Origin: Strigamia acuminata
Lineage: Eukaryota
Length of the DNA stretch: 64,000 nt
Direction of reading: 5' to 3'
NCBI GenBank assembly: GCA_949358305.1
Contig: OX442314.1
Coordinates: 26,846,001 to 26,910,000 of the forward strand
Part shown: positions 1 to 64,000 of the stretch, piece after piece
How the letters are laid out: each line of letters starts with the position of its first letter
Numbering within the stretch: position 1 is the stretch's first letter
Position numbers and translations under genes: made by a program
The notes under the pieces: model-generated
The model's input: the letters and a program-made list of their open reading frames with translations, nothing else
Told to the model about the DNA's origin: nothing
Database searches by the model: none

Positions 1-547
1 GATCGAATAAAACAAGAGTGAAATCGGATTTTGCTCTCATTAATGTCATTAAAATTGAATGGATTTTTATGCCACCTGGTAGATTAACTTAAAACAGCTA
101 AACTGCAGGGAAGTTTCTTTTGTCCACCACTGTACATGCTTTGTCAACACATACAAGTAGTATGTACATTTTTCTCTGATGATGAGCATCTTGCCTGCGG
201 ATTGCTTCACTTTAGTGACGCCGTTTTTAAGGTGCTTAAAAACTTCAGTTAGTTTAGGTTAGTTTAGGTGTGGTTAGTTTAGGTTAGGTCATGAAGCTGC
301 ATTTGCGATTAATCAGAGATGTAGCATGTGCGTGGACGCTGGCCCACGAGCCTACAGTAGGGGGCCTATGAGGGATGAAGGGGGTCCGTAGAGATTGAGT
401 GGTGACCATATTTTTTTCAGCTTTTTAGGCTTTTAGAGTATCAAAATCTTAGCTATGGCTCTGCTAAGGGCCCGTCATCCAACTTGCACACAGGTCACAG
501 ACCCATTGGTGTATTACTACGCCGCTGATCACGAGTACTGTATTTAC

Positions 548-775
548 GCTGTAACAGCAGTGTGTACCTACTTCTATCTATGCTGTAACAACAGTGTGCA
601 CCTATCTATGCTGTAACAACAGTGTGCACCTATCTATGCTGTAACAACAGTGTGCACCTATCTATGCTGTAACAACAGTGTGCACCTATCTATGCTGTAA
701 CAACAGTGTGCACCTATCTATGCTGTAACAACAGTGTGCACCTATCTATGCTGTAACAACAGTGAACACGTATCC
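548..775. repeat. 28-bp minisatellite (TATCTATGCTGTAACAACAGTGTGCACC), about 8 copies, in intron 1 of ENaC gene A
   Basis: Tandem copies visible directly; the paralogous intron of gene B has a single unit at about 22382-22412. Confidence 0.95.
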
Positions 776-926
776 ATGATATGTAATTGCATCCCTAAGT
801 ACCCAATTCACTTTAAGCGACGATTTGACAGAACCAAATAATCGCATAAAATGAGGGATACCTTTATTTGCATTTTGAAATAACAGATTTTCTTACTAAA
901 TTGATAAACAAATAAAACATGCTTAC

Positions 927-1415
927 TTGATGTGCTTCTACAAGCTCCAAGTTGTTTAGCATACTTGAATCTAGCCACAACTGAGTGTAATTAAAAGTCT
1001 TGGTAGCACTCTTTATAATCCCTTTCACTGCATTCCCACAATCTAAAAGATCCTCTATGCCACTTTTTATTGGTCGCCAATATGGAGCCAAAGTTGCTGT
1101 ATCTAATCCTGCCAACATTAAGCCAGCTATTTTTAGTTCTTTCGTGTCTTTATATTCAATCTCAACTTTAATTGGGTTAGTCAAGTAGTGTTGCACTCTT
1201 CGGTATGTCTGATAACAACAAATGGTCAAGCAAAGCGTTACTGCAACCAACCATGAAATGCGAACTGCAACGGATTTCTGTTTGTCCAATAATTTATTCA
1301 ATATCGGCAGGGATGTCTTCTCGATTGAACTTGCAATTTCTTTTCTGCAGAGAAGCCGAATGCGATTTTTTTTCATATTGATAATTCTTAAATTTTCGTT
1401 ACGTCTCATAATCAT
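927..1415 (-). CDS. DEG/ENaC-like gene A, exon 1 (cytoplasmic N-terminus, TM1, start of extracellular domain); the rest of the gene lies left of the window
   Basis: TM1 (ISWLVAVTLCLTICCYQTY) followed by the ENaC-like post-TM1 segment YLTNPIKVEI; donor CAA|GTAAGC after 927; close paralog of exons 22929-23411 and 46738-47196. Confidence 0.8.
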
Positions 1416-3286
1416 GGTGCTTTTGTAAGTATTGAATTTTTTTTCAGTTTTTTAAATTGTTTTCTGGTAGAAACGCGTTAATTCCACACTGATCTGAAAG
1501 TCTAGTTAGGGAATTTCCTATTAATTAAAACTTGCGTTGATTTTTTTACATCTTTGTAATTAATTTTTTTTTGAAATCTTAATATTTCTAAAAGTTACTG
1601 GCCTTACCCTAAAGCCGCCGCTGACAACGTGCTTCAAATTGTTCGATGAAGTTATTTGTTGTGATAAATCCAGAGCACTTGTCAGTCCAGTTCTATAGCT
1701 TGAAAATAAACACGCATTGGGTAAATTGTGTGTATGCGTATAGGATGTCAGCCGAAGTGTCCCAAGCGGAGAGAATTAATAGATGTTGCTATGGGCTTGT
1801 TGTTGAATGTTTGGTAAGGCGTAATGTTGCATAAAAATGATATTAAAATGTCGTTAATTAAATATTCGAGACAAGCTATTTAATGGCTTTCTTGTTTACA
1901 ACTTTACAGTTTTATGACTGAAAAATTATCAACATTAAAATTAAAAAGGAAGTTTCTTAATGACATGAATTTCCTTTGGCACAAAATAGCTATCAGTAAG
2001 TAAAAACTCGATGAGAATAAAGAGTGAGTTTGAAACTTTACTACAACCTTGACTGTGTTTAAACTTATCACCAACTGCTTTTTTCGCAGTGTGAATTTAT
2101 TAACACAGAGTAACAACAGCAAAACTGTAACCGATTAACAATAAACGTAAACTTAAAACTATCAAAAATATATTTTACAGTTCACTTATTGCATTCCACA
2201 ATGTATGGCATTCCGCAGAATTAAGTATATTATTTATTTGTACCGGACATACAATAATGCATTGTATAATACAATTGAAAAAATTCATTAGAAAATTTTT
2301 TTTTTCGATTTAAAATGCATTTTGCACTTTAATCGCAGGTATTGGATCACTATAAAACATGCCAAAATGCAGGTATACTTACTTCAAATAATTTTATAAA
2401 AAGATGTAGCCAGTACTGAAGCGTTTTTGACAAGGGAGTTAACCATTTTTTCGCCAGGTGGCAATAGTATCAAAGTACTTTCCAGCTGGAGTGCGTGGTT
2501 CGCAGCGAGATCAACAGGCCGAAATGGTAAATTGTATAACGAATTTACTAAACTGTAGGCCTACTAAAAAATAATTGAAATAATTTAATATTTAGTCACA
2601 TAGATGTCTGAGAAGTATCAATTCTCATACGACATTCAACCAAACGGTTGAAACGATGTGTTAAAATGCGCCGAGGTAAAACCGATTAGTATCAATAAAT
2701 GATTTTTTTTTACATTTTATTTTCTTTATTTCTTTATCTTGTATTAAGATCATACGTGACAACTAAGATGAATCTTTGAACGACAGCAGAATAACAACGA
2801 TGAAGGGGACTGATGTTACATGATTAACAGATTTTGAGTTTTAAAGGTACAATTTAATAATTCCGCGATGTGATTTACGTTAGTATTATTTAATTTCAAA
2901 TTAATGTGAGTATGCAAATTCTTTGTGTTAAAAAAACAAGCGATTTGCGACCGTGGATGTATTTATTGGCATCTCAATTCAATTTAAAAAAAACCTAAAT
3001 TATTTATTATCCACCATATCTATTTGTCCAGCCCCCATTATTGTTAATTGATCACATTAAATTTTTTTAAACTGTTTTTAACGTTTTGTACATGTTTATC
3101 TGTCGTTTTTGTCATGTTTGTGACGTTTTTATCCCGTTTGTGACGTTTTCACGGTATTATGACGTATACCAGATGTTTTGACAATGTCTTTCTTAGCTTA
3201 ATCAGGGCCGGCACCAATTCCGTAAATCGCCGATGACTGCCTAGCTCTAAAACGGGCCCAGCATCTTAATGAACCCGGGCGTTTAA

Positions 3287-3330
3287 AAGACTTGCACATG
3301 TTGGCGAATGTGTTATTGGTAATTGGTAAC
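3287..3330 (-). pseudogene. Orphan fragment of the last ENaC exon (LPITNNTFANMCKS)
   Basis: Acceptor TATAG|GTTACC and peptide match to exon 11 of genes B (LPFTNNTFTNTCKS) and C; the adjacent 2440-2970 region resembles the 3' flanks of B and C. Confidence 0.6.
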
Positions 3331-3811
3331 CTATACTTGTAGTTTATAATTCAAATGTGTTTTCATGTACTGAATGTGATATATGTGATACACTAGTATA
3401 TTTCACTGGGTTACCAGCTACTAACATTTATGCATTGGCTTTAAGTGTTTATAACTGTTCCACCACATACAAATTTCCGCTGCATTCTGCTACAACCATG
3501 AAGTACACAAGAATAGTGCAGCCTCTGGCCAAAAAATCTTCATATTTGGCTCACAGTGCGAAGTTCATGCATTCGCCACTAGTTGTCAGATTATTCTGTT
3601 TAACTGAGGGGTTGTGCCAAGTTTAAAATATCTTTAGAACAGACTCAAAAGTGAGGAGGTTGACAATCCAAGAAATCTTTGGTAGCTCACTGAATTTTTT
3701 CTTTCTATTTTCAAGTTTAAGAAACTTTTGTGTTGTTTTTACAAAATTTGCATGAAAGCTAAATTTAAAAGACATTCTGCAGTTAAATTGCAAGCATGTT
3801 GTTTAGAAAAG

Positions 3812-4093
3812 GCAGTGGCTACGTTCACCTCCGACGTGAACATATTATTTTTGTGACGCGCTGTGATTGGCTGAGAGCCATTGATGTCGATTCGTTTCCT
3901 CGACGTAAGTTTTTTCAAATTCGATGTTCTCGAGGTTTTAGTTTCTTTTTTTCTTACAAGACCTAACCTTATCGGTTTTTAGCAAAGTTGACGAAATGAG
4001 GATTTTCAGCAATGTATTTCAATGCATCTCTCAACCAATCACAGCGCGTCATAAAAATAATACGTTCACGTCGGACGTCAGCGTAGCCACTTC
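3812..4093. mobile_element. MITE-like element with ~60-bp imperfect terminal inverted repeats
   Basis: GTGGCTACG..CCGACGTGAAC..GACGCGCTGTGATTGG at left, reverse complement at right; GTTTAGA on both flanks. Confidence 0.7.
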
Positions 4094-5230
4094 GTTTAGA
4101 GAAACGATACTTATTACGGAGTACTTAGCATCCAAATAATTTAATTCTTACATGTTGAAGAAGGTTTAAAAGGAATGAAATTAACGATTTGGTGAAGGAC
4201 TTATTTTGGGTACGAAATGGGATGTAACTCTTGTTTCGAAGTCGTAGACACCCTGAAAACATTTTTTAATTGCAAAAGAAAGTTTTGCTTTGATTAAATG
4301 GTTTATTGAAATATCATTTTTTTCTTTTGTTGTGTACTTTCCAAAAGAACCATAATTGAGAAAAGGACATTGGCTTTTATGCACATTTTACAGTTGTAGT
4401 CATGGCGAGAAAATATAGAACTATAACTTAGAAGCAGTTGACTATTGAAAGCTGTAGCGTTTTTGTTTAACAACTCAACTATTTTTTAATCAGGTGGCAA
4501 TAGCAGCAATGTACTAGCCAAAATGGTAAATTGTATAACGGTAAAAAGAAAGTGTATTTAAAAAAGTGTAAATGATAAAATACTGCAATATTTAGCCACA
4601 TACAGTAGGTGTCTGATGTAATTTCAAGCCTCGCACCACATTAAACTAATGGGTTCAAATGAAAATGATAATACTAAAATGCGCCAGGTTAAAACCGATT
4701 AGTATCAATAAATTACTTGTATAACATCAACAAATAAATGATGTTATTTATGGCTTGTCCAATATATGTACCTTAAATCAGTACTTTTAAAGAAAATTCC
4801 GCCAGGGGGCGCCCCCTACTATGGGCTACCGGTCCCTGGCATAACCAGTCCAATTTTTACTGACCACAGGTCAACACACGTTTTTGCATCGATCCGAGAA
4901 AAAGTTTGTTTCTACTCCCTTTTTTCTTCGTAATCGCTGTTTATTTTCGGTAAGATTGTATTTATTGTTTTTGTTTTAACGATTTTTGCATTTCTATTAA
5001 CTTTTCGCGCTCCGATGCTCATAAAATCGCGATATATCGTGTTCGGAGACGCGTGGCCCGTGTAGGCCTAACCGTTATAAAATTTTTTATTTTTTTCAAT
5101 CATTCGTTCTTCCGACGTTTCTCGTTCGGCGGACGTACGGCCGACGTTTTTTTCGTCATTTTTACCGAAATTTCCTTCGTTTTTCATCTGATTTTTTAAA
5201 CAAAAAGTTTTTTATTCAGTTTTTTTCGAG

Positions 5231-8200
5231 ATGGCACAAGCTGCGATTAATCTGAGATCCAGAAGGGCTACTAGTAAGTCTAATCGGAAGAATGCACGTG
5301 GTAAGACGGTGCCGCCACCTGTTTCCAGCCCGGACTTGTCGTTTCAAGACGAGGAAGACGAATCTGACGGCGATTTGATCATTTCGGATCAAGTCGGTGA
5401 CGTAGACGTTACATCTCGCGACAATTTTACATTGTCTAAGCAAATGTTAGACGATATTGTTAGAAACGCCGTCGACGACGCGCTTTCTAAGGACCAGACC
5501 CGAAATTCGGTTCCCACTTGGGAGGATTTAGCCGGGTCTTCGGTCAACCTTTTACCCAAAAATAATCCTGGGTAAGTAAATGCATCTAATAATAGATTGC
5601 GGGATTTATTTTTCTTTTTAATCTGAAAAAATTTTATTTTTTCCCCAGCCACTCTGATAGTGGTCTGGACAAAGATTTTCAGGCCTGCCGTAGCAGCAGT
5701 GTCCGCCATTTTGCTCCTGATCCGACGGATGGAGATTTTTTCGACCGAGATTCGCGATCACGTCACTCAGACGATTCTCTACGCGATTTTTTCGATTCGC
5801 CGCCGCACACAGATTTCGACGACAATTGTGATGGCGATTACGATGGAGGTTTTGAGGTTCCGACCTGGGGAGACGAGGTTGAAAAACCTTTTCTGTCGGA
5901 TGGTGCTGCTGCTATGATTGAAAAGCAGCTCACCGCTAAATTCTCAGTTAGCTTGCGCTCTTCCCTGATCAGACAATTCCCAATTCCTTCGCGCCAGGTC
6001 CCTTTCTTGCGGCCTGCTAAACTCGATGCAGATATCGAGAGTTATGTTAAGATTAGGTCCACCACCTTCTGTGCTCCACGCGAGAAGCTGTTCAAGGAAT
6101 TGACCGTTACAGCAATGAAAACTGCAGCGGTTGCAGCTTCTGTCTTCGACCGAGAATTTAATAACCGCCCGCTGAATCGTACGGAATCCTTAACTGCGAT
6201 GCAGGCTATATTTTTTCAGATTCAGTCGGTCGTTAATAAACTTAACGACGAAAGAAGGCGTAATGTGGTTCTCGGTTTGGCTGGACGGAATGGTATTAAC
6301 ATTGCCTCTTCATTCAAGGAAAGTCGTCATGAATATCTTTTTGAAAACCGGTTTAGCGAAATTTTCAGTAAGAAACTACCTTTCTTCCCAGATAAAATTT
6401 TTAATTAATTAATTTATTTAAATTTTTCTAAATTTCCAGAAAAACAATCTGAGGAAATTAGCGCCTTAGACAAAATGCGGCCACGCCAAAGATTTGATCG
6501 AGCTGGCGGTCGTCATCTCCAGCACAACAGTGGAAATCGAACCCAGCCGTACCAAAGACCTGTTAATTACTTCGACAATAGTCAACGCGATTATCATAGG
6601 AACAGTTTCCCGAGTTCCTCTCACAACAACAGGGGATTCAAAAAACCGGCACCTCGCGGTCGAGGAGGTTCTCGAGGCCGAGGAGCAGACAAACCTGGTG
6701 AGTTGGCCTCTACACCTCCAGATTTGTCCCTTTTTTCTTCTCCCTCGGTTCCCTTGAATACTTCAAAAACCCTCCAATTGACGGAAATGGTGTTTAAACT
6801 TTCCGACCCCCCTTCTGGTCGTTTAGCTTTATGCTTTCAAAATTGGCAGTCCATCTCTTCGGACGATTGGATTCTTGAGACTGTCAGGGGTTATTGCTTG
6901 GAATTTGAATCGGATCCGATTCAAGTCCCATTTTCTGATCCGCTTTTGTCCCAAGAGGCTTCTCATCTCATCAATGAAGAAGTAGTCAAGATGGTAGAGA
7001 AAGGAGCGGCTTACCCGGTAGAACCAGTACCCGGACAGATTGTTAGTTTCTTGTTTTTGGTTCCAAAGAAAGGTGGCGGTTTTAGACCGATCCTTAATCT
7101 CAAACCCTTGAATGCCCATATTAAATACCAACATTTTAAAATGGAAGGAATTCACACCGCCCTCGCCTTAGTCGGTCCCGGTTTCTGGATGATTAAAATA
7201 GACTTATCTGATGCCTATTTTTCTGTTTCAATCGATAAAAGGTTCCGTAAATACCTTCGGTTTTTATGGCAAGGAGTTCTATATGAACTGGGAGTTTTAC
7301 CTTTCGGACTGGGTCCCGCCCCTTATGTCTTTACCAAACTTTGTAGGGTTATTGCTGGTCTATTGAGGTATTTGCACTTTTTATTGGCGGTCTTCATTGA
7401 CGATTGGTTCTTCTGTTCTAAAGATAGGGAGCTCCTCATCTCACAACGTGATTTCTTTCTTGGTCTCATTCGAAATCTGGGGTTTAATACTAATTTCAAA
7501 AAATCTATTTTAGAACCTCAACAGAAACTTTCTTTTCTGGGTTTTGATATCGACACAATCAACATGACCGTGACACTTCCCACCGAACGAATTAAAAACA
7601 TTCAGGTCTCCATTAAACATTTATTGGATAGTACCCGAATATCGGTTAGAGATCTAGCTTCAGTGATTGGCAAATTAAATGCCACCACTCTTGCGATTTC
7701 CTCCGCTCCCCTCCATTACAGGGGGTTGCAGCAACTAAAAACCTTCTTTTTGCGTCGAGGATCTTACGAATCTAAATGTTTCATCACCGCAGAATCTCGC
7801 GCTGAGCTCAGTTGGTGGTTGCGTAACTTAACTTTATGCAATGGTCGGTCTTTGGTTCCTAAATCGTTAGTTATGATTTTAGAGACAGATGCATCTCTCG
7901 GAGGTTGGGGTGCAGTTGCAAACGGAATTAGCATTGGTGGTCCATGGAATGGAATTTATAAGAAGAAACACATCAATGTTTTAGAGTTAATTGCTGCTTT
8001 CTGGGGTCTTAAAGCTTTTGCTCGTGATATAAATGGGTCCATAGTTAAAATTAAAATGGATAATACATCCGCCATTGCCGCTATCAACAACCTGGGTAGC
8101 CCGCGTTCTCCCGAACTTACAGCAGTTGCACAGGATCTTTGGTCCTGGGCGATGGAAAGGGACATCACAGTTATTGCCGAGCATATTCCGGGCACGGAAA

Positions 8201-8841
8201 ACTGCCTGGCTGATGCAGCTTCCCGCGGAAATATTTTTGATTCCGGGGACTGGAAGTTAGATTCGGATATTTTTTCGGCTATTAGTTGCAAATGGGGCCC
8301 ATTTAGTTTTGATCTTTTTGCTTCCCTTAATAACTTTCAACTGAAACCTTACTTTAGTTGGAGGCCGGATCCGTCTGCTTTGGCATTCAATGCCCTCACT
8401 CAAGATTGGGGCAAGGAAGTTCCATATGCTTTCCCCCCTTTCTCTTTAATCTCTGCTTGTTTACAAAAATTAAAGGATTCTTCTCCTTCTCGACAGGAAC
8501 TCGTTCTAATCGCCCCAGTTTGGCCAGCCCAACCCTGGTTTCCGATGCTGTGGAAGTTTTCAGCAGCGCCTCCTCTCCTTCTTCCTTCATTTCCACATCT
8601 CATCCTCAACCCGCTGGAAGAATCACATCCACTGGTGCTGAATGGTTCACTCCGTCTAGCCGCTTGGAGGCTATCTTCGCTCAGTTCCAAGAGGGAGAAT
8701 TATCAGAAGGAGCTGTTAAGTTGCTGGGGGACTCCTGGAAAAGCTCTTCTTGCAAGACCTATGAGCGAGCTTGGCAACGATGGCTTTCTTGGGCTCAGGG
8801 AAAGGATTTGGACCCTTTTCGCCCCACTCCGGTTACCCTAG
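5231..8841 (+). CDS. DIRS-a Gag-Pol; predicted splice join(5231..5571,5649..6367,6440..8841), 1153 aa: Gag, RT, RNase H, Dam-like methyltransferase-like domain
   Basis: RT motifs FLVPKKGGGFRPILNLK, IDLSDAYF, LPFGL, VFIDD; RNase H ETDASLGGWG, HINVLEL, MDN, NCLADAASR; DLFAS...YAFPPF motifs typical of the DIRS MT domain. Two GT-AG introns restore a single frame. The domains are certain; the splicing is inferred. Confidence 0.85.
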
Positions 8842-9632
8842 CAAATTTTTTAGTTTCTCTTTTCGACTCCGGTCTAGCTTATTCTTCAATTAGCGTGCAT
8901 CGGTCCGCAATTTCTCAAACGCTTTGCATCAGCGGTTCAGAGCCTCTGGGCTCTCATCCTTTAGTTTGTAGGATTATGAAAGCTATTCTTCTGTCTAAAC
9001 CACCTCAGCCAAGATATTCTTATATTTGGCATGTTGGCCCAGTTTTGTTGTATCTCAAAAGCATCGTATTAACACTAAATTCTTCAAAATCACTAGTTAA
9101 TCTGAAGACGGTTGGTATTTTGGCTCTTTGCCTGGCCGGTAGGGCTTCAGATATTTGTCTGCTATCTTCAGACATCGTTTTTCTAGAATCCTCTTGTTCT
9201 ATCCCGATACTCTCCTCTCGGAAATCTGGATCAACCCTCCCATTCAAAATAAACTCCTTTTCGGAACCATCTCTCTGCCCAGTTGCAGCGCTTCGTTTTT
9301 ATTTAGACTTTTCTAAAGGTTTTAGAGGCTCTAACAAACCCCTCTTCCTAGCTGCTTCTCGTCCTTTTGGACCTGTCTCCCCTGATACCATCGCTAGATG
9401 GATCAAAACCGTGTTAGATAACTCCGGCATTGACACCTCTGTTTTTAAAGCGCACTCAACTCGGGCTGCAGCTACTTCTTTTGCCTACTCGAGAGGTGTC
9501 GGCCTCTCTCACATAATGAAATCAGCCGATTGGTCAACGGCACAAATTTTCTTTAAGCATTATAACAAACCCATTAATGTAATCTCTGAAGAATTCGCCA
9601 ATACTGTGTTAAGTGGCTACGAATTGCCATAA
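8358..9632 (+). CDS. DIRS-a tyrosine recombinase, overlapping the pol 3' end; true start uncertain
   Basis: Catalytic-type motifs GRASD (R), LCPV, HSTR (HxxR), ADW, and HY (Y). Confidence 0.9.
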   Translation: MEAGSVCFGIQCPHSRLGQGSSICFPPFLFNLCLFTKIKGFFSFSTGTRSNRPSLASPTLVSDAVEVFSSASSPSSFISTSHPQPAGRITSTGAEWFTPSSRLEAIFAQFQEGELSEGAVKLLGDSWKSSSCKTYERAWQRWLSWAQGKDLDPFRPTPVTLANFLVSLFDSGLAYSSISVHRSAISQTLCISGSEPLGSHPLVCRIMKAILLSKPPQPRYSYIWHVGPVLLYLKSIVLTLNSSKSLVNLKTVGILALCLAGRASDICLLSSDIVFLESSCSIPILSSRKSGSTLPFKINSFSEPSLCPVAALRFYLDFSKGFRGSNKPLFLAASRPFGPVSPDTIARWIKTVLDNSGIDTSVFKAHSTRAAATSFAYSRGVGLSHIMKSADWSTAQIFFKHYNKPINVISEEFANTVLSGYELP

Positions 9633-9727
9633 ATAACATCATTTATTTGTTGATGTTATACAAGTCTAAATTTTGCGAATTTATGAGGCAAAATATTACT
9701 TGTATGAATAACAAATAAATGATGTTA
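9626..9727. other. DIRS-a internal complementary region (ICR)
   Basis: First half is the reverse complement of the left terminus, second half the reverse complement of the right terminus, joined at AGT. Confidence 0.95.
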
Positions 9728-10983
9728 CTCTCCCACCCGTTATGCAGACCTCACCCTGTAACATTTGTATTTGTTATTTGGTCTAAATAAATGATTTATG
9801 TTTTTATTTTCAATAAACAGCAATTTTTATTTTCTCTTCAGTCACGAATTAGGAGAAGATTGAAGATATAAACAATGAAGAAATCGGCTCATTCGATTTA
9901 CATTTTTTCTCTTTAAGCTGTATCTTTTGACATTAAAGGAGAAAGAAATAATTTTCAATAATAATCTTGTATGTTTAACTTTCTTAACTAGTCTGATTAT
10001 TTATAAAAAATTGGACTGGTTATGCCAGGGACCGGTAGCCCATAGTAGGGGGCGCCCCCTGGCGGAATTTTCTTTAAAAGTACTGATTTAAGGTACATAT
10101 ATTGGACAAGCCATAAATAACATCATTTATTTGTTATTCATACAAGTAATATTTTGCCTCATAAATTCGCAAAATTTAGACTTTCTTCTCTTTAATTTTC
10201 TTTTATTTATTCACTTATTTATTTATTACTTGTTAGGTTGTTACATGACTACTAAAATGAACCGATATACAACAACGATGAAAGAGACGGACGATACATA
10301 GTAAACAGATATTGACTTTTAAAGGTACGATTTTACAATTATGCGATGTGATTTCAGTCTTGCAACAAAGTATCGTTTAATTACAAGTTCAAATTCTTTG
10401 GAGTACGTTAAAACAAGCGATTTTCAATCGTGGTATTATCGGTATTTTAACAAACCATTTATTGGTATCATTATCTGTTAAAGTGCATTTATTTTTATTT
10501 TTATATTGTTATATGTATAGACTTCTACTAAAGTAAACCAACTAATACGATAACCTGAATATGCTGATGCAGAGTATAACTAATTTCAAGAATTGAAGTG
10601 GGTATTTTTATTCAGTTAAAGATACGAAAAGAAGTTTGTGTATTAGACAATTGATACACTGCAAAATGTAGAGAAATACACTAGGAACCAGCGTTTGGTG
10701 GGTCACAAAAGCAATTTTTTTTAACTTGTAGAGGAGGTTGAACAACATGTCACAGTTGTACAAATAAATAAGTAAGTAAGTAGTAAAGGAAATCAAAAGG
10801 AGAAACAAAACATTTTTTGATGATGGGTTGACATTTTCTAGCTAGTCAATATTAAGTATTGCTATAAAAATTCATTGCGCTGGGGATAACGTAGGTTGCT
10901 AAAATGTTCGAGTGTCTTTGCATTAATCTGCAGAATTAGATTTAGAACTCCAAATATACCACAATTGATATAATACCTGGTAC

Positions 10984-13900
10984 TTAAGAAAAATAATTTT
11001 TAACAGTTGTGTAGCAGTTTTGAAACAACTCTGGTATGATGAGCAATGATAGACCAAACAATAAACCAAAGGCATTTGCCAAATCACAGAAAAGAGCTTC
11101 AAAGCTGTATTTAAGAATTTCAACGTATTGCTCGATTAAATTTGTAGCTGGCATTATTAAAACAATAGATACAGCTGATGCATTAGGATGCTGAAAATAA
11201 AGGTTTGTTTGGTGAATAACTTTCTTGCAAGTAGGCCGGCAGTCACATTCTCCTTTTGTGCGGACATTCAGAGACAAATAAATGAATTTTGCCAAGACTT
11301 CTTTAGCTTCTGATGCAGACTTGCATGTGTTTGTGAATGTGTTATTGGTAAATGGTAACCTAGTCGATAATTCAAATTAAAATAATATAATTCAATATGT
11401 CATGCGACTGCTAATATACCGGCACGAGATTAATTCGAATAACTTGTCTTGAAAGCATTTGTCTTGGCATTGTATATATTCTTCTTCCCTTTCAATACAC
11501 GGGCGTGATTTCAAATTCAGTGAAATTTTCTGTAAGTGTAGAGAATTGGTTAAATTACTCTTAAGTGTTCTTTTCATGTTATGCGATTTTACATTACAAC
11601 AAGTAGTTAAACACTAATTTAATTTATAGCTACTGTATTCAGGTTTTTTTTGGGAGGTGGAGGATAATATGAGTAAAAAAATTGGCGGGGGAATGTATCG
11701 TCCTGGGTAAGGTTTAACCTCGGCATCCAATCCAAACAGGAAACACAAGAGATTCTGGTTTTTCTAAATAATACAATCTTAATATCAAGATATTTAGATT
11801 GTTGCCTAATCATGAGTTGTAGTGTTGGAATTAATCTATAAAAAATGGAAATTATTTGTCATATAAGTATAATATATTTTACTTCGAAAGATGATATTTG
11901 CATTATTGACATGGTAGAGAAATCGATGTTCCGTCGACTTTTAAGAATAGATTGGATTTTAGCTCCAGGTGGACGAAGGTACAACTGCAAATTTAAATTT
12001 TTAAAAAATAAAAAAAAACTTGAAGCAACCCGATAATACGAGACTTTCATTATTTATACAGCATGTACCGTAGTAATGTTCTATACAATATTATAGTATA
12101 GATTTGAGAGAACCACATTATGCTGTGGCGTAGCAAGAAGTCAATGGGCCCGTAATAAAGTTGGGTTTGATGGGCCTTTTATCACAGATGTAGCTTACAC
12201 ACCAGAAATATTTTTCGGTACTTACTGTACAGGGTCACTTTAAAACGTTCATAGGCCCTAGGCATTTGTGTGAAGTTTTGACCTTTTCTTTTGCGAATCT
12301 TTTGCATTAATCTAGAAAGTAACATTAATGCTCCCCCCCCCCCCATTTGAATTCCTGCAACGGTAGCATAAAATCTTGAGTTGTGACTTGTTCAAATCGG
12401 GTTGTTTCGACTTAACCAAGTTTGGCAAAAGAGCTTAATCATTTACCATGTTTACATGTACTCACTTATCCAGATAAGTGAAAATGCGAATATTACTTTT
12501 GTGGAAAACTGCATGCGTTTACAAAGAATCAGTTTTCTAACAAAGGTGACGTCATAAGACGTTTTTAACTCTTTGTTAACCTTGCGCATTAATCTTCCAC
12601 AATGCACTGTGCAGAAACAACATGTCACAGCATTGTTGTGACGTTAGCTTTTCTAGATAAGTAATGAGTGGGTGTTTACATTGCAAATGGCAATGCGCAA
12701 AACACCCAAAATCTACCTCAAACAAGTGGATTTTAGTTATCCAGATAAGTTTGACTTTTCTGGAAAACTGATTTGTTTACATGATCAGTTTTCCAGAAAA
12801 GTAAATTTTGCATTTTTACTTATCTAGATAAGTGAGTACATGTAAACATGGTAATTGACGGTGTGTTGTCGACCGTTCATATCGACGACGATTTGACCCG
12901 AGCTGATATTTTTGTTGCGATAAAGAATCGTTCTGTTATCTTACCTGGCCCAATCCATCAGAACAGTCATTATCATTAATCTTTTTTTTATTTATAAGAG
13001 CAATAAAGAATGCAGAGGTAGCTCCAGCGTACTTTAGAGGCTCTAAAACAAAATAAAATGTATCTTCAATTCTTTATTTTATATTATTTTTATAACTTTC
13101 TCTGTACCGATAGTATAGTCCAAGCATGTTCCCGAATGCAGTTGTAAGTCATTGATACTGTACGTGTCATCTGTTGAACTTAACCCGAGTATCTGGAATA
13201 TTGTGAATTCCAGCATTAATTATAATCTACTGAACCTGAAATAGATAGCATAAACAAAATAGCAAAAAAAAAAATCGTATTCTGCCTCCAACTGCAGTGG
13301 TTTTGGAACTTGGATGCATACTACAGTAGTAATGTGACTGAAACTGACAAAATTGAAATATTTTTACTCAGTTATTTGTTCACTTTAAACACTTTTATGT
13401 TTTAATGTGATTTAAATTCCTTCAGGTTCAGTTATTCAGTTTATGGTTCCAATAAGCAATAGCAATTGGCACACGGAAACACAAATACTCAGCAAGCTAT
13501 ACTCAAAACCACCACAACGTTGACCTATTTCAGCCGGTTTACGCCTAACTGTGTACTGTGTTCTACTACGTGGAAAAGTAGTTTTGTGCCTTTGACAATG
13601 TTGGTAATCGATTACAATGTCTGGAGTTCTTTACAAATATGGTGTTATGAGCCACTTTTTTGTGCCACTACACCAGTGATACGGCTCGAACAATAGGTCA
13701 ACGTTGTGGTGGGTTTGAGTATAAGAATAAACATGAATAACACTTACCTCTGGAACATATTTCATTAAGAGTTTATTCAATTGAGGCTTTTGATATTTCC
13801 ATAATGTTTCGAGCGATGGTTTCTTATCACTGTTCATTAGATCAATGAAATGAATTTTGCATGGATCTTTCATAATCTTCTTTGCATATCGTTCTTTGTA

Positions 13901-16900
13901 TACGGTCATTAGTTTGCCATCGTTGCAGGCAATTATATTAGGCATGTAAATTGTATCGTTTTCTTTAACTTCAACTACGACTTTGATTGGTTCGCTGTAG
14001 TATAGCTGTATTTTCGTTGCAGTTAAATATACGGCAAGTATGGTATTTGTCAATAACACAATTAAACGCACGAAACGACCAATCGGTGGCATTTTATGTG
14101 AAGTATTGTGGCTTATTTTAGACATTACTTTCTCATGTATCTTCGCTATTTTACTTTTCAGATTTCTGTTTGATTGACGAAGAAGCTGAGAACTGTAGCT
14201 TCTAATTTTCTCGTGCAGTCGCTTAATCAGTGCTTGTCCTATTTCTACAAAGGATAACAATGATAATCCCAATGAAAATCCCAAATTTCCGCCAAAGTCT
14301 ACTAGCAATGCGATTATGTCGTAGTCAGGCGTTTCAGTCATGACTATGAATGTTGTATCAGGTTGTTTCATTTCGATGACAACTGTAGCATTATTGGGTG
14401 TTATCGCTAAGGCTACTTCCGTTATGTATATTTGCTTCGTGCATGGTCTCAAGCAACCACAATCCAATGTCGCTTTTGTTGATAATACAGTTTTGAATGT
14501 GTTGCCATGAATTTTAGCAACAATGGTTTCATTTTTTACCTCGCTGCAATCCTTAATTTTATTGTTAAAATCCATATACGGTAATCTGAAATTTAAAAAC
14601 GCTTTATTTATATCAGCAGTAAGAAGAAAATGTGGGCTTTTTAGATTTTAAAGGTAGATTTCAAGTCTGATAAACCTGACTAATAGTCAATATTTTGACT
14701 AACCGGCATTCAGGTTTCTCTTTCCGAGCCAAACAGTCTTCGTAACACTTTATACTATCTTTTACGTTTGAGTTGCATCCAGGGTGATGTGATGGTAGGA
14801 AATTGTACTGGAAATTAAAATTTTAGTTACTTTTTATTCTTGTGCAATCGAAGTCCAAAAATTTTGTATAGAACACAAAGGCAATGTCTACTGCCAGGGT
14901 AAAATGACTTGTTCTAAATCATTCTACTGTTCTCAATTTAGCAACAAATTTTTAGTGACTGAGAAACTTTGTGACGATTCTACCTTTACAAGATAATTAT
15001 ATCTTTGAGATAACTAAAACCTACCGAAATAAGCTATAAACTACATGTGTGCGTGCCAAGTGAAAATACAATGCGAATAACTTACAAGAATATCGATAAA
15101 TAGTATTGTTTATTAACAAAAAGTCCCGGTTCTAAATACACGTGAAATAACGGGTGGCAACGTCTGGCTGGATGTCGTGGGCGGGCCGAGGGATAGAGCT
15201 GGCTTTGCGGCATCGTCACAAAGAATGTTTTTGTGGGTGCGAAGGGTTCTTCGCACCGCTAAGCTACAACCTAAAGTTTATAGATTACTAAAATCGATGT
15301 AACGAGAATTTACCAATTCTCATGTGCTACGGAAAACATAATAAAGAAGGAATTACTAATTAGATATAATTCGAATGTCGGCGGGGACCATCACAATGGC
15401 GCTCAACCATTGCGGAAGGAAACTTCCATCCGCCATAAAATGCCTTACGACCGAAAGATTGCGTAATCCATGACTGGGTATTTGTTTAGTACGATGTTAT
15501 CGCTTCGGTGGTACCAACCACCAGGTAAATAATTGTACGGAATTACCAGAAGCCGATACAGTTTGTCGGGACGCCAGCGAGGAACAAGCGTTTGTTCCCA
15601 ACAAGACCGAGTATTTGTTTAAGTGCGACGAATCGCTTCGGCGGTACCATCCGCCGGGCAAAACATTGTGGGGTTTACCAATTTCCAAGTAGTTGTTTAA
15701 CGCAAGTATTACAATACTGCTCACGGGCTACCAACCCGGCGCTTCGCAGGCTGTCGTTTCAAGATCCATTTACCGTACTATTTCATACGGACGGATCTTC
15801 ATCAAAATGCAACAAATTATTGAAGCAAGACAACGAATCACCCTGGAGAGTCCCCAATCGTGCTGCAAACGCAAGTCACGAAACGTTGGGGGGATTTCCC
15901 GATTTTCGATAAAAGATACAAGACCAGATACAAAAACCGAAAGAACCGGAGGTCCGGTGGTCAACCGGAGCTCATATAGCTCTTCAGAACAGAAGGATTA
16001 GCGGTAGCCAATCGGCTACCAGAATCCACGGATTTCCAAGTCAATGTTGGGATTAGCGAGTCCGGACCTTGCGGAAGACTAGGTCCGAAGGAGTCCAATT
16101 GGCTCCTTACTTCCGGCAAGTATAACTTAGTAATTATTATTGGAATATTGATTCTATGGAATCAATATTCTTCATAATATTTGCTGAGTTTATTCTATTA
16201 AATAAACAGCAAAACATACTCTAATTTAAAGTATTTCTAACTCATATTTTGAATTACGCGCTAGTTTTATATTAGCGCCATCTAGTGTGAACTTTCGTGT
16301 TTATACGGTCACAACTTTCTTGCAAGAAGAACGGGTTATAGTCATTTTTACAAAAAAAAAACCCATGTTAGCGATTACGTTTTAGCGACAATATATGGTA
16401 ACTTTCCCATAGCAATCGCTAAGTTTTAGCGACGCGACACGATTTATCGCGACAACAATGTACTGCTCAAAAAATGGTTTTGCATAAAAAAACCAGTAAG
16501 GTTAGGTTCGGGGGGGTCAAGCGGGGGCGCAGCCCCCCTCCCTTGTTAGCCCTTCTTAGGAATTAAACCTAAAATATATGTAGTCGCGGTTTCCAAAGTT
16601 GCGGTAGATTCCGCGAGCATGTGCCCTTAAATACAGTGTAAGAACGGATAAAATAAGAAAAAAGTAAATAAACAACTAGATTTTTCCCTGTCAATAGACA
16701 TTTGCAAACCCATATGAGATCAAATTATTGAAACCCCCAAATTAATTGAAAAATTACCAAAATCTATTTAATTGCACACTAATTATTTACACACTATTTT
16801 TATTTATCGGACCCCCCATTCGTAGTTAACAATCCCCCGAAAATATTTATTTCTACACTGTCTTGTAAACGTCTTGTAAACGTTTCCGGAGAAAAAAATG

Positions 16901-19900
16901 GAATTTGGGGGTTCGGTTCAATAATTAGGGAACAAACTCAATATGTGCGCAATTAAATATTTCAGGTGTTTTGGAAAATATAAATAGGGGGTCAATAAAT
17001 ACAACCCAACTTATATGTAGATACCTGTCGCGTATGATAATTCACTAACAACATATTGCCCACAGCTGCTGGTGCTGCGTATTCAAAAGTCATTAGAGGA
17101 TTTATGGCCGTTAGCTATCGGAGACAAATTCTATTTAGCAATAAATAATAGGCGCATACACAAATGCAAACTGAAGTTGCAGTTAAACACGTTTTGCTCT
17201 TTAAATGTCGTGCGCATGCACATTGCGGCTGAAAACTGTTGGGGACATTCAGGCCTGTGGTGAGTCTGGAAAAGCAGGAATCCATTTTTCAAAGTTTGGC
17301 TAACATGCCAAACTGTTGGCAGCCATCTTAAATGCATGAGGTTAAAAACAGCAATGACCCATGTTAGAGAGTATACACTCTCTGCATTGAAACATAAAGA
17401 ACAAATCATAAATACAATGGATAACAAATGAGGAGACTTGTCCTATTAAAAGTCAATAACCAAATACAGATGAAATTAAACATAACAAATGATAAGCTGC
17501 CAATATAAATAATAATAACATAAATTATACAGCAAACTATATAAATATACAAGAGTTGTATATATTTGGCAGTTGTTAAACAACCGAACATTTCACAAAT
17601 CTCCAACATTCCCCCTCTGTTCGATTATTCAACAACTTCCTAAATGCAAAAGTAAATGCTAGTCTGATCAAACATCATTAAATCTTAAATAATGTTCAAA
17701 AAATAAGATCCATTGACTTATCTCTAATGAATTCTGAATTTTTGGACTTAATCCACCGCATGTTATAAACGGGATATGCCGGTTGTATTGGATCTTTATT
17801 ACAAAAGTCAAATAGGCTCGAATCAAATTCATAACCCTCTGCAGTACACCACTCCTTCACGTCATTTATATTCTGTATTCGATCATTGCTCGGTGAAGTA
17901 TAGATAACACTAATCTGCTCTGTGTAATTATCTATTTGATGCATTGTGGATTGCCTCCACCACCAACTCATGTCTAATTTTTGTTTAAGCCTAACGCCTA
18001 AGGAGTCTGAACAATTCCCAGAACAAACTTCAACCATGCCATTTCCAGCCGTGAGACTCAAATGTTGTTCCATCTCAGTGACCGTCTTGTCTAATATCGG
18101 CTCACTAACTGTTAATCGACAATCATCGTCCTTTGTTGCTGATAAAACAACATCCTTGCATTTCTTATGTCTCTTTTTCTTTTTCTTTGTCTTGCTACAT
18201 TCCCCCTCTGTGCTTACAGTCCCACAATGGTTTAAATCAACCAAACTAGGTGTTACACCTGGGGGAATTTCTAATGACAAATTAATTTTCTCTTTACTGA
18301 AACTCTGTTCTCGTTCCAATTCTTTCAGTTTCTTTTTAATTTCCCCCTCTATCTCAATCATTCTCCCCTCGCTTAATGATGGGGAAATTTCATCCTCTAC
18401 TGTGTTCACTAAGGAGGAAGACTTCTGCTCACAAGTGAGGCTCTCACAAAACTCTTCATCACTTCCTAAATGTTCCCCCTCGTTTCTAACACTTTCACAT
18501 TTATTAATGTCGACTTCTTCACTTAACGACAATGAGGGATTTTCTAAATTCAACAAGCCTAATGTTGAGGGAACTACCTCATGAGGGGATATTGGCACCT
18601 CAACCCTTGATGGAATTTCAGCTTCCAAACTCTCAGTGCAACTCTCAATGTTGGAAATTTCCAGAGAGGGTTTTAATTCCCCCTCGTGCCAATAACTCCA
18701 CTCATGTATCTGTACCGTATTCGTTTGAACAATTCTGTCCCTTGCTTGGTCCCAGACCCGGTATTTCCTATTAGATGTCGAATACCCAACTAAGGCGCCC
18801 ACCCAGGAACACCTTTTCCCATCGTTAATGTGGAAAACTCTAACTCTCGACCCCGTGCATCTGAGATGCCGTACCGATACACCTCGGTCATACAATACGT
18901 TGTATGACTAAATTAGCCGTTATTTTTGACGTTAGATTGGGATAATCGGTTTAAACGGCAGTTTAAATATGTTGTTTAAGACTCAGTTTAGTGTACATGA
19001 CCATAAACATGTGCAGTAATCTAATCATGTCCATGTTAGGGTTCAACCGTAATACCCAGCTTTGGAGAGCATACTCTAGCGAGTTTGACCTCGTCTGGGG
19101 ATATGATTGGCTGGTTCATTTGATGCCGTGCCAGAAAAGTTGAATTCCTGCTTGTTTTATCCAGCATTGCCAAAAAATTTGTATTATCCAGCATTTGCAT
19201 ACATTTTACTCAACGTAGGATGAACTAGTCTTTTGGAAATGAATAGTGTGCATCCATACTACGGTATTTTCATACTATTAAAGAAACAGTTCTTTTTTAT
19301 GCAAATATTGTGTAAATTATTGCGTTTATTTTTAATTTGATAATTGATTGGTCGGAAATGTACAAAAGCAACATTTCAATGCGAAGAGTTTATTTTTCCG
19401 TAATTTGCCTGGAACACTTTAAAGGAAAGGAAAGTAAACACCGTGTATTCTCACCATCACAGCTGGTTTTTTGCAGGTTCCATTTTTCTGAAACTGCCAC
19501 ATCATAGAGAATCCCTCAGCCATGGACAAATCTAAAAATTTAAATGATATAACTTGAAACTTATTTACTGTATCCAGTTCAGAAAAAAAATCCTTTCCTC
19601 ACTAAATGTTGTTGTAGTTGTTGGGAATATTTTTAATTTGATGCTAGATTGGCAGGAAATAGCACATTCTATTGTTAATGATAATTAGACCCCGGATAAA
19701 TGCATAAATGCATACTTCATATGTATATTGCATATATAGTCGAAATTGGCTTAAATTGCATATTTTCCGAAAATCGGAAAATAAATGCATATATTGCCAT
19801 TTTTCCGGGAAAAAACGGCGATTTATGTCTCTCTTTAACGATACGTAACATGTACGTATTAATTTTTGTCTTTTTTTTAAGACACGTATCGTGTACGTAT

Positions 19901-22900
19901 GCTTACGTTCAGAAAACTGAGGATTTCGCCAAAAACAGACACCAGGGGAAGTCACTAAATTAGTGTCTGAAAAAAGTTTTAAGATATAAACAAATACACA
20001 AATAAAAAAATAAAAAAAATGAATTGTAATTACTGATTATAGTTCATTTACATCAAGAACACTTTGAAATGGCATTAAGTTGTTGTTGAACACCTGATTT
20101 CACTCAAATAAATTTTTTTATTTTGCATATTTCACTTTTTTTTTTTGCATATATTGAAATTTTTGGTGCATTTTATATGCGCATATAACGAAATTTATTT
20201 TGCATACATATCCGGGGTCTAATGATAATGAAGCATCGTTACAACATTTGTTATCAAAGTGTAATTTCTGAATTAACAATGCTAGACTAACAGTGTCAAT
20301 CGACGATATTGTCTAGCTTTGTTGGTTAAGAATTTACAAGTGGGAAGACAACGTTGCAACAATGCTACATAAACAAAAAACGTCTCCTTGTATTTGTCAT
20401 GTCCAATTTCCTACCAATTTTAGAGTTCTACCTTGGGCATAATGGCTATGTGTGACCATGACGAGGAAAGGACTTTTTTCTGCTTTGCAGAGCAGCTTTT
20501 ATTACCTGTTTTGAAGATTAAAGCAACCCCCATCATTGTATTTTTTTCACTGATCTCTATATTGGAATTAGTTGTTAAAATTTGGCCATTATTTTTAGTC
20601 ATTTTAAAAATAGATTTCTTGTACTAAAAAAGAAATTTCTGACTTAAATAAAATAAAGCAATAAAGCAAATCAGAAAGGAAATGAAGTGCTGAACTGTAC
20701 TTTTACACATTGGCTTAAAGCACATTTACAAACTGCAGACGCTCTAGGAATCCTTGTCCTGATTTCTTGGCCAGGGATGACAAATGCATTAATAATTCAA
20801 ACAGTGGTGAAATTTTTATTTTATTGTCTGTGTGGGTGTTTGTTTGATTTGCTTGTTTAACACCTCTGCTTTAGTTCATTGATTTATAATTTAATTTTAC
20901 TTAATTTTGTGTTGCGCCTAGAAATAGCATTGTTTGATAGCATTGTCATTGTTTCCAATATTTAAAGTGGGGGTGCTTATTCATTGAGATCAAAGCTGTT
21001 GGTTTGTGTTGTAATGCTTCTTAATCATAGATGGCGCCAAATACCAGTTTTTATGTTAATTCATTACTCTCGTTTTGCACTCATTCCATGTAGAGACATC
21101 CTGCATTAAACCTGTGAATGTTTTCACTTGTAAGACCGTATTCATTTCATTGTACACGTCAATGCTTAGGACAGTTTCCCACAAACAAAGGTGTGACTGT
21201 TCGGACGGCCGCCACGTGGTCGGGGGAGAGCCACGGGACGCTGGACGCAACACACACTATGATTATCCACCGAAATACGACCAAAGACACAGGTTTAGTT
21301 ATGATTGATAGCCTTATTGTTGTCTAAGGGTGTGATTGGTGTCTCAGGTGTATTTCCCAATGCGATGGTTGCGGATAGCCATCCCTAACCAGACCGCGTG
21401 GCACGGCGGCCATTGGCCGTAACGTTCATGGGAACGTAATACGTACGGTGAACACAGCGGACTTGGACGCTCAGGTCCCGGTGGGCGACAGAGTCGCCAC
21501 GCCGACGTTTGGGTCGTCATTACAGTTAGTTTCGGGGAACAATCACAAAAGCGACCGTTTGCCTTGCTACCGTCGTCCACCGAATATAACACCATGGAGT
21601 TGTATTCGAATATAACATCACCCTGGTGTTGTATTCGAATACAACACCATGGTGTTATATTTGGTGGAAGATGGTAGCTGGAAGAAAACTCCCTGGGCCT
21701 CTGTGGGGCTCACCTACAGAAGGGCAGAGTCTCGATTGGTGGAACCAACGGCCCTCAGCTCCACCTGGTGCGAGGGACCGCAACAGGGCGTGCACTAGAA
21801 ACACAGGAGGTGCGCGAGAGCTGTGAGAGTGCCGTGTGTTGCAGGCAAGTGATCAGCCTGCGTGGGCAGCTGGTCACAAAGGGTTATGGGTCCAGTGCGC
21901 AAAATTCTGTGAGAAAGGAAACTGTAAGTGACTTGAAAACATGTCAATAATAAGTGACGATCAGGAAAAGTGTGGTTCGAAAATCGAAATTAATGGCGGA
22001 TCCAAACGAGCATGGTTTTACCCAGACCGAGAAGCTCGATACAAACTATCCGTCATAGAGATGGAAAGTGATGATTTTACTTGAAAAACATGGCATTCTG
22101 AATACGATAGACGAACAAGCAAATTGAGATCACAACCGAGACCAAAATCGTTATCACGATCAAGAACGAAACAAAAATGACGAGGCCAAACATGACAGGA
22201 AAAACCTTAAGGCCAACGCAATCGCGGTCGGAAACGCAAATAAAAGTGACCAGAAAAATGATGGGCAGCGCAGAGACACCAAGTGGGATGAAAATCTTAG
22301 CTATGGCTCTGCTAAAGGGCCCATCATCCAACTTGCACACAGGCCCATTGGTGTATTGCTACGCCGCTCACCACGGGTACGGTATCTATGCTGTAACAAC
22401 AGTGTGCACATATCCATGACATGTAATTACATCTCTATACTCGAGTTGCACTCAAAAAGGCACCTCACAATGTGTACTCCCATTGGTCGAGCCAGTTTAC
22501 TGGTGTAGTGATCCGGAAAAATAGACCCAAACACCAGAATTGCATAACAATGTACAGACATTGCAATCGATTGCCTAGGCAACGGCCTAAAATTCAAACT
22601 TCCAGACGATGTAAGTAACATTTTTTATTAAATAAAATCAAAATAACATAAACTAAATTAGTCATAACAATCACAACAATAAATAAAAAACAAAACTACT
22701 TCTCCTAGTAGTAGTATACAGTCTGGAGTTAGTAGTAAACTGGCTCGACCAATGGGAGTACACATTGTGAGGTGCCTTTTTGAGTGCAACTCGAGTATAA
22801 GTACTCAATTCATTTTAAGCGACGATTTGACGGAACCAAGTGATCGCATAAAATGATGTACATCTTTATTTGCGTTTTGAAATAACAGATTTTCTTACTA

Positions 22901-23411
22901 AATTGATAAACAAATAAAACATTCTTACTTGATGTACTTCTACAAGCTCCAAATTGTTTAGTATACTTGAATCTAGCCACAACTGAGTGTAATTAAAAGC
23001 TTTGGTAGCACTTTTTATAATCCCTTTTACTGCACTTCCACAATCTATAGGATTCTCTCCGCGACCTCTTGTTGATTGCCAATATGGAGCCAAAGTTGCT
23101 GTATCTAATGCTGCCAACATATTGCCAGCTATTTTTAGTTCTTTCGTTTCTTTATATTCAATCTCAACTTTAATTGGGTTAGACAAGTAGTGTTGCACTC
23201 TTCGGTATGTCTGATAACAACAAATGGTCAAGCAAAGCGTTACTGCAACCAACCATAAAATGCGAACTGCAACGAATTTCTGTTTGTTCAGTAACTTATC
23301 CAATATCGGCAATGATGTCATCTCGATTGAACTTGCAATTTCTTCTTTGAACAGATGCCGAATGCGATGTTTTCTCAACTTCATCATTCTTAAATTTTTG
23401 ATTCGTCTCAT
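10984..23411 (-). CDS. DEG/ENaC-like gene B, two tandem channel modules, about 826 aa. Exons: 23411-22929, 20623-20506, 19531-19455, 17114-17025, 14807-14704, 14585-13748, 13192-13108, 13042-12945, 11984-11883, 11529-11420, 11359-10984
   Basis: All junctions are GT-AG and keep frame. Cys-rich thumb motifs (CYEDC..ECRLP, CGCLRPC; CQDKC..SCRLP, CDCRPTC); TM2 motifs DFGGNLGFSLGLS and DLANAFGLLFGLS; every exon has a counterpart in gene C. Confidence 0.85.
12443..12854. mobile_element. MITE with ~45-bp TIRs in gene B intron 8
   Basis: TTACCATGTTTACATGTACTCACTTATC ... GATAAGTGAGTACATGTAAACATGGTAA; internal inverted sub-repeats. Confidence 0.85.
14993..16327. other. Unidentified hairpin-dense insertion in gene B intron 4 (boundaries approximate)
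   Basis: Absent from the short paralogous intron of gene C (35730-36014); many consecutive short inverted repeats; no convincing ORF. Confidence 0.5.
17362..18900 (-). mobile_element. 5'-truncated Ty1/Copia-derived element with putative 3' LTR (about 17362-17608) and PPT (about 17610-17618)
   Basis: Minus-strand AGAGGGGGA followed by TGTTGG...TAACA; the ORF resembles the Copia integrase C-terminal region. Confidence 0.65.
17696..18895 (-). CDS. Copia pol fragment: post-integrase SH3-like region, acidic linker, C-terminal methyl-CpG-binding (MBD)-like domain; no RT
   Basis: HLRCTGS...GALVGYSTSNRKYRVWD...TVQIHE resembles the Copia HLRxFG...GxFVGY...YRxxD...DVxFxE motif; WWRQ...VIYTSPSNDRIQNINDVKEWC...SLFDF resembles the MBD consensus W.R...DVYY.SP.G..+RS...+..Y...FDF. 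Confidence 0.65.
   Translation of the reverse strand: MYDRGVSVRHLRCTGSRVRVFHINDGKRCSWVGALVGYSTSNRKYRVWDQARDRIVQTNTVQIHEWSYWHEGELKPSLEISNIESCTESLEAEIPSRVEVPISPHEVVPSTLGLLNLENPSLSLSEEVDINKCESVRNEGEHLGSDEEFCESLTCEQKSSSLVNTVEDEISPSLSEGRMIEIEGEIKKKLKELEREQSFSKEKINLSLEIPPGVTPSLVDLNHCGTVSTEGECSKTKKKKKRHKKCKDVVLSATKDDDCRLTVSEPILDKTVTEMEQHLSLTAGNGMVEVCSGNCSDSLGVRLKQKLDMSWWWRQSTMHQIDNYTEQISVIYTSPSNDRIQNINDVKEWCTAEGYEFDSSLFDFCNKDPIQPAYPVYNMRWIKSKNSEFIRDKSMDLIF
19686..20221. mobile_element. Non-autonomous hAT-type element
   Basis: TIR TAGACCCCGGATA/TATCCGGGGTCTA; exact 8-bp TSD ATGATAAT (19678-19685 and 20222-20229). Confidence 0.85.
21010..22290 (+). mobile_element. Decayed 5' fragment of a Copia element (probable LTR, PBS, start of gag); left boundary uncertain
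   Basis: Half-tRNAiMet-type PBS GGTTATGGGTCCAG at 21882-21895; gag-like start MADPNEHGFTQTEKLDTNYPS* near 21993. Confidence 0.55.
22438..22797. mobile_element. MITE with ~65-bp TIRs and TA TSD (Tc1/mariner-type by TSD)
   Basis: TACTCGAGTTGCACTCAAAAAGGC... and its reverse complement; the paralogous intron of gene A has the empty site ATCCC-TA-AGTAC at about 791-802. Confidence 0.9.
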
Positions 23412-24072
23412 AATCTTTTTGTGAGTATTGAGTTGCTTTTCAGTTTTTTAATTTGTTTTCTGTCATAAATATGGTAATTGAGGGTTCATCAAGTTAAATG
23501 TATAATTATGGAAAAGTTTGATCTTTTCCATAATTATTCGTTCAACTCGGTGATCAAAAAAATCTTCAAGCAGGGACCAGCCGCTTTCACCAAAAGGCCT
23601 TCTTGGTGAAGCAAACCATTTTTGAGGACTGTGACTCGTATGCAATGGAGGATCTAGAAGGGTAGCCAAGGGGGCTATGGCCATCCTTCTAAAAGTTTAT
23701 AAAAAATAGAAGAAAAATAATAATTTTTCTTAAATTTTACTGCCCTAAGTTTTAGGGGCCATTCATTGCAAAATATTTTATAAAAATATTTCTGGGAAGG
23801 GAAGAAGTGCATATACCATAGTTGACAGGACACTGTTGCTGAAACATTTGTAGTGAGTTAGTCATGGTTTGTATTGTTTTTATCCAAAGTTTGACAATTT
23901 GTATTCTGTTAGAATAAGCAATGGTTTTGCAATGTGCTGTTAAGTATATGCCAACAGCATACTTTTTCAGATTCTTATCGTATTCAGTTAGTATTCATTT
24001 GTAACGTATAAATTATCATTTGTATTGGTTTGCAACTAACCCCCTATGCAGTGTCCTGCCAACTTGATAGTA

Positions 24073-24995
24073 CTAATGGGTGGCCCACATAAAACCGGCC
24101 CGACAATACAGATAGGGTTAGGAAAGGTGACTCAAAAAAATGTATACACACACAAAATTAAATGTACATGAATTATTAGCTGTGACCAGTGTTGTTTAAT
24201 TAATGTTTCTAGTGCAGTTTTTTCCGCTCTTTCGTTTGGTGTTTAGTTTTTGACGATCCGAGTTTTCGTTCTCGAGATATTTGCTTCTTTGATCAATTTT
24301 TTTCGAAATTTCCAAGTTTGATGGCACTAGTCAGCTTGAATGTTAGATTTTGTGGTAATTTTGTGGATTTCTTCAGCAGTACCGGTAACGGTACATGTAC
24401 ACAGTACTTTCCCCAAAATACCGCAATTTTTGTGACTGGTACAGTACCTGTAACACTTTTTTGGTACCATACAACTTTAATTTAGCAAAATCTGAAAAAT
24501 GTAGCAAAATCTCACTAAATCAAGCAAAATCTCATAAAATCAAGCACAATCTTACAAAATCTCACAAAATCAAGCACAATCTTACAAAATCTCACAAAAT
24601 CAAGCACAATCTTACAAAATCTCACAAAATCAAGCACAATCTTACAAAATCGCACAAAATCTTGTACTAGTACATCTGAAGAAATCCACAAAAGTACCAT
24701 TGAAGAGATTCAAAAAGTACCACAAAATTCAGGAATGGCTAGTGCAATCAAACTTGGCGAATTCGGACAATGATTGATTAAAATCGCAAATATCTCGAGA
24801 ACAAAAGCTCGGATCGTCAAAAGCTAAACACCAAATGAAAGAGCGGAAAAAACTGCATTAGAAAAGTTAATTAAACAACCCTGCCCACAGCTAATGATTT
24901 ATGTATATTTAAGTTTGTGCTTGTATACATTTTTTTCAGACACCCTTCGTAACCCTCCTTGTATTGTTGGTCGCTTTTATGTGGGCCACCCGGTA
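24073..24995. mobile_element. Decayed Tc1/mariner-type foldback element with ~250-bp TIRs and an internal 30-bp tandem repeat (24520-24663)
   Basis: GGGTGGCCCACATAAAA ... TTTTATGTGGGCCACCC; inverted arms contain CTCGAGATATTTGC and TTTTTTCCGCTCTTTC. Confidence 0.8.
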
Positions 24996-25389
24996 GAATG
25001 CACTCATCCAATTTCACACTTCTTAACAGAATATGTTAGTACTCTATTAGTACTCATTTGTAATGCACAAACGGACATTTGTATTGGTTTACAAAAGCCG
25101 CAAAATCGATTTGACTGATTCCGGCCCTCTTCTCGTGATTTTTACAATCTTAAGTGTTTTCTCATAATTTTATGTGTTATCTAATGACTAACTTTTTTAC
25201 ATGCCTTTTGATTGAGTTTTATTCCATTTTTTTATTTTTATTCATTGCTATTAATTTATTGCCTTAATAATTTATAGTTTGAATGAATTATTGAGTGAAA
25301 GCTTGTTTCTTATTGATTTCTTTGATGATTTTAATTGATGATTTGATTACAGTAGAGCATTGATTACTTATTATAGAGATTTTTATGAT

Positions 25390-26320
25390 TTTGTTTGATT
25401 TTTTTATTTGATTTGATTAGATTTGATTTTTTTTATTTTATTTGATTAGATTTGAGTTTTTTATTTGATTTGATTAGATTTGATTTTTTTTATTTGATTT
25501 GATTAGATTTGATTTTTTTATTTGATTTGATTAGATTTGATTTTTTTATTTGATTTGATTAGATTTGATTTTTTTTATTTTATTTGATTAGATTTGATTT
25601 TTTGATTTGATTTGATTAGATTTGATTTTTTTTATTTGATTTGATTAGATTAGATTTTTTCATTTTATTTGATTAGATTTGATTTTTTGATTTGATTTGA
25701 TTAGATTTGATTTTTTTATTTGATTTGATTAGATTTGATTTTTTTATTTTATTTGATTAGATTTGATTTTTTTTATTTGATTTGATCAGATTTGATTTTT
25801 TTATTTGATTTGATTAGATTTGATTTTTTTATTTAATTTGATTAGATTTGATTTTTTTTATTTGATTTGATTAGATTAGATTTTTTCATTTTATTTGATT
25901 AGATTTGATTTTTTGATTTGATTTGATTAGATTTGATTTTTTTATTTGATTTGATTAGATTTGATTTTTTTATTTTATTTGATTAGATTTGATTTTTTTT
26001 ATTTGATTTGATTAGATTAGATTTTTTTATTTGATTTGATTAGATTTGATTTTTTGATTTGATTTGATTAGATTTGATTTTTTTATTTGATTTGATTAGA
26101 TTTGATTTTTTTATTTTATTTGATTAGATTTGATTTTTTTTATTTGATTTGATCAGATTTGATTTTTTTATTTAATTTGATTAGATTTGATTTTTTTTAT
26201 TTGATTTGATTAGATTAGATTTTTTCATTTTATTTGATTAGATTTTATTTTTTTTATTTGATTTGATTAGATTAGATTTTTTTATTTGATTTGATTAGAT
26301 TTGATTTTTTTATTGGATTT
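25390..26320. repeat. AT-rich minisatellite of ~27-bp units (ATTTGATTTGATTAGATTTGATTTTTTT)
   Basis: Direct tandem repetition over about 930 bp. Confidence 0.95.
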
Positions 26321-26483
26321 ATTTGTCTTATTGCTTTTTTGGTATAAATGATTGTCTTCAGCAGGATCCAATTTAGGTTAGTACATACTAACTTACAAGG
26401 GGAAGGCACTAATAAGCTACTCACCAATTTTAAAATAAATTATGTGAGATAACAATTACAAGTAGTTCTTTAACCATTTCAAA

Positions 26484-28320
26484 CAGGGCCGGTGCATAGG
26501 GTGAGGCGGTGAGGCGGTCGCCTCAGGTAGCATATTTCCAGGGGCGGCGTCTTTGGGCGCACAATCCGATTTCTTTACATCAAGAAAAAACAAATTTTTT
26601 ACTGTTCAAAAGGGCAGTGTATGCCTTGCTCGCCTCAGGTGGAAATATGTGCTCCGGCCCTGATATCGATACAGTCTGTATGATTCTCGTAAAATCCAAC
26701 TAAAATCTCCAAAACAACTCCAAGACTTTGTGTTTTTTAATTCTAGCTTGTCAAAATGATGCCTCATTTCCCGTGTTATTATTTTCTCCTCCAAATCGAA
26801 TTTATAATTTTGGTTTGAAAGTGTAAACACATAAAATATTAATATTAAGTTATAAAAACTGCAACAGCAACATAGAAGCAACAGCAGTACTTGTATATCC
26901 ATATTTCATTATTTCAGTAAACTTTTTGGCAGTTGGAATCTATGTTCTTACATCATAGAGTATCTCATAATTCTGGGATCACAAACCAATACTCACAGCA
27001 AATACAAACAACAACAAAACCTCACTCTCAACTCACACTACCTCATCTAAATAAACAAACCAAGTATTCTTTTATCTCACTCCGTGTGTACCCGTAGTTC
27101 TAAGTTTCGGCACAGTATAGACTGTGTCCCATTGCAATTGCTTAATTTTGTGGCCGCTTGGCCACCCCACCCGAGTGTGACTTGCGGCACTACCACACTT
27201 AGCCCAATAGCCCCAAGGTCACCCCTCCTCGCGGAGTTGGATTACCCAGTACAGAGAAGGAGGGAGCTGAGTGGTGCAGGGAGAGAAAAAAGCGCTGGGT
27301 CTCAACTTAGACAGACATGTGAAGTGAAGTCCTGAAGCCAACAAAAGCAGTTGTGCTCTTCCTATTCACCACTGCGACGCTCAGTGGTGAGACGTCAATA
27401 CCACCACAGCCTCCATAAGCAGTTGCTGGGGCCCATGAAATTCAGAGTCCTAAGGGGGCACCTCTTGTGCCAAGGTGGAAGGGAATACTACCTGGGTAGG
27501 GGAGCACAATACCAGTTTTGCTCTGCTTGATGGCAACCCATGCTACACCGCTGGTTCTGATTGGTTTATTCAGGAACCTTTCAAAACACGTTACTGTGCA
27601 TTCGGGCAAATGTCGTAGCTTCAGTTGTCACAGCAATCCGAAAATAATGCAACTGACGTTTTTCATTAAAAAAAAAACAGAAATTAAAACCGTGTGATAA
27701 TTACATTCTTGTTGAAATACTGACTATTGATAGTATTGAGAGAGTGGGATTCACATAGATTTGAATGTTATTTTGCAAATCCAGTGCTTTTTTTTACTAT
27801 GATTTGATCCAGATTTGCAAAACTCGAATATGATTGAATATCTCTCTCATAAGCTCATAATGAATTGAATATAGACATGAAAAAATACATACGGTTTTAA
27901 AGTCCACTCAGGTGAAAACGTGGCACTCGATCCACTCAAAAACACCGCATTGCAGCTATATTGATGTTTTGTGAAAGTTGACAAGTAATTACTACTCTGT
28001 ATTTTAAATAATTCATGAGATTTCTGAGAATTGTAATGAGTGGTTCGTGACTTACCGTATATATCACAAATGTGAAATTTCATTTAGTAGCAAAATACTC
28101 AATTTCCCATCACATTAGATTGTACAATTCAGAGCTGGCGCGAGGGGTGAGGAGGTGAGGCGGTGAGGCGATCGCCTCAGGTGGCATATTTCTAGGGGCG
28201 GCGTCTTTGGGCGCACAATCCGATTTTTTTCCTACAAGCAAAAAAAATTTTTTTTACTGTTCAAAAGGGCGGCATATGCCTTGCTCGCCTCAGGTGGAAA
28301 TATGTGTTGCACCGGCCCTG
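26484..28320. mobile_element. Composite hAT-type unit: two direct copies of a ~180-bp MITE (26484-26662, 28130-28320) bracketing ~1.5 kb
   Basis: Outer TIR CAGGGCCGGTGCA/TGCACCGGCCCTG is perfect; the 8-bp TSD ATTTCAAA flanks only the outermost ends. Confidence 0.75.
27150..27440 (+). repeat. Dispersed SINE/LINE-like repeat; inverted copies at about 47800-48075 and about 38100-38240
   Basis: Shared blocks GCCCCAAGGTCACCCCT, GTGAAGTGAAGTCC and GACGCTCAGTGGTGAGA. Confidence 0.7.
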
Positions 28321-28762
28321 ATTTCAAAGCATTTTGCTCTAATAAGCTAGAGTTAACTAACAATGACATTGTCAAAGTAGAACTTTGTTGGCTGAGGGAG
28401 TTCATTTTTCATGCAAATAGGCTGAGTAAAAAGCACTACACTTGGTGATTAGCCTGTTCAAACCTTACTCTGGAACCCAAGTAATTTGATATCACATGAC
28501 ATATGACATCACAACTTTGTTCACGAACATGACCTTGCTACTTTTAAGAACGCCAGTTTTTACCACATGTTGAAGAAGATTTAAAAGGAATTAAATTAAA
28601 GATTTGGTGAAGGACCTATTTTGGGTATGAAATGGGGTGTAATTCTTGTTTCGTAGTTTTGTAGTGTGAGCTCACAAGTACATTGCTAGGATGGCAGCAG
28701 GGTTGCTGGTAGGTAACAGGCCAAAATGGTAAAATTGTGTGACGAATTTACAAAAGACATTA

Positions 28763-29256
28763 GAGAGTTTGCGGGATGCATTTTTCCCTTACAGTTAAAG
28801 ACTATACGGTATAAAAATAGTGTAAGGGAAAAATGATAAATTAAGTTTTTGCGGGCTGCACTTTTCCCTTATCACTACACTATTTCAGCCCAACTACTGA
28901 CAGTTAGTAATTTTGGGCCAAAAAATTCAATTTGGGGGCGTAAATGTGCAAATTTCTGCATAAAATTCCATTATTATGTCTGTAAAGTATGGTTTTGGGC
29001 CTAAAATTCAATTTTGGGCCTCACTTATCATTCAATCTACGCACCTATGACTGTGATGTGTTTGTTCGGGACAACAAAATAATCGCCATTTGCAATGGGC
29101 GGAGATAACAATATAGTGTTCTCAATTTTGATTGGCTGCACTATATTTTAATTTAGTGTTGAAAACGATACACTAAACATTTTCCCCTTACGAATATGGC
29201 ACTAAAATAGTGTAACGTGGCACAAAATAAGGGAAAAATGCATCCCGCAAACTCTC
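28763..29256. mobile_element. MITE, PIF/Harbinger-like by its TTA/TAA flanks
   Basis: Perfect TIR GAGAGTTTGCGGGATGCATTTTTCCCTTA. Confidence 0.8.
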
Positions 29257-30031
29257 TAATTAAGACATTTTATAAAGACATTAAATAATAAAATATTCTA
29301 CGGAGTAATATTTATCTTATTGATGCCCGATATGTTTCAAGTCTCACAAGGGTTCAAATAATGTTAAAATGCTCCATGGATAAACCCAATTATTATTAAT
29401 AAATTAATATAAGCTATTTTATTTTATTTTATTTTATTTATTTATTTTGCATTAGGATGATACAGACAACCAAAATAAACCGCTGCATACCAGTACAATG
29501 ACAACGGTAAAATAAACTCAGCAAGGATACATAGTAAACAGATATTGACTTTTAAAGGTACAATTTCAAAATTATCTGATGTGATTTAAATTGTGCTAGA
29601 TAGACAGTGCAAATTAATTCAAAATCAATACGAGGGCAAATTCTTTGGTTTACGTAACAACAATCGATTTGCGATCGTGGCATTATTTTTACAAACTATC
29701 TCTTGCTATCATTGTAGAAGCAAGTGTTTTTTTTTTGTTTTTTTTTTAAACTGTAAGTTTGGTACATTTACTATAAGTTAGGTGCATTCACTGTAAGTTA
29801 AGTGCATTCATTTTTAGTCGTATGGGATAACAATTTTCCACGTGAGTAAACCCGAATATGCTGGTGCAGAGTAGAACTAATTTTAAGAATTGACGTGGGT
29901 GTTTTTATTCAGCTATATTAGATGGGAAAAGAAGTCTGTTTATTAGAGAGTTAGGACAAACGGAAAACCATTATACAATATTAGATTTAGATTTAAACAT
30001 ATAGCGTAATTGTTATAATATCGATACTTAA

Positions 30032-30520
30032 AGGGATAGTATGGCTTATTTTGAATTATTTGTATTTAAACTGAATATCTTCCTTCTAATCATTTGAAAT
30101 GAAAGAAAAATTTAATTACATGCACTTATTTAAATGTTGTATTTCAAACAATTTCTATGGCGTCTGACATGACCTGTGGCTGGAATGTGCATCAATTATT
30201 TGTCGTAGCGCCTCAGAGGCGCCCAATGGGAATAAAGCAGTGCTTTCCAGTTGGAGAAATATCAATAAATAGAAGAGCAAAATAGAAGAGCACAAGCAAC
30301 TTGTCTATATCAGCAGATGCTGTTTTTTTTCCTAGTTACAGAACCAGGAATGACAAAGACAATTCACATGCGTGCATGAATTTAAGAAAAAAGAGTCCCA
30401 CAACAACGAATTTCTTTCAAATTGTTTGTGTTAATAAATGAAGAAAACTTTATGACAACCGTAATTTATAACAACTTATGTGCATTTTATATCTTAAATA
30501 TATAGAGCCAGATTGTCCCT
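30032..30520. mobile_element. TTAA-specific MITE (Kolobok-like AGGG...CCCT ends) inserted at the stop codon of gene C
   Basis: TTAA-AGGGATAGTATGGC ... GCCAGATTGTCCCT-TTAA; gene B shows the empty site TAC-TTAA-GAAAAA at 10981. Confidence 0.75.
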
Positions 30521-33500
30521 TTAAGAAAAATAAGTTTTAACAGTTGTGTAGCAGTTTTGAAACAACTCTGGTATGATAAGCAATGATAGACCAAACAATA
30601 AACCAAAGGCATTTGCCAAATCACAGAAAAGAGCTTCGAAGCTGTATTTAAGAACTTCAACGTATTGCTCGATGATATTTGTAGCTGGCATTGCCATAAG
30701 AAAATGTGAATCCGATGTTTCAGGTTCGTCAAAAAAAAGATTTGTTCGTAGAACAACTCTCTTGCAAGTAGGCTGACAGCCACATTCTCCTTTTGTGTTG
30801 ATATTCAGTGATAAATTAATGAATGTTGCCAACGCTTCTTTAGCTTCTGATGCAGTACTGCACACATTAGCAAATGTGTTATCGGTAAAAGGTAACCTAG
30901 TTTCAAATAATTTAAAAACGTGTTATCTTAAAGGTATTTTAATTTGAATTACAGGTCTTTGTAATGTGATGTGAATGTTAGTGTTAACTAACTTACCGAC
31001 ACGAGATTGATTTGAATAACTCTTCTTGAAAGCATTTGTCCTGGCATCTGATGTAATCTTCTTCCTTTTCAACACATGGGCGTGATTTCAAATTGAGTAA
31101 AATTTTCTGTGGTGTAGAGAATTTGTTAAATTACTTATACCTTTAACTTTACGTTATGACAAGTTAACACTACTAATCTGTATGAATTTAGGTTTTTTAG
31201 GAGGGAGTTTAAAATCATTTAGCTACTTTAAAGTTACAAATCCCTTTTCTTTTAAAACTTTGCAAAGCCCAATATAAATTTTTTTGTTTTTTAATTATAC
31301 GTATGTTTGTTTTATTTTCCGTTTCTTTTCTGGAATATGAAAAATGGAAATTATTCGTGTCACAAATATAATATATTTTACTTCAAGAGATGATATTTGC
31401 AGGATTGACATGGTAGAGTAATCAATGTTTCGTCTACTTGTAAGAATAGATTGCATTTTAGTTCCAGGTGGACGAAGATACATCTGTAGAATTTAAAAAA
31501 AAATTGAACCTTCAATAAAACTTTTTGTTATAGAATTTGTAGTAATCCCAAATTACTACTTAAAGGTCAAGTGCACCGAGTGGGATTTTTACATTTTCTG
31601 AAAGCCCATATTAAAAAACCAATAATCATCGAGAAAAAAATTAAATTGTTTCAGTAATTATTTCATAATAACAACCTAAAAACGTAGTTAACAAAAAGCA
31701 ATGCATGATGGTCGCAGACGTCTCCCCCTGCACCATCAGTTCGAATCAGACAGTCATGCACACGCGCAGACTGACTGTCAATTCAAAATTTGATTCGTAA
31801 TTTTTTAAATGATTCAAGATTGTTCAAAAATGTTTTTTTTATGTAGCATTGATAGCAACTAAGATGAAATCATATTTTTAAGAATTTAAAATCAATCCTG
31901 TCATTGGAAAACAATGGATTGATTGAGGTCAGACATCTTGGATCTACCCAGATCCAAGAACTGGATTCAGATCAAATGAACTTTAGAACTGACTACGTCA
32001 TACTCCCATCACGCATTGCTTTTTGTTTGCTATGTTTTTGGATTATTATTATAAAATATTTACTGCAACAGTTTAATTTTTTTTCTGATGATTATTAGTT
32101 TTTCATTACTGGCTTTCAGAAAATGTAAAAATCTCACTCACAAGGGGAGAGCACCAATAAGCTATCACAGATTGTTGTAATATTAAACAAGAAGGATTGT
32201 TACATCATGCTGAATGAGACCCTAAAATAATTTCATTCCATAAACAGCCAACAATGCAAACAATGAGCTGAAAGTTGGCACTATTTTGTCTGTGTATACA
32301 TCAAATCTGAGCAATCAGGCCTAGTGTATGAATACTGTAAACAACAGTTGCAAGGTAAAAAATAATTCCAAGATCCAAGTTCAATTTTATCATTTGAGAT
32401 TCAATGATGTCATTTCCTCTTTTGATATCACATGACATATGACATCAGAACATTGTTCAACAACATGACTGTCTTCATGAAGACAATAATAGTTTGTAGT
32501 GGTGGTCCAGTGGTTCAGGTAATGGACTAGGAATCTTTCCACACAGGTTCAAATCCTGCTGTCTGTGAAAATTTTTTACTTTAATTTTTTAATTTTTTTT
32601 AGCAGTAATTTTAATGTTTGTAATTTTATGTTTGTTAAAAAATTAAAATTAATTAATTAAAGTTTTCTTATGAACTGGTCAGCTTGACTGAGGGTAATCT
32701 CTATCTAACTTTAGAAATGGTGGCCAGTTTAGTCTGTTTTCAGTCGCCGTGAGCGTTTGCACCAAGTTTAGACAACAAAACAAGTTAAACTACTCCGTAT
32801 TATTTTAAACGCACTTATACATATTTAAAAAGATATTCATTTAAACAATCGTTAAACAACTTATGTTGATTTAATTTACAGTCTAAAAAATGCATTTACC
32901 GGTAGATTGGTATAAAGAACAAACCAAGCTGAATGCTTTTCAAACTTGTGTACATTTTGTTACATTGAAAATAGTGTAATTATCTTACCTGCCACAAGCC
33001 ATGGGAACATTGGTTCTTTTTATTTACTAGTATAACCCCAATCAAGAATGCGGATGCACAGCCAGCATACGGACGAGGTTCTAAAATAAAATTGAATATG
33101 TTAGGTCTTTTATCCTTTGTTTGGCATTGTTTTTGTAATTTTCTCAGTACTCATCGTAAACTCCAAGCATGTTCCCGAGTGCAGTTTAGTGTTATTGATA
33201 ATGTATGTGTCATCTATGGAATTTAACTTTAATATCTAGAATAATGTGAATGACAACATTAATTACAGTCTACGGAGTTGGAAATAGCCACCCCCTTCAG
33301 GTGGCATAAAAAAAAAATTCTATTTTCCGCCAAGCCGCTCCTGATATCAGTGGTTTTGGAATTTGGATGTATACCGTAGATGAAACTGACAAAATATACA
33401 GGGTGGAAGAAAAGTCTGTTCCCCCAACAATATTTCAGAAGAGAAGAATATTTCCTGAATTTATAATTGGGTCATATACGAAGTCGGCCATGCTGAAATT

Positions 33501-36500
33501 AATGGTGATCCCGATCTTGACCTTGAGCACTGGGATCAAGGTCATTTACTTTTTAACTTTTATACTCTTTGAGATAGAGAAAAAAAGTCAATTGCAAAGT
33601 TGTAGAGCACCATTTGTTTAGTCAATATCCACTTTTAAATCTTATTGTTACCTTATCTTATCTATAAATTTCAAAACTTTTACTTTAAAAAAGAAGTATT
33701 TGAACCTGAGAACTTTGTATTGGAAAGCAAGCACTTATTAGGATCAGCTGAACTGATAGTTAAGTTTTTAGGTTCAGTTAATATGCTTAGTTTCTGATTT
33801 TTTTTGTTAGAATTTTTTTGTTGAGTTTGGAAATTTATGTTTTTATTTTTTTCACAAGATAAGATAAGGTAACAATAAGATTTAAAAGTGGATATTGACT
33901 AAACAAATGATGTTCTACAACTTTGCAATTGACTTTTTTTCTCTATCTCAAAGAGTATAAAAGTTAAAAAGTGAATGACCTTGATCCCAGTGCTCAAGGT
34001 CAAGTTCGAAATCACCATTAATTCCAACATGGCCAACTTCGTATATGACCCAATTATAAATTCAGGAAATATTCTTCTCCTCTGAAATATTGTTGGGGGA
34101 ACAGACTTTTCTTCCACCCTGTATATCTAAGTCATCTTTGTTCCTAAGTGATGTATCTAGGAGTGTTGGGTGCTTTCGCTTTAGTTAATACAACCAAATC
34201 GTTTTTAGAGTGCATCGGCCCAACAGTAACGTGTATCGGTACTTCGGTAGTTCTGACTTAGTAGAAAGTATCGTACACAGATACCGTGGTACTTTTGGGC
34301 CGTTTAAAGTTCCGTGCACTTGTTCCGCGGTATGTTTTAGGTGTACCGCGCCCAACACTACTAGGCATGAGGGACTTCCACACCCCAGTGGACATCCACA
34401 CCCCAGTGGACACCCACACCCCAGTGGACATCCACAGCCCAGTGGACCTGTGGCTTCTAGCCCATTGCATCTGCATCTACCGATATGGTACACTTCTCTT
34501 TTGCACATGAATTTACCCTCAAAATGTATTGTTGAATGCTGGTTTATGCCACTGTTGTTAACCGTACAGTTTAAACACTGTGTTAAAAACGTGATTTAAA
34601 ATACAAAGGGTTCAAATAACAATTGGCACACAGAAAGACAAGCACTTACTTAGTCAGCTAACAAATAAATGCGAATACCAACATAAGCTAATCAGCACTT
34701 ACCTCAGTAGCAATTCGCATTAAGCCATTATTCAATTTAGGCTTTTGATAATCCCACACATCTTCAAGCGATGGTTTCTCATCAGTATTCATTAGATCAA
34801 TGAAATGAATCTTGCATGGATCTATATTAATCTTGTTTGCATATTTTTCTTTGAACCTGGTCATTTTTAAACCATCGTTACAGACAATTATATTAGGCAT
34901 GTAAATGGTGTTGTTTTCTTTAACTTCAACTACGACTTTGATAGGTTCGCTGTAGTATAACTGTATTTTCGTTGCAGTTAAATATACGGCAATTATGGTA
35001 TTTGTCAATAACACAATTAAACGCAAGAAACGACCAATCGATGCCATTTTATGTGAAGTATTGTAGCTTGTTTTAGACATTACTTTCTCATGTATCTCCA
35101 CTATTTTACTTTTAAGGTTTGTGTTTGATTGACGAAGAGGCTGAGAATTGTATCTTCTAATTTTCTCGTACAGTCGCTTAATCAATGCTTGTCCTATTGC
35201 TACCAAGGATAACAATGATAATCCCAATGAAAATCCCAAATTTCCGCCAAAGTCTACTAGCAATGCGATTATGTCGTAGTCATGCTCTTCAGTCATGACT
35301 ATGAATGTTGCATCAGTTTGTTTTATTGCGATGATAATTTTTTCTTTGTTACGTGATCTCGTTGTGCCTACTTGCAGTATGGATATTTGCTTTCTGCAAG
35401 GTTTCAAGCAACCACAATCTGACGTCGCTTTTGTTGATAATACATTTTTATATGCAGTTTCATGAATTGTAACAACTGTGGTTTTATTTTTTATAGCACT
35501 GCAATCCATAATTTCTTTGTGAAAATCCATGTATGGTAGTCTGAAATTTAAGAATAATTTTTATTTAGATTTATTTACATTTTATAGTTAGATTTCAAGT
35601 CTGATAAACCTGACTATTAACTAACCGGCATTCGGGTTTATTTTTTCGAGCCAAACAATCTTCGTAACACTTTATAATATTCTCTTCGTCTGAAATGCAC
35701 TCACGGTGTTTTGACGGTAAGAAATTATACTGAAAATTAAAATGTTAGTAAATTTTAATTCTCTGATAAATTTGTATTCACAATAGCTATACCAAACATC
35801 AAAAACACAAAAGCATTGTCTACAGCCAGGGTAAAATAACCCCTCCTATTGTAAATCATTCTATTCTATTCTCAATTTTTATGTCAAAGAAAACATCCTT
35901 ACAAACAGAACGTTGAATCAGAATAATTTTGTACTTACTAATATGCAGTTTGATCTAACACATTTTCCCCTGACACTAGACACTTGCAAAGATACACCTA
36001 AGTTATATGTATACCTGTCGTGATTGATAGTTCACTACCAACGTATTGCCCACATTTATTGGTATTGCATATTCAAAGGTCATTGTTGGATTTACGGTCA
36101 TTGTCTATGGAAGAATGATTTCATTTAGCAATATACTCTATTTCAAAAAACTTATGACAAACTCCTATGTGTCACAAGATCATAGGTACGAATTACTGTT
36201 TGTGATCCTTCTCAACAATGAAGAAGAGACCAATTTTAAAGGTTGTGATTTTTATTATTACCCTCCAGTGTTTATTGCATATATTGCCCATGAGCCCTTT
36301 CCTGCGACAGTTAAATGAACTGGGCCGAAATTTGAACTCATAATGGTAATTGCTTTTAAAATTATAAATTTTAAAATGTAGTGATAGTGTAACGATGATG
36401 ATACTAGATTCACTAAGAAGTTATGATAACGGGATGACCCGTTACTTTTTTGACTAAATAACTATAGCGGTAACTAACTAGCAAATTCCAGTAACACATA

Positions 36501-39500
36501 AGTTACAACCCTGCCTGGAACACTTTAACCTTTTCATAGCCATGGAGAGTTAACAAATAACAAATAACAAAAGTAGTAAAACAACTAACTTTTTTTCCTA
36601 AAAATTAATTCAGGGGACCAACATTAATTCTTCCAAAATTTTTTTTATAATTTTATAATGACTAAGTTCGAATATTTTTTTGGATCATTAATAAAAAAAT
36701 ACAATAGTGAGTTTTGCCAATTGTTACAAGCTCATAATTATAAAAATGGACTTATAACATAACGTAACTCTTCAACTTTTACACTATTTTGTAAAATAAG
36801 GGAGCCAATCAGATCGCTTAAAATTATTTGTAGTTCCTCCCACTATTGCAAATGGCGCTGATGGTGCTGATGGAAATTACAAATGGCGACATGAACAGTT
36901 TCAACTTTCAGTCTCAATCACAATTTCTTTCTGCCATCGAAGGATAGAAATAACTAAAATTATTCCAGGTAAGCAAATAAATAAACTGGAAGACAATTTC
37001 ATGTCTGAAAACTGTCAAATTAGTAAAACTACAGATTTTCATTTTCTTTTGCATAGGGATTTGTTCTACCATTACATGGTATTTATAAGTATAATTTATA
37101 AAATATATCGCAAGTGCCTATTTCAAGAAGGAATTATAATTATAATTATGAGCTTGTAACTCATAATTATAAGGAACAATTGGCAACCGCAAACTCACTA
37201 ATTAACTACAACATAAAACACTATTGCGGGAGCGCTTTACAACTGTTTTGCCACATTTTAACATTAGGCGGTACATTGTATATTGATATGCTTCTGTGCA
37301 TTTGCACAATTGCATTTTTTCAGGAAATATGTGATTGTGCATATGCGCAGAAGCATTTCAAAAGGAGACAGAAATGATCGACCATGGCAATCAATGTGTG
37401 GTAACCAGTCATGGGGCTATGGGAAGGTTAAAGTAAACACAATGTATTCTGACGAGTAATGCTGGTTTATCACAGATTCCATTTCTCTGGAACTGCAAAG
37501 TCAAAGAGAATCCTTTGGTGATGGACAAATCTAAAAATGTCAATAATATAATTTGAAACTTATTTACCAATTGCCATATACAGAGTGGGTAAAAAGTCCT
37601 TCATTCACCAAACTTTGTAAAGGTATTGGAGATTGTTAAAGGAGTATTTTTGTAACATATTTGTTAAGTTCTAACTTCTTTCAACAACAATGTTAGACTA
37701 AAAATGTCAATTGTAAAGTTATAGAACATTATTTTTTTTAACATTTTTTTAACACCCAAAATCATGTGGTCACCCTCAGAGACATTCTGTGGGCGACCCC
37801 CTTCTGAGCCATAAGAGGGGTTACTTTCCCCTTCTTGATCCACTTCTTGAAAAAACAAGTGCATGCCCTGAGGGAGTGAAAAGAGTGACAGGCAGCCATA
37901 CCAATGGTGGCCACTGTCACCTCACCCCACTGTTTAAAGCTATGGATTTCCCGCCTTTAAGGGAGAAATGGCTTGTCACAGTGGTGAATGGTGAGAGAGG
38001 CAGTGTCGACAACAGGCAGGGTTGCCTTTGCCGGCGTTGGGACAGTGACCGGCACACACTTCTCTCCCATATTGCACACGTCCTTCCTCTCTGCTCTCCC
38101 AGCAATGTCTCTCTCTCACCACACCACTCAGCTCCCTCCTCCCCAGCTAGGCCAGTCCACTCCAAAAAGGGGACAGCTTGGGGCCACTAGGTGGTATGTG
38201 GAGTGACGCAGGTCACTAAGGGTGGCCAAACGGTCACAAACTATTTGATGTATATTACATGGGTAATCACTAAAGATCACAAGTAAGACAAATCACAGAG
38301 TTCGACTTTGAGGGGCTACATCTTGTATATTTCCTGTATCTGTCTTAACTCTTTTAGGCCAACTTAATTTCTTTCAAAATATACGTAAAAAAGGATATTC
38401 CTTTACCAGTAGTAATTTTGGGATTAATACAATGTGTTTATTTGCAGCTAAGAAATAAATACTTTCCACTTTTTGTAGTGAAAAATTATTTTGTAGCAAA
38501 AAAAATGAGATTATTGTTTTTTTTATTTTTACTGAAAAATTTCTCCTGTTGACACATTTTTGCCATTGTCCTAAACCAATGACACTCTACAATTTTGCAA
38601 TTGACATTTTTGTGTTGAGTTCTTGGTTAAGAAGTTAAAACTGGGATAACAATGTTGCAACAAGATTTGCCATTAAAATATCTACAACACTTTTCAATTC
38701 ATTTGCCAAAGAAAGGATTTTTTTTATCTGTTGTATAAATTGAGCAGTTTTTATTACCTGTTTTGAAGATTAAAGCAGCTCCCATTACTGTATTCTTTTC
38801 ACTTATTTCTGTATGTGAATTAGTTGATAAAACTTTGCTATTGTTTCTAGTCATTTGAAAAATAGGTTTCTTGTACTATAAAAACAGTGTTAAATAAAAT
38901 TAAAGAATATGGAGCAACAGAAAATGAAGATGTGCTGAACTATAATTTTACGCATTGATTTAAAGGTGGGAATGTCACTACAATAATAGATCGGACACTT
39001 GAGATCCTTTACTTACGACGCCAGTCACAAACAAACTTAGCATTATCGCGCAGGTAAATTCGTGTGAAACTTGTTTTGCGCAAGCATTTGTGTTCTAATA
39101 ATGAATGAGTATTTGTGCCCACATGCGTGTATCCTTGAGGTATTGTATCCAATTCATCCGATTTCGAATTACTCGATAATTACACAGAACTAATTAATAG
39201 CATAACAGAAGGAATACTGTTGGTTTTGAGTGCTCAGTCTTCACGCCAGGTGAACGTTTCACCTGCGCACCCACGACGTCCAGATGACGTACTTGGCCTA
39301 AACCAATCAGGGTTGAGCGCACCTGTATATAATGTGTTAGCAATTAGAATAAAGTCAGTCATTCATGTTAAACCTAACCACGCGTCTTATCATTGTCCCA
39401 ACCTTCGACACCAAAAAACTACAGGTTATGGGCCCAGCACGCTTCCACTGCGGATAAGAATCATCAAGTTTTGTACACGAAACGATCGAGGAAGTCAAAA

Positions 39501-42500
39501 CGTTTTTGACACGAACCGTTTCGAGAAGCAAAATTGAATATTTTGCTAAGTTATGACGCAAAATATGAATTATATAAAGAGGCAATAAATGTTGTTAACT
39601 ATAGGCTTGTCCAATATTATTAAATAAAAACTAGTACTTTAAAGAAAAAATACCAGGGGGAGGGCTTGACCCTTACCCCCGGTCTAGCCCGAGACCTGAT
39701 TCCTAGTCCAATTTTAAGGAACTGAGAAATAAAAACCACAGGAATTCAGAAATAAAACTTTATTTACTGAAAAAGCATCGAAAAGGCATGACGGATCGAC
39801 TTATTGGCGATCTAAAAATTCAATAAAATAAAATAAATAAATGTTGTAAGGGTGGCAAAAAACTTTCAACAAGGAAGCATAGAAAACAAACAGAAGGGTG
39901 GGAAATAACAACATTTATTGCCTCTTTATATAATTCATATTTTGCGTCATAACTTAGCAAAATATTCAATTATATTACAGCTAAGGCAATAAATGTTGTT
40001 AACTATAGGCTCTTTGTAGCCTCCACTAACCACTAAGATAAAATCACTCAAAATCTTTTCGACTGGGTGATTATAAAACATAAAAGACCGAAGCAGAGGA
40101 CCAATCCGCCGCTCGGAAGATATAAGAATTATTGTGCCCGGGACTGGACATAATTCCTTGTCCTCAAAATAAGGTAGAACGAAAGGAGTGGATAAAGATG
40201 ATTTTCTCCTCCCTAGAAGGGGAAAAAACACACAAATTGGTAGAGAAAACTACCTTGGTCGACACGAGTTTAAGGTTATGGAAGCTTTCCCTGCCAAGGG
40301 GAGGGCTAAAAGACGTAGGCATTCTTAATTCTAATTCAATCTCTCGAAACATCACGTTACCATTATGAAGAACAAAATTCTCAGTTTGATATTTGATATT
40401 TTACGAGGAGTAAACGCCCATTTACTGCTACTCTGGTAGAGCGACTATTTTGGTATTTAAGATTCATATGTCACGTCGTTAAGTTCAACTAGAAACAAAG
40501 GTTTAGAAGAACTAGATTTTCAGGGGTGTGTATTAACCAGGCCAGGACCGTGACAATGCTCTTCGCAATTATCGTGTCTAAAAATTAAATCTGTGGTCCG
40601 TGTAATTCTTCCCAAGTTAAGACGTTAAAGTTTAGGCTAATGTTTCATTAATGATATTACACATTCCGATGAATCATCTAGGTATGCCAAATCGAGGGTC
40701 ATCAGGTTGTTACAAACTTGGATTATTTTAATTACAAACCTGTGTGTAGGATGATAATAAAAACCAAACCGAAAAGATAAGACATTGTGTCAAGACGAAT
40801 AAAATCATGTGGATGCAAAAGGACCTACATCTTCCCATATTACATAAGTATAAAATAGGCGGGACCTTTATTTGTTAACAAAGTTTTGGTATATATTATT
40901 AACAAATGTGTTAGATGGTGAACCTCGTAATAAAAATGTGCTTCCAAGCACGATTCTTCCAAACTCAACTCTGATTTCTTATGAGGTATGGCGTGGGAAA
41001 AATTAGGTGGAAAGTAAAGATGACAAATCGCTTAAATAGAAGGCATAAATATACGGTTGACTTCAGTGACAATTGAAAAAACGTTTATTCAGATTAGGAG
41101 GTAGCTGGCACTGCAGAGTACGGAATGCTGAGATTATAAAGATGGCAATAGTTTAAAAGAGGGTCAAATCTTCTCCCTCCTTTCTTTCGTCGTCTTCCGA
41201 GAGGGCATTATGTATATTTTATAAATAAATTTTATATAATAGAAAAAAGACGGCGTCTCGAATCTGGGAAAGAGAAACATCTCGAGAGTGGGACCCGAAC
41301 CTCGGGTTCATGTGGTAGGTTGTTCCGCCCACTTTATTACACTGAGCTGATATGAACATAATTTCCAATTACATCTCGAGGTGCGTTGTCGATATTTTGA
41401 CAACTAACAAGTAACAAATATACAAACAGATTTTCATCCTAAAAATTAAAATGTAGCAATATTAATCGTGAGGCTCTCTAAGATTTTGCCGTCATGTTAG
41501 TAAAAAATATATATCAACCACCACTTAGTGGTGGGAAAGAAAAACTCTGAATTACCTAGATAAATAACCGGTGTTCCAGAAGAAGGATAAAGTGAGGAAC
41601 AAGTGAAAATTCGGCATGAATTTAACAAATTAAGTAAGGAAAATTAACATGCGAGAAAGGTCATGTTGGATGTGACTCCTCACTTGGCAGAAAAAACTAC
41701 ATCATGAAGCAACCTGACACACAGAAAAAAGATAAAGTTTATTTTGTAAATAGCCATGCAGTTCTTGTTAAATCTCACATTAATCAAAAGTTTCAATTGA
41801 TATTGTAAAAGAGCTTTGTTTTCCTCCACACCAGAGCCTAATCTGATATTTGAGGATGTGGGAAAACTCTAAACGTGCAAAATTCATTTGTTAAAAAGCA
41901 AACATGAATGGTCGAATTTTTCAAAGGACTATTTGCATTCGCATTAGAAAACATTAAAAGATTTGCAATTTAAGTTCATCTTCTAAGAGAAAAGAAAATT
42001 CACCTCCAATTTCTTTCGTCTCACCTTTAAAATAATGTTAACACTAATCAGTAGTAGTGTAAAATAATTTTATTGAACTGTGTAAAGTAAAATAAAATAA
42101 AATAAAATAAAATAAAATAAAAGTCAAATTTGATACGAAAACAGTTTCTCGATTGTTGTACGGCGCTACGCAAATAATATGATTGTCTCGGGCAAGAATG
42201 AAAGCAAAACACTGGTACAGCAAGGTAATGGCAAGTTGCGACAAAAGTTGAGCATGTCGACTATTATATTTGCAAGACAAACAAACATTTGAGGTGATGA
42301 GATCACTATTCTCGTTATCAACTTAGTAGCACAAAAAAACTAGTTGAAGCTCATGGGTACTGACAATATTTGGCCTCCGCTTGTTGGTAAAATAAATAAC
42401 TCAACTTCTGCCTTGAAGCGGGAACATTTCCTTGTTGTGCAGCAACATTCGCAGCCACAACTCATGTGCGCTGTTGAGAGAAAAATCCGAAAACCGGGCA

Positions 42501-45500
42501 AAAAGGTCCCGTTTTGTAGCGGACAAAGCCTCTGCTTTCTAGCGGACAAATTTTCCGCTTTATAACGGGCAAAACCTCCGCTGTGTACGAAAGCTACGTT
42601 CCTGTTCTCTCTCTCCTCTGTTCATGGGCGAAAATTGTCTCCCCTTATCGGTTGACCGGTTAAAAGTCCGGCGAGTTCGACTATCATGCCGGAAACCCTT
42701 CGCGGGATTTATGTTCCTGGGTCGGTCTACTAACGCGAACTGAACTGCTTATTTCTCTAAATTTACAAAAAACAATAAGTTGTTAGTGAAAAAATTTTTT
42801 GAAGCAATAAAAAATTACTGAAAACGTTCAAAAAATTGCCCTTGAAAAGGGATATCTCTATCTGAGTTGCGGATATGCTACACCATATCAGCTTTATGGC
42901 GCTCAAACTTTGTACGACGTTAAAAAGTCTTTCAGTGCTAATCGCGTTCATCATATTCGTACTATTGAAAATTGCTTTGTTGGCATACAACAGCTCTTCC
43001 CTGCTCATAGGGGCGTGTGTTGTTGTGCTGAACGTTTGAAAATCTGGCCAAAATTGAGCCCACGCGAGCAACTATGCCATTCAATCTACGTAAAAAACGT
43101 TCACGCAGAAAATAGATGGCTTGTTACGCACTCCTACGTAGGCTTTCACGTCCTCATCCATCTTATTTCCCCTTTTCAGAAGGGAACTTGACGATTTGGG
43201 CAAGGAAAATGTGCCTTAAAACTGTTAGTTAGGGCAGCTGAAGCCAGTTAACTCAAATTTTTTGACACATTTCCTTCGCGGATGACTCGTGCAGAAGGAC
43301 GCATCATCATTGTGACCGCTGGAATCGACTGAAGAACGGACGGAGTCATCATCAAATGGGATGGTGAATTTGAGACTGAACGAGTTGACTGTTATTCTTG
43401 AACGAAATTCGTTCGATCATCTGAAGTGCCGGAGCCCGACGATTCAAATTTGAACAGTGAAACATCTGACTACAACCAGTCAGCAACCACGTGTGATCAA
43501 TCAAAATCAAATCATGTAGCAAAAAACAAAACTTACGTGATTCTCAGACTGAGCCAAACCCCACTCGTCTCTACGAGATCGAGACATTTTTGGTTGGTCG
43601 GTAGACTCCTCCCGCTGAAGAGGAGCCCCACCTGTCTGGTTATTGAGAAAAGGCCATGAAAATAAGCTTTTCAATTGCTTGGGAAGAAAGTTCCATTTCG
43701 GAGTTAGGCATTTGACTATTCGCAACGTGCGAGACGATTAAGTCGGCCCCAATCAGATTCCGTATACCGTTAAATTCCTCTTTGATTCGTTCAATTTGCT
43801 TCTTTGAAGACAAATGTGGGATGTTGACGATGGATCCAACTAGCAGGGTTCTTATCTGGGCCGAGGTCGAGGACGCGATAGGCTCGTGATGAATCTCGTC
43901 ACGTGTTGAAATCGTTAGTCCTAACGGCGCGCAGGCGGCTACGTGCATTTTCTAACCCTTTTGGCACTTGAAACGAGAAAAACGGACTTCCTACCTCTAG
44001 ATTATACAGGATTCGTATTGAAAAAGGGCAAAAATTATTCAAAATAACTAAAAATTCTAGGGCGCGATGGATTCGTGATGAATGTCAGCACGTGTCTTAG
44101 TGAAGTTAGGCTTAGCGGTGGTCGGGTGACCACGCGTTCTCCGTGCTTTTTCGGAGTTTGAAACATCTTCAGATGACTTCTTACCTCTAACTTTAGTAGG
44201 GCCCATCGTAAATTGGGGGTAGAAGATGTAAAAAAGCAAAAACTATAAAATAACCAAAATTTTTCTTGGACGCGAAAAAACGCGTGCAGAAAGCTTGGCT
44301 AGTAAAATTAGACTAGGGATCAGGTCTCGGGCTAGACCGGGGGTAAGGGTCAAGCCCTCCCCCTGGTATTTTTTCTTTAAAGTACTAGTTTTTATTTAAT
44401 AATATTGGACAAGCCTATAGTTAACAACATTTATTGCCTTAGCTGTAATATAATTAGAAACGATGGCGAATGCAGGCGGAATTTCGGCTAGAATCGAAGC
44501 ACTGGGGAAAGAGAACTACGATGCGTGGAAAGTCCAAATGGAAGCAATTTTGGGGAAGAACGATCTCCTGAAGTACGCGGACGGAACATTGAAGCGACCA
44601 GAAGTTGTGCCAGAAAACAACAACACCAAGAAAGCCGCCGAAATTTGGGACGCGAAGGACAGAAACACGAGATACGATATCTTGCTACACGTAAAGCAGT
44701 CAGAGATTCGATTGTTGAAAAACTGTAAGACCTCAAACGAATTATGGAGAAAATTGGACGAAATTTACGAAGCGAAAGGACCGGCAAATATGGGCATGTT
44801 GCTGAAACAAATTTGCGGAAACAAAATGGCTGAAAACGAAAACGTGCGTGACTATCTGAAGGGATTTTTTGAAGCAGTCGATAAGCTACTCGACATGGAT
44901 ATGGAAATCCATCCGACACTTACTGGGATGCTGCTGTTGCAAAGTTTGCCGAAATCATTCGATACGTTCAAGATCACGATGGAATCGCAAGACACATTGC
45001 CGACGCTGGAAGCGCTAAAAGCTAAAATTATAGCCGCAGCAATTTCTCAAGAGAAAGATAAAGAAGAAGTATCCGACGCAATGATGGCCAAGAAATCGTT
45101 CCAAAAACGGAGGCAACCAAAGAACGGCGACGATGAATCGGATTCCGATGAAAAGCTGACTTTTAAATTTAAATGTCACGGTTGCGGAAAAATCGGACAT
45201 AAAATCGCGGATTGTTGGAGCAAGAATAAGAGGGAAACTGCGTCGAGGGCCGAAAAATTCAGACACGACGCGTATCATTGTGAATGGATGGAAACGGCGA
45301 TGAAATGTGAAGCGCCAAAATCGAAAAGATGGTGTTTGGGCAGCAGTACCAGTTCACACAAACGTTCGGACGAATCGACATTCAAAAACGTTGAAGCATT
45401 GAAGAACCGAAAATTGAATTTGGCCAGTAATGCGAGCACGAAAATCAACGGAAAAGGAACTGTGAAGATCGAAATTGGTCCCGAAAATGACAATTTACAT

Positions 45501-47196
45501 TCGAAACTGGAAGAAACGTTGCTGGTACGTGACTTACAAACAAATTTAATGTCTGTCAGAAATATTACCGACCAAGGTGATAAAGTTATTTTCAAGAAAA
45601 AGGCCGCAGAAATTATAAAACCAAATAGAAAAGTTGTTTTTACGGCGGAGAACACGAGTACGGAAGTCGAGAAGACGAGAACCGGGAACGTGAAGACCGA
45701 AAAGGCAAGCATGGAAGTCGAGAAAGCAAAAACCGAGAATAAGAAAGCATGTACGGGAGTCAAGAAGACGAGAACCGAGAACAAGAAAGTGTGCACGGAA
45801 GTCGACAAGACAAGACCCAAGAACGTAGAAATTCGCGAATGGCACGAGAAGCTCGAGTACGAATCAATTTTGAAGAAACTGAAAAACGACATTGCAGAAC
45901 AGATAAGTCGAACATTAATGGAAATGGCGCGATGTATGTTTTTGCAGTCAAGCAAGGAATCGAGTGTAGAACTTTCCGAAAATGAGAACGAAGTTGAAAT
46001 TTCCGAAAACAGGGACAAAGTTGAACTTTCCGAAAACGAGGACGAAGTTGAAATTTCCGAGAACGAGAACGAAGTTGAAATTTCCGAAAGCGAGAACGAA
46101 TTCGAGGTTTCTGAGAACGAGAATGAAGTCGAAGTCGAGATCAATGACGAAGTCGAGAACGAGACGGAACAAGGGGAAGTCGAAACTCCCCAGATCAAAA
46201 ACGTACGGCCGCCTCCGCGACAATCTTCGAGAACTTGGAAACTGCATTCAAATCGAAATGGAAAACCACCAGGAAGAATTCGATATGAAGAGTATTAATT
46301 AGTAAAACAAAATATTTGAATTGTTTGAGAAAAATATGTTAAATATTTGAATTGTTTAAGAAAAGCGTTTTTAATTGTTTTGACTTTTGAAATGTAAAAA
46401 TGTTGGAATATGTGGTGACTGGCACTCAGGGGAAGTGTTGGTTTTGAGTGCTCAGTCTTCACGCCAGGTGAACGTTTCACCTGCGCACCCACGACGTCCA
46501 GATGACGTACTTGGCGTAAACCAATCAGGGTTGAGCGCACCTGTATATAATGTGTTAGCAATTAGAATAAAGTCAGTCATTGCTGTTAAACCTAACCACG
46601 CGTCTTATCATTGTCCCAACCTTCGACACCAAAAAACTACAAATACCTTTTGGTTTTCAAAATGACAAACAGATTGTGTACCAACGAATAAATACAAATC
46701 TAAAAAAAAAAAAAAAAAAAAAAAAACACACACTTACCTGGTATGCTTCTATAAGTTCCAAATTGTTTAGCAAACTTGAATCGAGCCACAACTGAGTATA
46801 ATTTGAAACTTCGATATTTTGATTTATAATCCCTGTCACTGCATTCCCACAATATCTAGGATTGTTGAAAGCGCCTTTTGCTGACAGCCAGTAAGGAGCC
46901 AAAGCTGCTGTATCTAATCCTGTCAACATGTAGCCAGGTATTTTTAGTTCTTTCGTTTCTTTATATTCAATCTCAACTTTAATTGGTTTAGACAAGTAGT
47001 ATTGCACTCTTCGGTATGTCTCATAACAACAAATGGTGAGACAAAACGTTACAGCAACCAACCACAGAATGCGAACTGCAACGGATTTCTGCTTGTCCAG
47101 TAACTTATTCAATATCGGCAGAGATGTCTTCTCGATTGAACTTGCAATTTCTTGTTTGCAAAAATGCCGAAGGCGATGTTTATTCAACTTCATCAT
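30521..47196 (-). CDS. DEG/ENaC-like gene C, two tandem channel modules, about 816 aa. Exons: 47196-46738, 38875-38758, 37530-37454, 36104-36015, 35729-35626, 35540-34703, 33235-33151, 33080-32989, 31483-31382, 31106-30997, 30896-30521
   Basis: GT-AG junctions keep frame; exons 2-11 match gene B in length except exon 8 (92 vs 98 nt); same TM1, TM2 and Cys motifs. Confidence 0.85.
31564..32140. mobile_element. TTAA/AGG-type MITE with the right end truncated
   Basis: GAGTGGGATTTTTACATTTTCTGAAAGCC versus GGCTTTCAGAAAATGTAAAAATCTCACTC; long imperfect inverted arms. Confidence 0.7.
32500..32570 (+). repeat. tRNA-derived SINE-like head (A box TGGTCCAGTGG, B box GGTTCAAATCC)
   Basis: Pol III box motifs at tRNA-like spacing; no clean cloverleaf. 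Confidence 0.35.
33399..34121. mobile_element. Tc1/mariner-type MITE with ~260-bp TIRs and TA TSD
   Basis: TA-CAGGGTGGAAGAAAAGTCTG ... CAGACTTTTCTTCCACCCTG-TA; mirror-image pseudo-ORFs 33367(+) and 34117(-). Confidence 0.9.
34377..34447. repeat. 18-bp tandem repeat (TCCACACCCCAGTGGACA), about 4 copies
   Basis: Direct repetition. Confidence 0.9.
36529..37427. mobile_element. piggyBac-like TTAA MITE with a nested second MITE (about 36705-37200)
   Basis: TTAA-CCTTTTCATAGCC ... GGCTATGGGAAGG-TTAA; empty site in gene B near 19406-19440; inner TIR TAGTGAGTTT..GCCAATTGTT. Confidence 0.7.
39424..39452 (+). promoter_or_regulatory. Copia primer-binding site complementary to the 5' half of initiator tRNA-Met
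   Basis: GGTTATGGGCCCAGCACGCTTCCACTGCG immediately after the 5' LTR. Confidence 0.85.
39532..44455 (-). mobile_element. Decayed DIRS1-type element (DIRS-b), sister family of DIRS-a, nested in the Copia 5' UTR
   Basis: ITRs at about 39580-39715 and 44303-44439; ICR 39906-40010 joins both ends at AATT; YR remnant (RRKSSLSTPFVLPYFEDKELCPV...FYNHPV) at about 40010-40370; gag remnant (HFPCPNRQVPF, KMDEDVKAYV) at about 43100-43240; ITR motifs GGCTTGTCCAATA and CCAGGGGG shared with DIRS-a. Confidence 0.88.
44463..46298 (+). CDS. gag: Copia Gag with CCHC knuckle, inactive protease and integrase remnants; no RT/RNase H
   Basis: IEALGKENYDAWK, CHGCGKIGHKIADC, WCLGSSTSSH (catalytic D lost), NDIAEQISRTLMEMARCM (integrase tail), acidic ISENENEVE repeats. 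Confidence 0.85.
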   Translation: MANAGGISARIEALGKENYDAWKVQMEAILGKNDLLKYADGTLKRPEVVPENNNTKKAAEIWDAKDRNTRYDILLHVKQSEIRLLKNCKTSNELWRKLDEIYEAKGPANMGMLLKQICGNKMAENENVRDYLKGFFEAVDKLLDMDMEIHPTLTGMLLLQSLPKSFDTFKITMESQDTLPTLEALKAKIIAAAISQEKDKEEVSDAMMAKKSFQKRRQPKNGDDESDSDEKLTFKFKCHGCGKIGHKIADCWSKNKRETASRAEKFRHDAYHCEWMETAMKCEAPKSKRWCLGSSTSSHKRSDESTFKNVEALKNRKLNLASNASTKINGKGTVKIEIGPENDNLHSKLEETLLVRDLQTNLMSVRNITDQGDKVIFKKKAAEIIKPNRKVVFTAENTSTEVEKTRTGNVKTEKASMEVEKAKTENKKACTGVKKTRTENKKVCTEVDKTRPKNVEIREWHEKLEYESILKKLKNDIAEQISRTLMEMARCMFLQSSKESSVELSENENEVEISENRDKVELSENEDEVEISENENEVEISESENEFEVSENENEVEVEINDEVENETEQGEVETPQIKNVRPPPRQSSRTWKLHSNRNGKPPGRIRYEEY

Positions 47197-48476
47197 TCTT
47201 AAATTTTCGATACAACTTATAATCTTGGTGCTTTAGTCAGTATAGATTTTTTTTTCAGTTGTTTAATTTGTTTTCTGGTGTAAACATGGTAATTGAGGGC
47301 CAACACGCCGAATTGAACGTATAAGATCCTGTTAATTAAAACTTGTAATTAATTTTTTGAAAGTTACCGTAATGATGTTAACTTTTCTAAAACATTCATG
47401 TTGCAGTTTTGTTTCTTAATTTAAGTTTTTAGCTTAATACGAATATTTGTGGGTTTGTTGCAACAATTCAAACGTTACTCTGTAATATCTTAAAGTTGAC
47501 ATCTTGTGACGTTATGGTCTTATCTATGGCAGCCTGGAGACTGGTTACCATGGGGTGGGACGCGTACTCACGTAAATGAAAAACAAGGGCTCCAGAATGT
47601 TGGGTTGTTGGCCTTTAATCGTTGTCTAGGGGTTGGTGTCTCTTGTCTATCCACGTGTTGGCAGTGCTGCGAAGGCACGCCACACCAGCAATCGATCCGT
47701 CTCACACAGGGAGGGATCCCCATGAATGACATAGCCAGTTGGACATAACTATTCTGTCGTACTTACCTGTATGACCCATGCAACCGCTAATGGAGGCTGT
47801 GGTAGATCCAACATCTCACCACTGAGCGTCACAGTGGGGAATAGGGAGGAGAGCAGAGTCAGCACAGGGCACGACTGCCCTTGCTGGCTTTAGGACTTCA
47901 CTTCACACGTCTGTCTCGATTGAGACCTAGCGCTCTTCTCTCTCCCTATCCCTACACCACTTAGCTCCCTTCTTCCTGTACTGGGTCATCCCACTCCACA
48001 AAGAGGGGTGACCTTGGGGCCTTTGGGCGGTGTGTGGAGTGACCTAGGTCACCCTTGGGTGGCCAAGCGGTCACAATCCACTAGCCAAATACATTGAAAA
48101 AAATTGCAGCAAAGTGTGAGAAGCTTTACAATCACAGTTTCAATGTCCCAGTGCAGATTTAACTAGAGGTTTAATGTCGGAATGATACTGAATGGCTGGT
48201 CAGAGTGTGTGGCGGGACTCATGGAATCATGGAATCATGGCAATTGGTGAAAGTGGTGAAAGATTTTTAGCTAAACTACTGTGCGTCTTCTTTATTTGTT
48301 GGTGATATGTTCTCCTTTGGTTTTTGCCTCTTGTGTTTGGGCTGGATGCTCAGAGTACCTTGTTGTTTGATTGGAGGGTATTCAACGGCGATTTGCGCAT
48401 CTTGTGCACCATTGCTTTTTTCGCTCTTCTATGTATAATTATAAGGCTGTTCTAAAGATACTGAAGCTTCCTACTA

Positions 48477-48896
48477 TACTCTGATTCAACTCAAAAGGGC
48501 CCCTTTCTCCCCATTGACCGAGCCGTTTCACTGGTGTAGTGATCCGAAGAAATAGACACAAACACCAGAAATGCATTACAATGTACAGACATTGTAATCG
48601 ATAGCCTAGGTAACAGCCAAAATTTCAAACTTGTTTGCTTTCCAGACAAAGCAACCAATAAACAGAACAAATATGAGTTTTACATTTATATGTGCATAAA
48701 ACTTTATTTTCTAAATGAAAATAACATTTTATAATAAAATACAATTAAAATTATATCAATTTAAATGGTCATAATAATCTGAAAAATGAATAAAAATAAA
48801 AACTACTTCTCCTAGTGGTAGTAATACGGTCTACAGTTAGGAGTAATTAGGCTTGGCCAATGGGAGAAGGGGGACCTTTTGAGTTAAACCAGAGTA
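48477..48896. mobile_element. MITE of the same family as 22438-22797
   Basis: TA-TACTC...GAGTA-TA ends; shared internal CTGGTGTAGTGATCCG..AATAGAC..AAACACCAGAA and AAAACTACTTCTCCTAGT. Confidence 0.8.
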
Positions 48897-50672
48897 TAGT
48901 AAATCTTTGTTTTGTGTTTGACTTAATTCATGGACTTGTTTTCCCACGTCTTCTGGATTTGCTGAATTTTTATGTTTTGGTCTACTATTACACATGTGCT
49001 CATCTGACTTTAATCCTTTCACATGTTGATTTCACTAACCATTTGTGTGTCAATGTAAATAATTTGCCGGATACCCTTGATATTTTTAATGTCATTTAAT
49101 GATTTTATGTGTGCTTTGGGTGCTTTATTTGACTAGTTTGTTGTTGTTATTTTTCTTTTATCTTTTTGTTTTTATTCTGTTTTTGTTCTTTTTTTTTGCA
49201 AGCCAGTGGCTGTTTTTTTTTTATTTTGTCCTGTCTCTCCCCTTGTACTTGTAGGCGTTTGCTGTTGGGAGGGACAGGACTACTTTTTGAAAACTCAATA
49301 AACTTTATTTAAAAAAAAAAAAAAAACTTGATTTATTAAAAAGTGTATTTGCAAAATCAATTTCTACTTCAAAAGCAGAATTGATTATTTTTTTAAGCTT
49401 TGTTATTATTTCTTGGTTAAACTTCTTTAAAAACTATTTGTTAGATTAAGCTTATATAATTTTTCCAATTGGAATTGATTTTCTTTTATGCAAGAGCCTA
49501 TTACATGCTAACAAGCACACATTCCATTTTCTTTGCTTTATTAAAGTTTTGCTTCCAAAAATAATTTTCCCTCCTGAATTAAAGCCATTGCTGCTCATAC
49601 CGTACTCTAATATCGTCAAACACGTTGTCACGGTCCTGACTTTAGACAGTGTTAGTTTTCAAAATTTTGAGCGCATTTTGCGCCTTTCCTTTGAATTTTC
49701 CCCAATTTTATTGAAAAATTGTTCTAGTTTCTTTAAATTATTTTATTTTTCCCAAATCTAAATTTATTATTTTATTTTATATTATTTTCCTTATTTTTGA
49801 TATTTATCTTTAATTTGGCCTGGTTTTAATCACCCCATCCAGACAATTCATGAGAATTCTGCAATAAGTTGATATAATCGCGCTCTAAATTTGCATATTT
49901 CACCCCTGGTCGCCTGTTTTCTGCCCGGTCCCCATTGGGAATTGACTTGGCCTTTAACATGTGATCAGAGGTGACTTGTTCTGTCAAGACATTTTTGACA
50001 GAGAGAATAATTTTCGCCTTCGACTAGTCAACATCTTCTGTCTCAAACTGGAAGGTTTCCAAGTGCGATTATGTTGCGTCTCAACGCATACGGTCATTAT
50101 GCAGCCCGAATTCTCATGTTAGTCTAACTAACCACAACATTTATTATTTGCCCATTATTTGCGTACGAATTGCTGGAAAAACGGCGTATTCGACGGTCTC
50201 AATTCGTCAATACATTTTATGCCACGACTGTGACTTCCTCCTCAGCCTAGACATTTTGAACTTATACTCGTCTCAATTGCGTATTCATTTCATTATCGAC
50301 GGTTCGACGACGTTGTCTGCGGTTTGGTACCTGTTTGCGCGTTCACCCAACGTTTGCGCGTGTTCAGGAGAAGAAATATACTCTTCGTAAGTACGCCTAG
50401 CATATGACGACATTTTCCCTAGTGAAGAGCGATATTTTGGTCTTAAAATTCGAAGTATCAACGTTCGCCATTTTGTACGGCGCCCGAATTGAATCCTGCA
50501 CCCATAAAATACAGATTTCACGAATAGACGCTGTCTTAACCTAGCTACCACCCCCGGCAAAGTTTTAAGAGTTGCAGCGCCTGCGAACCTAAATTTTCTG
50601 GTTATTACAATCCCTGGAAATTCTTAAATTTCTGAAACCATTGTTAAAAAGTCGACTACGACGTGACAATCT

Positions 50673-50689
50673 TGGCGAGCTAGACAGGA
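50673..50689 (+). promoter_or_regulatory. PBS, probably tRNA-Arg(ACG)
   Basis: TGGCGAGCTAGACAGGA versus the complement of the animal tRNA-Arg(ACG) 3' end as recalled (TGGCGAGCCAGCCAGGA), 2 mismatches. Confidence 0.65.
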
Positions 50690-50818
50690 TTCAACTCGAA
50701 ACGTGTTCTAAGAGAACACAAACCACCATTTTCTTCAGTGAAGACTACGCAAGTATAGGTCGTTATATTTATTTAATTAATTACTTATTTTTGCCGGCAC
50801 ACATATTATTATTTCAAC

Positions 50819-52735
50819 ATGGCTTCACGCGACGCTTTGTCGCAATCCAGTGTTTCGGACGTAGAAGCCGAACAAGCGCATACTTTGCCACTTCCAGACT
50901 CACCAACACATGAGCCGGCCCAGCAGCAGGATTTACTAGTACAACCAATCTCTACAGACGTACCATTTTCCAATCCTTGGAGGACATACGCTCAAATGGA
51001 AGCGGATCAACTCCAACATGAACGGGAAGCGGCTACGGCACGGGATCAATGGGAGGAAAATAGACGCCATTTGCAGGACTCACTCATGGAAAGAAGACAA
51101 ATTGTGGACGGGATGCGAGCGGTTCGAGAAGACATTCAACGAGGACCGCCGCCTCCTTACCAACCTGCGTTTATGCAACCGGAACCACAACAACATCGAA
51201 GGAATCCACCTGCATTGACGATGGAAGCATTGATGAGAGTATTACGAGAGGATAGAAGGGAGTTACAACACGAACTTCGCCAGGAGTTGCTCGAATCGAT
51301 GAGGCAAATTAGGCGCGAGCTGAACGACAGAGTGGAGGAGTTTATCCATTCGCACAACGAGCGAACTCAGCCTGAACCGCCAGCACCTGAAGCGGGTTTG
51401 GGGGCCACACGTCGTGGTCGAGAGGGCGCTCGGGGAGCCGACTTTTCTTTTGGAGATACTGGACGTGCGTCAGGACCACGACGCACTGGCTCTTATTCTC
51501 CGAGACGACGCCAACAACATTCACAACAGGGAGACACGACTTTCAATGTTCCACGGGACCCACCACCAGATCCTAACCCGGATTCCGCTCAGGGAGGTAG
51601 TCAAGGCATACCACTCAGCGCCTCAAGACAGCTGCCTCACACGAGATCTCAACTCTCGTTGGAGTCGGAAGATCAGCGTCAAGCCGCTCAGGTTGGAAGG
51701 TATAAACTTAAAGTTGAAAAAATTCCATACTTCGACCCGGATGAAGCTACTTTCGACACAGTGGACTTGTTCCTAGGTAAGCTATATGCGCACATGTTTA
51801 CCATGGGAGCACCGGAAGGAATATATTTGAAAGTATACGTGGTTCTCGCGCTTCGAAATAGAGCGCAACGTTGGTGGATGGCTCTAACTCCAAAACCAAA
51901 CAATTGGGAGGACTTTGAATTAGTTTTCAGGCAGGTATTTTCCATTAATTCAGCTTTAGCTAATGTTAAGTTGTCTCAGCGCAAACAAAAGCCAGGGGAA
52001 TCAACTATGTCGTTCCTCAGCGAGATGATTCATTATTTAAATATTGCTGGATACAAGGACAAGGGCTTGCAGTGGGAACGAGTTCAGGGCATGATGCAAA
52101 CTCAAGTCGTACAATTAATGCGCTCTTGGTGCATCAGGACGATCGACGACGCAGTCAAAATGGGCAACGATGTCGATAATCGCCTTCAGTTGGATTCGTT
52201 GCGGACTTTTGAGTACAAGCAGTGCGGAGTTTCGGACCAGGAGATGCCTTTACCCGCAGGAGTGGGTCCTGCCACACGTACCAGAACAGAGGAGGAGAAG
52301 TTAAATCAACAATCTACTTCGTCCAGGTCTGGTCGTTTTTCAAGATTCAACAAAGTATTTACAGCATTGCTCGAGGACATGTCGGCGTGCGCGCTTGATC
52401 CAGAGGATCCCAACAGCGAGGAATCAAATAGGGACCCGCCAAAGGAGTCTGCATCAGCGGCAGCACAAAAATCTGATGTCCACGCCATGACTGCGACTAC
52501 TGCGCCAACACCTAGAACGGATACACAGCACATATGTCCCAAGGACGTTGTCATTTTTCCAGCCGCTAAAGAAGCGCCTTCAGAGCCAAAGCTCCCGAAG
52601 AATGCTATGTGGAGAAAAACACCAACGGACAAATGGTTCATGTCTGACAGGCAATCCTGGAGGCCTGTGTGCCCCGTTTGTGGCAAGGAGTGGAGTCGTC
52701 AGTCGGGAAACGCAAGCGGCCTGCTCAAAGCATGA
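50819..52735 (+). CDS. gag: Gypsy Gag, 638 aa
   Basis: Retrotransposon capsid-like motif ALRNRAQRWW...WEDFELVFRQVF...RKQKPGESTMSF; first ORF after the PBS. Confidence 0.9.
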   Translation: MASRDALSQSSVSDVEAEQAHTLPLPDSPTHEPAQQQDLLVQPISTDVPFSNPWRTYAQMEADQLQHEREAATARDQWEENRRHLQDSLMERRQIVDGMRAVREDIQRGPPPPYQPAFMQPEPQQHRRNPPALTMEALMRVLREDRRELQHELRQELLESMRQIRRELNDRVEEFIHSHNERTQPEPPAPEAGLGATRRGREGARGADFSFGDTGRASGPRRTGSYSPRRRQQHSQQGDTTFNVPRDPPPDPNPDSAQGGSQGIPLSASRQLPHTRSQLSLESEDQRQAAQVGRYKLKVEKIPYFDPDEATFDTVDLFLGKLYAHMFTMGAPEGIYLKVYVVLALRNRAQRWWMALTPKPNNWEDFELVFRQVFSINSALANVKLSQRKQKPGESTMSFLSEMIHYLNIAGYKDKGLQWERVQGMMQTQVVQLMRSWCIRTIDDAVKMGNDVDNRLQLDSLRTFEYKQCGVSDQEMPLPAGVGPATRTRTEEEKLNQQSTSSRSGRFSRFNKVFTALLEDMSACALDPEDPNSEESNRDPPKESASAAAQKSDVHAMTATTAPTPRTDTQHICPKDVVIFPAAKEAPSEPKLPKNAMWRKTPTDKWFMSDRQSWRPVCPVCGKEWSRQSGNASGLLKA

Positions 52736-52752
52736 GTCCAGAGAGCGGGTCG
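52705..52752 (+). promoter_or_regulatory. -1 ribosomal frameshift signal between gag and pol
   Basis: Slippery G GGA AAC in the gag frame (52705-52711), 6-nt spacer, 9-bp stem GGCCUGCUC/GAGCGGGUC; pol is in the -1 frame. Confidence 0.8.
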
Positions 52753-55700
52753 GATATAAACATCAAGGACTCTACTGAGAAGAAGACTGAAGAATCACCA
52801 GACATCGATGGAAGTACAAAACCGTCTACTCCGACATCAGAGGCGCCATCTGCTGTTCGAGAAGACAACAACAAATCATTAACCCCGTCTACGGACATTA
52901 AATTAACTACATCAATCAAAACAGATTCAAGTAAATCAAAATCAAAAACACCCGGTGTCGTAACACCACAACCAACAAAATCAGCGCAACTTTCGTCTGT
53001 GAAAGCCAAGGAAACCTTCAAAAAATTAACTTCGTTGACAACGCAGAGTGAGACGTTGCAAACAAACTTCGTTCTTTTGTCGCCCGAGGAATTGCAAAAA
53101 TCCGAAGAGCCGAGAATCGAAATTACGAAGACTGATCGCTTCAACAGAGAAGCACCATATATCAAAATAACATGGGCTAACGTGAGTTTTGTCGCACTTT
53201 TGGATTCAGGCGCTCAGACATGTGTAATGTCAGAGTCATTATTTAACAAACTTAAAGCCAATATGGGTTTGGAATTGCTCGAACTTCACGAAACAGTGCG
53301 TACAGCGGCCGATGACAAAATTCCAGTTAAGGGATCTGTTAAACTGTCGGTGCGCGCACCTTTGGCCGTTATTTCTTTCATTTGCTTAATTATACCCAAA
53401 ACATCAGAGGACCTTCTGCTGGGAAGAGATTTCTGCAGAGCGGTTGGTCTGTGCACGGACTTTGAATTGTGCCAGTGGTATTTGAAGGGATCACAAGAGC
53501 GAAGACAATTCATGACTTTAGAACAAGCTAACAAGTCAGAATCTGTTCTTTTGTTTCCCATCAGGAAACCCGATGATACAAAGGACAGCACTAAGGATGT
53601 GCCCAAGGTATTGATTAACAACATTAATTGTATTCTTCTAGAACATCGACCTTTGTCGCAAGAGATTTTCGAATATCCAAATGACGATGCTCAGCACCAA
53701 ATCAAGAGGATTCGGAATCGTACACGAGATCAATGGTCATTGATATGGTCACCAAAGAGGAAAGATTCCATTAAAAAAGCAAGAAAATTCAATTCATCAT
53801 TGTTTTCGACGCTTAGTCAACGCAGACGTGCAAGACGACAGCGGAGACGCCTTTATGAATTGTCACCAACAATAAAACAACTTAACACGCAGGGAAGACA
53901 GCTTTTGCGTCGTGTGGATGAAAATGCGCTCATGGCCAGAGTACACGATCATTCGACGATTTCGGAGCCGCCTCTGGATGTTAATGTACTACAATATCAA
54001 CCAAGCAGTGATCCAACACAACTGGATTGGATTTACGACCAGCTGTGGTCATCATTGACGGTACCCCAAATTCGTTTATTAATTCAGACTCTTCGACCAA
54101 TTTCGAAAGTGTTTCGCGAGGAGGTTGGATTATGTAACAACACTCAGTTTGAAGTAAATTTAAAACCGGACTTTAGACCAATTCATGTGCCTGTAAGACC
54201 CGTTAACCCAGCAAAAAAGATGGTAATTGACGCTTATTTGGACCAAAAACTAAAACAAGGCATTATTCGTCGATCAAAAAGTGATTGTGCGGTGGCGCCT
54301 GTTGTTGTTCCAAAGAAGACTGGAGATTGGCGTACAGCTATGGATTTTAGACCGATGAATGCTCAAACTTTGCCCGATGTCTACCCACTGCCCGACATCG
54401 ATAATATATTTTCTTATTTAGGAGGATCAAATTGGTTTTCGATCATAGATGGACGAGAGGCTTTCCACCAGATTGGAGTGCGTCCAGGTGACGAGAGATT
54501 TCTCGCATTTATCACGCATAGAGGACTTTTCGAATATGTGAGAATGCCATTTGGACCCATTAATGGCCCAGCAACTCTGCAGAGAGCCATGAACAAAACT
54601 TTGTCGAAATATCTTTACAAGTTCGTGTTCGTTTATCTCGATGACGTCATAATTTTCAGCAAGACTTTCGAAGAGCATGTGCAACATCTCAAAATAATTC
54701 TTCAAGCCTTGGATGAAGCGGGATTCACGATGAACGCCAACAAGACGGAATTGTGCAGAACATCGCTTGAAGTTTTAGGACATATTGTGGAGGCTGGACA
54801 CATTAAACCAAATCCAAATAAGGTGACGGCAATTCAATATTTTCCGGCGCCTACCAACATCAAAGAATTACAAAGATTTAAAGGAATGATTGGTTATTAT
54901 CAGTCATTTTTCCCAAATTATTCAAAAACATGCGAGGTGTTTCGCCCTTTACTCAAAAAAGATTCTGAGTGGAATTGGACGATTCAACACCAAGAAGCAT
55001 TTAATTCACTCAAGAGAGGATTGGCAGAGCCAACTCTACATCGAAGATTCCCAGATTGGACCAAGCCATACATACTACAAACAGACGCCAGCTATTCAGG
55101 TTTAGGCGCTGCCCTCATGCAACTAAATGATCAAGGTGAACGAACACCAATCGCCTTTGCATCACGTGCATTGAATTCTGCTGAAAAGAATTACAGCGTT
55201 ACCGAAATTGAGTGCTTGGCGGCGGTTTGGGCGGTCAAAAGATTTCGTGTATATCTTGAGATGATGAATTTTTATTTAGAAAGCGATCATTTGTCGTTAA
55301 AGTGGCTTTTCCAGCAGCGAGAACCAAAAGGACGCCTGGCACGATGGGTTCTGTCCCTCAGTGAGTACAAATTTACATTTCTTTACTGTCCAGGAGCACA
55401 GAATCGTGTTGCGGATGCCCTTAGCCGTGCGCCTGTGGAACCATCGGAACCATTGGATGCGGACGACTCGCCTCTCGTTGATGAAACATGCTACATCGCC
55501 TATTTTGACGACCCAAATGATTGGCCAAAATTACCAATAATCAACATTATTGGAGTTGGATTGGCTGCGGCACAACAACGAAATAACGCAGCTGTGATGA
55601 CAAGAGCGCAAGGACGACAACAGCGGATTAAACCAAAATTGGGTAGGCCAAAAGGTTCTAAAAACAAGAAGAGACCGCCACCAAATTATCAGGTATTGAC

Positions 55701-57477
55701 TCGAGCCAGAGCACGTCAACAAACACAAGTTTCGACGCCTCCTGGAGCTGTTGCACAATTACCACCTTTAATGTCGCCTCTGCCATCACCAAATGTGCCA
55801 ACTGCATCGTTTCCAACTCCTGATGTGTTGAGTCCACCGGCAGGACCATCTGGAGCTGTGCGACCGAATTTTGACGGATATGGAGATCCAGATTCGGATT
55901 CGTCGGACGATTCGACAACTTATCAACCAGCATGGATGGGGCGTGCAGGATTTATGCCACAGCAGGTGCGTCAAGATCGATCACAATTTCAAAGAAATGC
56001 GACAAGACGCCCTGTTGCTGATGAACAACAAGACGAAGAAGAGGATGAGGCCGAGCGACTCCATGAGGCGCCGCGAGACCACCAACCATTTCGTCTGATA
56101 CCAACAATTAACGAAATAATTCGTCGACAACACGAAGACACGTGGAGCGCCGAATTAATCGAATATCTTGATCAAGGACATTTGCCCAACGACCAAGTGC
56201 AAGCAGCGCGTATCAGGTATCGTGCCGTAGATTTTGCTATTTACAAGGGAATGTTATGTCGTTATCCACCGATTGACATAAATAAAATTCGCCGCAGAAG
56301 ACAAATCTATTTGCCCCTAATGTTACGCGAACAATATTTCAAAGCTCTGCATTACCCGCCGAGCTGCGGACATTTAGGAGTTGAAAAGACACTTCATCGA
56401 CTCCGGGCCCGAGTTTATTGGCCTAAAATGAAGGAAGACGTTTTGCTTTGGATCCAAAAATGTGAACCATGTCAACGAGCCAAGCCGTTGAATCGCCTCC
56501 CATATGGACCAATGATCATGGCCAAACCACGACATTTGTTTCACACAATTTATATCGATTATTATGGTAAAAAACCCCGATCGATTGGAGGACATTGTTA
56601 CGCATTAGTAATTGTGGATGCCGCCAGTCGATGGTTGGATGTGAGATTGACTGAGACATCTGACTGGAAAACAACAATTAAACAATTGCAAGGATTTATT
56701 CAGCGATGGGCATTTCCAAAAGTTATCATCAGTGATAATGCGCCAGCTTTCCGATCAATGGAATTCCAGGCTGCATGTCAGAGTTTTGGCGCCATCAATC
56801 GCTACACGGCTGTTTATCATCCACAGGGGAACTTAGCCGAAAGATTAAACCAAGCATTAAAAAACTGCATTTTAGCATATATTGAAGAGCATGTGCGCTG
56901 GGACGTTCACATTGGATATTTGGTGCTAGCAATCAACTCAGCATATCAAGCTTCGCTTCAATATTCTCCTTATCAAATGGTGACGGGACAAGAGGCGCGT
57001 TATCCAGGTGATTTCGATTCGGACACCGACGATGGACAGCCGCTGCCGCCAGCACGAGCGCGAGAGACGCATGAATTGATGAGAGAATTGCGAAATAATG
57101 CCACTGCAAATTTACAAAAAGCTCAAATTAGACATAAACGTTGGTTCGATCGAAAAAGAAGACCACACGATTTCAAACCAGGCGATTTTGTGTCTATTAA
57201 AAATCGACAATTGTCATCAGCGGACCGACAGTTTGCTGCAGGACTTCGACAGAGGACGGAAGGCGTTTACGTAATCCATAAATTAACTGGACCCAATACT
57301 GTCATTCTTATGGACAAGGATGGTCGTCGAATGCTGCCGTATAACGTCGTGGAATTGCGCCATTGGTTCAATAATGATGATGATCTAGACCAAACAGACG
57401 CAACAATGATCGAAAAACATGTTGCTGCGTTTACATCGGAAATTGAAACCATCATCGCTTCATTTTCGATAAAATAA
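52705..57477 (+). CDS. pol: Gypsy Pol (protease, RT, RNase H, integrase), entered by frameshift
   Basis: LLDSGAQ; MPFG, YLDD; LQTDAS, NRVADALSR; HHCC (HYPPSCGH...CEPC); DDE (IDY, ISDN, NLAER). Confidence 0.95.
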   Translation, partial: GKRKRPAQSMSPESGSDINIKDSTEKKTEESPDIDGSTKPSTPTSEAPSAVREDNNKSLTPSTDIKLTTSIKTDSSKSKSKTPGVVTPQPTKSAQLSSVKAKETFKKLTSLTTQSETLQTNFVLLSPEELQKSEEPRIEITKTDRFNREAPYIKITWANVSFVALLDSGAQTCVMSESLFNKLKANMGLELLELHETVRTAADDKIPVKGSVKLSVRAPLAVISFICLIIPKTSEDLLLGRDFCRAVGLCTDFELCQWYLKGSQERRQFMTLEQANKSESVLLFPIRKPDDTKDSTKDVPKVLINNINCILLEHRPLSQEIFEYPNDDAQHQIKRIRNRTRDQWSLIWSPKRKDSIKKARKFNSSLFSTLSQRRRARRQRRRLYELSPTIKQLNTQGRQLLRRVDENALMARVHDHSTISEPPLDVNVLQYQPSSDPTQLDWIYDQLWSSLTVPQIRLLIQTLRPISKVFREEVGLCNNTQFEVNLKPDFRPIHVPVRPVNPAKKMVIDAYLDQKLKQGIIRRSKSDCAVAPVVVPKKTGDWRTAMDFRPMNAQTLPDVYPLPDIDNIFSYLGGSNWFSIIDGREAFHQIGVRPGDERFLAFITHRGLFEYVRMPFGPINGPATLQRAMNKTLSKYLYKFVFVYLDDVIIFSKTFEEHVQHLKIILQALDEAGFTMNANKTELCRTSLEVLGHIVEAGHIKPNPNKVTAIQYFPAPTNIKELQRFKGMIGYYQSFFPNYSKTCEVFRPLLKKDSEWNWTIQHQEAFNSLKRGLAEPTLHRRFPDWTKPYILQTDASYSGLGAALMQLNDQGERTPIAFASRALNSAEKNYSVTEIECLAAVWAVKRFRVYLEMMNFYLESDHLSLKWLFQQREPKGRLARWVLSLSEYKFTFLYCPGAQNRVADALSRAPVEPSEPLDADDSPLVDETCYIAYFDDPNDWPKLPIINIIGVGLAAAQQRNNAAVMTRAQGRQQRIKPKLGRPKGSKNKKRPPPNYQVLTRARARQQTQVSTPPGAVAQLPPLMSPLPSPNVPTASFPTPDVLSPPAGPSGAVRPNFDGYGDPDSDSSDDSTTYQPAWMGRAGFMPQQVRQDRSQFQRNATRRPVADEQQDEEEDEAERLHEAPRDHQPFRLIPTINEIIRRQHEDTWSAELIEYLDQGHLPNDQVQAARIRYRAVDFAIYKGMLCRYPPIDINKIRRRRQIYLPLMLREQYFKALHYPPSCGHLGVEKTLHRLRARVYWPKMKEDVLLWIQKCEPCQRAKPLNRLPYGPMIMAKPRHLFHTIYIDYYGKKPRSIGGHCYALVIVDAASRWLDVRLTETSDWKTTIKQLQGFIQRWAFPKVIISDNAPAFRSMEFQAACQSFGAINRYTAVYHPQGNLAERLNQALKNCILAYIEEHVRWDVHIGYLVLAINSAYQASLQYSPYQMVTGQEARYPGDFDSDTDDGQPLPPARARETHELMRELRNNATANLQKAQIRHKRWFDRKRRPHDFKPGDFVSIKNRQLSSADRQFAAGLRQRTEGVYVIHKLTGPNTVILMDKDGRRMLPYNVVELRHWFNNDDDLDQTDATMIEKHVAAFTSEIETIIASFSIK

Positions 57478-58009
57478 CTTAATTTCTTTTCATTTTATAA
57501 TTTTATTTCTTTCTTTACTTTACCCAACCTTCTTTCCTTCTTGTGTTTATAATTTTCCCTGCTTTAAACCAAATATTTACGGAGGATAGACGCTGAAAAT
57601 AGTAAGTAAAGATTAGTTTAGGAATTTGAAATTCATCAATTTAAAATGATGATACAAAAATTTACTAAGTCCAAACTCATGCTTCTTCGAAGTGCGTGAT
57701 TAAATCTCGTTCACGCGAGAGGTCCGTGTCATATTTTGTGACGAGGCGACCCCGTAGCGAGACCGCGTGTATTAAAGACATGTGAGGGCACGACTTAGCT
57801 ACATTTTAACTTGCGTCTGAATAGTCGCGCCTCAAAAACTTAACAATCACTTAAATTGGATAAATATTGGTAGAAATTGTGCGTCTATCACCCGTAAGTA
57901 CTTTCTATCTCACAACAATTTAATTTTAATTGAATATTTTCGCTAAAATAACTTTTTCTTTCCTGGAAAATTTTCATTTTCTTTTAGTTTCACTTTACAA
58001 TAATTTATT

Positions 58010-60874
58010 ATGGCGTCCTACGATCCAAAAGTAACAATTACGATTCCAAAACCAACGCAAAAAGGTTATCCAAAGTACCTGCCGATACCACCAATCGAAG
58101 CGTCGGGCGAAGGACTGGTGCCACGCTGGCATCCGGACCACCCAAACGACCAAAGTTTTCCAAACTATGAACTTTGTCCAGTTTGTAGCGGGACCGGATT
58201 TGAAATATACCAACTGCGGGCGCCACGAGAATGCCGAGCATGTCGGGGCGGCGGTGACTTGCGTCGTTGCAAATTCCGGAAATGGATGCGCCTTATGTTC
58301 GCTTATGTATTAGGCTACGAGTCGATAGATAAAACTTCGTTGGCTGGAGTGGATTTTCCGCCGCCGAGGATTCCATTCGGCAGTGCAAACGCCATCGCTC
58401 GTTTTCGTCATGCACACGCGTCATATTTGGCACGCATAAAGCAATTGGCAAGAGAAAAGGGAATCCGACCTTTAACCTGGGAATATCCAGAGGGAGCCTA
58501 CATAATTGCCGGCGAGCAACCTGCCGAACTTCCGGACCAGTTTGTGACGCCTGAAGGAAAGACCTACGATGTGGAATCGGGTATAGAGCTGTGTTTGACG
58601 GCGCCCAATGTGGTCGCGGATGCGAAAAGAGCATATTCAGAACCAGAGAAAGTTGCGGCCGACTTGCCATTTCAGCATTCAAATCTGCGTCCACGACATA
58701 CGTACGAGGAGCGGAGCACGCACCGTTTGAAGGAATACACGCAGAAAGTGACGAAAAGGATTGGAGCAGAGGCGAATCGAGACACTCACTTCGTGACGGG
58801 ACGATCCGGACCAACATCGAACGCGTCTTCGATTATAGTTGAGGAAAACGGAGCGGTTGGAGGAGCGCCTATCGCCTTGCCTGTCGTCGAATCGACTGAA
58901 GAACTTTCGTTGAACGATCAAGTGGCTAAAAAGGTAGTAAAGAATGAAGAAAACAGAAGAGAGAGAGAGAAAATTGGTAATATCAACACGATGTCGACCC
59001 CGATCATCAAAACGGAATCGAGTGTGACGGCGGCGGAGGCGAAGTCAACCAGCGTTACAACGGTGACCACTGCTGCGCCAATCGTCATTCCTTATTTTTA
59101 TGTCGTAAAAAACAAAGCATCTTCGATTAAGACGTCCGAATCGAGCCAAGCTGCCCGACCTGTCGATGTCACCACTGTGACTCAATCGAATGTGACGCCC
59201 AAGATGATGACTTCAATTGTTGCGACATCGGTGCCGATTACGTACTCCAAAATTGCAACTTCAAACACACAAATGGACACAATTGCTGATTTTAACAAAA
59301 AACTAATTAAAGCTGATTTTTCCCCACAGGTTGACCGAGATATCAAAGCGTTGTTGAATTTTACACCATCTTCATCCATCGCGAATATCGCTGCCGAAAT
59401 TGCGAGAGATGCGGAGGAGTGCGCAAAGATCCACGACGTCAAGAAATTGGAAAACAAGGTTTCGAATCCAATTGCTAAGGCCATTTCAGCGGTCTCGAGC
59501 GGATCAACGTCGTCGGAGGGATGCGCATCTCTAAAGCCACGTTATCTCCAGGGATTCGACCGAAATGGATGTACGATGCGCCCAGACCGTATTTTCACCC
59601 AGATGTCCGAAATATTCCGGCGCCACGAGCTTGAGATACTGTACCCCATGGAGAACAGGGGTCAAGGACGAATCAACCTGAGATCGGAGGGATGGAGCGA
59701 ACTTTTTAAGATGTCGATTAATTTGGATTTCAACGTAAGCGCCTCGGACTTCAAGACGGTCGTCGGAACGATTTTTGGACGCCTCGGGAACATCGCGAAG
59801 GAAATTGAAGCGAAAATGAAAAAGGACTGTACCGGAGACGAGCACGCGGTGCATCACCTTATTGTGCACGCCGTGCACTTTAATTTAAAAGAAATCATCA
59901 CCCAAATGCATCAGAGTCGTTGCGACGCCGTCAAACGATTTCGAGAGGCCGACGCGCTCAGGGAGGCCCAGAGACTTGAGGACGAGAAAAATGCGCCCGC
60001 CAAACCACCACTGGATCCAGAATTGATCATGACGGAGGATGAAATTAAGAACTTTTCAGAAAAGATTCTCATCAAGTTGGCGCCTGAAAAATTGGTGCAA
60101 CAATTTGAGGACGCAATTGCCGAAAATCCGAAATTAGCAGATCCCCGAGCCAAGTGTTCATTCCGATACGACCCCGTGATTGTGGCGGACACAGGAATGC
60201 TCGCCTCGGAGTTATCATCGGATGTGGATTATTCAATGTCGGATGTCGAGTCGCTTCGCGAATCAACGGGCGACGAGGAAAACCACAAAGCATTCCTGGC
60301 GGCGCAAGAACACAACAAAATTGAGGTAATTCAGGTCGACGAGCCTTTCAGACTTCCTGGAGTTGGACGGGGCGGTGCGAGGGGTGGACGTCGATCGCTA
60401 TTGATGTCGAGGATGCCAAAAATGATTTTGACACCGCCAAAAGAAAAAGATGACGATCCAGGCGAAGTTGTCACACGTGAGAGTTTGCGCGAACCGGTCG
60501 AACCGAAGCCTAAGGAGAAGCGTCTCGTAGAGCCAACTTGCGCATTGGCAATCATGCAGGAGATTATCCCGATTGATGATATTTTCTACTCATTGCCATG
60601 GGAGCCTAAAATCGAATTGGTCGTGGATTGGAGTGTTCTGACGCGCCTTTTCGAAACGATCATCTTTTCGGACTTGCAGCTTGATCACAGCGCAGGCGAA
60701 AAATTGTTGTCCATCATTAAACAATATTATGTTGGACATTTCCTTTACCGAGTGAACCGAATTAGCCGGAAGTGCTACGCGACTTCTAAACAACAGGTGA
60801 GAGTGATCCTCGTGAAAACAGCGCTTAGATTGGTCTATTATGCGATGGACGGTCAGGGCGCGTCTGCATTTTAA
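58010..60874 (+). CDS. Gypsy ORF3 of unknown function, 954 aa, N-terminal CxxCxGxG zinc-finger-like pair; not env-like
   Basis: Long intact ORF between pol and the 3' LTR; CPVCSGTG...CRACRGGG; polypyrimidine-AG acceptor at about 57970-57987; no signal peptide or clear TM anchor seen. Confidence 0.85.
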   Translation: MASYDPKVTITIPKPTQKGYPKYLPIPPIEASGEGLVPRWHPDHPNDQSFPNYELCPVCSGTGFEIYQLRAPRECRACRGGGDLRRCKFRKWMRLMFAYVLGYESIDKTSLAGVDFPPPRIPFGSANAIARFRHAHASYLARIKQLAREKGIRPLTWEYPEGAYIIAGEQPAELPDQFVTPEGKTYDVESGIELCLTAPNVVADAKRAYSEPEKVAADLPFQHSNLRPRHTYEERSTHRLKEYTQKVTKRIGAEANRDTHFVTGRSGPTSNASSIIVEENGAVGGAPIALPVVESTEELSLNDQVAKKVVKNEENRREREKIGNINTMSTPIIKTESSVTAAEAKSTSVTTVTTAAPIVIPYFYVVKNKASSIKTSESSQAARPVDVTTVTQSNVTPKMMTSIVATSVPITYSKIATSNTQMDTIADFNKKLIKADFSPQVDRDIKALLNFTPSSSIANIAAEIARDAEECAKIHDVKKLENKVSNPIAKAISAVSSGSTSSEGCASLKPRYLQGFDRNGCTMRPDRIFTQMSEIFRRHELEILYPMENRGQGRINLRSEGWSELFKMSINLDFNVSASDFKTVVGTIFGRLGNIAKEIEAKMKKDCTGDEHAVHHLIVHAVHFNLKEIITQMHQSRCDAVKRFREADALREAQRLEDEKNAPAKPPLDPELIMTEDEIKNFSEKILIKLAPEKLVQQFEDAIAENPKLADPRAKCSFRYDPVIVADTGMLASELSSDVDYSMSDVESLRESTGDEENHKAFLAAQEHNKIEVIQVDEPFRLPGVGRGGARGGRRSLLMSRMPKMILTPPKEKDDDPGEVVTRESLREPVEPKPKEKRLVEPTCALAIMQEIIPIDDIFYSLPWEPKIELVVDWSVLTRLFETIIFSDLQLDHSAGEKLLSIIKQYYVGHFLYRVNRISRKCYATSKQQVRVILVKTALRLVYYAMDGQGASAF

Positions 60875-63506
60875 GAAAATAAAACTCATGGATTGACTTC
60901 AAGAACCTACAGTGACTTTGCGCCTTCTAAAAAACCATATACGAACTGTTGTGTGTGTGGACTTTGTTGTGATAATTGTGATACAAACGATAAGTGTTAT
61001 AATTGTTTAAAATGTGATTGTTATGCGCCTCGATGAAGATTTTTTACGTAAAGTTCCGTGAAAACTCAAACGCCTACGAAAGAAGATAATATTCGTTTGC
61101 GAACTTTTTATTTTTTGATATTTGTGTTTTGCTGGTCATTTTTGCTGATCATTTTTATTGGCCATTTGTGATCGTTGAAGTTTTGCTATCCTTATATTGT
61201 GATAGTTGACGCCGGATCAGCGCCTGGTCAATATTTTTGTTTGCTAATAGTTTACATTTTTATAGAAATTTTGCCACCCGTGGGCATTGTTGATTGATCC
61301 TAAATTATTTTGTTTTCTGGTCATAACACAAAATACCATTGTTAATTTTAAGTGTTATCAAATAATTTAACAAATTTTATTATTCTATATAGAGTTTAGT
61401 CGCGATTAGCGCCTAAACGTCTATTGATTTTGTTAATTTTTAATCAAACGATTTTTTTACAATATTCCTCTCCTAAACCCATTTGTTTGTGTTTGTTTGT
61501 TCTTGTCTGTAATTGCGCCAAGTTGTGCGCCTGTTGCGTCTGTCCAAATAAGTCCCTACCTACGTTATGTGTTTATTATGAGATTAGTGTTGTTGATTCA
61601 TTGTTTTTATTTATTTATATGTTCAAATTTTTATCAATCATGTTTGTTAACTCCATTTAGATGTTGATTATATAAAAACCATATAATAAACATCTAGGTG
61701 GGGGGGAGTGTCACGGTCCTGACTTTAGACAGTGTTAGTTTTCAAAATTTTGAGCGCATTTTGCGCCTTTCCTTTGAATTTTCCCCAATTTTATTGAAAA
61801 ATTGTTCTAGTTTCTTTTAATTATTTTATTTTTCCCAAATCTAAATTTATTATTTTATTTTATATTATTTTCCTTATTTTTGATATTTATCTTTAATTTG
61901 GCCTGGTTTTAATCACCCCATCCAGACAATTCATGAGAATTCTGCAATAAGTTGATATAATCGCGCTCTAAATTTGCATATTTCACCCCTGGTCGCCTGT
62001 TTTCTGCCCGGTCCCCATTGGGAATTGACTTGGCCTTTAACATGTGATCAGAGGTGACTTGTTCTGTCAAGACATTTTTGACAGAGAGAATAATTTTCGC
62101 CTTCGACTAGTCAACATCTTCTGTCTCAAACTGGAAGGTTTCCAAGTGCGATTATGTTGCGTCTCAACGCATACGGTCATTATGCAGCCCGAATTCTCAT
62201 GTTAGTCTAACTAACCACAACATTTATTATTTGCCCATTATTTGCGTATGAATTGCTGGAAAAACGGCGTATTCGACGGTCTCAATTCGTCAATACATTT
62301 TATGCCACGACTGTGACTTCCTCCTCAGCCTAGACATTTTGAACTTATACTCGTCTCAATTGCGTATTCATTTCATTATCGACGGTTCGACGACGTTGTC
62401 TGCGGTTTGGTACCTGTTTGCGCGTTCACCCAACGTTTGCGCGTGTTCAGGAGAAGAAATATACTCTTCGTAAGTACGCCTAGCATATGACGACATTTTC
62501 CCTAGTGAAGAGCGATATTTTGGTCTTAAAATTCGAAGTATCAACGTTCGCCATTTTGTACGGCGCCCGAATTGAATCCTGCACCCATAAAATACAGATT
62601 TCACGAATAGACGCTGTCTTAACCTAGCTACCACCCCCGGCAAAGTTTTAAGAGTTGCAGCGCCTGCGAACCTAAATTTTCTGGTTATTACAATCCCTGG
62701 AAATTCTTAAATTTCCGAAACCATTGTTAAAAAGTCGACTACGACGTGACAACGTGTTTTGTCATTTGTGCAAACGAAGTTCATGCTTGCTTCTGATGCA
62801 TGTAAATTTGAAATACAAAAATCTTTTTTTAAAAATCCAATAGAACCCCCACACAACCTGAACAACACCCAAACACTGTCTTTAACTTCTTCTTTCTTCA
62901 TCTAAGCTAAGTTATTGGTTTTATAAAGTGAATTAAAATGTGTCATGCAGGAGTAAAACCTTGGACATAAAAAAGTTTCTTACCTGCTCAAGCTCGGGCT
63001 CAAGGCTACTTGAATACTATAAGGTTGCGCCATCTGGTGGAAATTTAACGATTTTTTGCGCATTGATCTGCGCACAACGTCACAGAAACGTGCGTGCTGT
63101 CACAGATTATAATCTTGTGTTGCTGTATCACCGGCCATTCATGACGTCAAATTACTGAACAGATTTTTAAATTACATTTAATTAAATTTTAATTCACACG
63201 CATAAAATTTTATTTTATTTTATGTTAACTTAAAATTTGACTTTTAACTCTCGGTATTAAATATCCCTAACAATCTGAAGTCACGTACCAGCATGATACC
63301 AGTATTATTTTAGAACTTTTACATATGTTGCTGCGCCCTTTGATGACGACACGCTTTTTGACCAATGACATCAAAGTATCCAAGTTGCACCCCCCTGGCT
63401 CGTGCTCCAGAATGAGTATTTTCAACACCAACCACCAGATGGTGCAAAAACTAGTTTATTTTTTGTGACATCCCAGAGTTTAAGAAATTCATAACTAGAC
63501 ACGAGC

Positions 63507-63883
63507 CAGTGTTGAACATCGGGTACCCGTACCCGTAACCGTAACCGTACCCGCCTGTACCCTACGGGTAACGGGTACAGATCTCCCGCGACTCCCGGTT
63601 ACGCGTCGGGTACGTTTTTTTAATTTTCAACGTGTGGTGCTAACGTCGTAAATATGAGCTATAAAAATGTTAGCACCATGTTGCGAATTAACACAACAAC
63701 ACGAACAGTCGAACAACACGTAACACGAACCGAAAATGCTTGATTTGATTGCGATCGGTATGGGTACGGGTAGGGTACAGTGTGTACGGCTACTGGTAGG
63801 GTAGGGTACGGGTAAGAAATTTTAATGGGGGACGGGTAACGGGCGGGTAACGGGTAGAGCTTTTATGCCAATGTTCAACACTG
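63507..63883. mobile_element. hAT-type MITE
   Basis: TIR CAGTGTTGAACAT/ATGTTCAACACTG; exact 8-bp TSD ACACGAGC; subterminal TACCCG/CGGGTA repeats. Confidence 0.9.
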
Positions 63884-64000
63884 ACACGAGCAACCGATTA
63901 GCAGACATGGCTGCCTGCCTGCCGAGAACTGTGTTCGAATCGCCATCTGAACAATTTCATCACGTTTTCATCACAATTGACTCAGATAAGTATTAAACTG

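What the first reader, a model, noticed from the sequence alone, without database searches (positions are those of the whole stretch)
4950..6439. DIRS retrotransposon with spliceosomal introns joining gag to pol
Seen: three separate ORFs become one 1153-aa frame on removing 5572-5648 (GG|GTAAGT...TTTTTTCCCCAG) and 6368-6439 (CA|GTAAGA...AATTTCCAG). Both are short, AT-rich and GT-AG. A probable 5' UTR intron runs from 4950 to 5219 or 5230. Established: retrotransposons copy through RNA and normally lose introns; Penelope-like elements are the best-known exception. Inference: this element must reverse-transcribe unspliced RNA while translating spliced RNA.
Basis: partly seen in the sequence, partly recalled or inferred. 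Interest (0 to 1): 0.8.

Follow-up and report, generated by a model that had tools for sequence, protein, structure and literature searches.

The report
DIRS retrotransposon with intron-split gag
An intact animal jumping gene of the DIRS type has its structural gene split by two short intron-like segments that its relatives in the same lineage keep, so it likely has to be spliced to make its proteins (predicted to be three, from one alternative splice site) while likely copying only its unspliced RNA; no RNA was seen.

Summary
Observation confirmed. A complete DIRS1-like element (4716-10183) has gag split by GT-AG segments 5572-5648 and 6368-6439; removing them gives 1153 aa. Intron 2 is well supported. 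Removing it restores a gap-free match to a profile of 30 intron-less DIRS Gags (34.6 vs 15.0 bits). A decayed second DIRS in the window (27% Gag identity) has an intron at the same codon and phase but not a multiple of 3, which argues against stop read-through. Sibling genomic copies keep both introns, with third-position-biased exon changes (21 of 32). The 5' UTR intron is unproven.

Added here: the element's best donor (6698, end of gag) and two best acceptors predict Gag-recombinase (8496, 817 aa) and Gag alone (9841, 442 aa); Gag-Pol results if the donor is skipped. The recombinase frame has no early ATG. Distant DIRS have intron-less gag (26 of 30), but those with a short recombinase frame often carry a similar donor (22 of 40 vs 1 of 14). 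Splicing itself was not observed. This scan found spliced DIRS/Ngaro before on other DNA (13 notes). I found no paper on natural DIRS introns; key reviews were unavailable.

The parts
4716..10183 (+). Complete DIRS1-like retrotransposon, begins and ends with CTT
4715..4858 (+). Left terminus / left ITR (4729-4858 is 100% complementary to 10006-10135; 4715-4754 pairs with the left ICR)
   Evidence: pairs I4 and I19
4950..5219 (+). Candidate 5' UTR intron (alternative end 5230); unproven; holds the only upstream ATG (5015)
   Evidence: the sibling copy keeps YAG at 5219 (C>T at 5217)
5231..5571 (+). gag exon 1 from ATG 5231 (113 codons, basic then acidic)
   Evidence: 8 of 12 listed sibling substitutions at third positions
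5572..5648 (+). gag intron 1, 77 nt, phase 2; retention stops translation at once
   Evidence: 2nd best donor, 3rd best acceptor of the element; the only 2 gaps of sibling contig 5592-6338 lie inside it
5649..6367 (+). gag exon 2 (Gag core)
   Evidence: matches DIRS Gag profile; 6 of 6 listed sibling changes synonymous
6368..6439 (+). gag intron 2, 72 nt, phase 1, with in-frame TAA
6440..6697 (+). gag exon 3, ending in an RGG-rich basic tail
6698..6703 (+). Predicted alternative splice donor at the end of gag (CTG|GTGAGT, phase 1), best donor score in the element
   Evidence: no difference listed at 6696-6704 in two sibling subfamilies (40 of 51 rows shown)
6698..8841 (+). Linker and pol (RT, RNase H, Dam-like methylase), in frame with gag; internal ATG at 6787
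   Evidence: RVT_1 1.7e-16, Dam 2.8e-7, RT_RNaseH 0.23
8478..8496 (+). Predicted acceptor (polypyrimidine tract + CAG|G) in frame with the recombinase from donor 6698; predicted Gag-YR 817 aa
   Evidence: 2nd best acceptor
8358..9632 (+). Tyrosine recombinase frame overlapping pol; first Met at residue 207 of 424
   Evidence: (Phage_integrase E 4.7e-4, below the curated cut-off)
9626..9727 (+). Internal complementary region; halves overlap at AAG(T) 9662-9665 (circular junction)
   Evidence: pairs I19 and I7
9824..9841 (+). Predicted acceptor between ICR and right ITR; from donor 6698 gives Gag alone, 442 aa, on an RNA lacking the ICR
   Evidence: best acceptor; a similar acceptor at 39722 in the second element
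10006..10183 (+). Right ITR and right extension
   Evidence: pairs I4 and I7
39532..44455 (-). Second, decayed DIRS of another family (ITR, ICR, gag and YR remnants; no pol match in the tblastn)
42757..42818 (-). Intron of the second element at the same codon and phase as intron 2; 62 nt (64 to the next AG), 18% GC, with a CACTAAC branch-like motif
43470..43536 (-). GT-AG segment of the second element in the place analogous to intron 1; 67 nt, 36% GC, apparently phase 0; homology of position not shown

Best explanation
This is an intact DIRS1-like retrotransposon whose gag is split by two GT-AG segments that are very likely spliceosomal introns, and it is predicted to make Gag-Pol, Gag-recombinase and Gag by alternative splicing from a donor at the end of gag, while likely reverse-transcribing only unspliced RNA. 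Shown: anatomy, frames, conservation of intron 2, retention of both introns in genomic sibling copies. Inferred: (1) introns 1 and 2 are removed from every translated RNA, because unspliced RNA stops after 114 codons; (2) donor 6698 unused gives Gag-Pol (1153 aa), joined to 8496 gives Gag-YR (817 aa), joined to 9841 gives Gag (442 aa); (3) the proteins act in trans on a separate pool of unspliced full-length RNA, which is captured before splicing or needs a signal in the 5' introns, so new copies keep the introns.
For: Profile of 30 intron-less DIRS Gags aligns to the spliced product without a gap across the intron 2 junction: 34.6 bits, against 15.0 unspliced, 16.3 for exon 2 alone and at most 0.3 for 20 shuffles. 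The second element's Gag match (27% identity) ends on the same Phe codon, followed by A|GT, and its intron is 62 or 64 nt. A Strigamia maritima gene model (P0121, UniRef100_T1J2E4, 55% identical) leaves Gag at the same residue and resumes in RNase H; that is an annotation, not RNA. Sibling contigs keep both introns; two variants align through donor 6368 and diverge 10-20 nt inside the intron; 21 of 32 listed exon substitutions are at third positions of the spliced frame, p 1.9e-4 (partial lists). The YR frame has no Met before residue 207, past the weakly matched N-terminal SAM-like region at 131-185. Among non-redundant distant DIRS a donor scoring 4.5 or more lies within 200 nt upstream of pol in 22 of 42 (window element included) against 14 of 294 windows inside pol and 5 of 42 antisense. 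It is found in 22 of 40 elements with a short YR frame against 1 of 14 whose YR frame is open more than 1 kb further upstream; the Ser after the FPPF motif is AGY (forming a YAG acceptor) in 22 of 23 Ser cases in the first group and 0 of 6 in the second, against 456 AGY to 1526 TCN elsewhere in pol. In 4 of 30 relatives gag and YR are one natural ORF, in 4 gag and pol. DIRS-1 RT works in trans, and a marker intron placed near its 5' end was also found unspliced in cDNA (PMC7192593, passages).
Against: No spliced junction was observed. Donor 6368 scores weakly in my matrix (0.3, 12th in the element). Acceptor 8496 is not where most relatives have theirs (65 nt versus 13 nt past the start of FPPF, phase 1 versus 0), and I could not test its conservation in close copies; the sibling has a 3-nt deletion at 8486 inside its pyrimidine tract. 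In the second set of loci alone only 2 of 13 passed the donor threshold (4 of 91 controls). The relatives are related to each other, so the Fisher p-values overstate independence, and the splice matrices are recalled approximations. The linker after 6698 is poorly constrained (1 of 6 changed codons synonymous). A roughly 80% sibling is 10 nt shorter between 6537 and 6615, which breaks the exon 3 frame unless that copy is dead. No donor matching 6698 was recognisable in the decayed second element. The two sibling gaps in intron 1 cancel out, so they do not by themselves prove it is non-coding. How unspliced RNA is chosen was not tested.
Confidence: 0.65

Rival explanations
1. Introns 1 and 2 are real and give Gag-Pol, but the recombinase and free Gag are made some other way (ribosomal frameshift from pol into the YR frame, an internal promoter, non-AUG start, or Pol from its own ATG at 6787).
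For: Acceptor 8496 is not positionally conserved in distant relatives; YR overlaps pol in the -1 frame; ATG 6787 sits just before the conserved start of Pol; linker poorly constrained.
Against: The best donor and second-best acceptor of 5.4 kb join exactly in the YR frame; donor presence tracks with short YR frames across relatives.
Confidence: 0.2
2. Intron 2 is not spliced: Gag ends at TAA 6406 and Pol is reached by stop read-through or from a downstream ATG; segment 1 is a frameshift site or a lesion.
For: Intron 2 is 72 nt, in frame, with one stop; its donor scores weakly.
Against: The second element's segment is 62 or 64 nt; the Gag profile is colinear only after removal; sibling copies diverge inside the segment while exon 2 changes are synonymous.
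Confidence: 0.05
3. The AT-rich segments are chance insertions or small mobile elements in a dead copy.
For: Distant DIRS have no such segments (26 of 30 with one gag ORF of 300 codons or more).
Against: ITR and ICR arms are 100% complementary and pol and YR are open; segments are shared by sibling subfamilies and by a family at 27% Gag identity.
Confidence: 0.03
4. The introns persist because the element now moves mainly as DNA (YR excision and reintegration, Crypton-like), so no unspliced RNA has to be copied.
For: It encodes a tyrosine recombinase; Cryptons are intron-bearing YR DNA transposons (recalled; search listings).
Against: RT, RNase H and a perfect ICR are kept; the ICR is required for retrotransposition of DIRS-1 (PMC7192593, abstract and passages).
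Confidence: 0.07

Closest known systems
DIRS1-like superfamily (order DIRS; D. discoideum DIRS-1; PMC3266345 passages, PMC7192593 passages)
   Same: ITRs, right extension, split ICR with 3-nt circular junction, NTT ends, gag, RT-RNase H-methylase, overlapping YR.
   Different: gag is split by two introns and runs in frame into pol; YR is predicted to be reached by splicing. The main texts of PMC3266345, PMC3783388, PMC9210276, PMC6681497 and PMC4157794 contain no occurrence of 'intron'.
Plant Ty1/Copia alternative splicing (EVD; PMC5580714 abstract) and BARE RNA pools (PMC3735527, search listing only)
   Same: Splicing yields a Gag-only RNA while unspliced RNA is the genome; translated and copied RNAs form separate pools.
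   Different: There the unspliced RNA still encodes Gag-Pol; here unspliced RNA would encode only a 114-codon stub, so every protein needs splicing. DDE integrase versus YR.
Penelope-like elements (10.1101/2021.04.23.441226, passages)
   Same: Retroelements that keep introns after retrotransposition; a 5' UTR intron overlapping an internal promoter resembles the 4950-5219 candidate.
   Different: Unrelated RT clade, GIY-YIG or no endonuclease, pseudo-LTRs.
Retroviral subgenomic mRNAs and Ogre/Tat intron between protease and RT (recalled, not read)
   Same: One pre-mRNA, alternative acceptors, unspliced genome packaged.
   Different: No env; short constitutive host-like introns inside gag.

Membership tests
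DIRS1-like retrotransposon | Inverted terminal repeats | tested here: met
   4729-4858 / 10006-10135, 130 nt, 100%
DIRS1-like retrotransposon | ICR complementary to both ends, halves overlapping at a short junction; NTT termini | tested here: met
   9626-9665 vs 4715-4754 and 9662-9727 vs 10118-10183; AAG junction, CTT ends
DIRS1-like retrotransposon | pol with RT, RNase H and Dam-like methylase, no protease or DDE integrase | tested here: met
   RVT_1 and Dam above cut-off, RNase H weak (E 0.23), no protease or rve hit; 38-45% identity over the length to DIRS-type Pol proteins
DIRS1-like retrotransposon | Tyrosine recombinase ORF overlapping pol | tested here: met
   Phage_integrase E 2.4e-4 to 4.7e-4, below the curated cut-off; R, HxxR and Y motifs visible in the translation (motif labels recalled)
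DIRS1-like retrotransposon | gag-like ORF1 | tested here: met
   Spliced exons 2-3 match a profile of 30 DIRS ORF1 proteins, 34.6 bits; no Pfam hit; a single-pair BLAST to P0002 was not significant
DIRS1-like retrotransposon | Placement within DIRS1-like rather than PAT-like on an RT tree | not tested
   No tree built; repeat structure is DIRS1-like
Ngaro / PAT-like | Split direct repeats (and, for Ngaro, no methylase) | tested here: not met
   Inverted repeats and a Dam domain
U2 spliceosomal intron | GT...AG ends, pyrimidine/AT-rich body, frame restored on removal | tested here: met
   for introns 1 and 2
U2 spliceosomal intron | Position conserved while sequence diverges | tested here: met
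   Intron 2: second element and sibling contigs. Intron 1: analogous place only, different phase
U2 spliceosomal intron | Removed from RNA | not testable with these tools
   The two runs available are contigs of unrecorded kind that behave as genomic DNA
Penelope-like element | PLE-type RT, GIY-YIG, pseudo-LTRs | tested here: not met
   DIRS Pol, YR and ITR/ICR instead

The most novel reading that the evidence does not exclude
A lineage of animal DIRS has gained constitutive host-like introns in gag that make the unspliced genomic RNA untranslatable and fully separate it from the mRNAs, with the introns carrying the signal for copying; this sits on a splice switch (one donor at the gag-pol border, pol as an intron) that is the general, undescribed way DIRS elements express their recombinase.
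Probability: 0.35. Interest if true: 0.82.

Novelty: new variant of a known kind. Interest (0 to 1): 0.63.

Why it matters
How DIRS elements express an ATG-less recombinase that overlaps pol, and how they balance Gag, Pol and YR, is not addressed in the DIRS papers I could search. This element gives exact junctions to test. It would also add a second kind of retroelement that keeps ordinary short introns through reverse transcription, a natural system for asking how a retroelement picks unspliced RNA and why introns are not purged although an intron-less copy would seem viable (single-ORF gag-pol relatives exist). Practically, ORF-based curation would score such elements as broken.

Tried and rejected
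No RNA holder listed; this is no evidence either way. No whole genome is held for the window, so copies could be seen only through contigs of runs X1 and X2 (one study; possibly the window's own source). No joint matching any predicted intron was listed in them (15 of 33 joints shown; the single joint in 6240-6800 is unrelated); contigs drop rare variants, so intron-less copies are not excluded. Word-based homolog searches with gag exon 2 found nothing; the full phmmer search found 2 proteins. Viral contigs gave no relative with the single Pol query; the alignment query there did not complete. No close relative of this family turned up among 77 metagenome loci (best 80 of 534 kept) or 27 genome-collection loci (apparently host DNA in bacterial bins); all are 24-43% identical in Pol. 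Read-through of intron 2 was considered and rejected. An acceptor just before pol ATG 6787 was sought; there is no AG between 6723 and 6825. Literature: 10 searches and term look-ups in 14 papers plus one abstract showed no natural intron in a DIRS element. Poulter and Butler 2015 is not held; Goodwin and Poulter 2001/2004, Poulter and Goodwin 2005 and Repbase reports were not seen, and no supplements were read, so prior mention cannot be excluded. Look-ups for earlier notes on this genome or look-alike DNA returned nothing.

Full report
What is there. Window 4716-10183 is a complete DIRS1-like retrotransposon: 130-nt ITRs that are 100% complementary, an ICR (9626-9727) whose halves pair with the two ends and overlap at AAG, and CTT at both termini. 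Pol carries RT and a Dam-like methylase above Pfam's cut-offs and a weak RNase H match; the recombinase frame 8358-9632 overlaps it and matches Phage_integrase below the cut-off. The host is an animal: the element lies among DEG/ENaC (ASC) gene fragments, and the closest named proteins are from the centipede Strigamia maritima (60% over part of Pol). The host was not identified further.

Segments 5572-5648 (77 nt, 25% GC, phase 2) and 6368-6439 (72 nt, 19% GC, phase 1) are bounded by GTAAG and YAG in exons of 47-50% GC. Removing them joins ATG 5231 to stop 8841 in 1153 codons; unspliced, translation ends after 114. Two such segments occur on the sense strand, none on the other, and 3 of 1000 local shuffles reach two (criteria chosen after the fact).

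Are they introns? Four DNA-level tests. (a) A profile built from 30 uninterrupted DIRS ORF1 proteins (25 from fetched loci, 5 from protein hits) aligns to exon 2 + exon 3 with no gap at the junction and scores 34.6 bits, against 15.0 for the unspliced reading and at most 0.3 for 20 shuffles. (b) A second, decayed DIRS on the minus strand (39532-44455) shares only 27% identity in Gag, yet its match ends at the same Phe codon, followed by A|GT; the AT-rich segment is 62 nt (64 to the next AG) with a CACTAAC motif, and the reading resumes with similar residues although that copy is broken by stops and frameshifts. Because 62 and 64 are not multiples of three, read-through of the in-frame TAA in our intron 2 is an unlikely explanation. 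It also has a 67-nt GT-AG segment in the place analogous to intron 1, in another phase. (c) A Strigamia gene model (P0121) leaves Gag at the same residue; it is only a prediction. (d) Contigs of runs X1 and X2 (kind not on record; flank coverage and 29-37 kb records suggest DNA) hold a sibling subfamily about 93% identical that keeps intron 1 and the 5' segment: the contig over 5592-6338 has 2 gaps, both in intron 1 (they cancel), and the contig over 4930-5548 has 13 gaps, with no net gap from 5300 on. At intron 2 one contig is identical across it and two variants follow the donor and then diverge 10-20 nt into the intron. Of 32 listed exon substitutions 21 are third-position in the spliced frame, and 6 of 6 in exon 2 are synonymous (the tool's lists were cut). 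The 5' UTR candidate is weaker: moderate donor, acceptors outside the top 15, GC-rich interior, no counterpart seen in the second element.

Scoring every GT and AG in the element with approximate, recalled matrices ranks a donor at 6698, right after Gag's RGG tail, first, and acceptors at 9841 and 8496 first and second. The recombinase frame has no Met until residue 207 of 424. Donor 6698 to 8496 gives an in-frame Gag-YR of 817 aa; to 9841 it gives Gag plus three residues (442 aa) on an RNA without the ICR; unused, it gives the 1153-aa Gag-Pol. I noted this idea before consulting the scan's earlier notes.

Distant relatives as a control. Of 77 metagenome loci, 57 were usable and 44 non-redundant (plus the window element). 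A donor scoring 4.5 or more lies within 200 nt upstream of pol in 22 of 42 elements, against 14 of 294 windows inside pol and 5 of 42 antisense. With 27 more loci (104 in all, 71 usable, 57 non-redundant, 54 with enough upstream DNA, window excluded), the donor is present in 22 of 40 elements with a short YR frame but 1 of 14 whose YR frame is open more than 1 kb further upstream. The Ser codon after FPPF is AGY, completing a pyrimidine-rich YAG near where the YR frame opens, in 22 of 23 Ser cases of the first group and 0 of 6 of the second (18 and 10 elements have another residue; background 456 AGY to 1526 TCN). Four proteins with fused gag-pol end Gag in RGK and one in KGE, which fits G|GTRAG (DNA not seen). 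Against: the new loci alone gave 2 of 13; the elements are related, so counts are not independent; our acceptor is 52 nt downstream of theirs and in another phase. In 26 of 30 relatives gag is one ORF of 300 codons or more (4 fused to YR, 4 to pol); of the other four I viewed two, which have a point stop or frameshift without an AT-rich gap. So the gag introns look lineage-specific, probably gained, whereas the pol-skipping splice looks widespread.

Mechanism. Most likely (0.65) one pre-mRNA is spliced at introns 1 and 2 and then alternatively at 6698 to give Gag-Pol, Gag-YR and Gag; the unspliced RNA is untranslatable and serves as the template. That needs proteins acting in trans, which is shown for DIRS-1 RT; in the same study a marker intron near the 5' end also appeared unspliced in cDNA, which the authors ascribed to competition between splicing and retrotransposition factors, while one near the 3' end gave the spliced form (PMC7192593, passages). 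The Gag-Pol mRNA would keep the ICR and could in principle seed intron-less copies; that introns persist across families suggests either selective capture of unspliced RNA or selection for the introns. This step is untested. I put the reality of the two coding introns at about 0.9.

Known versus new. Membership in DIRS1-like is met on all structural features tested. Splicing with an unspliced genome is known for plant Ty1/Copia (PMC5580714, abstract) and intron retention for Penelope-like elements (10.1101/2021.04.23.441226, passages). Five DIRS surveys contain no occurrence of 'intron' in their main text, and a phrase search found nothing relevant, but the principal reviews and Repbase entries were not available. 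This scan holds 13 similar unchecked notes in at least 4 other genomes, one citing RNA reads for the pol-skipping splice; I treat them as leads only. Verdict: real, a new variant of a known kind, interest 0.63, limited by the lack of RNA evidence here.

Noticed in passing
window 39532-44455 (-): Decayed second DIRS with near-perfect termini; its middle (about 42400-40400) shows no pol match and holds several splice-like sites, possibly captured or replaced sequence; its gag start is partly duplicated (about 44190-44070 and 43995-43870). It abuts a Ty1/copia gag remnant (44454-46298).
   Followed up: partly
window 49626-62008: Ty3/gypsy element with at least 300 nt of identical terminal repeat (49626 and 61709), gag 50777-52735, pol 52648-57477 and an extra 956-codon ORF (58004-60874) with no Pfam hit.
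   Followed up: partly
window 864-1451, 10984-14647, 22866-23447, 30521-35560, 46657-47232 (-): Tandem cluster of DEG/ENaC (ASC) gene copies 61-91% alike; the DIRS element appears to sit between exons of one copy, on the opposite strand.
   Followed up: partly
window 4697-4893, 9622-9818, 10016-10212: Summed contig depth over the termini and ICR is about 50 to 100 times that of the coding region in X1 and X2, suggesting many short derivatives or families sharing the ends.
   Followed up: no
L001, L025, L031, L054: DIRS elements in which gag and the recombinase form one natural ORF that overlaps the whole of pol.
   Followed up: partly
L003, L008, L010, L011, L040, L057: gag stops 14-29 nt before the donor, so the predicted splice would join the short pol leader, not Gag, to the recombinase.
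   Followed up: partly
L078-L104: DIRS retrotransposons in bacterial genome bins, most likely host eukaryote contamination.
   Followed up: no
window 25287-26311, 24476-24681, 546-806: Simple tandem arrays (28-nt and 10-nt units) and several inverted-repeat elements of MITE type (e.g. 33394-34126, 24100-24970).
   Followed up: no

What the first reader, a model, noticed from the sequence alone, without database searches (positions are those of the whole stretch)
10984..47196. Naturally concatenated two-module DEG/ENaC channel genes
Seen: the single 838-nt exon 6 (14585-13748 in B, 35540-34703 in C) runs without stop or intron from a thumb domain and TM2 (YDIIALLVDFGGNLGFSLGLSLLS) through a basic ~50-aa linker into a second TM1 (RLIVLLTNTILAVYLT...YYSEPIKVVVEV). 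A second ECD and TM2 (DLANAFGLLFGLS) follow in exons 7-11. Both paralogs are intact. Established: DEG/ENaC/ASIC subunits normally have one TM1-ECD-TM2 module and assemble as trimers. Inference: a tethered two-module subunit would fix stoichiometry (dimer plus a separate monomer, three dimers forming two linked trimers, or one module left unused). This may be an undescribed lineage-specific family, possibly chemosensory given the tandem expansion.
Basis: partly seen in the sequence, partly recalled or inferred. Interest (0 to 1): 0.88.

Follow-up and report, generated by a model that had tools for sequence, protein, structure and literature searches.

The report
Naturally fused two-module ENaC channels
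Two neighbouring genes, likely from a centipede, each hold two complete ENaC/ASIC-type ion-channel subunits in one reading frame, a layout shared with a family of predicted centipede genes, and this would make a normally three-part channel assemble from pre-joined pairs.

Summary
Confirmed at DNA level. Genes B and C model as intact 11-exon genes (818 and 816 aa), each with two full DEG/ENaC modules. The junction (TM2, basic linker, TM1) lies inside one 838-nt exon, and intron phases repeat in both modules. It is not a local accident: 28 of 85 database hits carry such a junction, 23 of them Strigamia maritima gene models. First and second modules form separate groups in the tree, which points to one old fusion and a later expansion. 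Both modules have dN/dS near 0.5; module 2 has an altered gate residue. Closest solved relatives are the centipede antennal channels PDPNaC1 and BRTNaC1. Decapods hold separately derived three-module proteins. Ten literature searches found no description, and the scan's notes show no earlier record on other DNA. No transcript spans the junction, and all relatives are predictions. Best mechanism, inferred: a tethered unequal pair fills two of three channel positions and a separate subunit completes it. New variant of a known kind.

The parts
10984..23387 (-). Gene B, two-module DEG/ENaC, 11 exons, 818 aa (exons 23387-22929, 20623-20506, 19531-19455, 17114-17025, 14807-14704, 14585-13748, 13192-13108, 13042-12945, 11984-11883, 11529-11420, 11359-10984)
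   Evidence: Predicted model, all GT-AG, no internal stop; two modules by HMM
30521..47196 (-). Gene C, two-module DEG/ENaC, 11 exons, 816 aa (exons 47196-46738, 38875-38758, 37530-37454, 36104-36015, 35729-35626, 35540-34703, 33235-33151, 33080-32989, 31483-31382, 31106-30997, 30896-30521)
   Evidence: Predicted model; 72% identical to B; two modules by HMM
13748..14585 (-). Gene B exon 6: thumb and TM2 of module 1, linker, TM1 and finger of module 2
   Evidence: Open frame; Pfam ASC, 2 stretches; covered in 30 of 30 bins by contigs of two runs
14228..14329 (-). Gene B TM2 of module 1 (aa 369-402), canonical DFGGN...GLS pore motif with Val at the degenerin position
14084..14227 (-). Gene B basic linker (aa 403-450), predicted cytoplasmic; two in-frame ATG codons, no poly(A) hexamer
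14000..14083 (-). Gene B TM1 of module 2 (aa 451-478)
   Evidence: Hydropathy, HMM
34703..35540 (-). Gene C exon 6 with the same junction (TM2 35284-35183, linker 35182-35039, TM1 35038-34955)
10984..11359 (-). Gene B exon 11: thumb end and TM2 of module 2 (DLANAFG...GLS), short C-terminus, stop
30521..30896 (-). Gene C exon 11: thumb end and TM2 of module 2, stop
927..1385 (-). Exon 1 of a third paralog (gene A); the rest lies off the window, so its module number is unknown
   Evidence: 78% identical to B exon 1 over 153 aa, GT donor follows; Pfam ASC

Best explanation
Each gene's predicted 11 exons give one reading frame with two complete DEG/ENaC modules, likely made as a single four-helix chain whose two unequal modules likely fill two of the three positions of a cation channel, with a separately encoded one-module subunit likely supplying the third. 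Shown: the frame, the junction inside one exon, the repeated intron phases, a family of relatives with the same junction, separate tree groups for first and second modules, selection on both modules, and a different gate residue in module 2. Inferred: an ancestral centipede tandem pair of diverged DEG/ENaC genes fused when the last exon of one joined the first exon of the next; the short basic linker lies in the cytoplasm and holds the modules side by side; the pore is asymmetric; the variable outer domains tune the stimulus while the pore parts stay uniform, as in a sensory receptor family.
For: Exon start phases 0,1,0,0,2 occur in exons 2-6 and again in 7-11, with the last intron in the same C-R/L-P codon. 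28 of 85 hits span a TM2-to-TM1 junction; 23 are Strigamia models, 19 of them of the window's type. Module 1 is one group (13 rows, 98/96) and module 2 another (14 rows, 91/96); a clade of the window's four modules is rejected (p-AU 0.022). Linkers are about 26-54 aa and net positive in 21 of 21 rows, without conserved sequence. dN/dS is 0.53 and 0.50 (Fisher p about 1e-4 each); all 8 thumb cysteines are kept in both modules. The lower-gate glycine (Gly375 in PDPNaC1, PMC12714832 passages) is kept in 23 of 23 first modules and replaced in 9 of 10 second modules. A predicted model of the Strigamia relative P0006 (pLDDT 69, pTM 0.65) matches BRTNaC1 with its second half (Z 19.1, rmsd 4.8, 329 aligned) and PDPNaC1 with its first (Z 18.3, rmsd 4.8, 316 aligned). 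Engineered head-to-tail ASIC1a dimers gave currents in oocytes (PMC4529235 passages). A solved ENaC beta-gamma dimer entry is listed in the PDB (9btu, title only).
Against: No transcript or protein spans the junction. The relatives are automatic gene models, and their exon structure could not be read. No test here separates 2+1 assembly from self-completion, and no one-module partner gene lies in the window. The linker shows no purifying selection on sequence (2 synonymous, 11 non-synonymous changes) and holds two conserved in-frame ATG codons. The gate change may be one inherited event. The module-2 group is not starred, the careful tree used no mixture model and carried long-branch warnings. 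Module 1 of B and C has lost both palm cysteines. The engineered dimers also gave cleavage products. A sensory role rests only on kinship at about 20% identity.
Confidence: 0.45

Rival explanations
1. The chain is made whole but completes itself: three chains give two trimers (one 2:1, one 1:2) tied together by the chain that spans both, or longer linked arrays; no separate subunit is needed.
For: Six modules fill two trimers exactly. Both modules keep 0' Asp/Asn, 10' Gly and the thumb cysteines. Engineered ASIC1a dimers expressed alone were functional. The window holds only two-module genes where it can be judged.
Against: Linkers as short as about 26 aa must bridge two bulky trimers (geometry not modelled). 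Two kinds of pore would form, one with two altered gate residues.
Confidence: 0.27
2. The gene yields two separate subunits after all, by cutting of the linker or by an internal start (two in-frame ATG codons in the linker), so the fusion only co-ordinates expression of a heteromer.
For: Two ATG codons are shared by B and C. P0050 is a module-2-only model that starts in the linker. The linker sequence is unconstrained.
Against: No stop, no poly(A) hexamer and only a weak donor (score 4.3) lie in the linker, so module 1 has no end of its own. P0050 may be a truncated model. The frame stays open across very diverged relatives.
Confidence: 0.12
3. Two chains form a four-module ring (A-B-A-B), as two-domain subunits do in K2P and TPC channels (recalled), so the fusion went with a change of symmetry.
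For: Two-module subunits fit even symmetry. One paper argues from cross-linking for tetrameric ASIC1a (PMC4529235 abstract and passages).
Against: The nearest solved relative PDPNaC1 is a homotrimer, and ENaC is a 1:1:1 trimer. Each module keeps the fold of trimeric channels.
Confidence: 0.06
4. Only one module lines the pore (three chains per channel), and the other hangs outside as an accessory sensor or chaperone.
For: Module 2 has the altered gate, and module 1 of B and C lacks the palm disulfide.
Against: TM2 plus C-terminus of module 2 is the most conserved part between B and C (98% identity, dN/dS 0.13), and 10' Gly is kept in 10 of 10 second modules.
Confidence: 0.05
5. An assembly or annotation artefact, or a decaying read-through pseudogene.
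For: All proteins are predictions. A 1-base deletion in B exon 8 (12973) shows in most of the contig depth of both runs, unexplained. dN/dS of 0.5 is fairly relaxed.
Against: Two full open frames of over 800 codons with 20 canonical introns; contigs overlap across the junction (one study, possibly the source sample); no stop among 30 of 30 listed exon-6 variants; the same junction in another genome with modules sorting by position.
Confidence: 0.05

Closest known systems
[quoted passage not shown]
   Same: Best PDB sequence hits (E 6.4e-08 and 2.4e-06) and best fold matches; similar short modules of 420-430 aa; same ten-cysteine frame; PDPNaC1 also lacks the HG motif.
   Different: One module and two helices per chain; PDPNaC1 is a homotrimer. 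Identity to the window's modules is only 18-20%, so their stimuli (proton release, heat) cannot be carried over.
Uncharacterised Strigamia maritima proteins in UniProt (T1ITA9, T1JD34, T1ITL7, T1IPM9, T1J963 and others)
   Same: Same TM2-linker-TM1 junction; T1ITA9 is the nearest (40% over exon 6, E 1.6e-50) and is sister to B and C in both modules.
   Different: Unnamed automatic models, many partial; the searched main text of the genome paper does not mention ENaC, pickpocket or degenerin.
Vertebrate ENaC (alpha-beta-gamma) and heteromeric ASICs
   Same: Unequal subunits around one pore; human alpha-ENaC has Ser556 where beta and gamma have Gly, and 5 of 10 second modules have Ser at 6' (that Ser556 is the 6' position is recalled).
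   Different: Subunits are separate genes. B and C keep Gly at 6' in both modules.
Engineered ASIC concatemers
   Same: Head-to-tail subunits in one chain; dimers, trimers and tetramers gave currents; 19-residue added linkers were used for ASIC2a/3 trimers.
   Different: Laboratory constructs; they add linkers to the native tails, while here the whole gap between helices is about 26-54 aa.
Two- and four-domain channels of the voltage-gated family: K2P, TPC, Nav, Cav (recalled, no call)
   Same: Internal duplication fixes the order of unequal modules and lets them specialise.
   Different: Those pores are four-fold, so two or four modules fit; two modules do not fill a three-fold pore.
Spider-mite ENaC expansion (PMC5203786) and insect pickpocket family (PMC8438182)
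   Same: Lineage-specific multiplication of diverged DEG/ENaC genes in arthropods, discussed as chemoreceptors.
   Different: Term searches of both main texts found no 'fused', 'fusion' or 'tandem'.

Membership tests
DEG/ENaC/ASIC (Pfam ASC PF00858), judged per module | Match to the ASC profile | tested here: met
   Exons 1, 6 and 11 of B pass the cut-off; C exon 11 is just under it; own HMM finds two modules
DEG/ENaC/ASIC (Pfam ASC PF00858), judged per module | TM1, large cysteine-rich outer domain, TM2 | tested here: met
   Gene models and hydropathy; TM2 of B module 1 by motif only
DEG/ENaC/ASIC (Pfam ASC PF00858), judged per module | Conserved thumb cysteines | tested here: met
   8 of 8 in all four window modules against PDPNaC1
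DEG/ENaC/ASIC (Pfam ASC PF00858), judged per module | Palm cysteine pair (PDPNaC1 Cys90 and Cys171) | tested here: not met
   Present in module 2, both lost in module 1 of B and C, kept in 3 of 4 Strigamia first modules aligned
DEG/ENaC/ASIC (Pfam ASC PF00858), judged per module | TM2 pore motif with 0' Asp, 6' Gly and the G-x-S belt | tested here: met
   Both modules of B and C; module 2 has Ala-Asn for Gly-Gly at 2' and 3'
DEG/ENaC/ASIC (Pfam ASC PF00858), judged per module | His-Gly motif before TM1 | tested here: not met
   Absent before both TM1 helices; HG in 1 of 21 linkers; functional PDPNaC1 lacks it too
DEG/ENaC/ASIC (Pfam ASC PF00858), judged per module | ASIC-like fold | tested here: met
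   Tested on the Strigamia relative P0006, not on B or C: both halves match, Z 18-19
Canonical DEG/ENaC subunit, judged per chain | One module and two membrane helices per polypeptide | tested here: not met
   Two modules and four helices in the predicted chain; hence filed as a variant
Canonical DEG/ENaC subunit, judged per chain | Trimeric assembly | not testable with these tools
   A full pair plus a third subunit, or several chains, exceeds the 1000-residue limit of the complex tool; no job sent
Canonical DEG/ENaC subunit, judged per chain | Cation current, amiloride block | not testable with these tools
   Needs electrophysiology

The most novel reading that the evidence does not exclude
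DEG/ENaC channels have been naturally concatenated at least twice in arthropods: once as two-module chains that expanded into a large centipede receptor family, and once as three-module chains in shrimps and crabs that would be a whole pseudo-trimeric channel in one protein. This is the three-fold counterpart of the domain multiplication seen in Nav, Cav, TPC and K2P channels. The two-module form must solve a symmetry mismatch, either by taking a free third subunit or by building linked double trimers.
Probability: 0.65. Interest if true: 0.9.

Novelty: new variant of a known kind. Interest (0 to 1): 0.8.

Why it matters
DEG/ENaC subunits are described as one module per chain, and their stoichiometry is studied with artificial concatemers. 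A natural two-module family would give a fixed, ordered pair whose modules have diverged for a long time, so one can ask directly which position shapes the gate and selectivity, and how a three-fold channel handles a two-part subunit. It also points to an overlooked candidate sensory receptor family in centipedes, next to the heat and proton sensors BRTNaC1 and PDPNaC1, and to one-chain trimers in decapods that would be handy scaffolds for subunit-specific studies. Annotation pipelines probably split or truncate these genes, as many Strigamia models are partial.

Tried and rejected
No genome is held for the window. No RNA holder listed for exon 6 (2 runs, one study, none on record as RNA). Word-index search for longer relatives of exon 6 found none among 1739 candidates, and the search with alignment A1 returned only its own first row; the index missed relatives that the full HMMER search found, so these blanks carry no weight. 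The search with P0025 gave itself and one more protein. Metagenome scan: 94 pattern matches, none confirmed. Atlas searches gave generic ASC clusters only. The fold of the three-module crab protein failed (5-row alignment, pLDDT 36, pTM 0.25) and was not used. No complex prediction was sent, since the sizes needed exceed the limit and split halves would pass by likeness. Long hits P0049, P0067, P0075 and kin (926-977 aa, molluscs and a ribbon worm) are single modules with a large insert, not concatemers. P0028 is a spurious hit. A duplication private to this genome's lineage was rejected. A conserved-looking stretch at 13353-13200 was considered as an exon and dropped, since its frames differ between B and C and hit stops. 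Contig depth over exon 6 is several times that of neighbouring unique contigs (about 300 against 40-50 in X1), a hint of more copies, but depth is no copy number. Two joints inside or across exon 6 have unknown letters between and were not resolved. A paper on ENaC beta-gamma dimers could not be opened. Supplements were not read; those of PMC4244043 and the appendix of PMC12714832 may list these genes.
Full report
Observation. The window has no held genome. Comparing the two paralogous regions gave 11 exons for each gene on the minus strand. Joined, they read as 818 aa (B, 23387-10984) and 816 aa (C, 47196-30521) with no internal stop, and 20 of 20 introns are GT-AG. Exon 6 is 838 nt at the coordinates given and runs from thumb and TM2 through a basic linker into a second TM1. 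Pfam ASC matches exon 6 in two stretches and exons 1 and 11 as well. An HMM from 28 single-module hits finds two near-complete modules in each model; the seed was drawn from hits to exon 6 and included P0050, later seen to be a module-2-only model. Exon 1 of a third paralog lies at 1385-927. The splicing is predicted, and no read confirms it.

Origin of the layout. Exons 2-6 start in phases 0,1,0,0,2 and exons 7-11 repeat this, with the last intron of each module in the same Cys-Arg/Leu-Pro codon. The modules are about 21-24% identical (93 of 393 and 90 of 422 columns). This is what the fusion of two tandem genes would leave, with the last exon of one joined to the first exon of the next (inference). 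The linker holds no stop, no poly(A) hexamer and only one weak donor-like site, but two in-frame ATG codons.

Is the DNA right? Two public runs of one study, kept as contigs and not on record as RNA, hold exon 6; one may be the source sample. Their contigs cover 30 of 30 bins and overlap across the junction (X1 14076-14228 with no difference, X1 14100-14269, X2 14133-14286, both 13930-14085). None of the 12 indels shown, of 15, lies in exon 6. Of 40 variant rows shown (134 hidden), 30 fall in exon 6; none makes a stop, 20 match gene C and 10 match neither gene. Against this, a 1-base deletion in the A-run of B exon 8 appears in most of the depth at 12973; it may come from another paralog or allele and is unresolved.

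Selection. Between B and C, dN/dS is 0.53 in module 1 and 0.50 in module 2 (Fisher p about 1e-4 each). Synonymous divergence is 0.38-0.39 in the outer domains but 0.055 from TM2 through the linker to TM1 (p 1e-6) and 0.077 in the last TM2 (p 0.013). Gene conversion of the membrane-coding segments is the likely cause (inference). So B and C are not independent evidence for the linker, whose own sequence shows no constraint (2 synonymous, 11 non-synonymous changes).

A family. A full HMMER search with exon 6 gave 85 hits; 28 of them contain a TM2-to-TM1 junction. I looked up 30 of the 85: of the 28, 23 are Strigamia maritima models, 3 are decapod proteins, 1 is an unnamed 241-aa ENA protein on a 1154-base contig, and 1 was not looked up. 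The nearest hit is 40% identical, so the window is likely from a centipede, though this is inferred from homologues only. Nineteen Strigamia models are of the window's type; four (P0003, P0004, P0016, P0017) have near-identical tandem modules and may be merged neighbours. Linkers are about 26-54 aa and net positive in 21 of 21 aligned rows, with the caveat that only in-frame models can be found this way.

One old fusion. In a quick tree of 85 rows with a mixture model, first modules (16 rows plus the fragment P0037, SH-aLRT 92) and second modules (18 rows plus P0050, 90) formed separate groups, with several small subgroups recurring in both; the short first module of P0044 fell elsewhere. A careful tree of 44 rows, leaving out 41 short or distant rows, gave 98/96 for 13 first modules and 91/96 for 14 second modules (LG+G4, long-branch warnings; whether the two groups are sisters is open). 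A clade of the window's four modules is rejected (p-AU 0.022). The pair has thus been inherited together over long branches, which an annotation slip would not produce.

Anatomy. All eight thumb cysteines are kept in all four window modules; module 1 has lost both palm cysteines together. The HG motif is absent, as in PDPNaC1 (PMC12714832 passages). That paper places gates at Asp372 and Gly375 and selectivity at Gly378. The Gly375 position is Gly in 23 of 23 first modules and Asn, Ser or Ala in 9 of 10 second modules; the Gly378 position is Ser in 5 of 10 second modules but Gly in B and C. These counts share ancestry. Module 1 of B and C has Val at the degenerin position, where a bulky residue favours opening in other family members (recalled). 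The best PDB hits by sequence are PDPNaC1 and BRTNaC1. I could not fold the spliced window proteins; a model of the full Strigamia relative P0006 (pLDDT 69, pTM 0.65) matches these two channels with each half.

Mechanism. Shown: frame, family, tree, selection and pore asymmetry. Inferred: the chain is made whole (about 0.85) with the linker in the cytoplasm. As the solved relatives are trimers, two modules leave one position open. I put a separate one-module partner first (0.45): the linkers are short, module 2 looks like a subunit of an obligate heteromer, centipedes have one-module channels, and uniform pore parts with variable outer domains suit a family that plugs into a shared partner. 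Self-completion into linked trimers is close behind (0.27), and engineered ASIC1a dimers do conduct alone, though with cleavage products (PMC4529235 passages). Nothing here separates the two. A sensory role is plausible from the antennal relatives (PMC9974506 and PMC12714832 passages) and is untested.

Three-module proteins. Two Halocaridina rubra proteins (1244 and 1289 aa) hold three modules, and two Petrolisthes proteins plus an unnamed 1015-aa Logan protein hold three TM pairs with a shrunken middle outer domain. Their modules group by position and apart from the centipede family (100/98 for 6 rows). They are predictions too, and the fold attempt failed, but they suggest a second, independent concatenation that gives a whole trimer.

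Literature. Ten full-text searches listed no paper on natural two- or three-module DEG/ENaC proteins. Term searches in main texts found none in PMC8438182, PMC10148893, PMC10507113, PMC5203786 and PMC9822975; PMC7067487 notes decapod ENaCs without this feature in the passages seen; PMC4244043 and PMC9151784 do not mention ENaC. I saw passages only, no whole text and no supplement, and most subscription journals are not held. The scan's own notes had no record by sequence, place or words.

Verdict. A real, apparently undescribed architecture of a well-known channel family, shared by a large predicted centipede family and paralleled in decapods. New variant of a known kind, interest 0.8. The main gap is a transcript across the junction.

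Noticed in passing
P0025, P0073 (Halocaridina rubra KAK7028032.1, KAK7013173.1); P0065, P0086 (Petrolisthes); P0090 (Logan): Predicted three-module, six-helix DEG/ENaC proteins in decapods; modules group by position; the middle outer domain is shrunken in the crab proteins and P0090. Possible one-chain trimers.
   Followed up: partly
P0003, P0004, P0016, P0017 (Strigamia T1IU28, T1IZL2, T1ITG7, T1IL99): A second Strigamia group with near-identical modules in tandem, up to parts of three per model; either merged neighbouring genes or a younger concatenation.
   Followed up: partly
window 14000-14329 and 34955-35284: The membrane-coding segments of B and C are far more alike at silent sites than the rest (dS 0.055 against 0.38), suggesting gene conversion that keeps pore parts uniform.
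   Followed up: partly
window 12973: A 1-base deletion in the A-run of gene B exon 8 in contigs of both runs; a frameshifted allele or another paralog.
   Followed up: no
window 49626-62752: Ty3/Gypsy-type retrotransposon with 1044-base LTRs 99.7% alike, gag (50777-52732) and pol (52648-57477) frames, a 4-base flanking duplication, and an extra 956-aa frame (58004-60874) with no Pfam match.
   Followed up: partly
window 6409-8838: Reverse transcriptase frame with a Dam-like methyltransferase domain, the layout of DIRS-type elements (recalled), between genes A and B.
   Followed up: partly
window 33394-34126: Element with 270-base inverted ends (96% alike) in intron 6 of gene C.
   Followed up: no
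window 17699-18907: 403-aa frame with a retroviral-polymerase SH3-like domain in intron 3 of gene B, likely a retrotransposon remnant.
   Followed up: no
window 39218-39423 and 46436-46641: A 206-base repeat (98.5% alike) occurs twice in intron 1 of gene C.
   Followed up: no
P0049, P0067, P0075, P0087-P0089: Mollusc and ribbon-worm DEG/ENaC proteins of 926-977 aa with one module and a long insert before TM2.
   Followed up: partly
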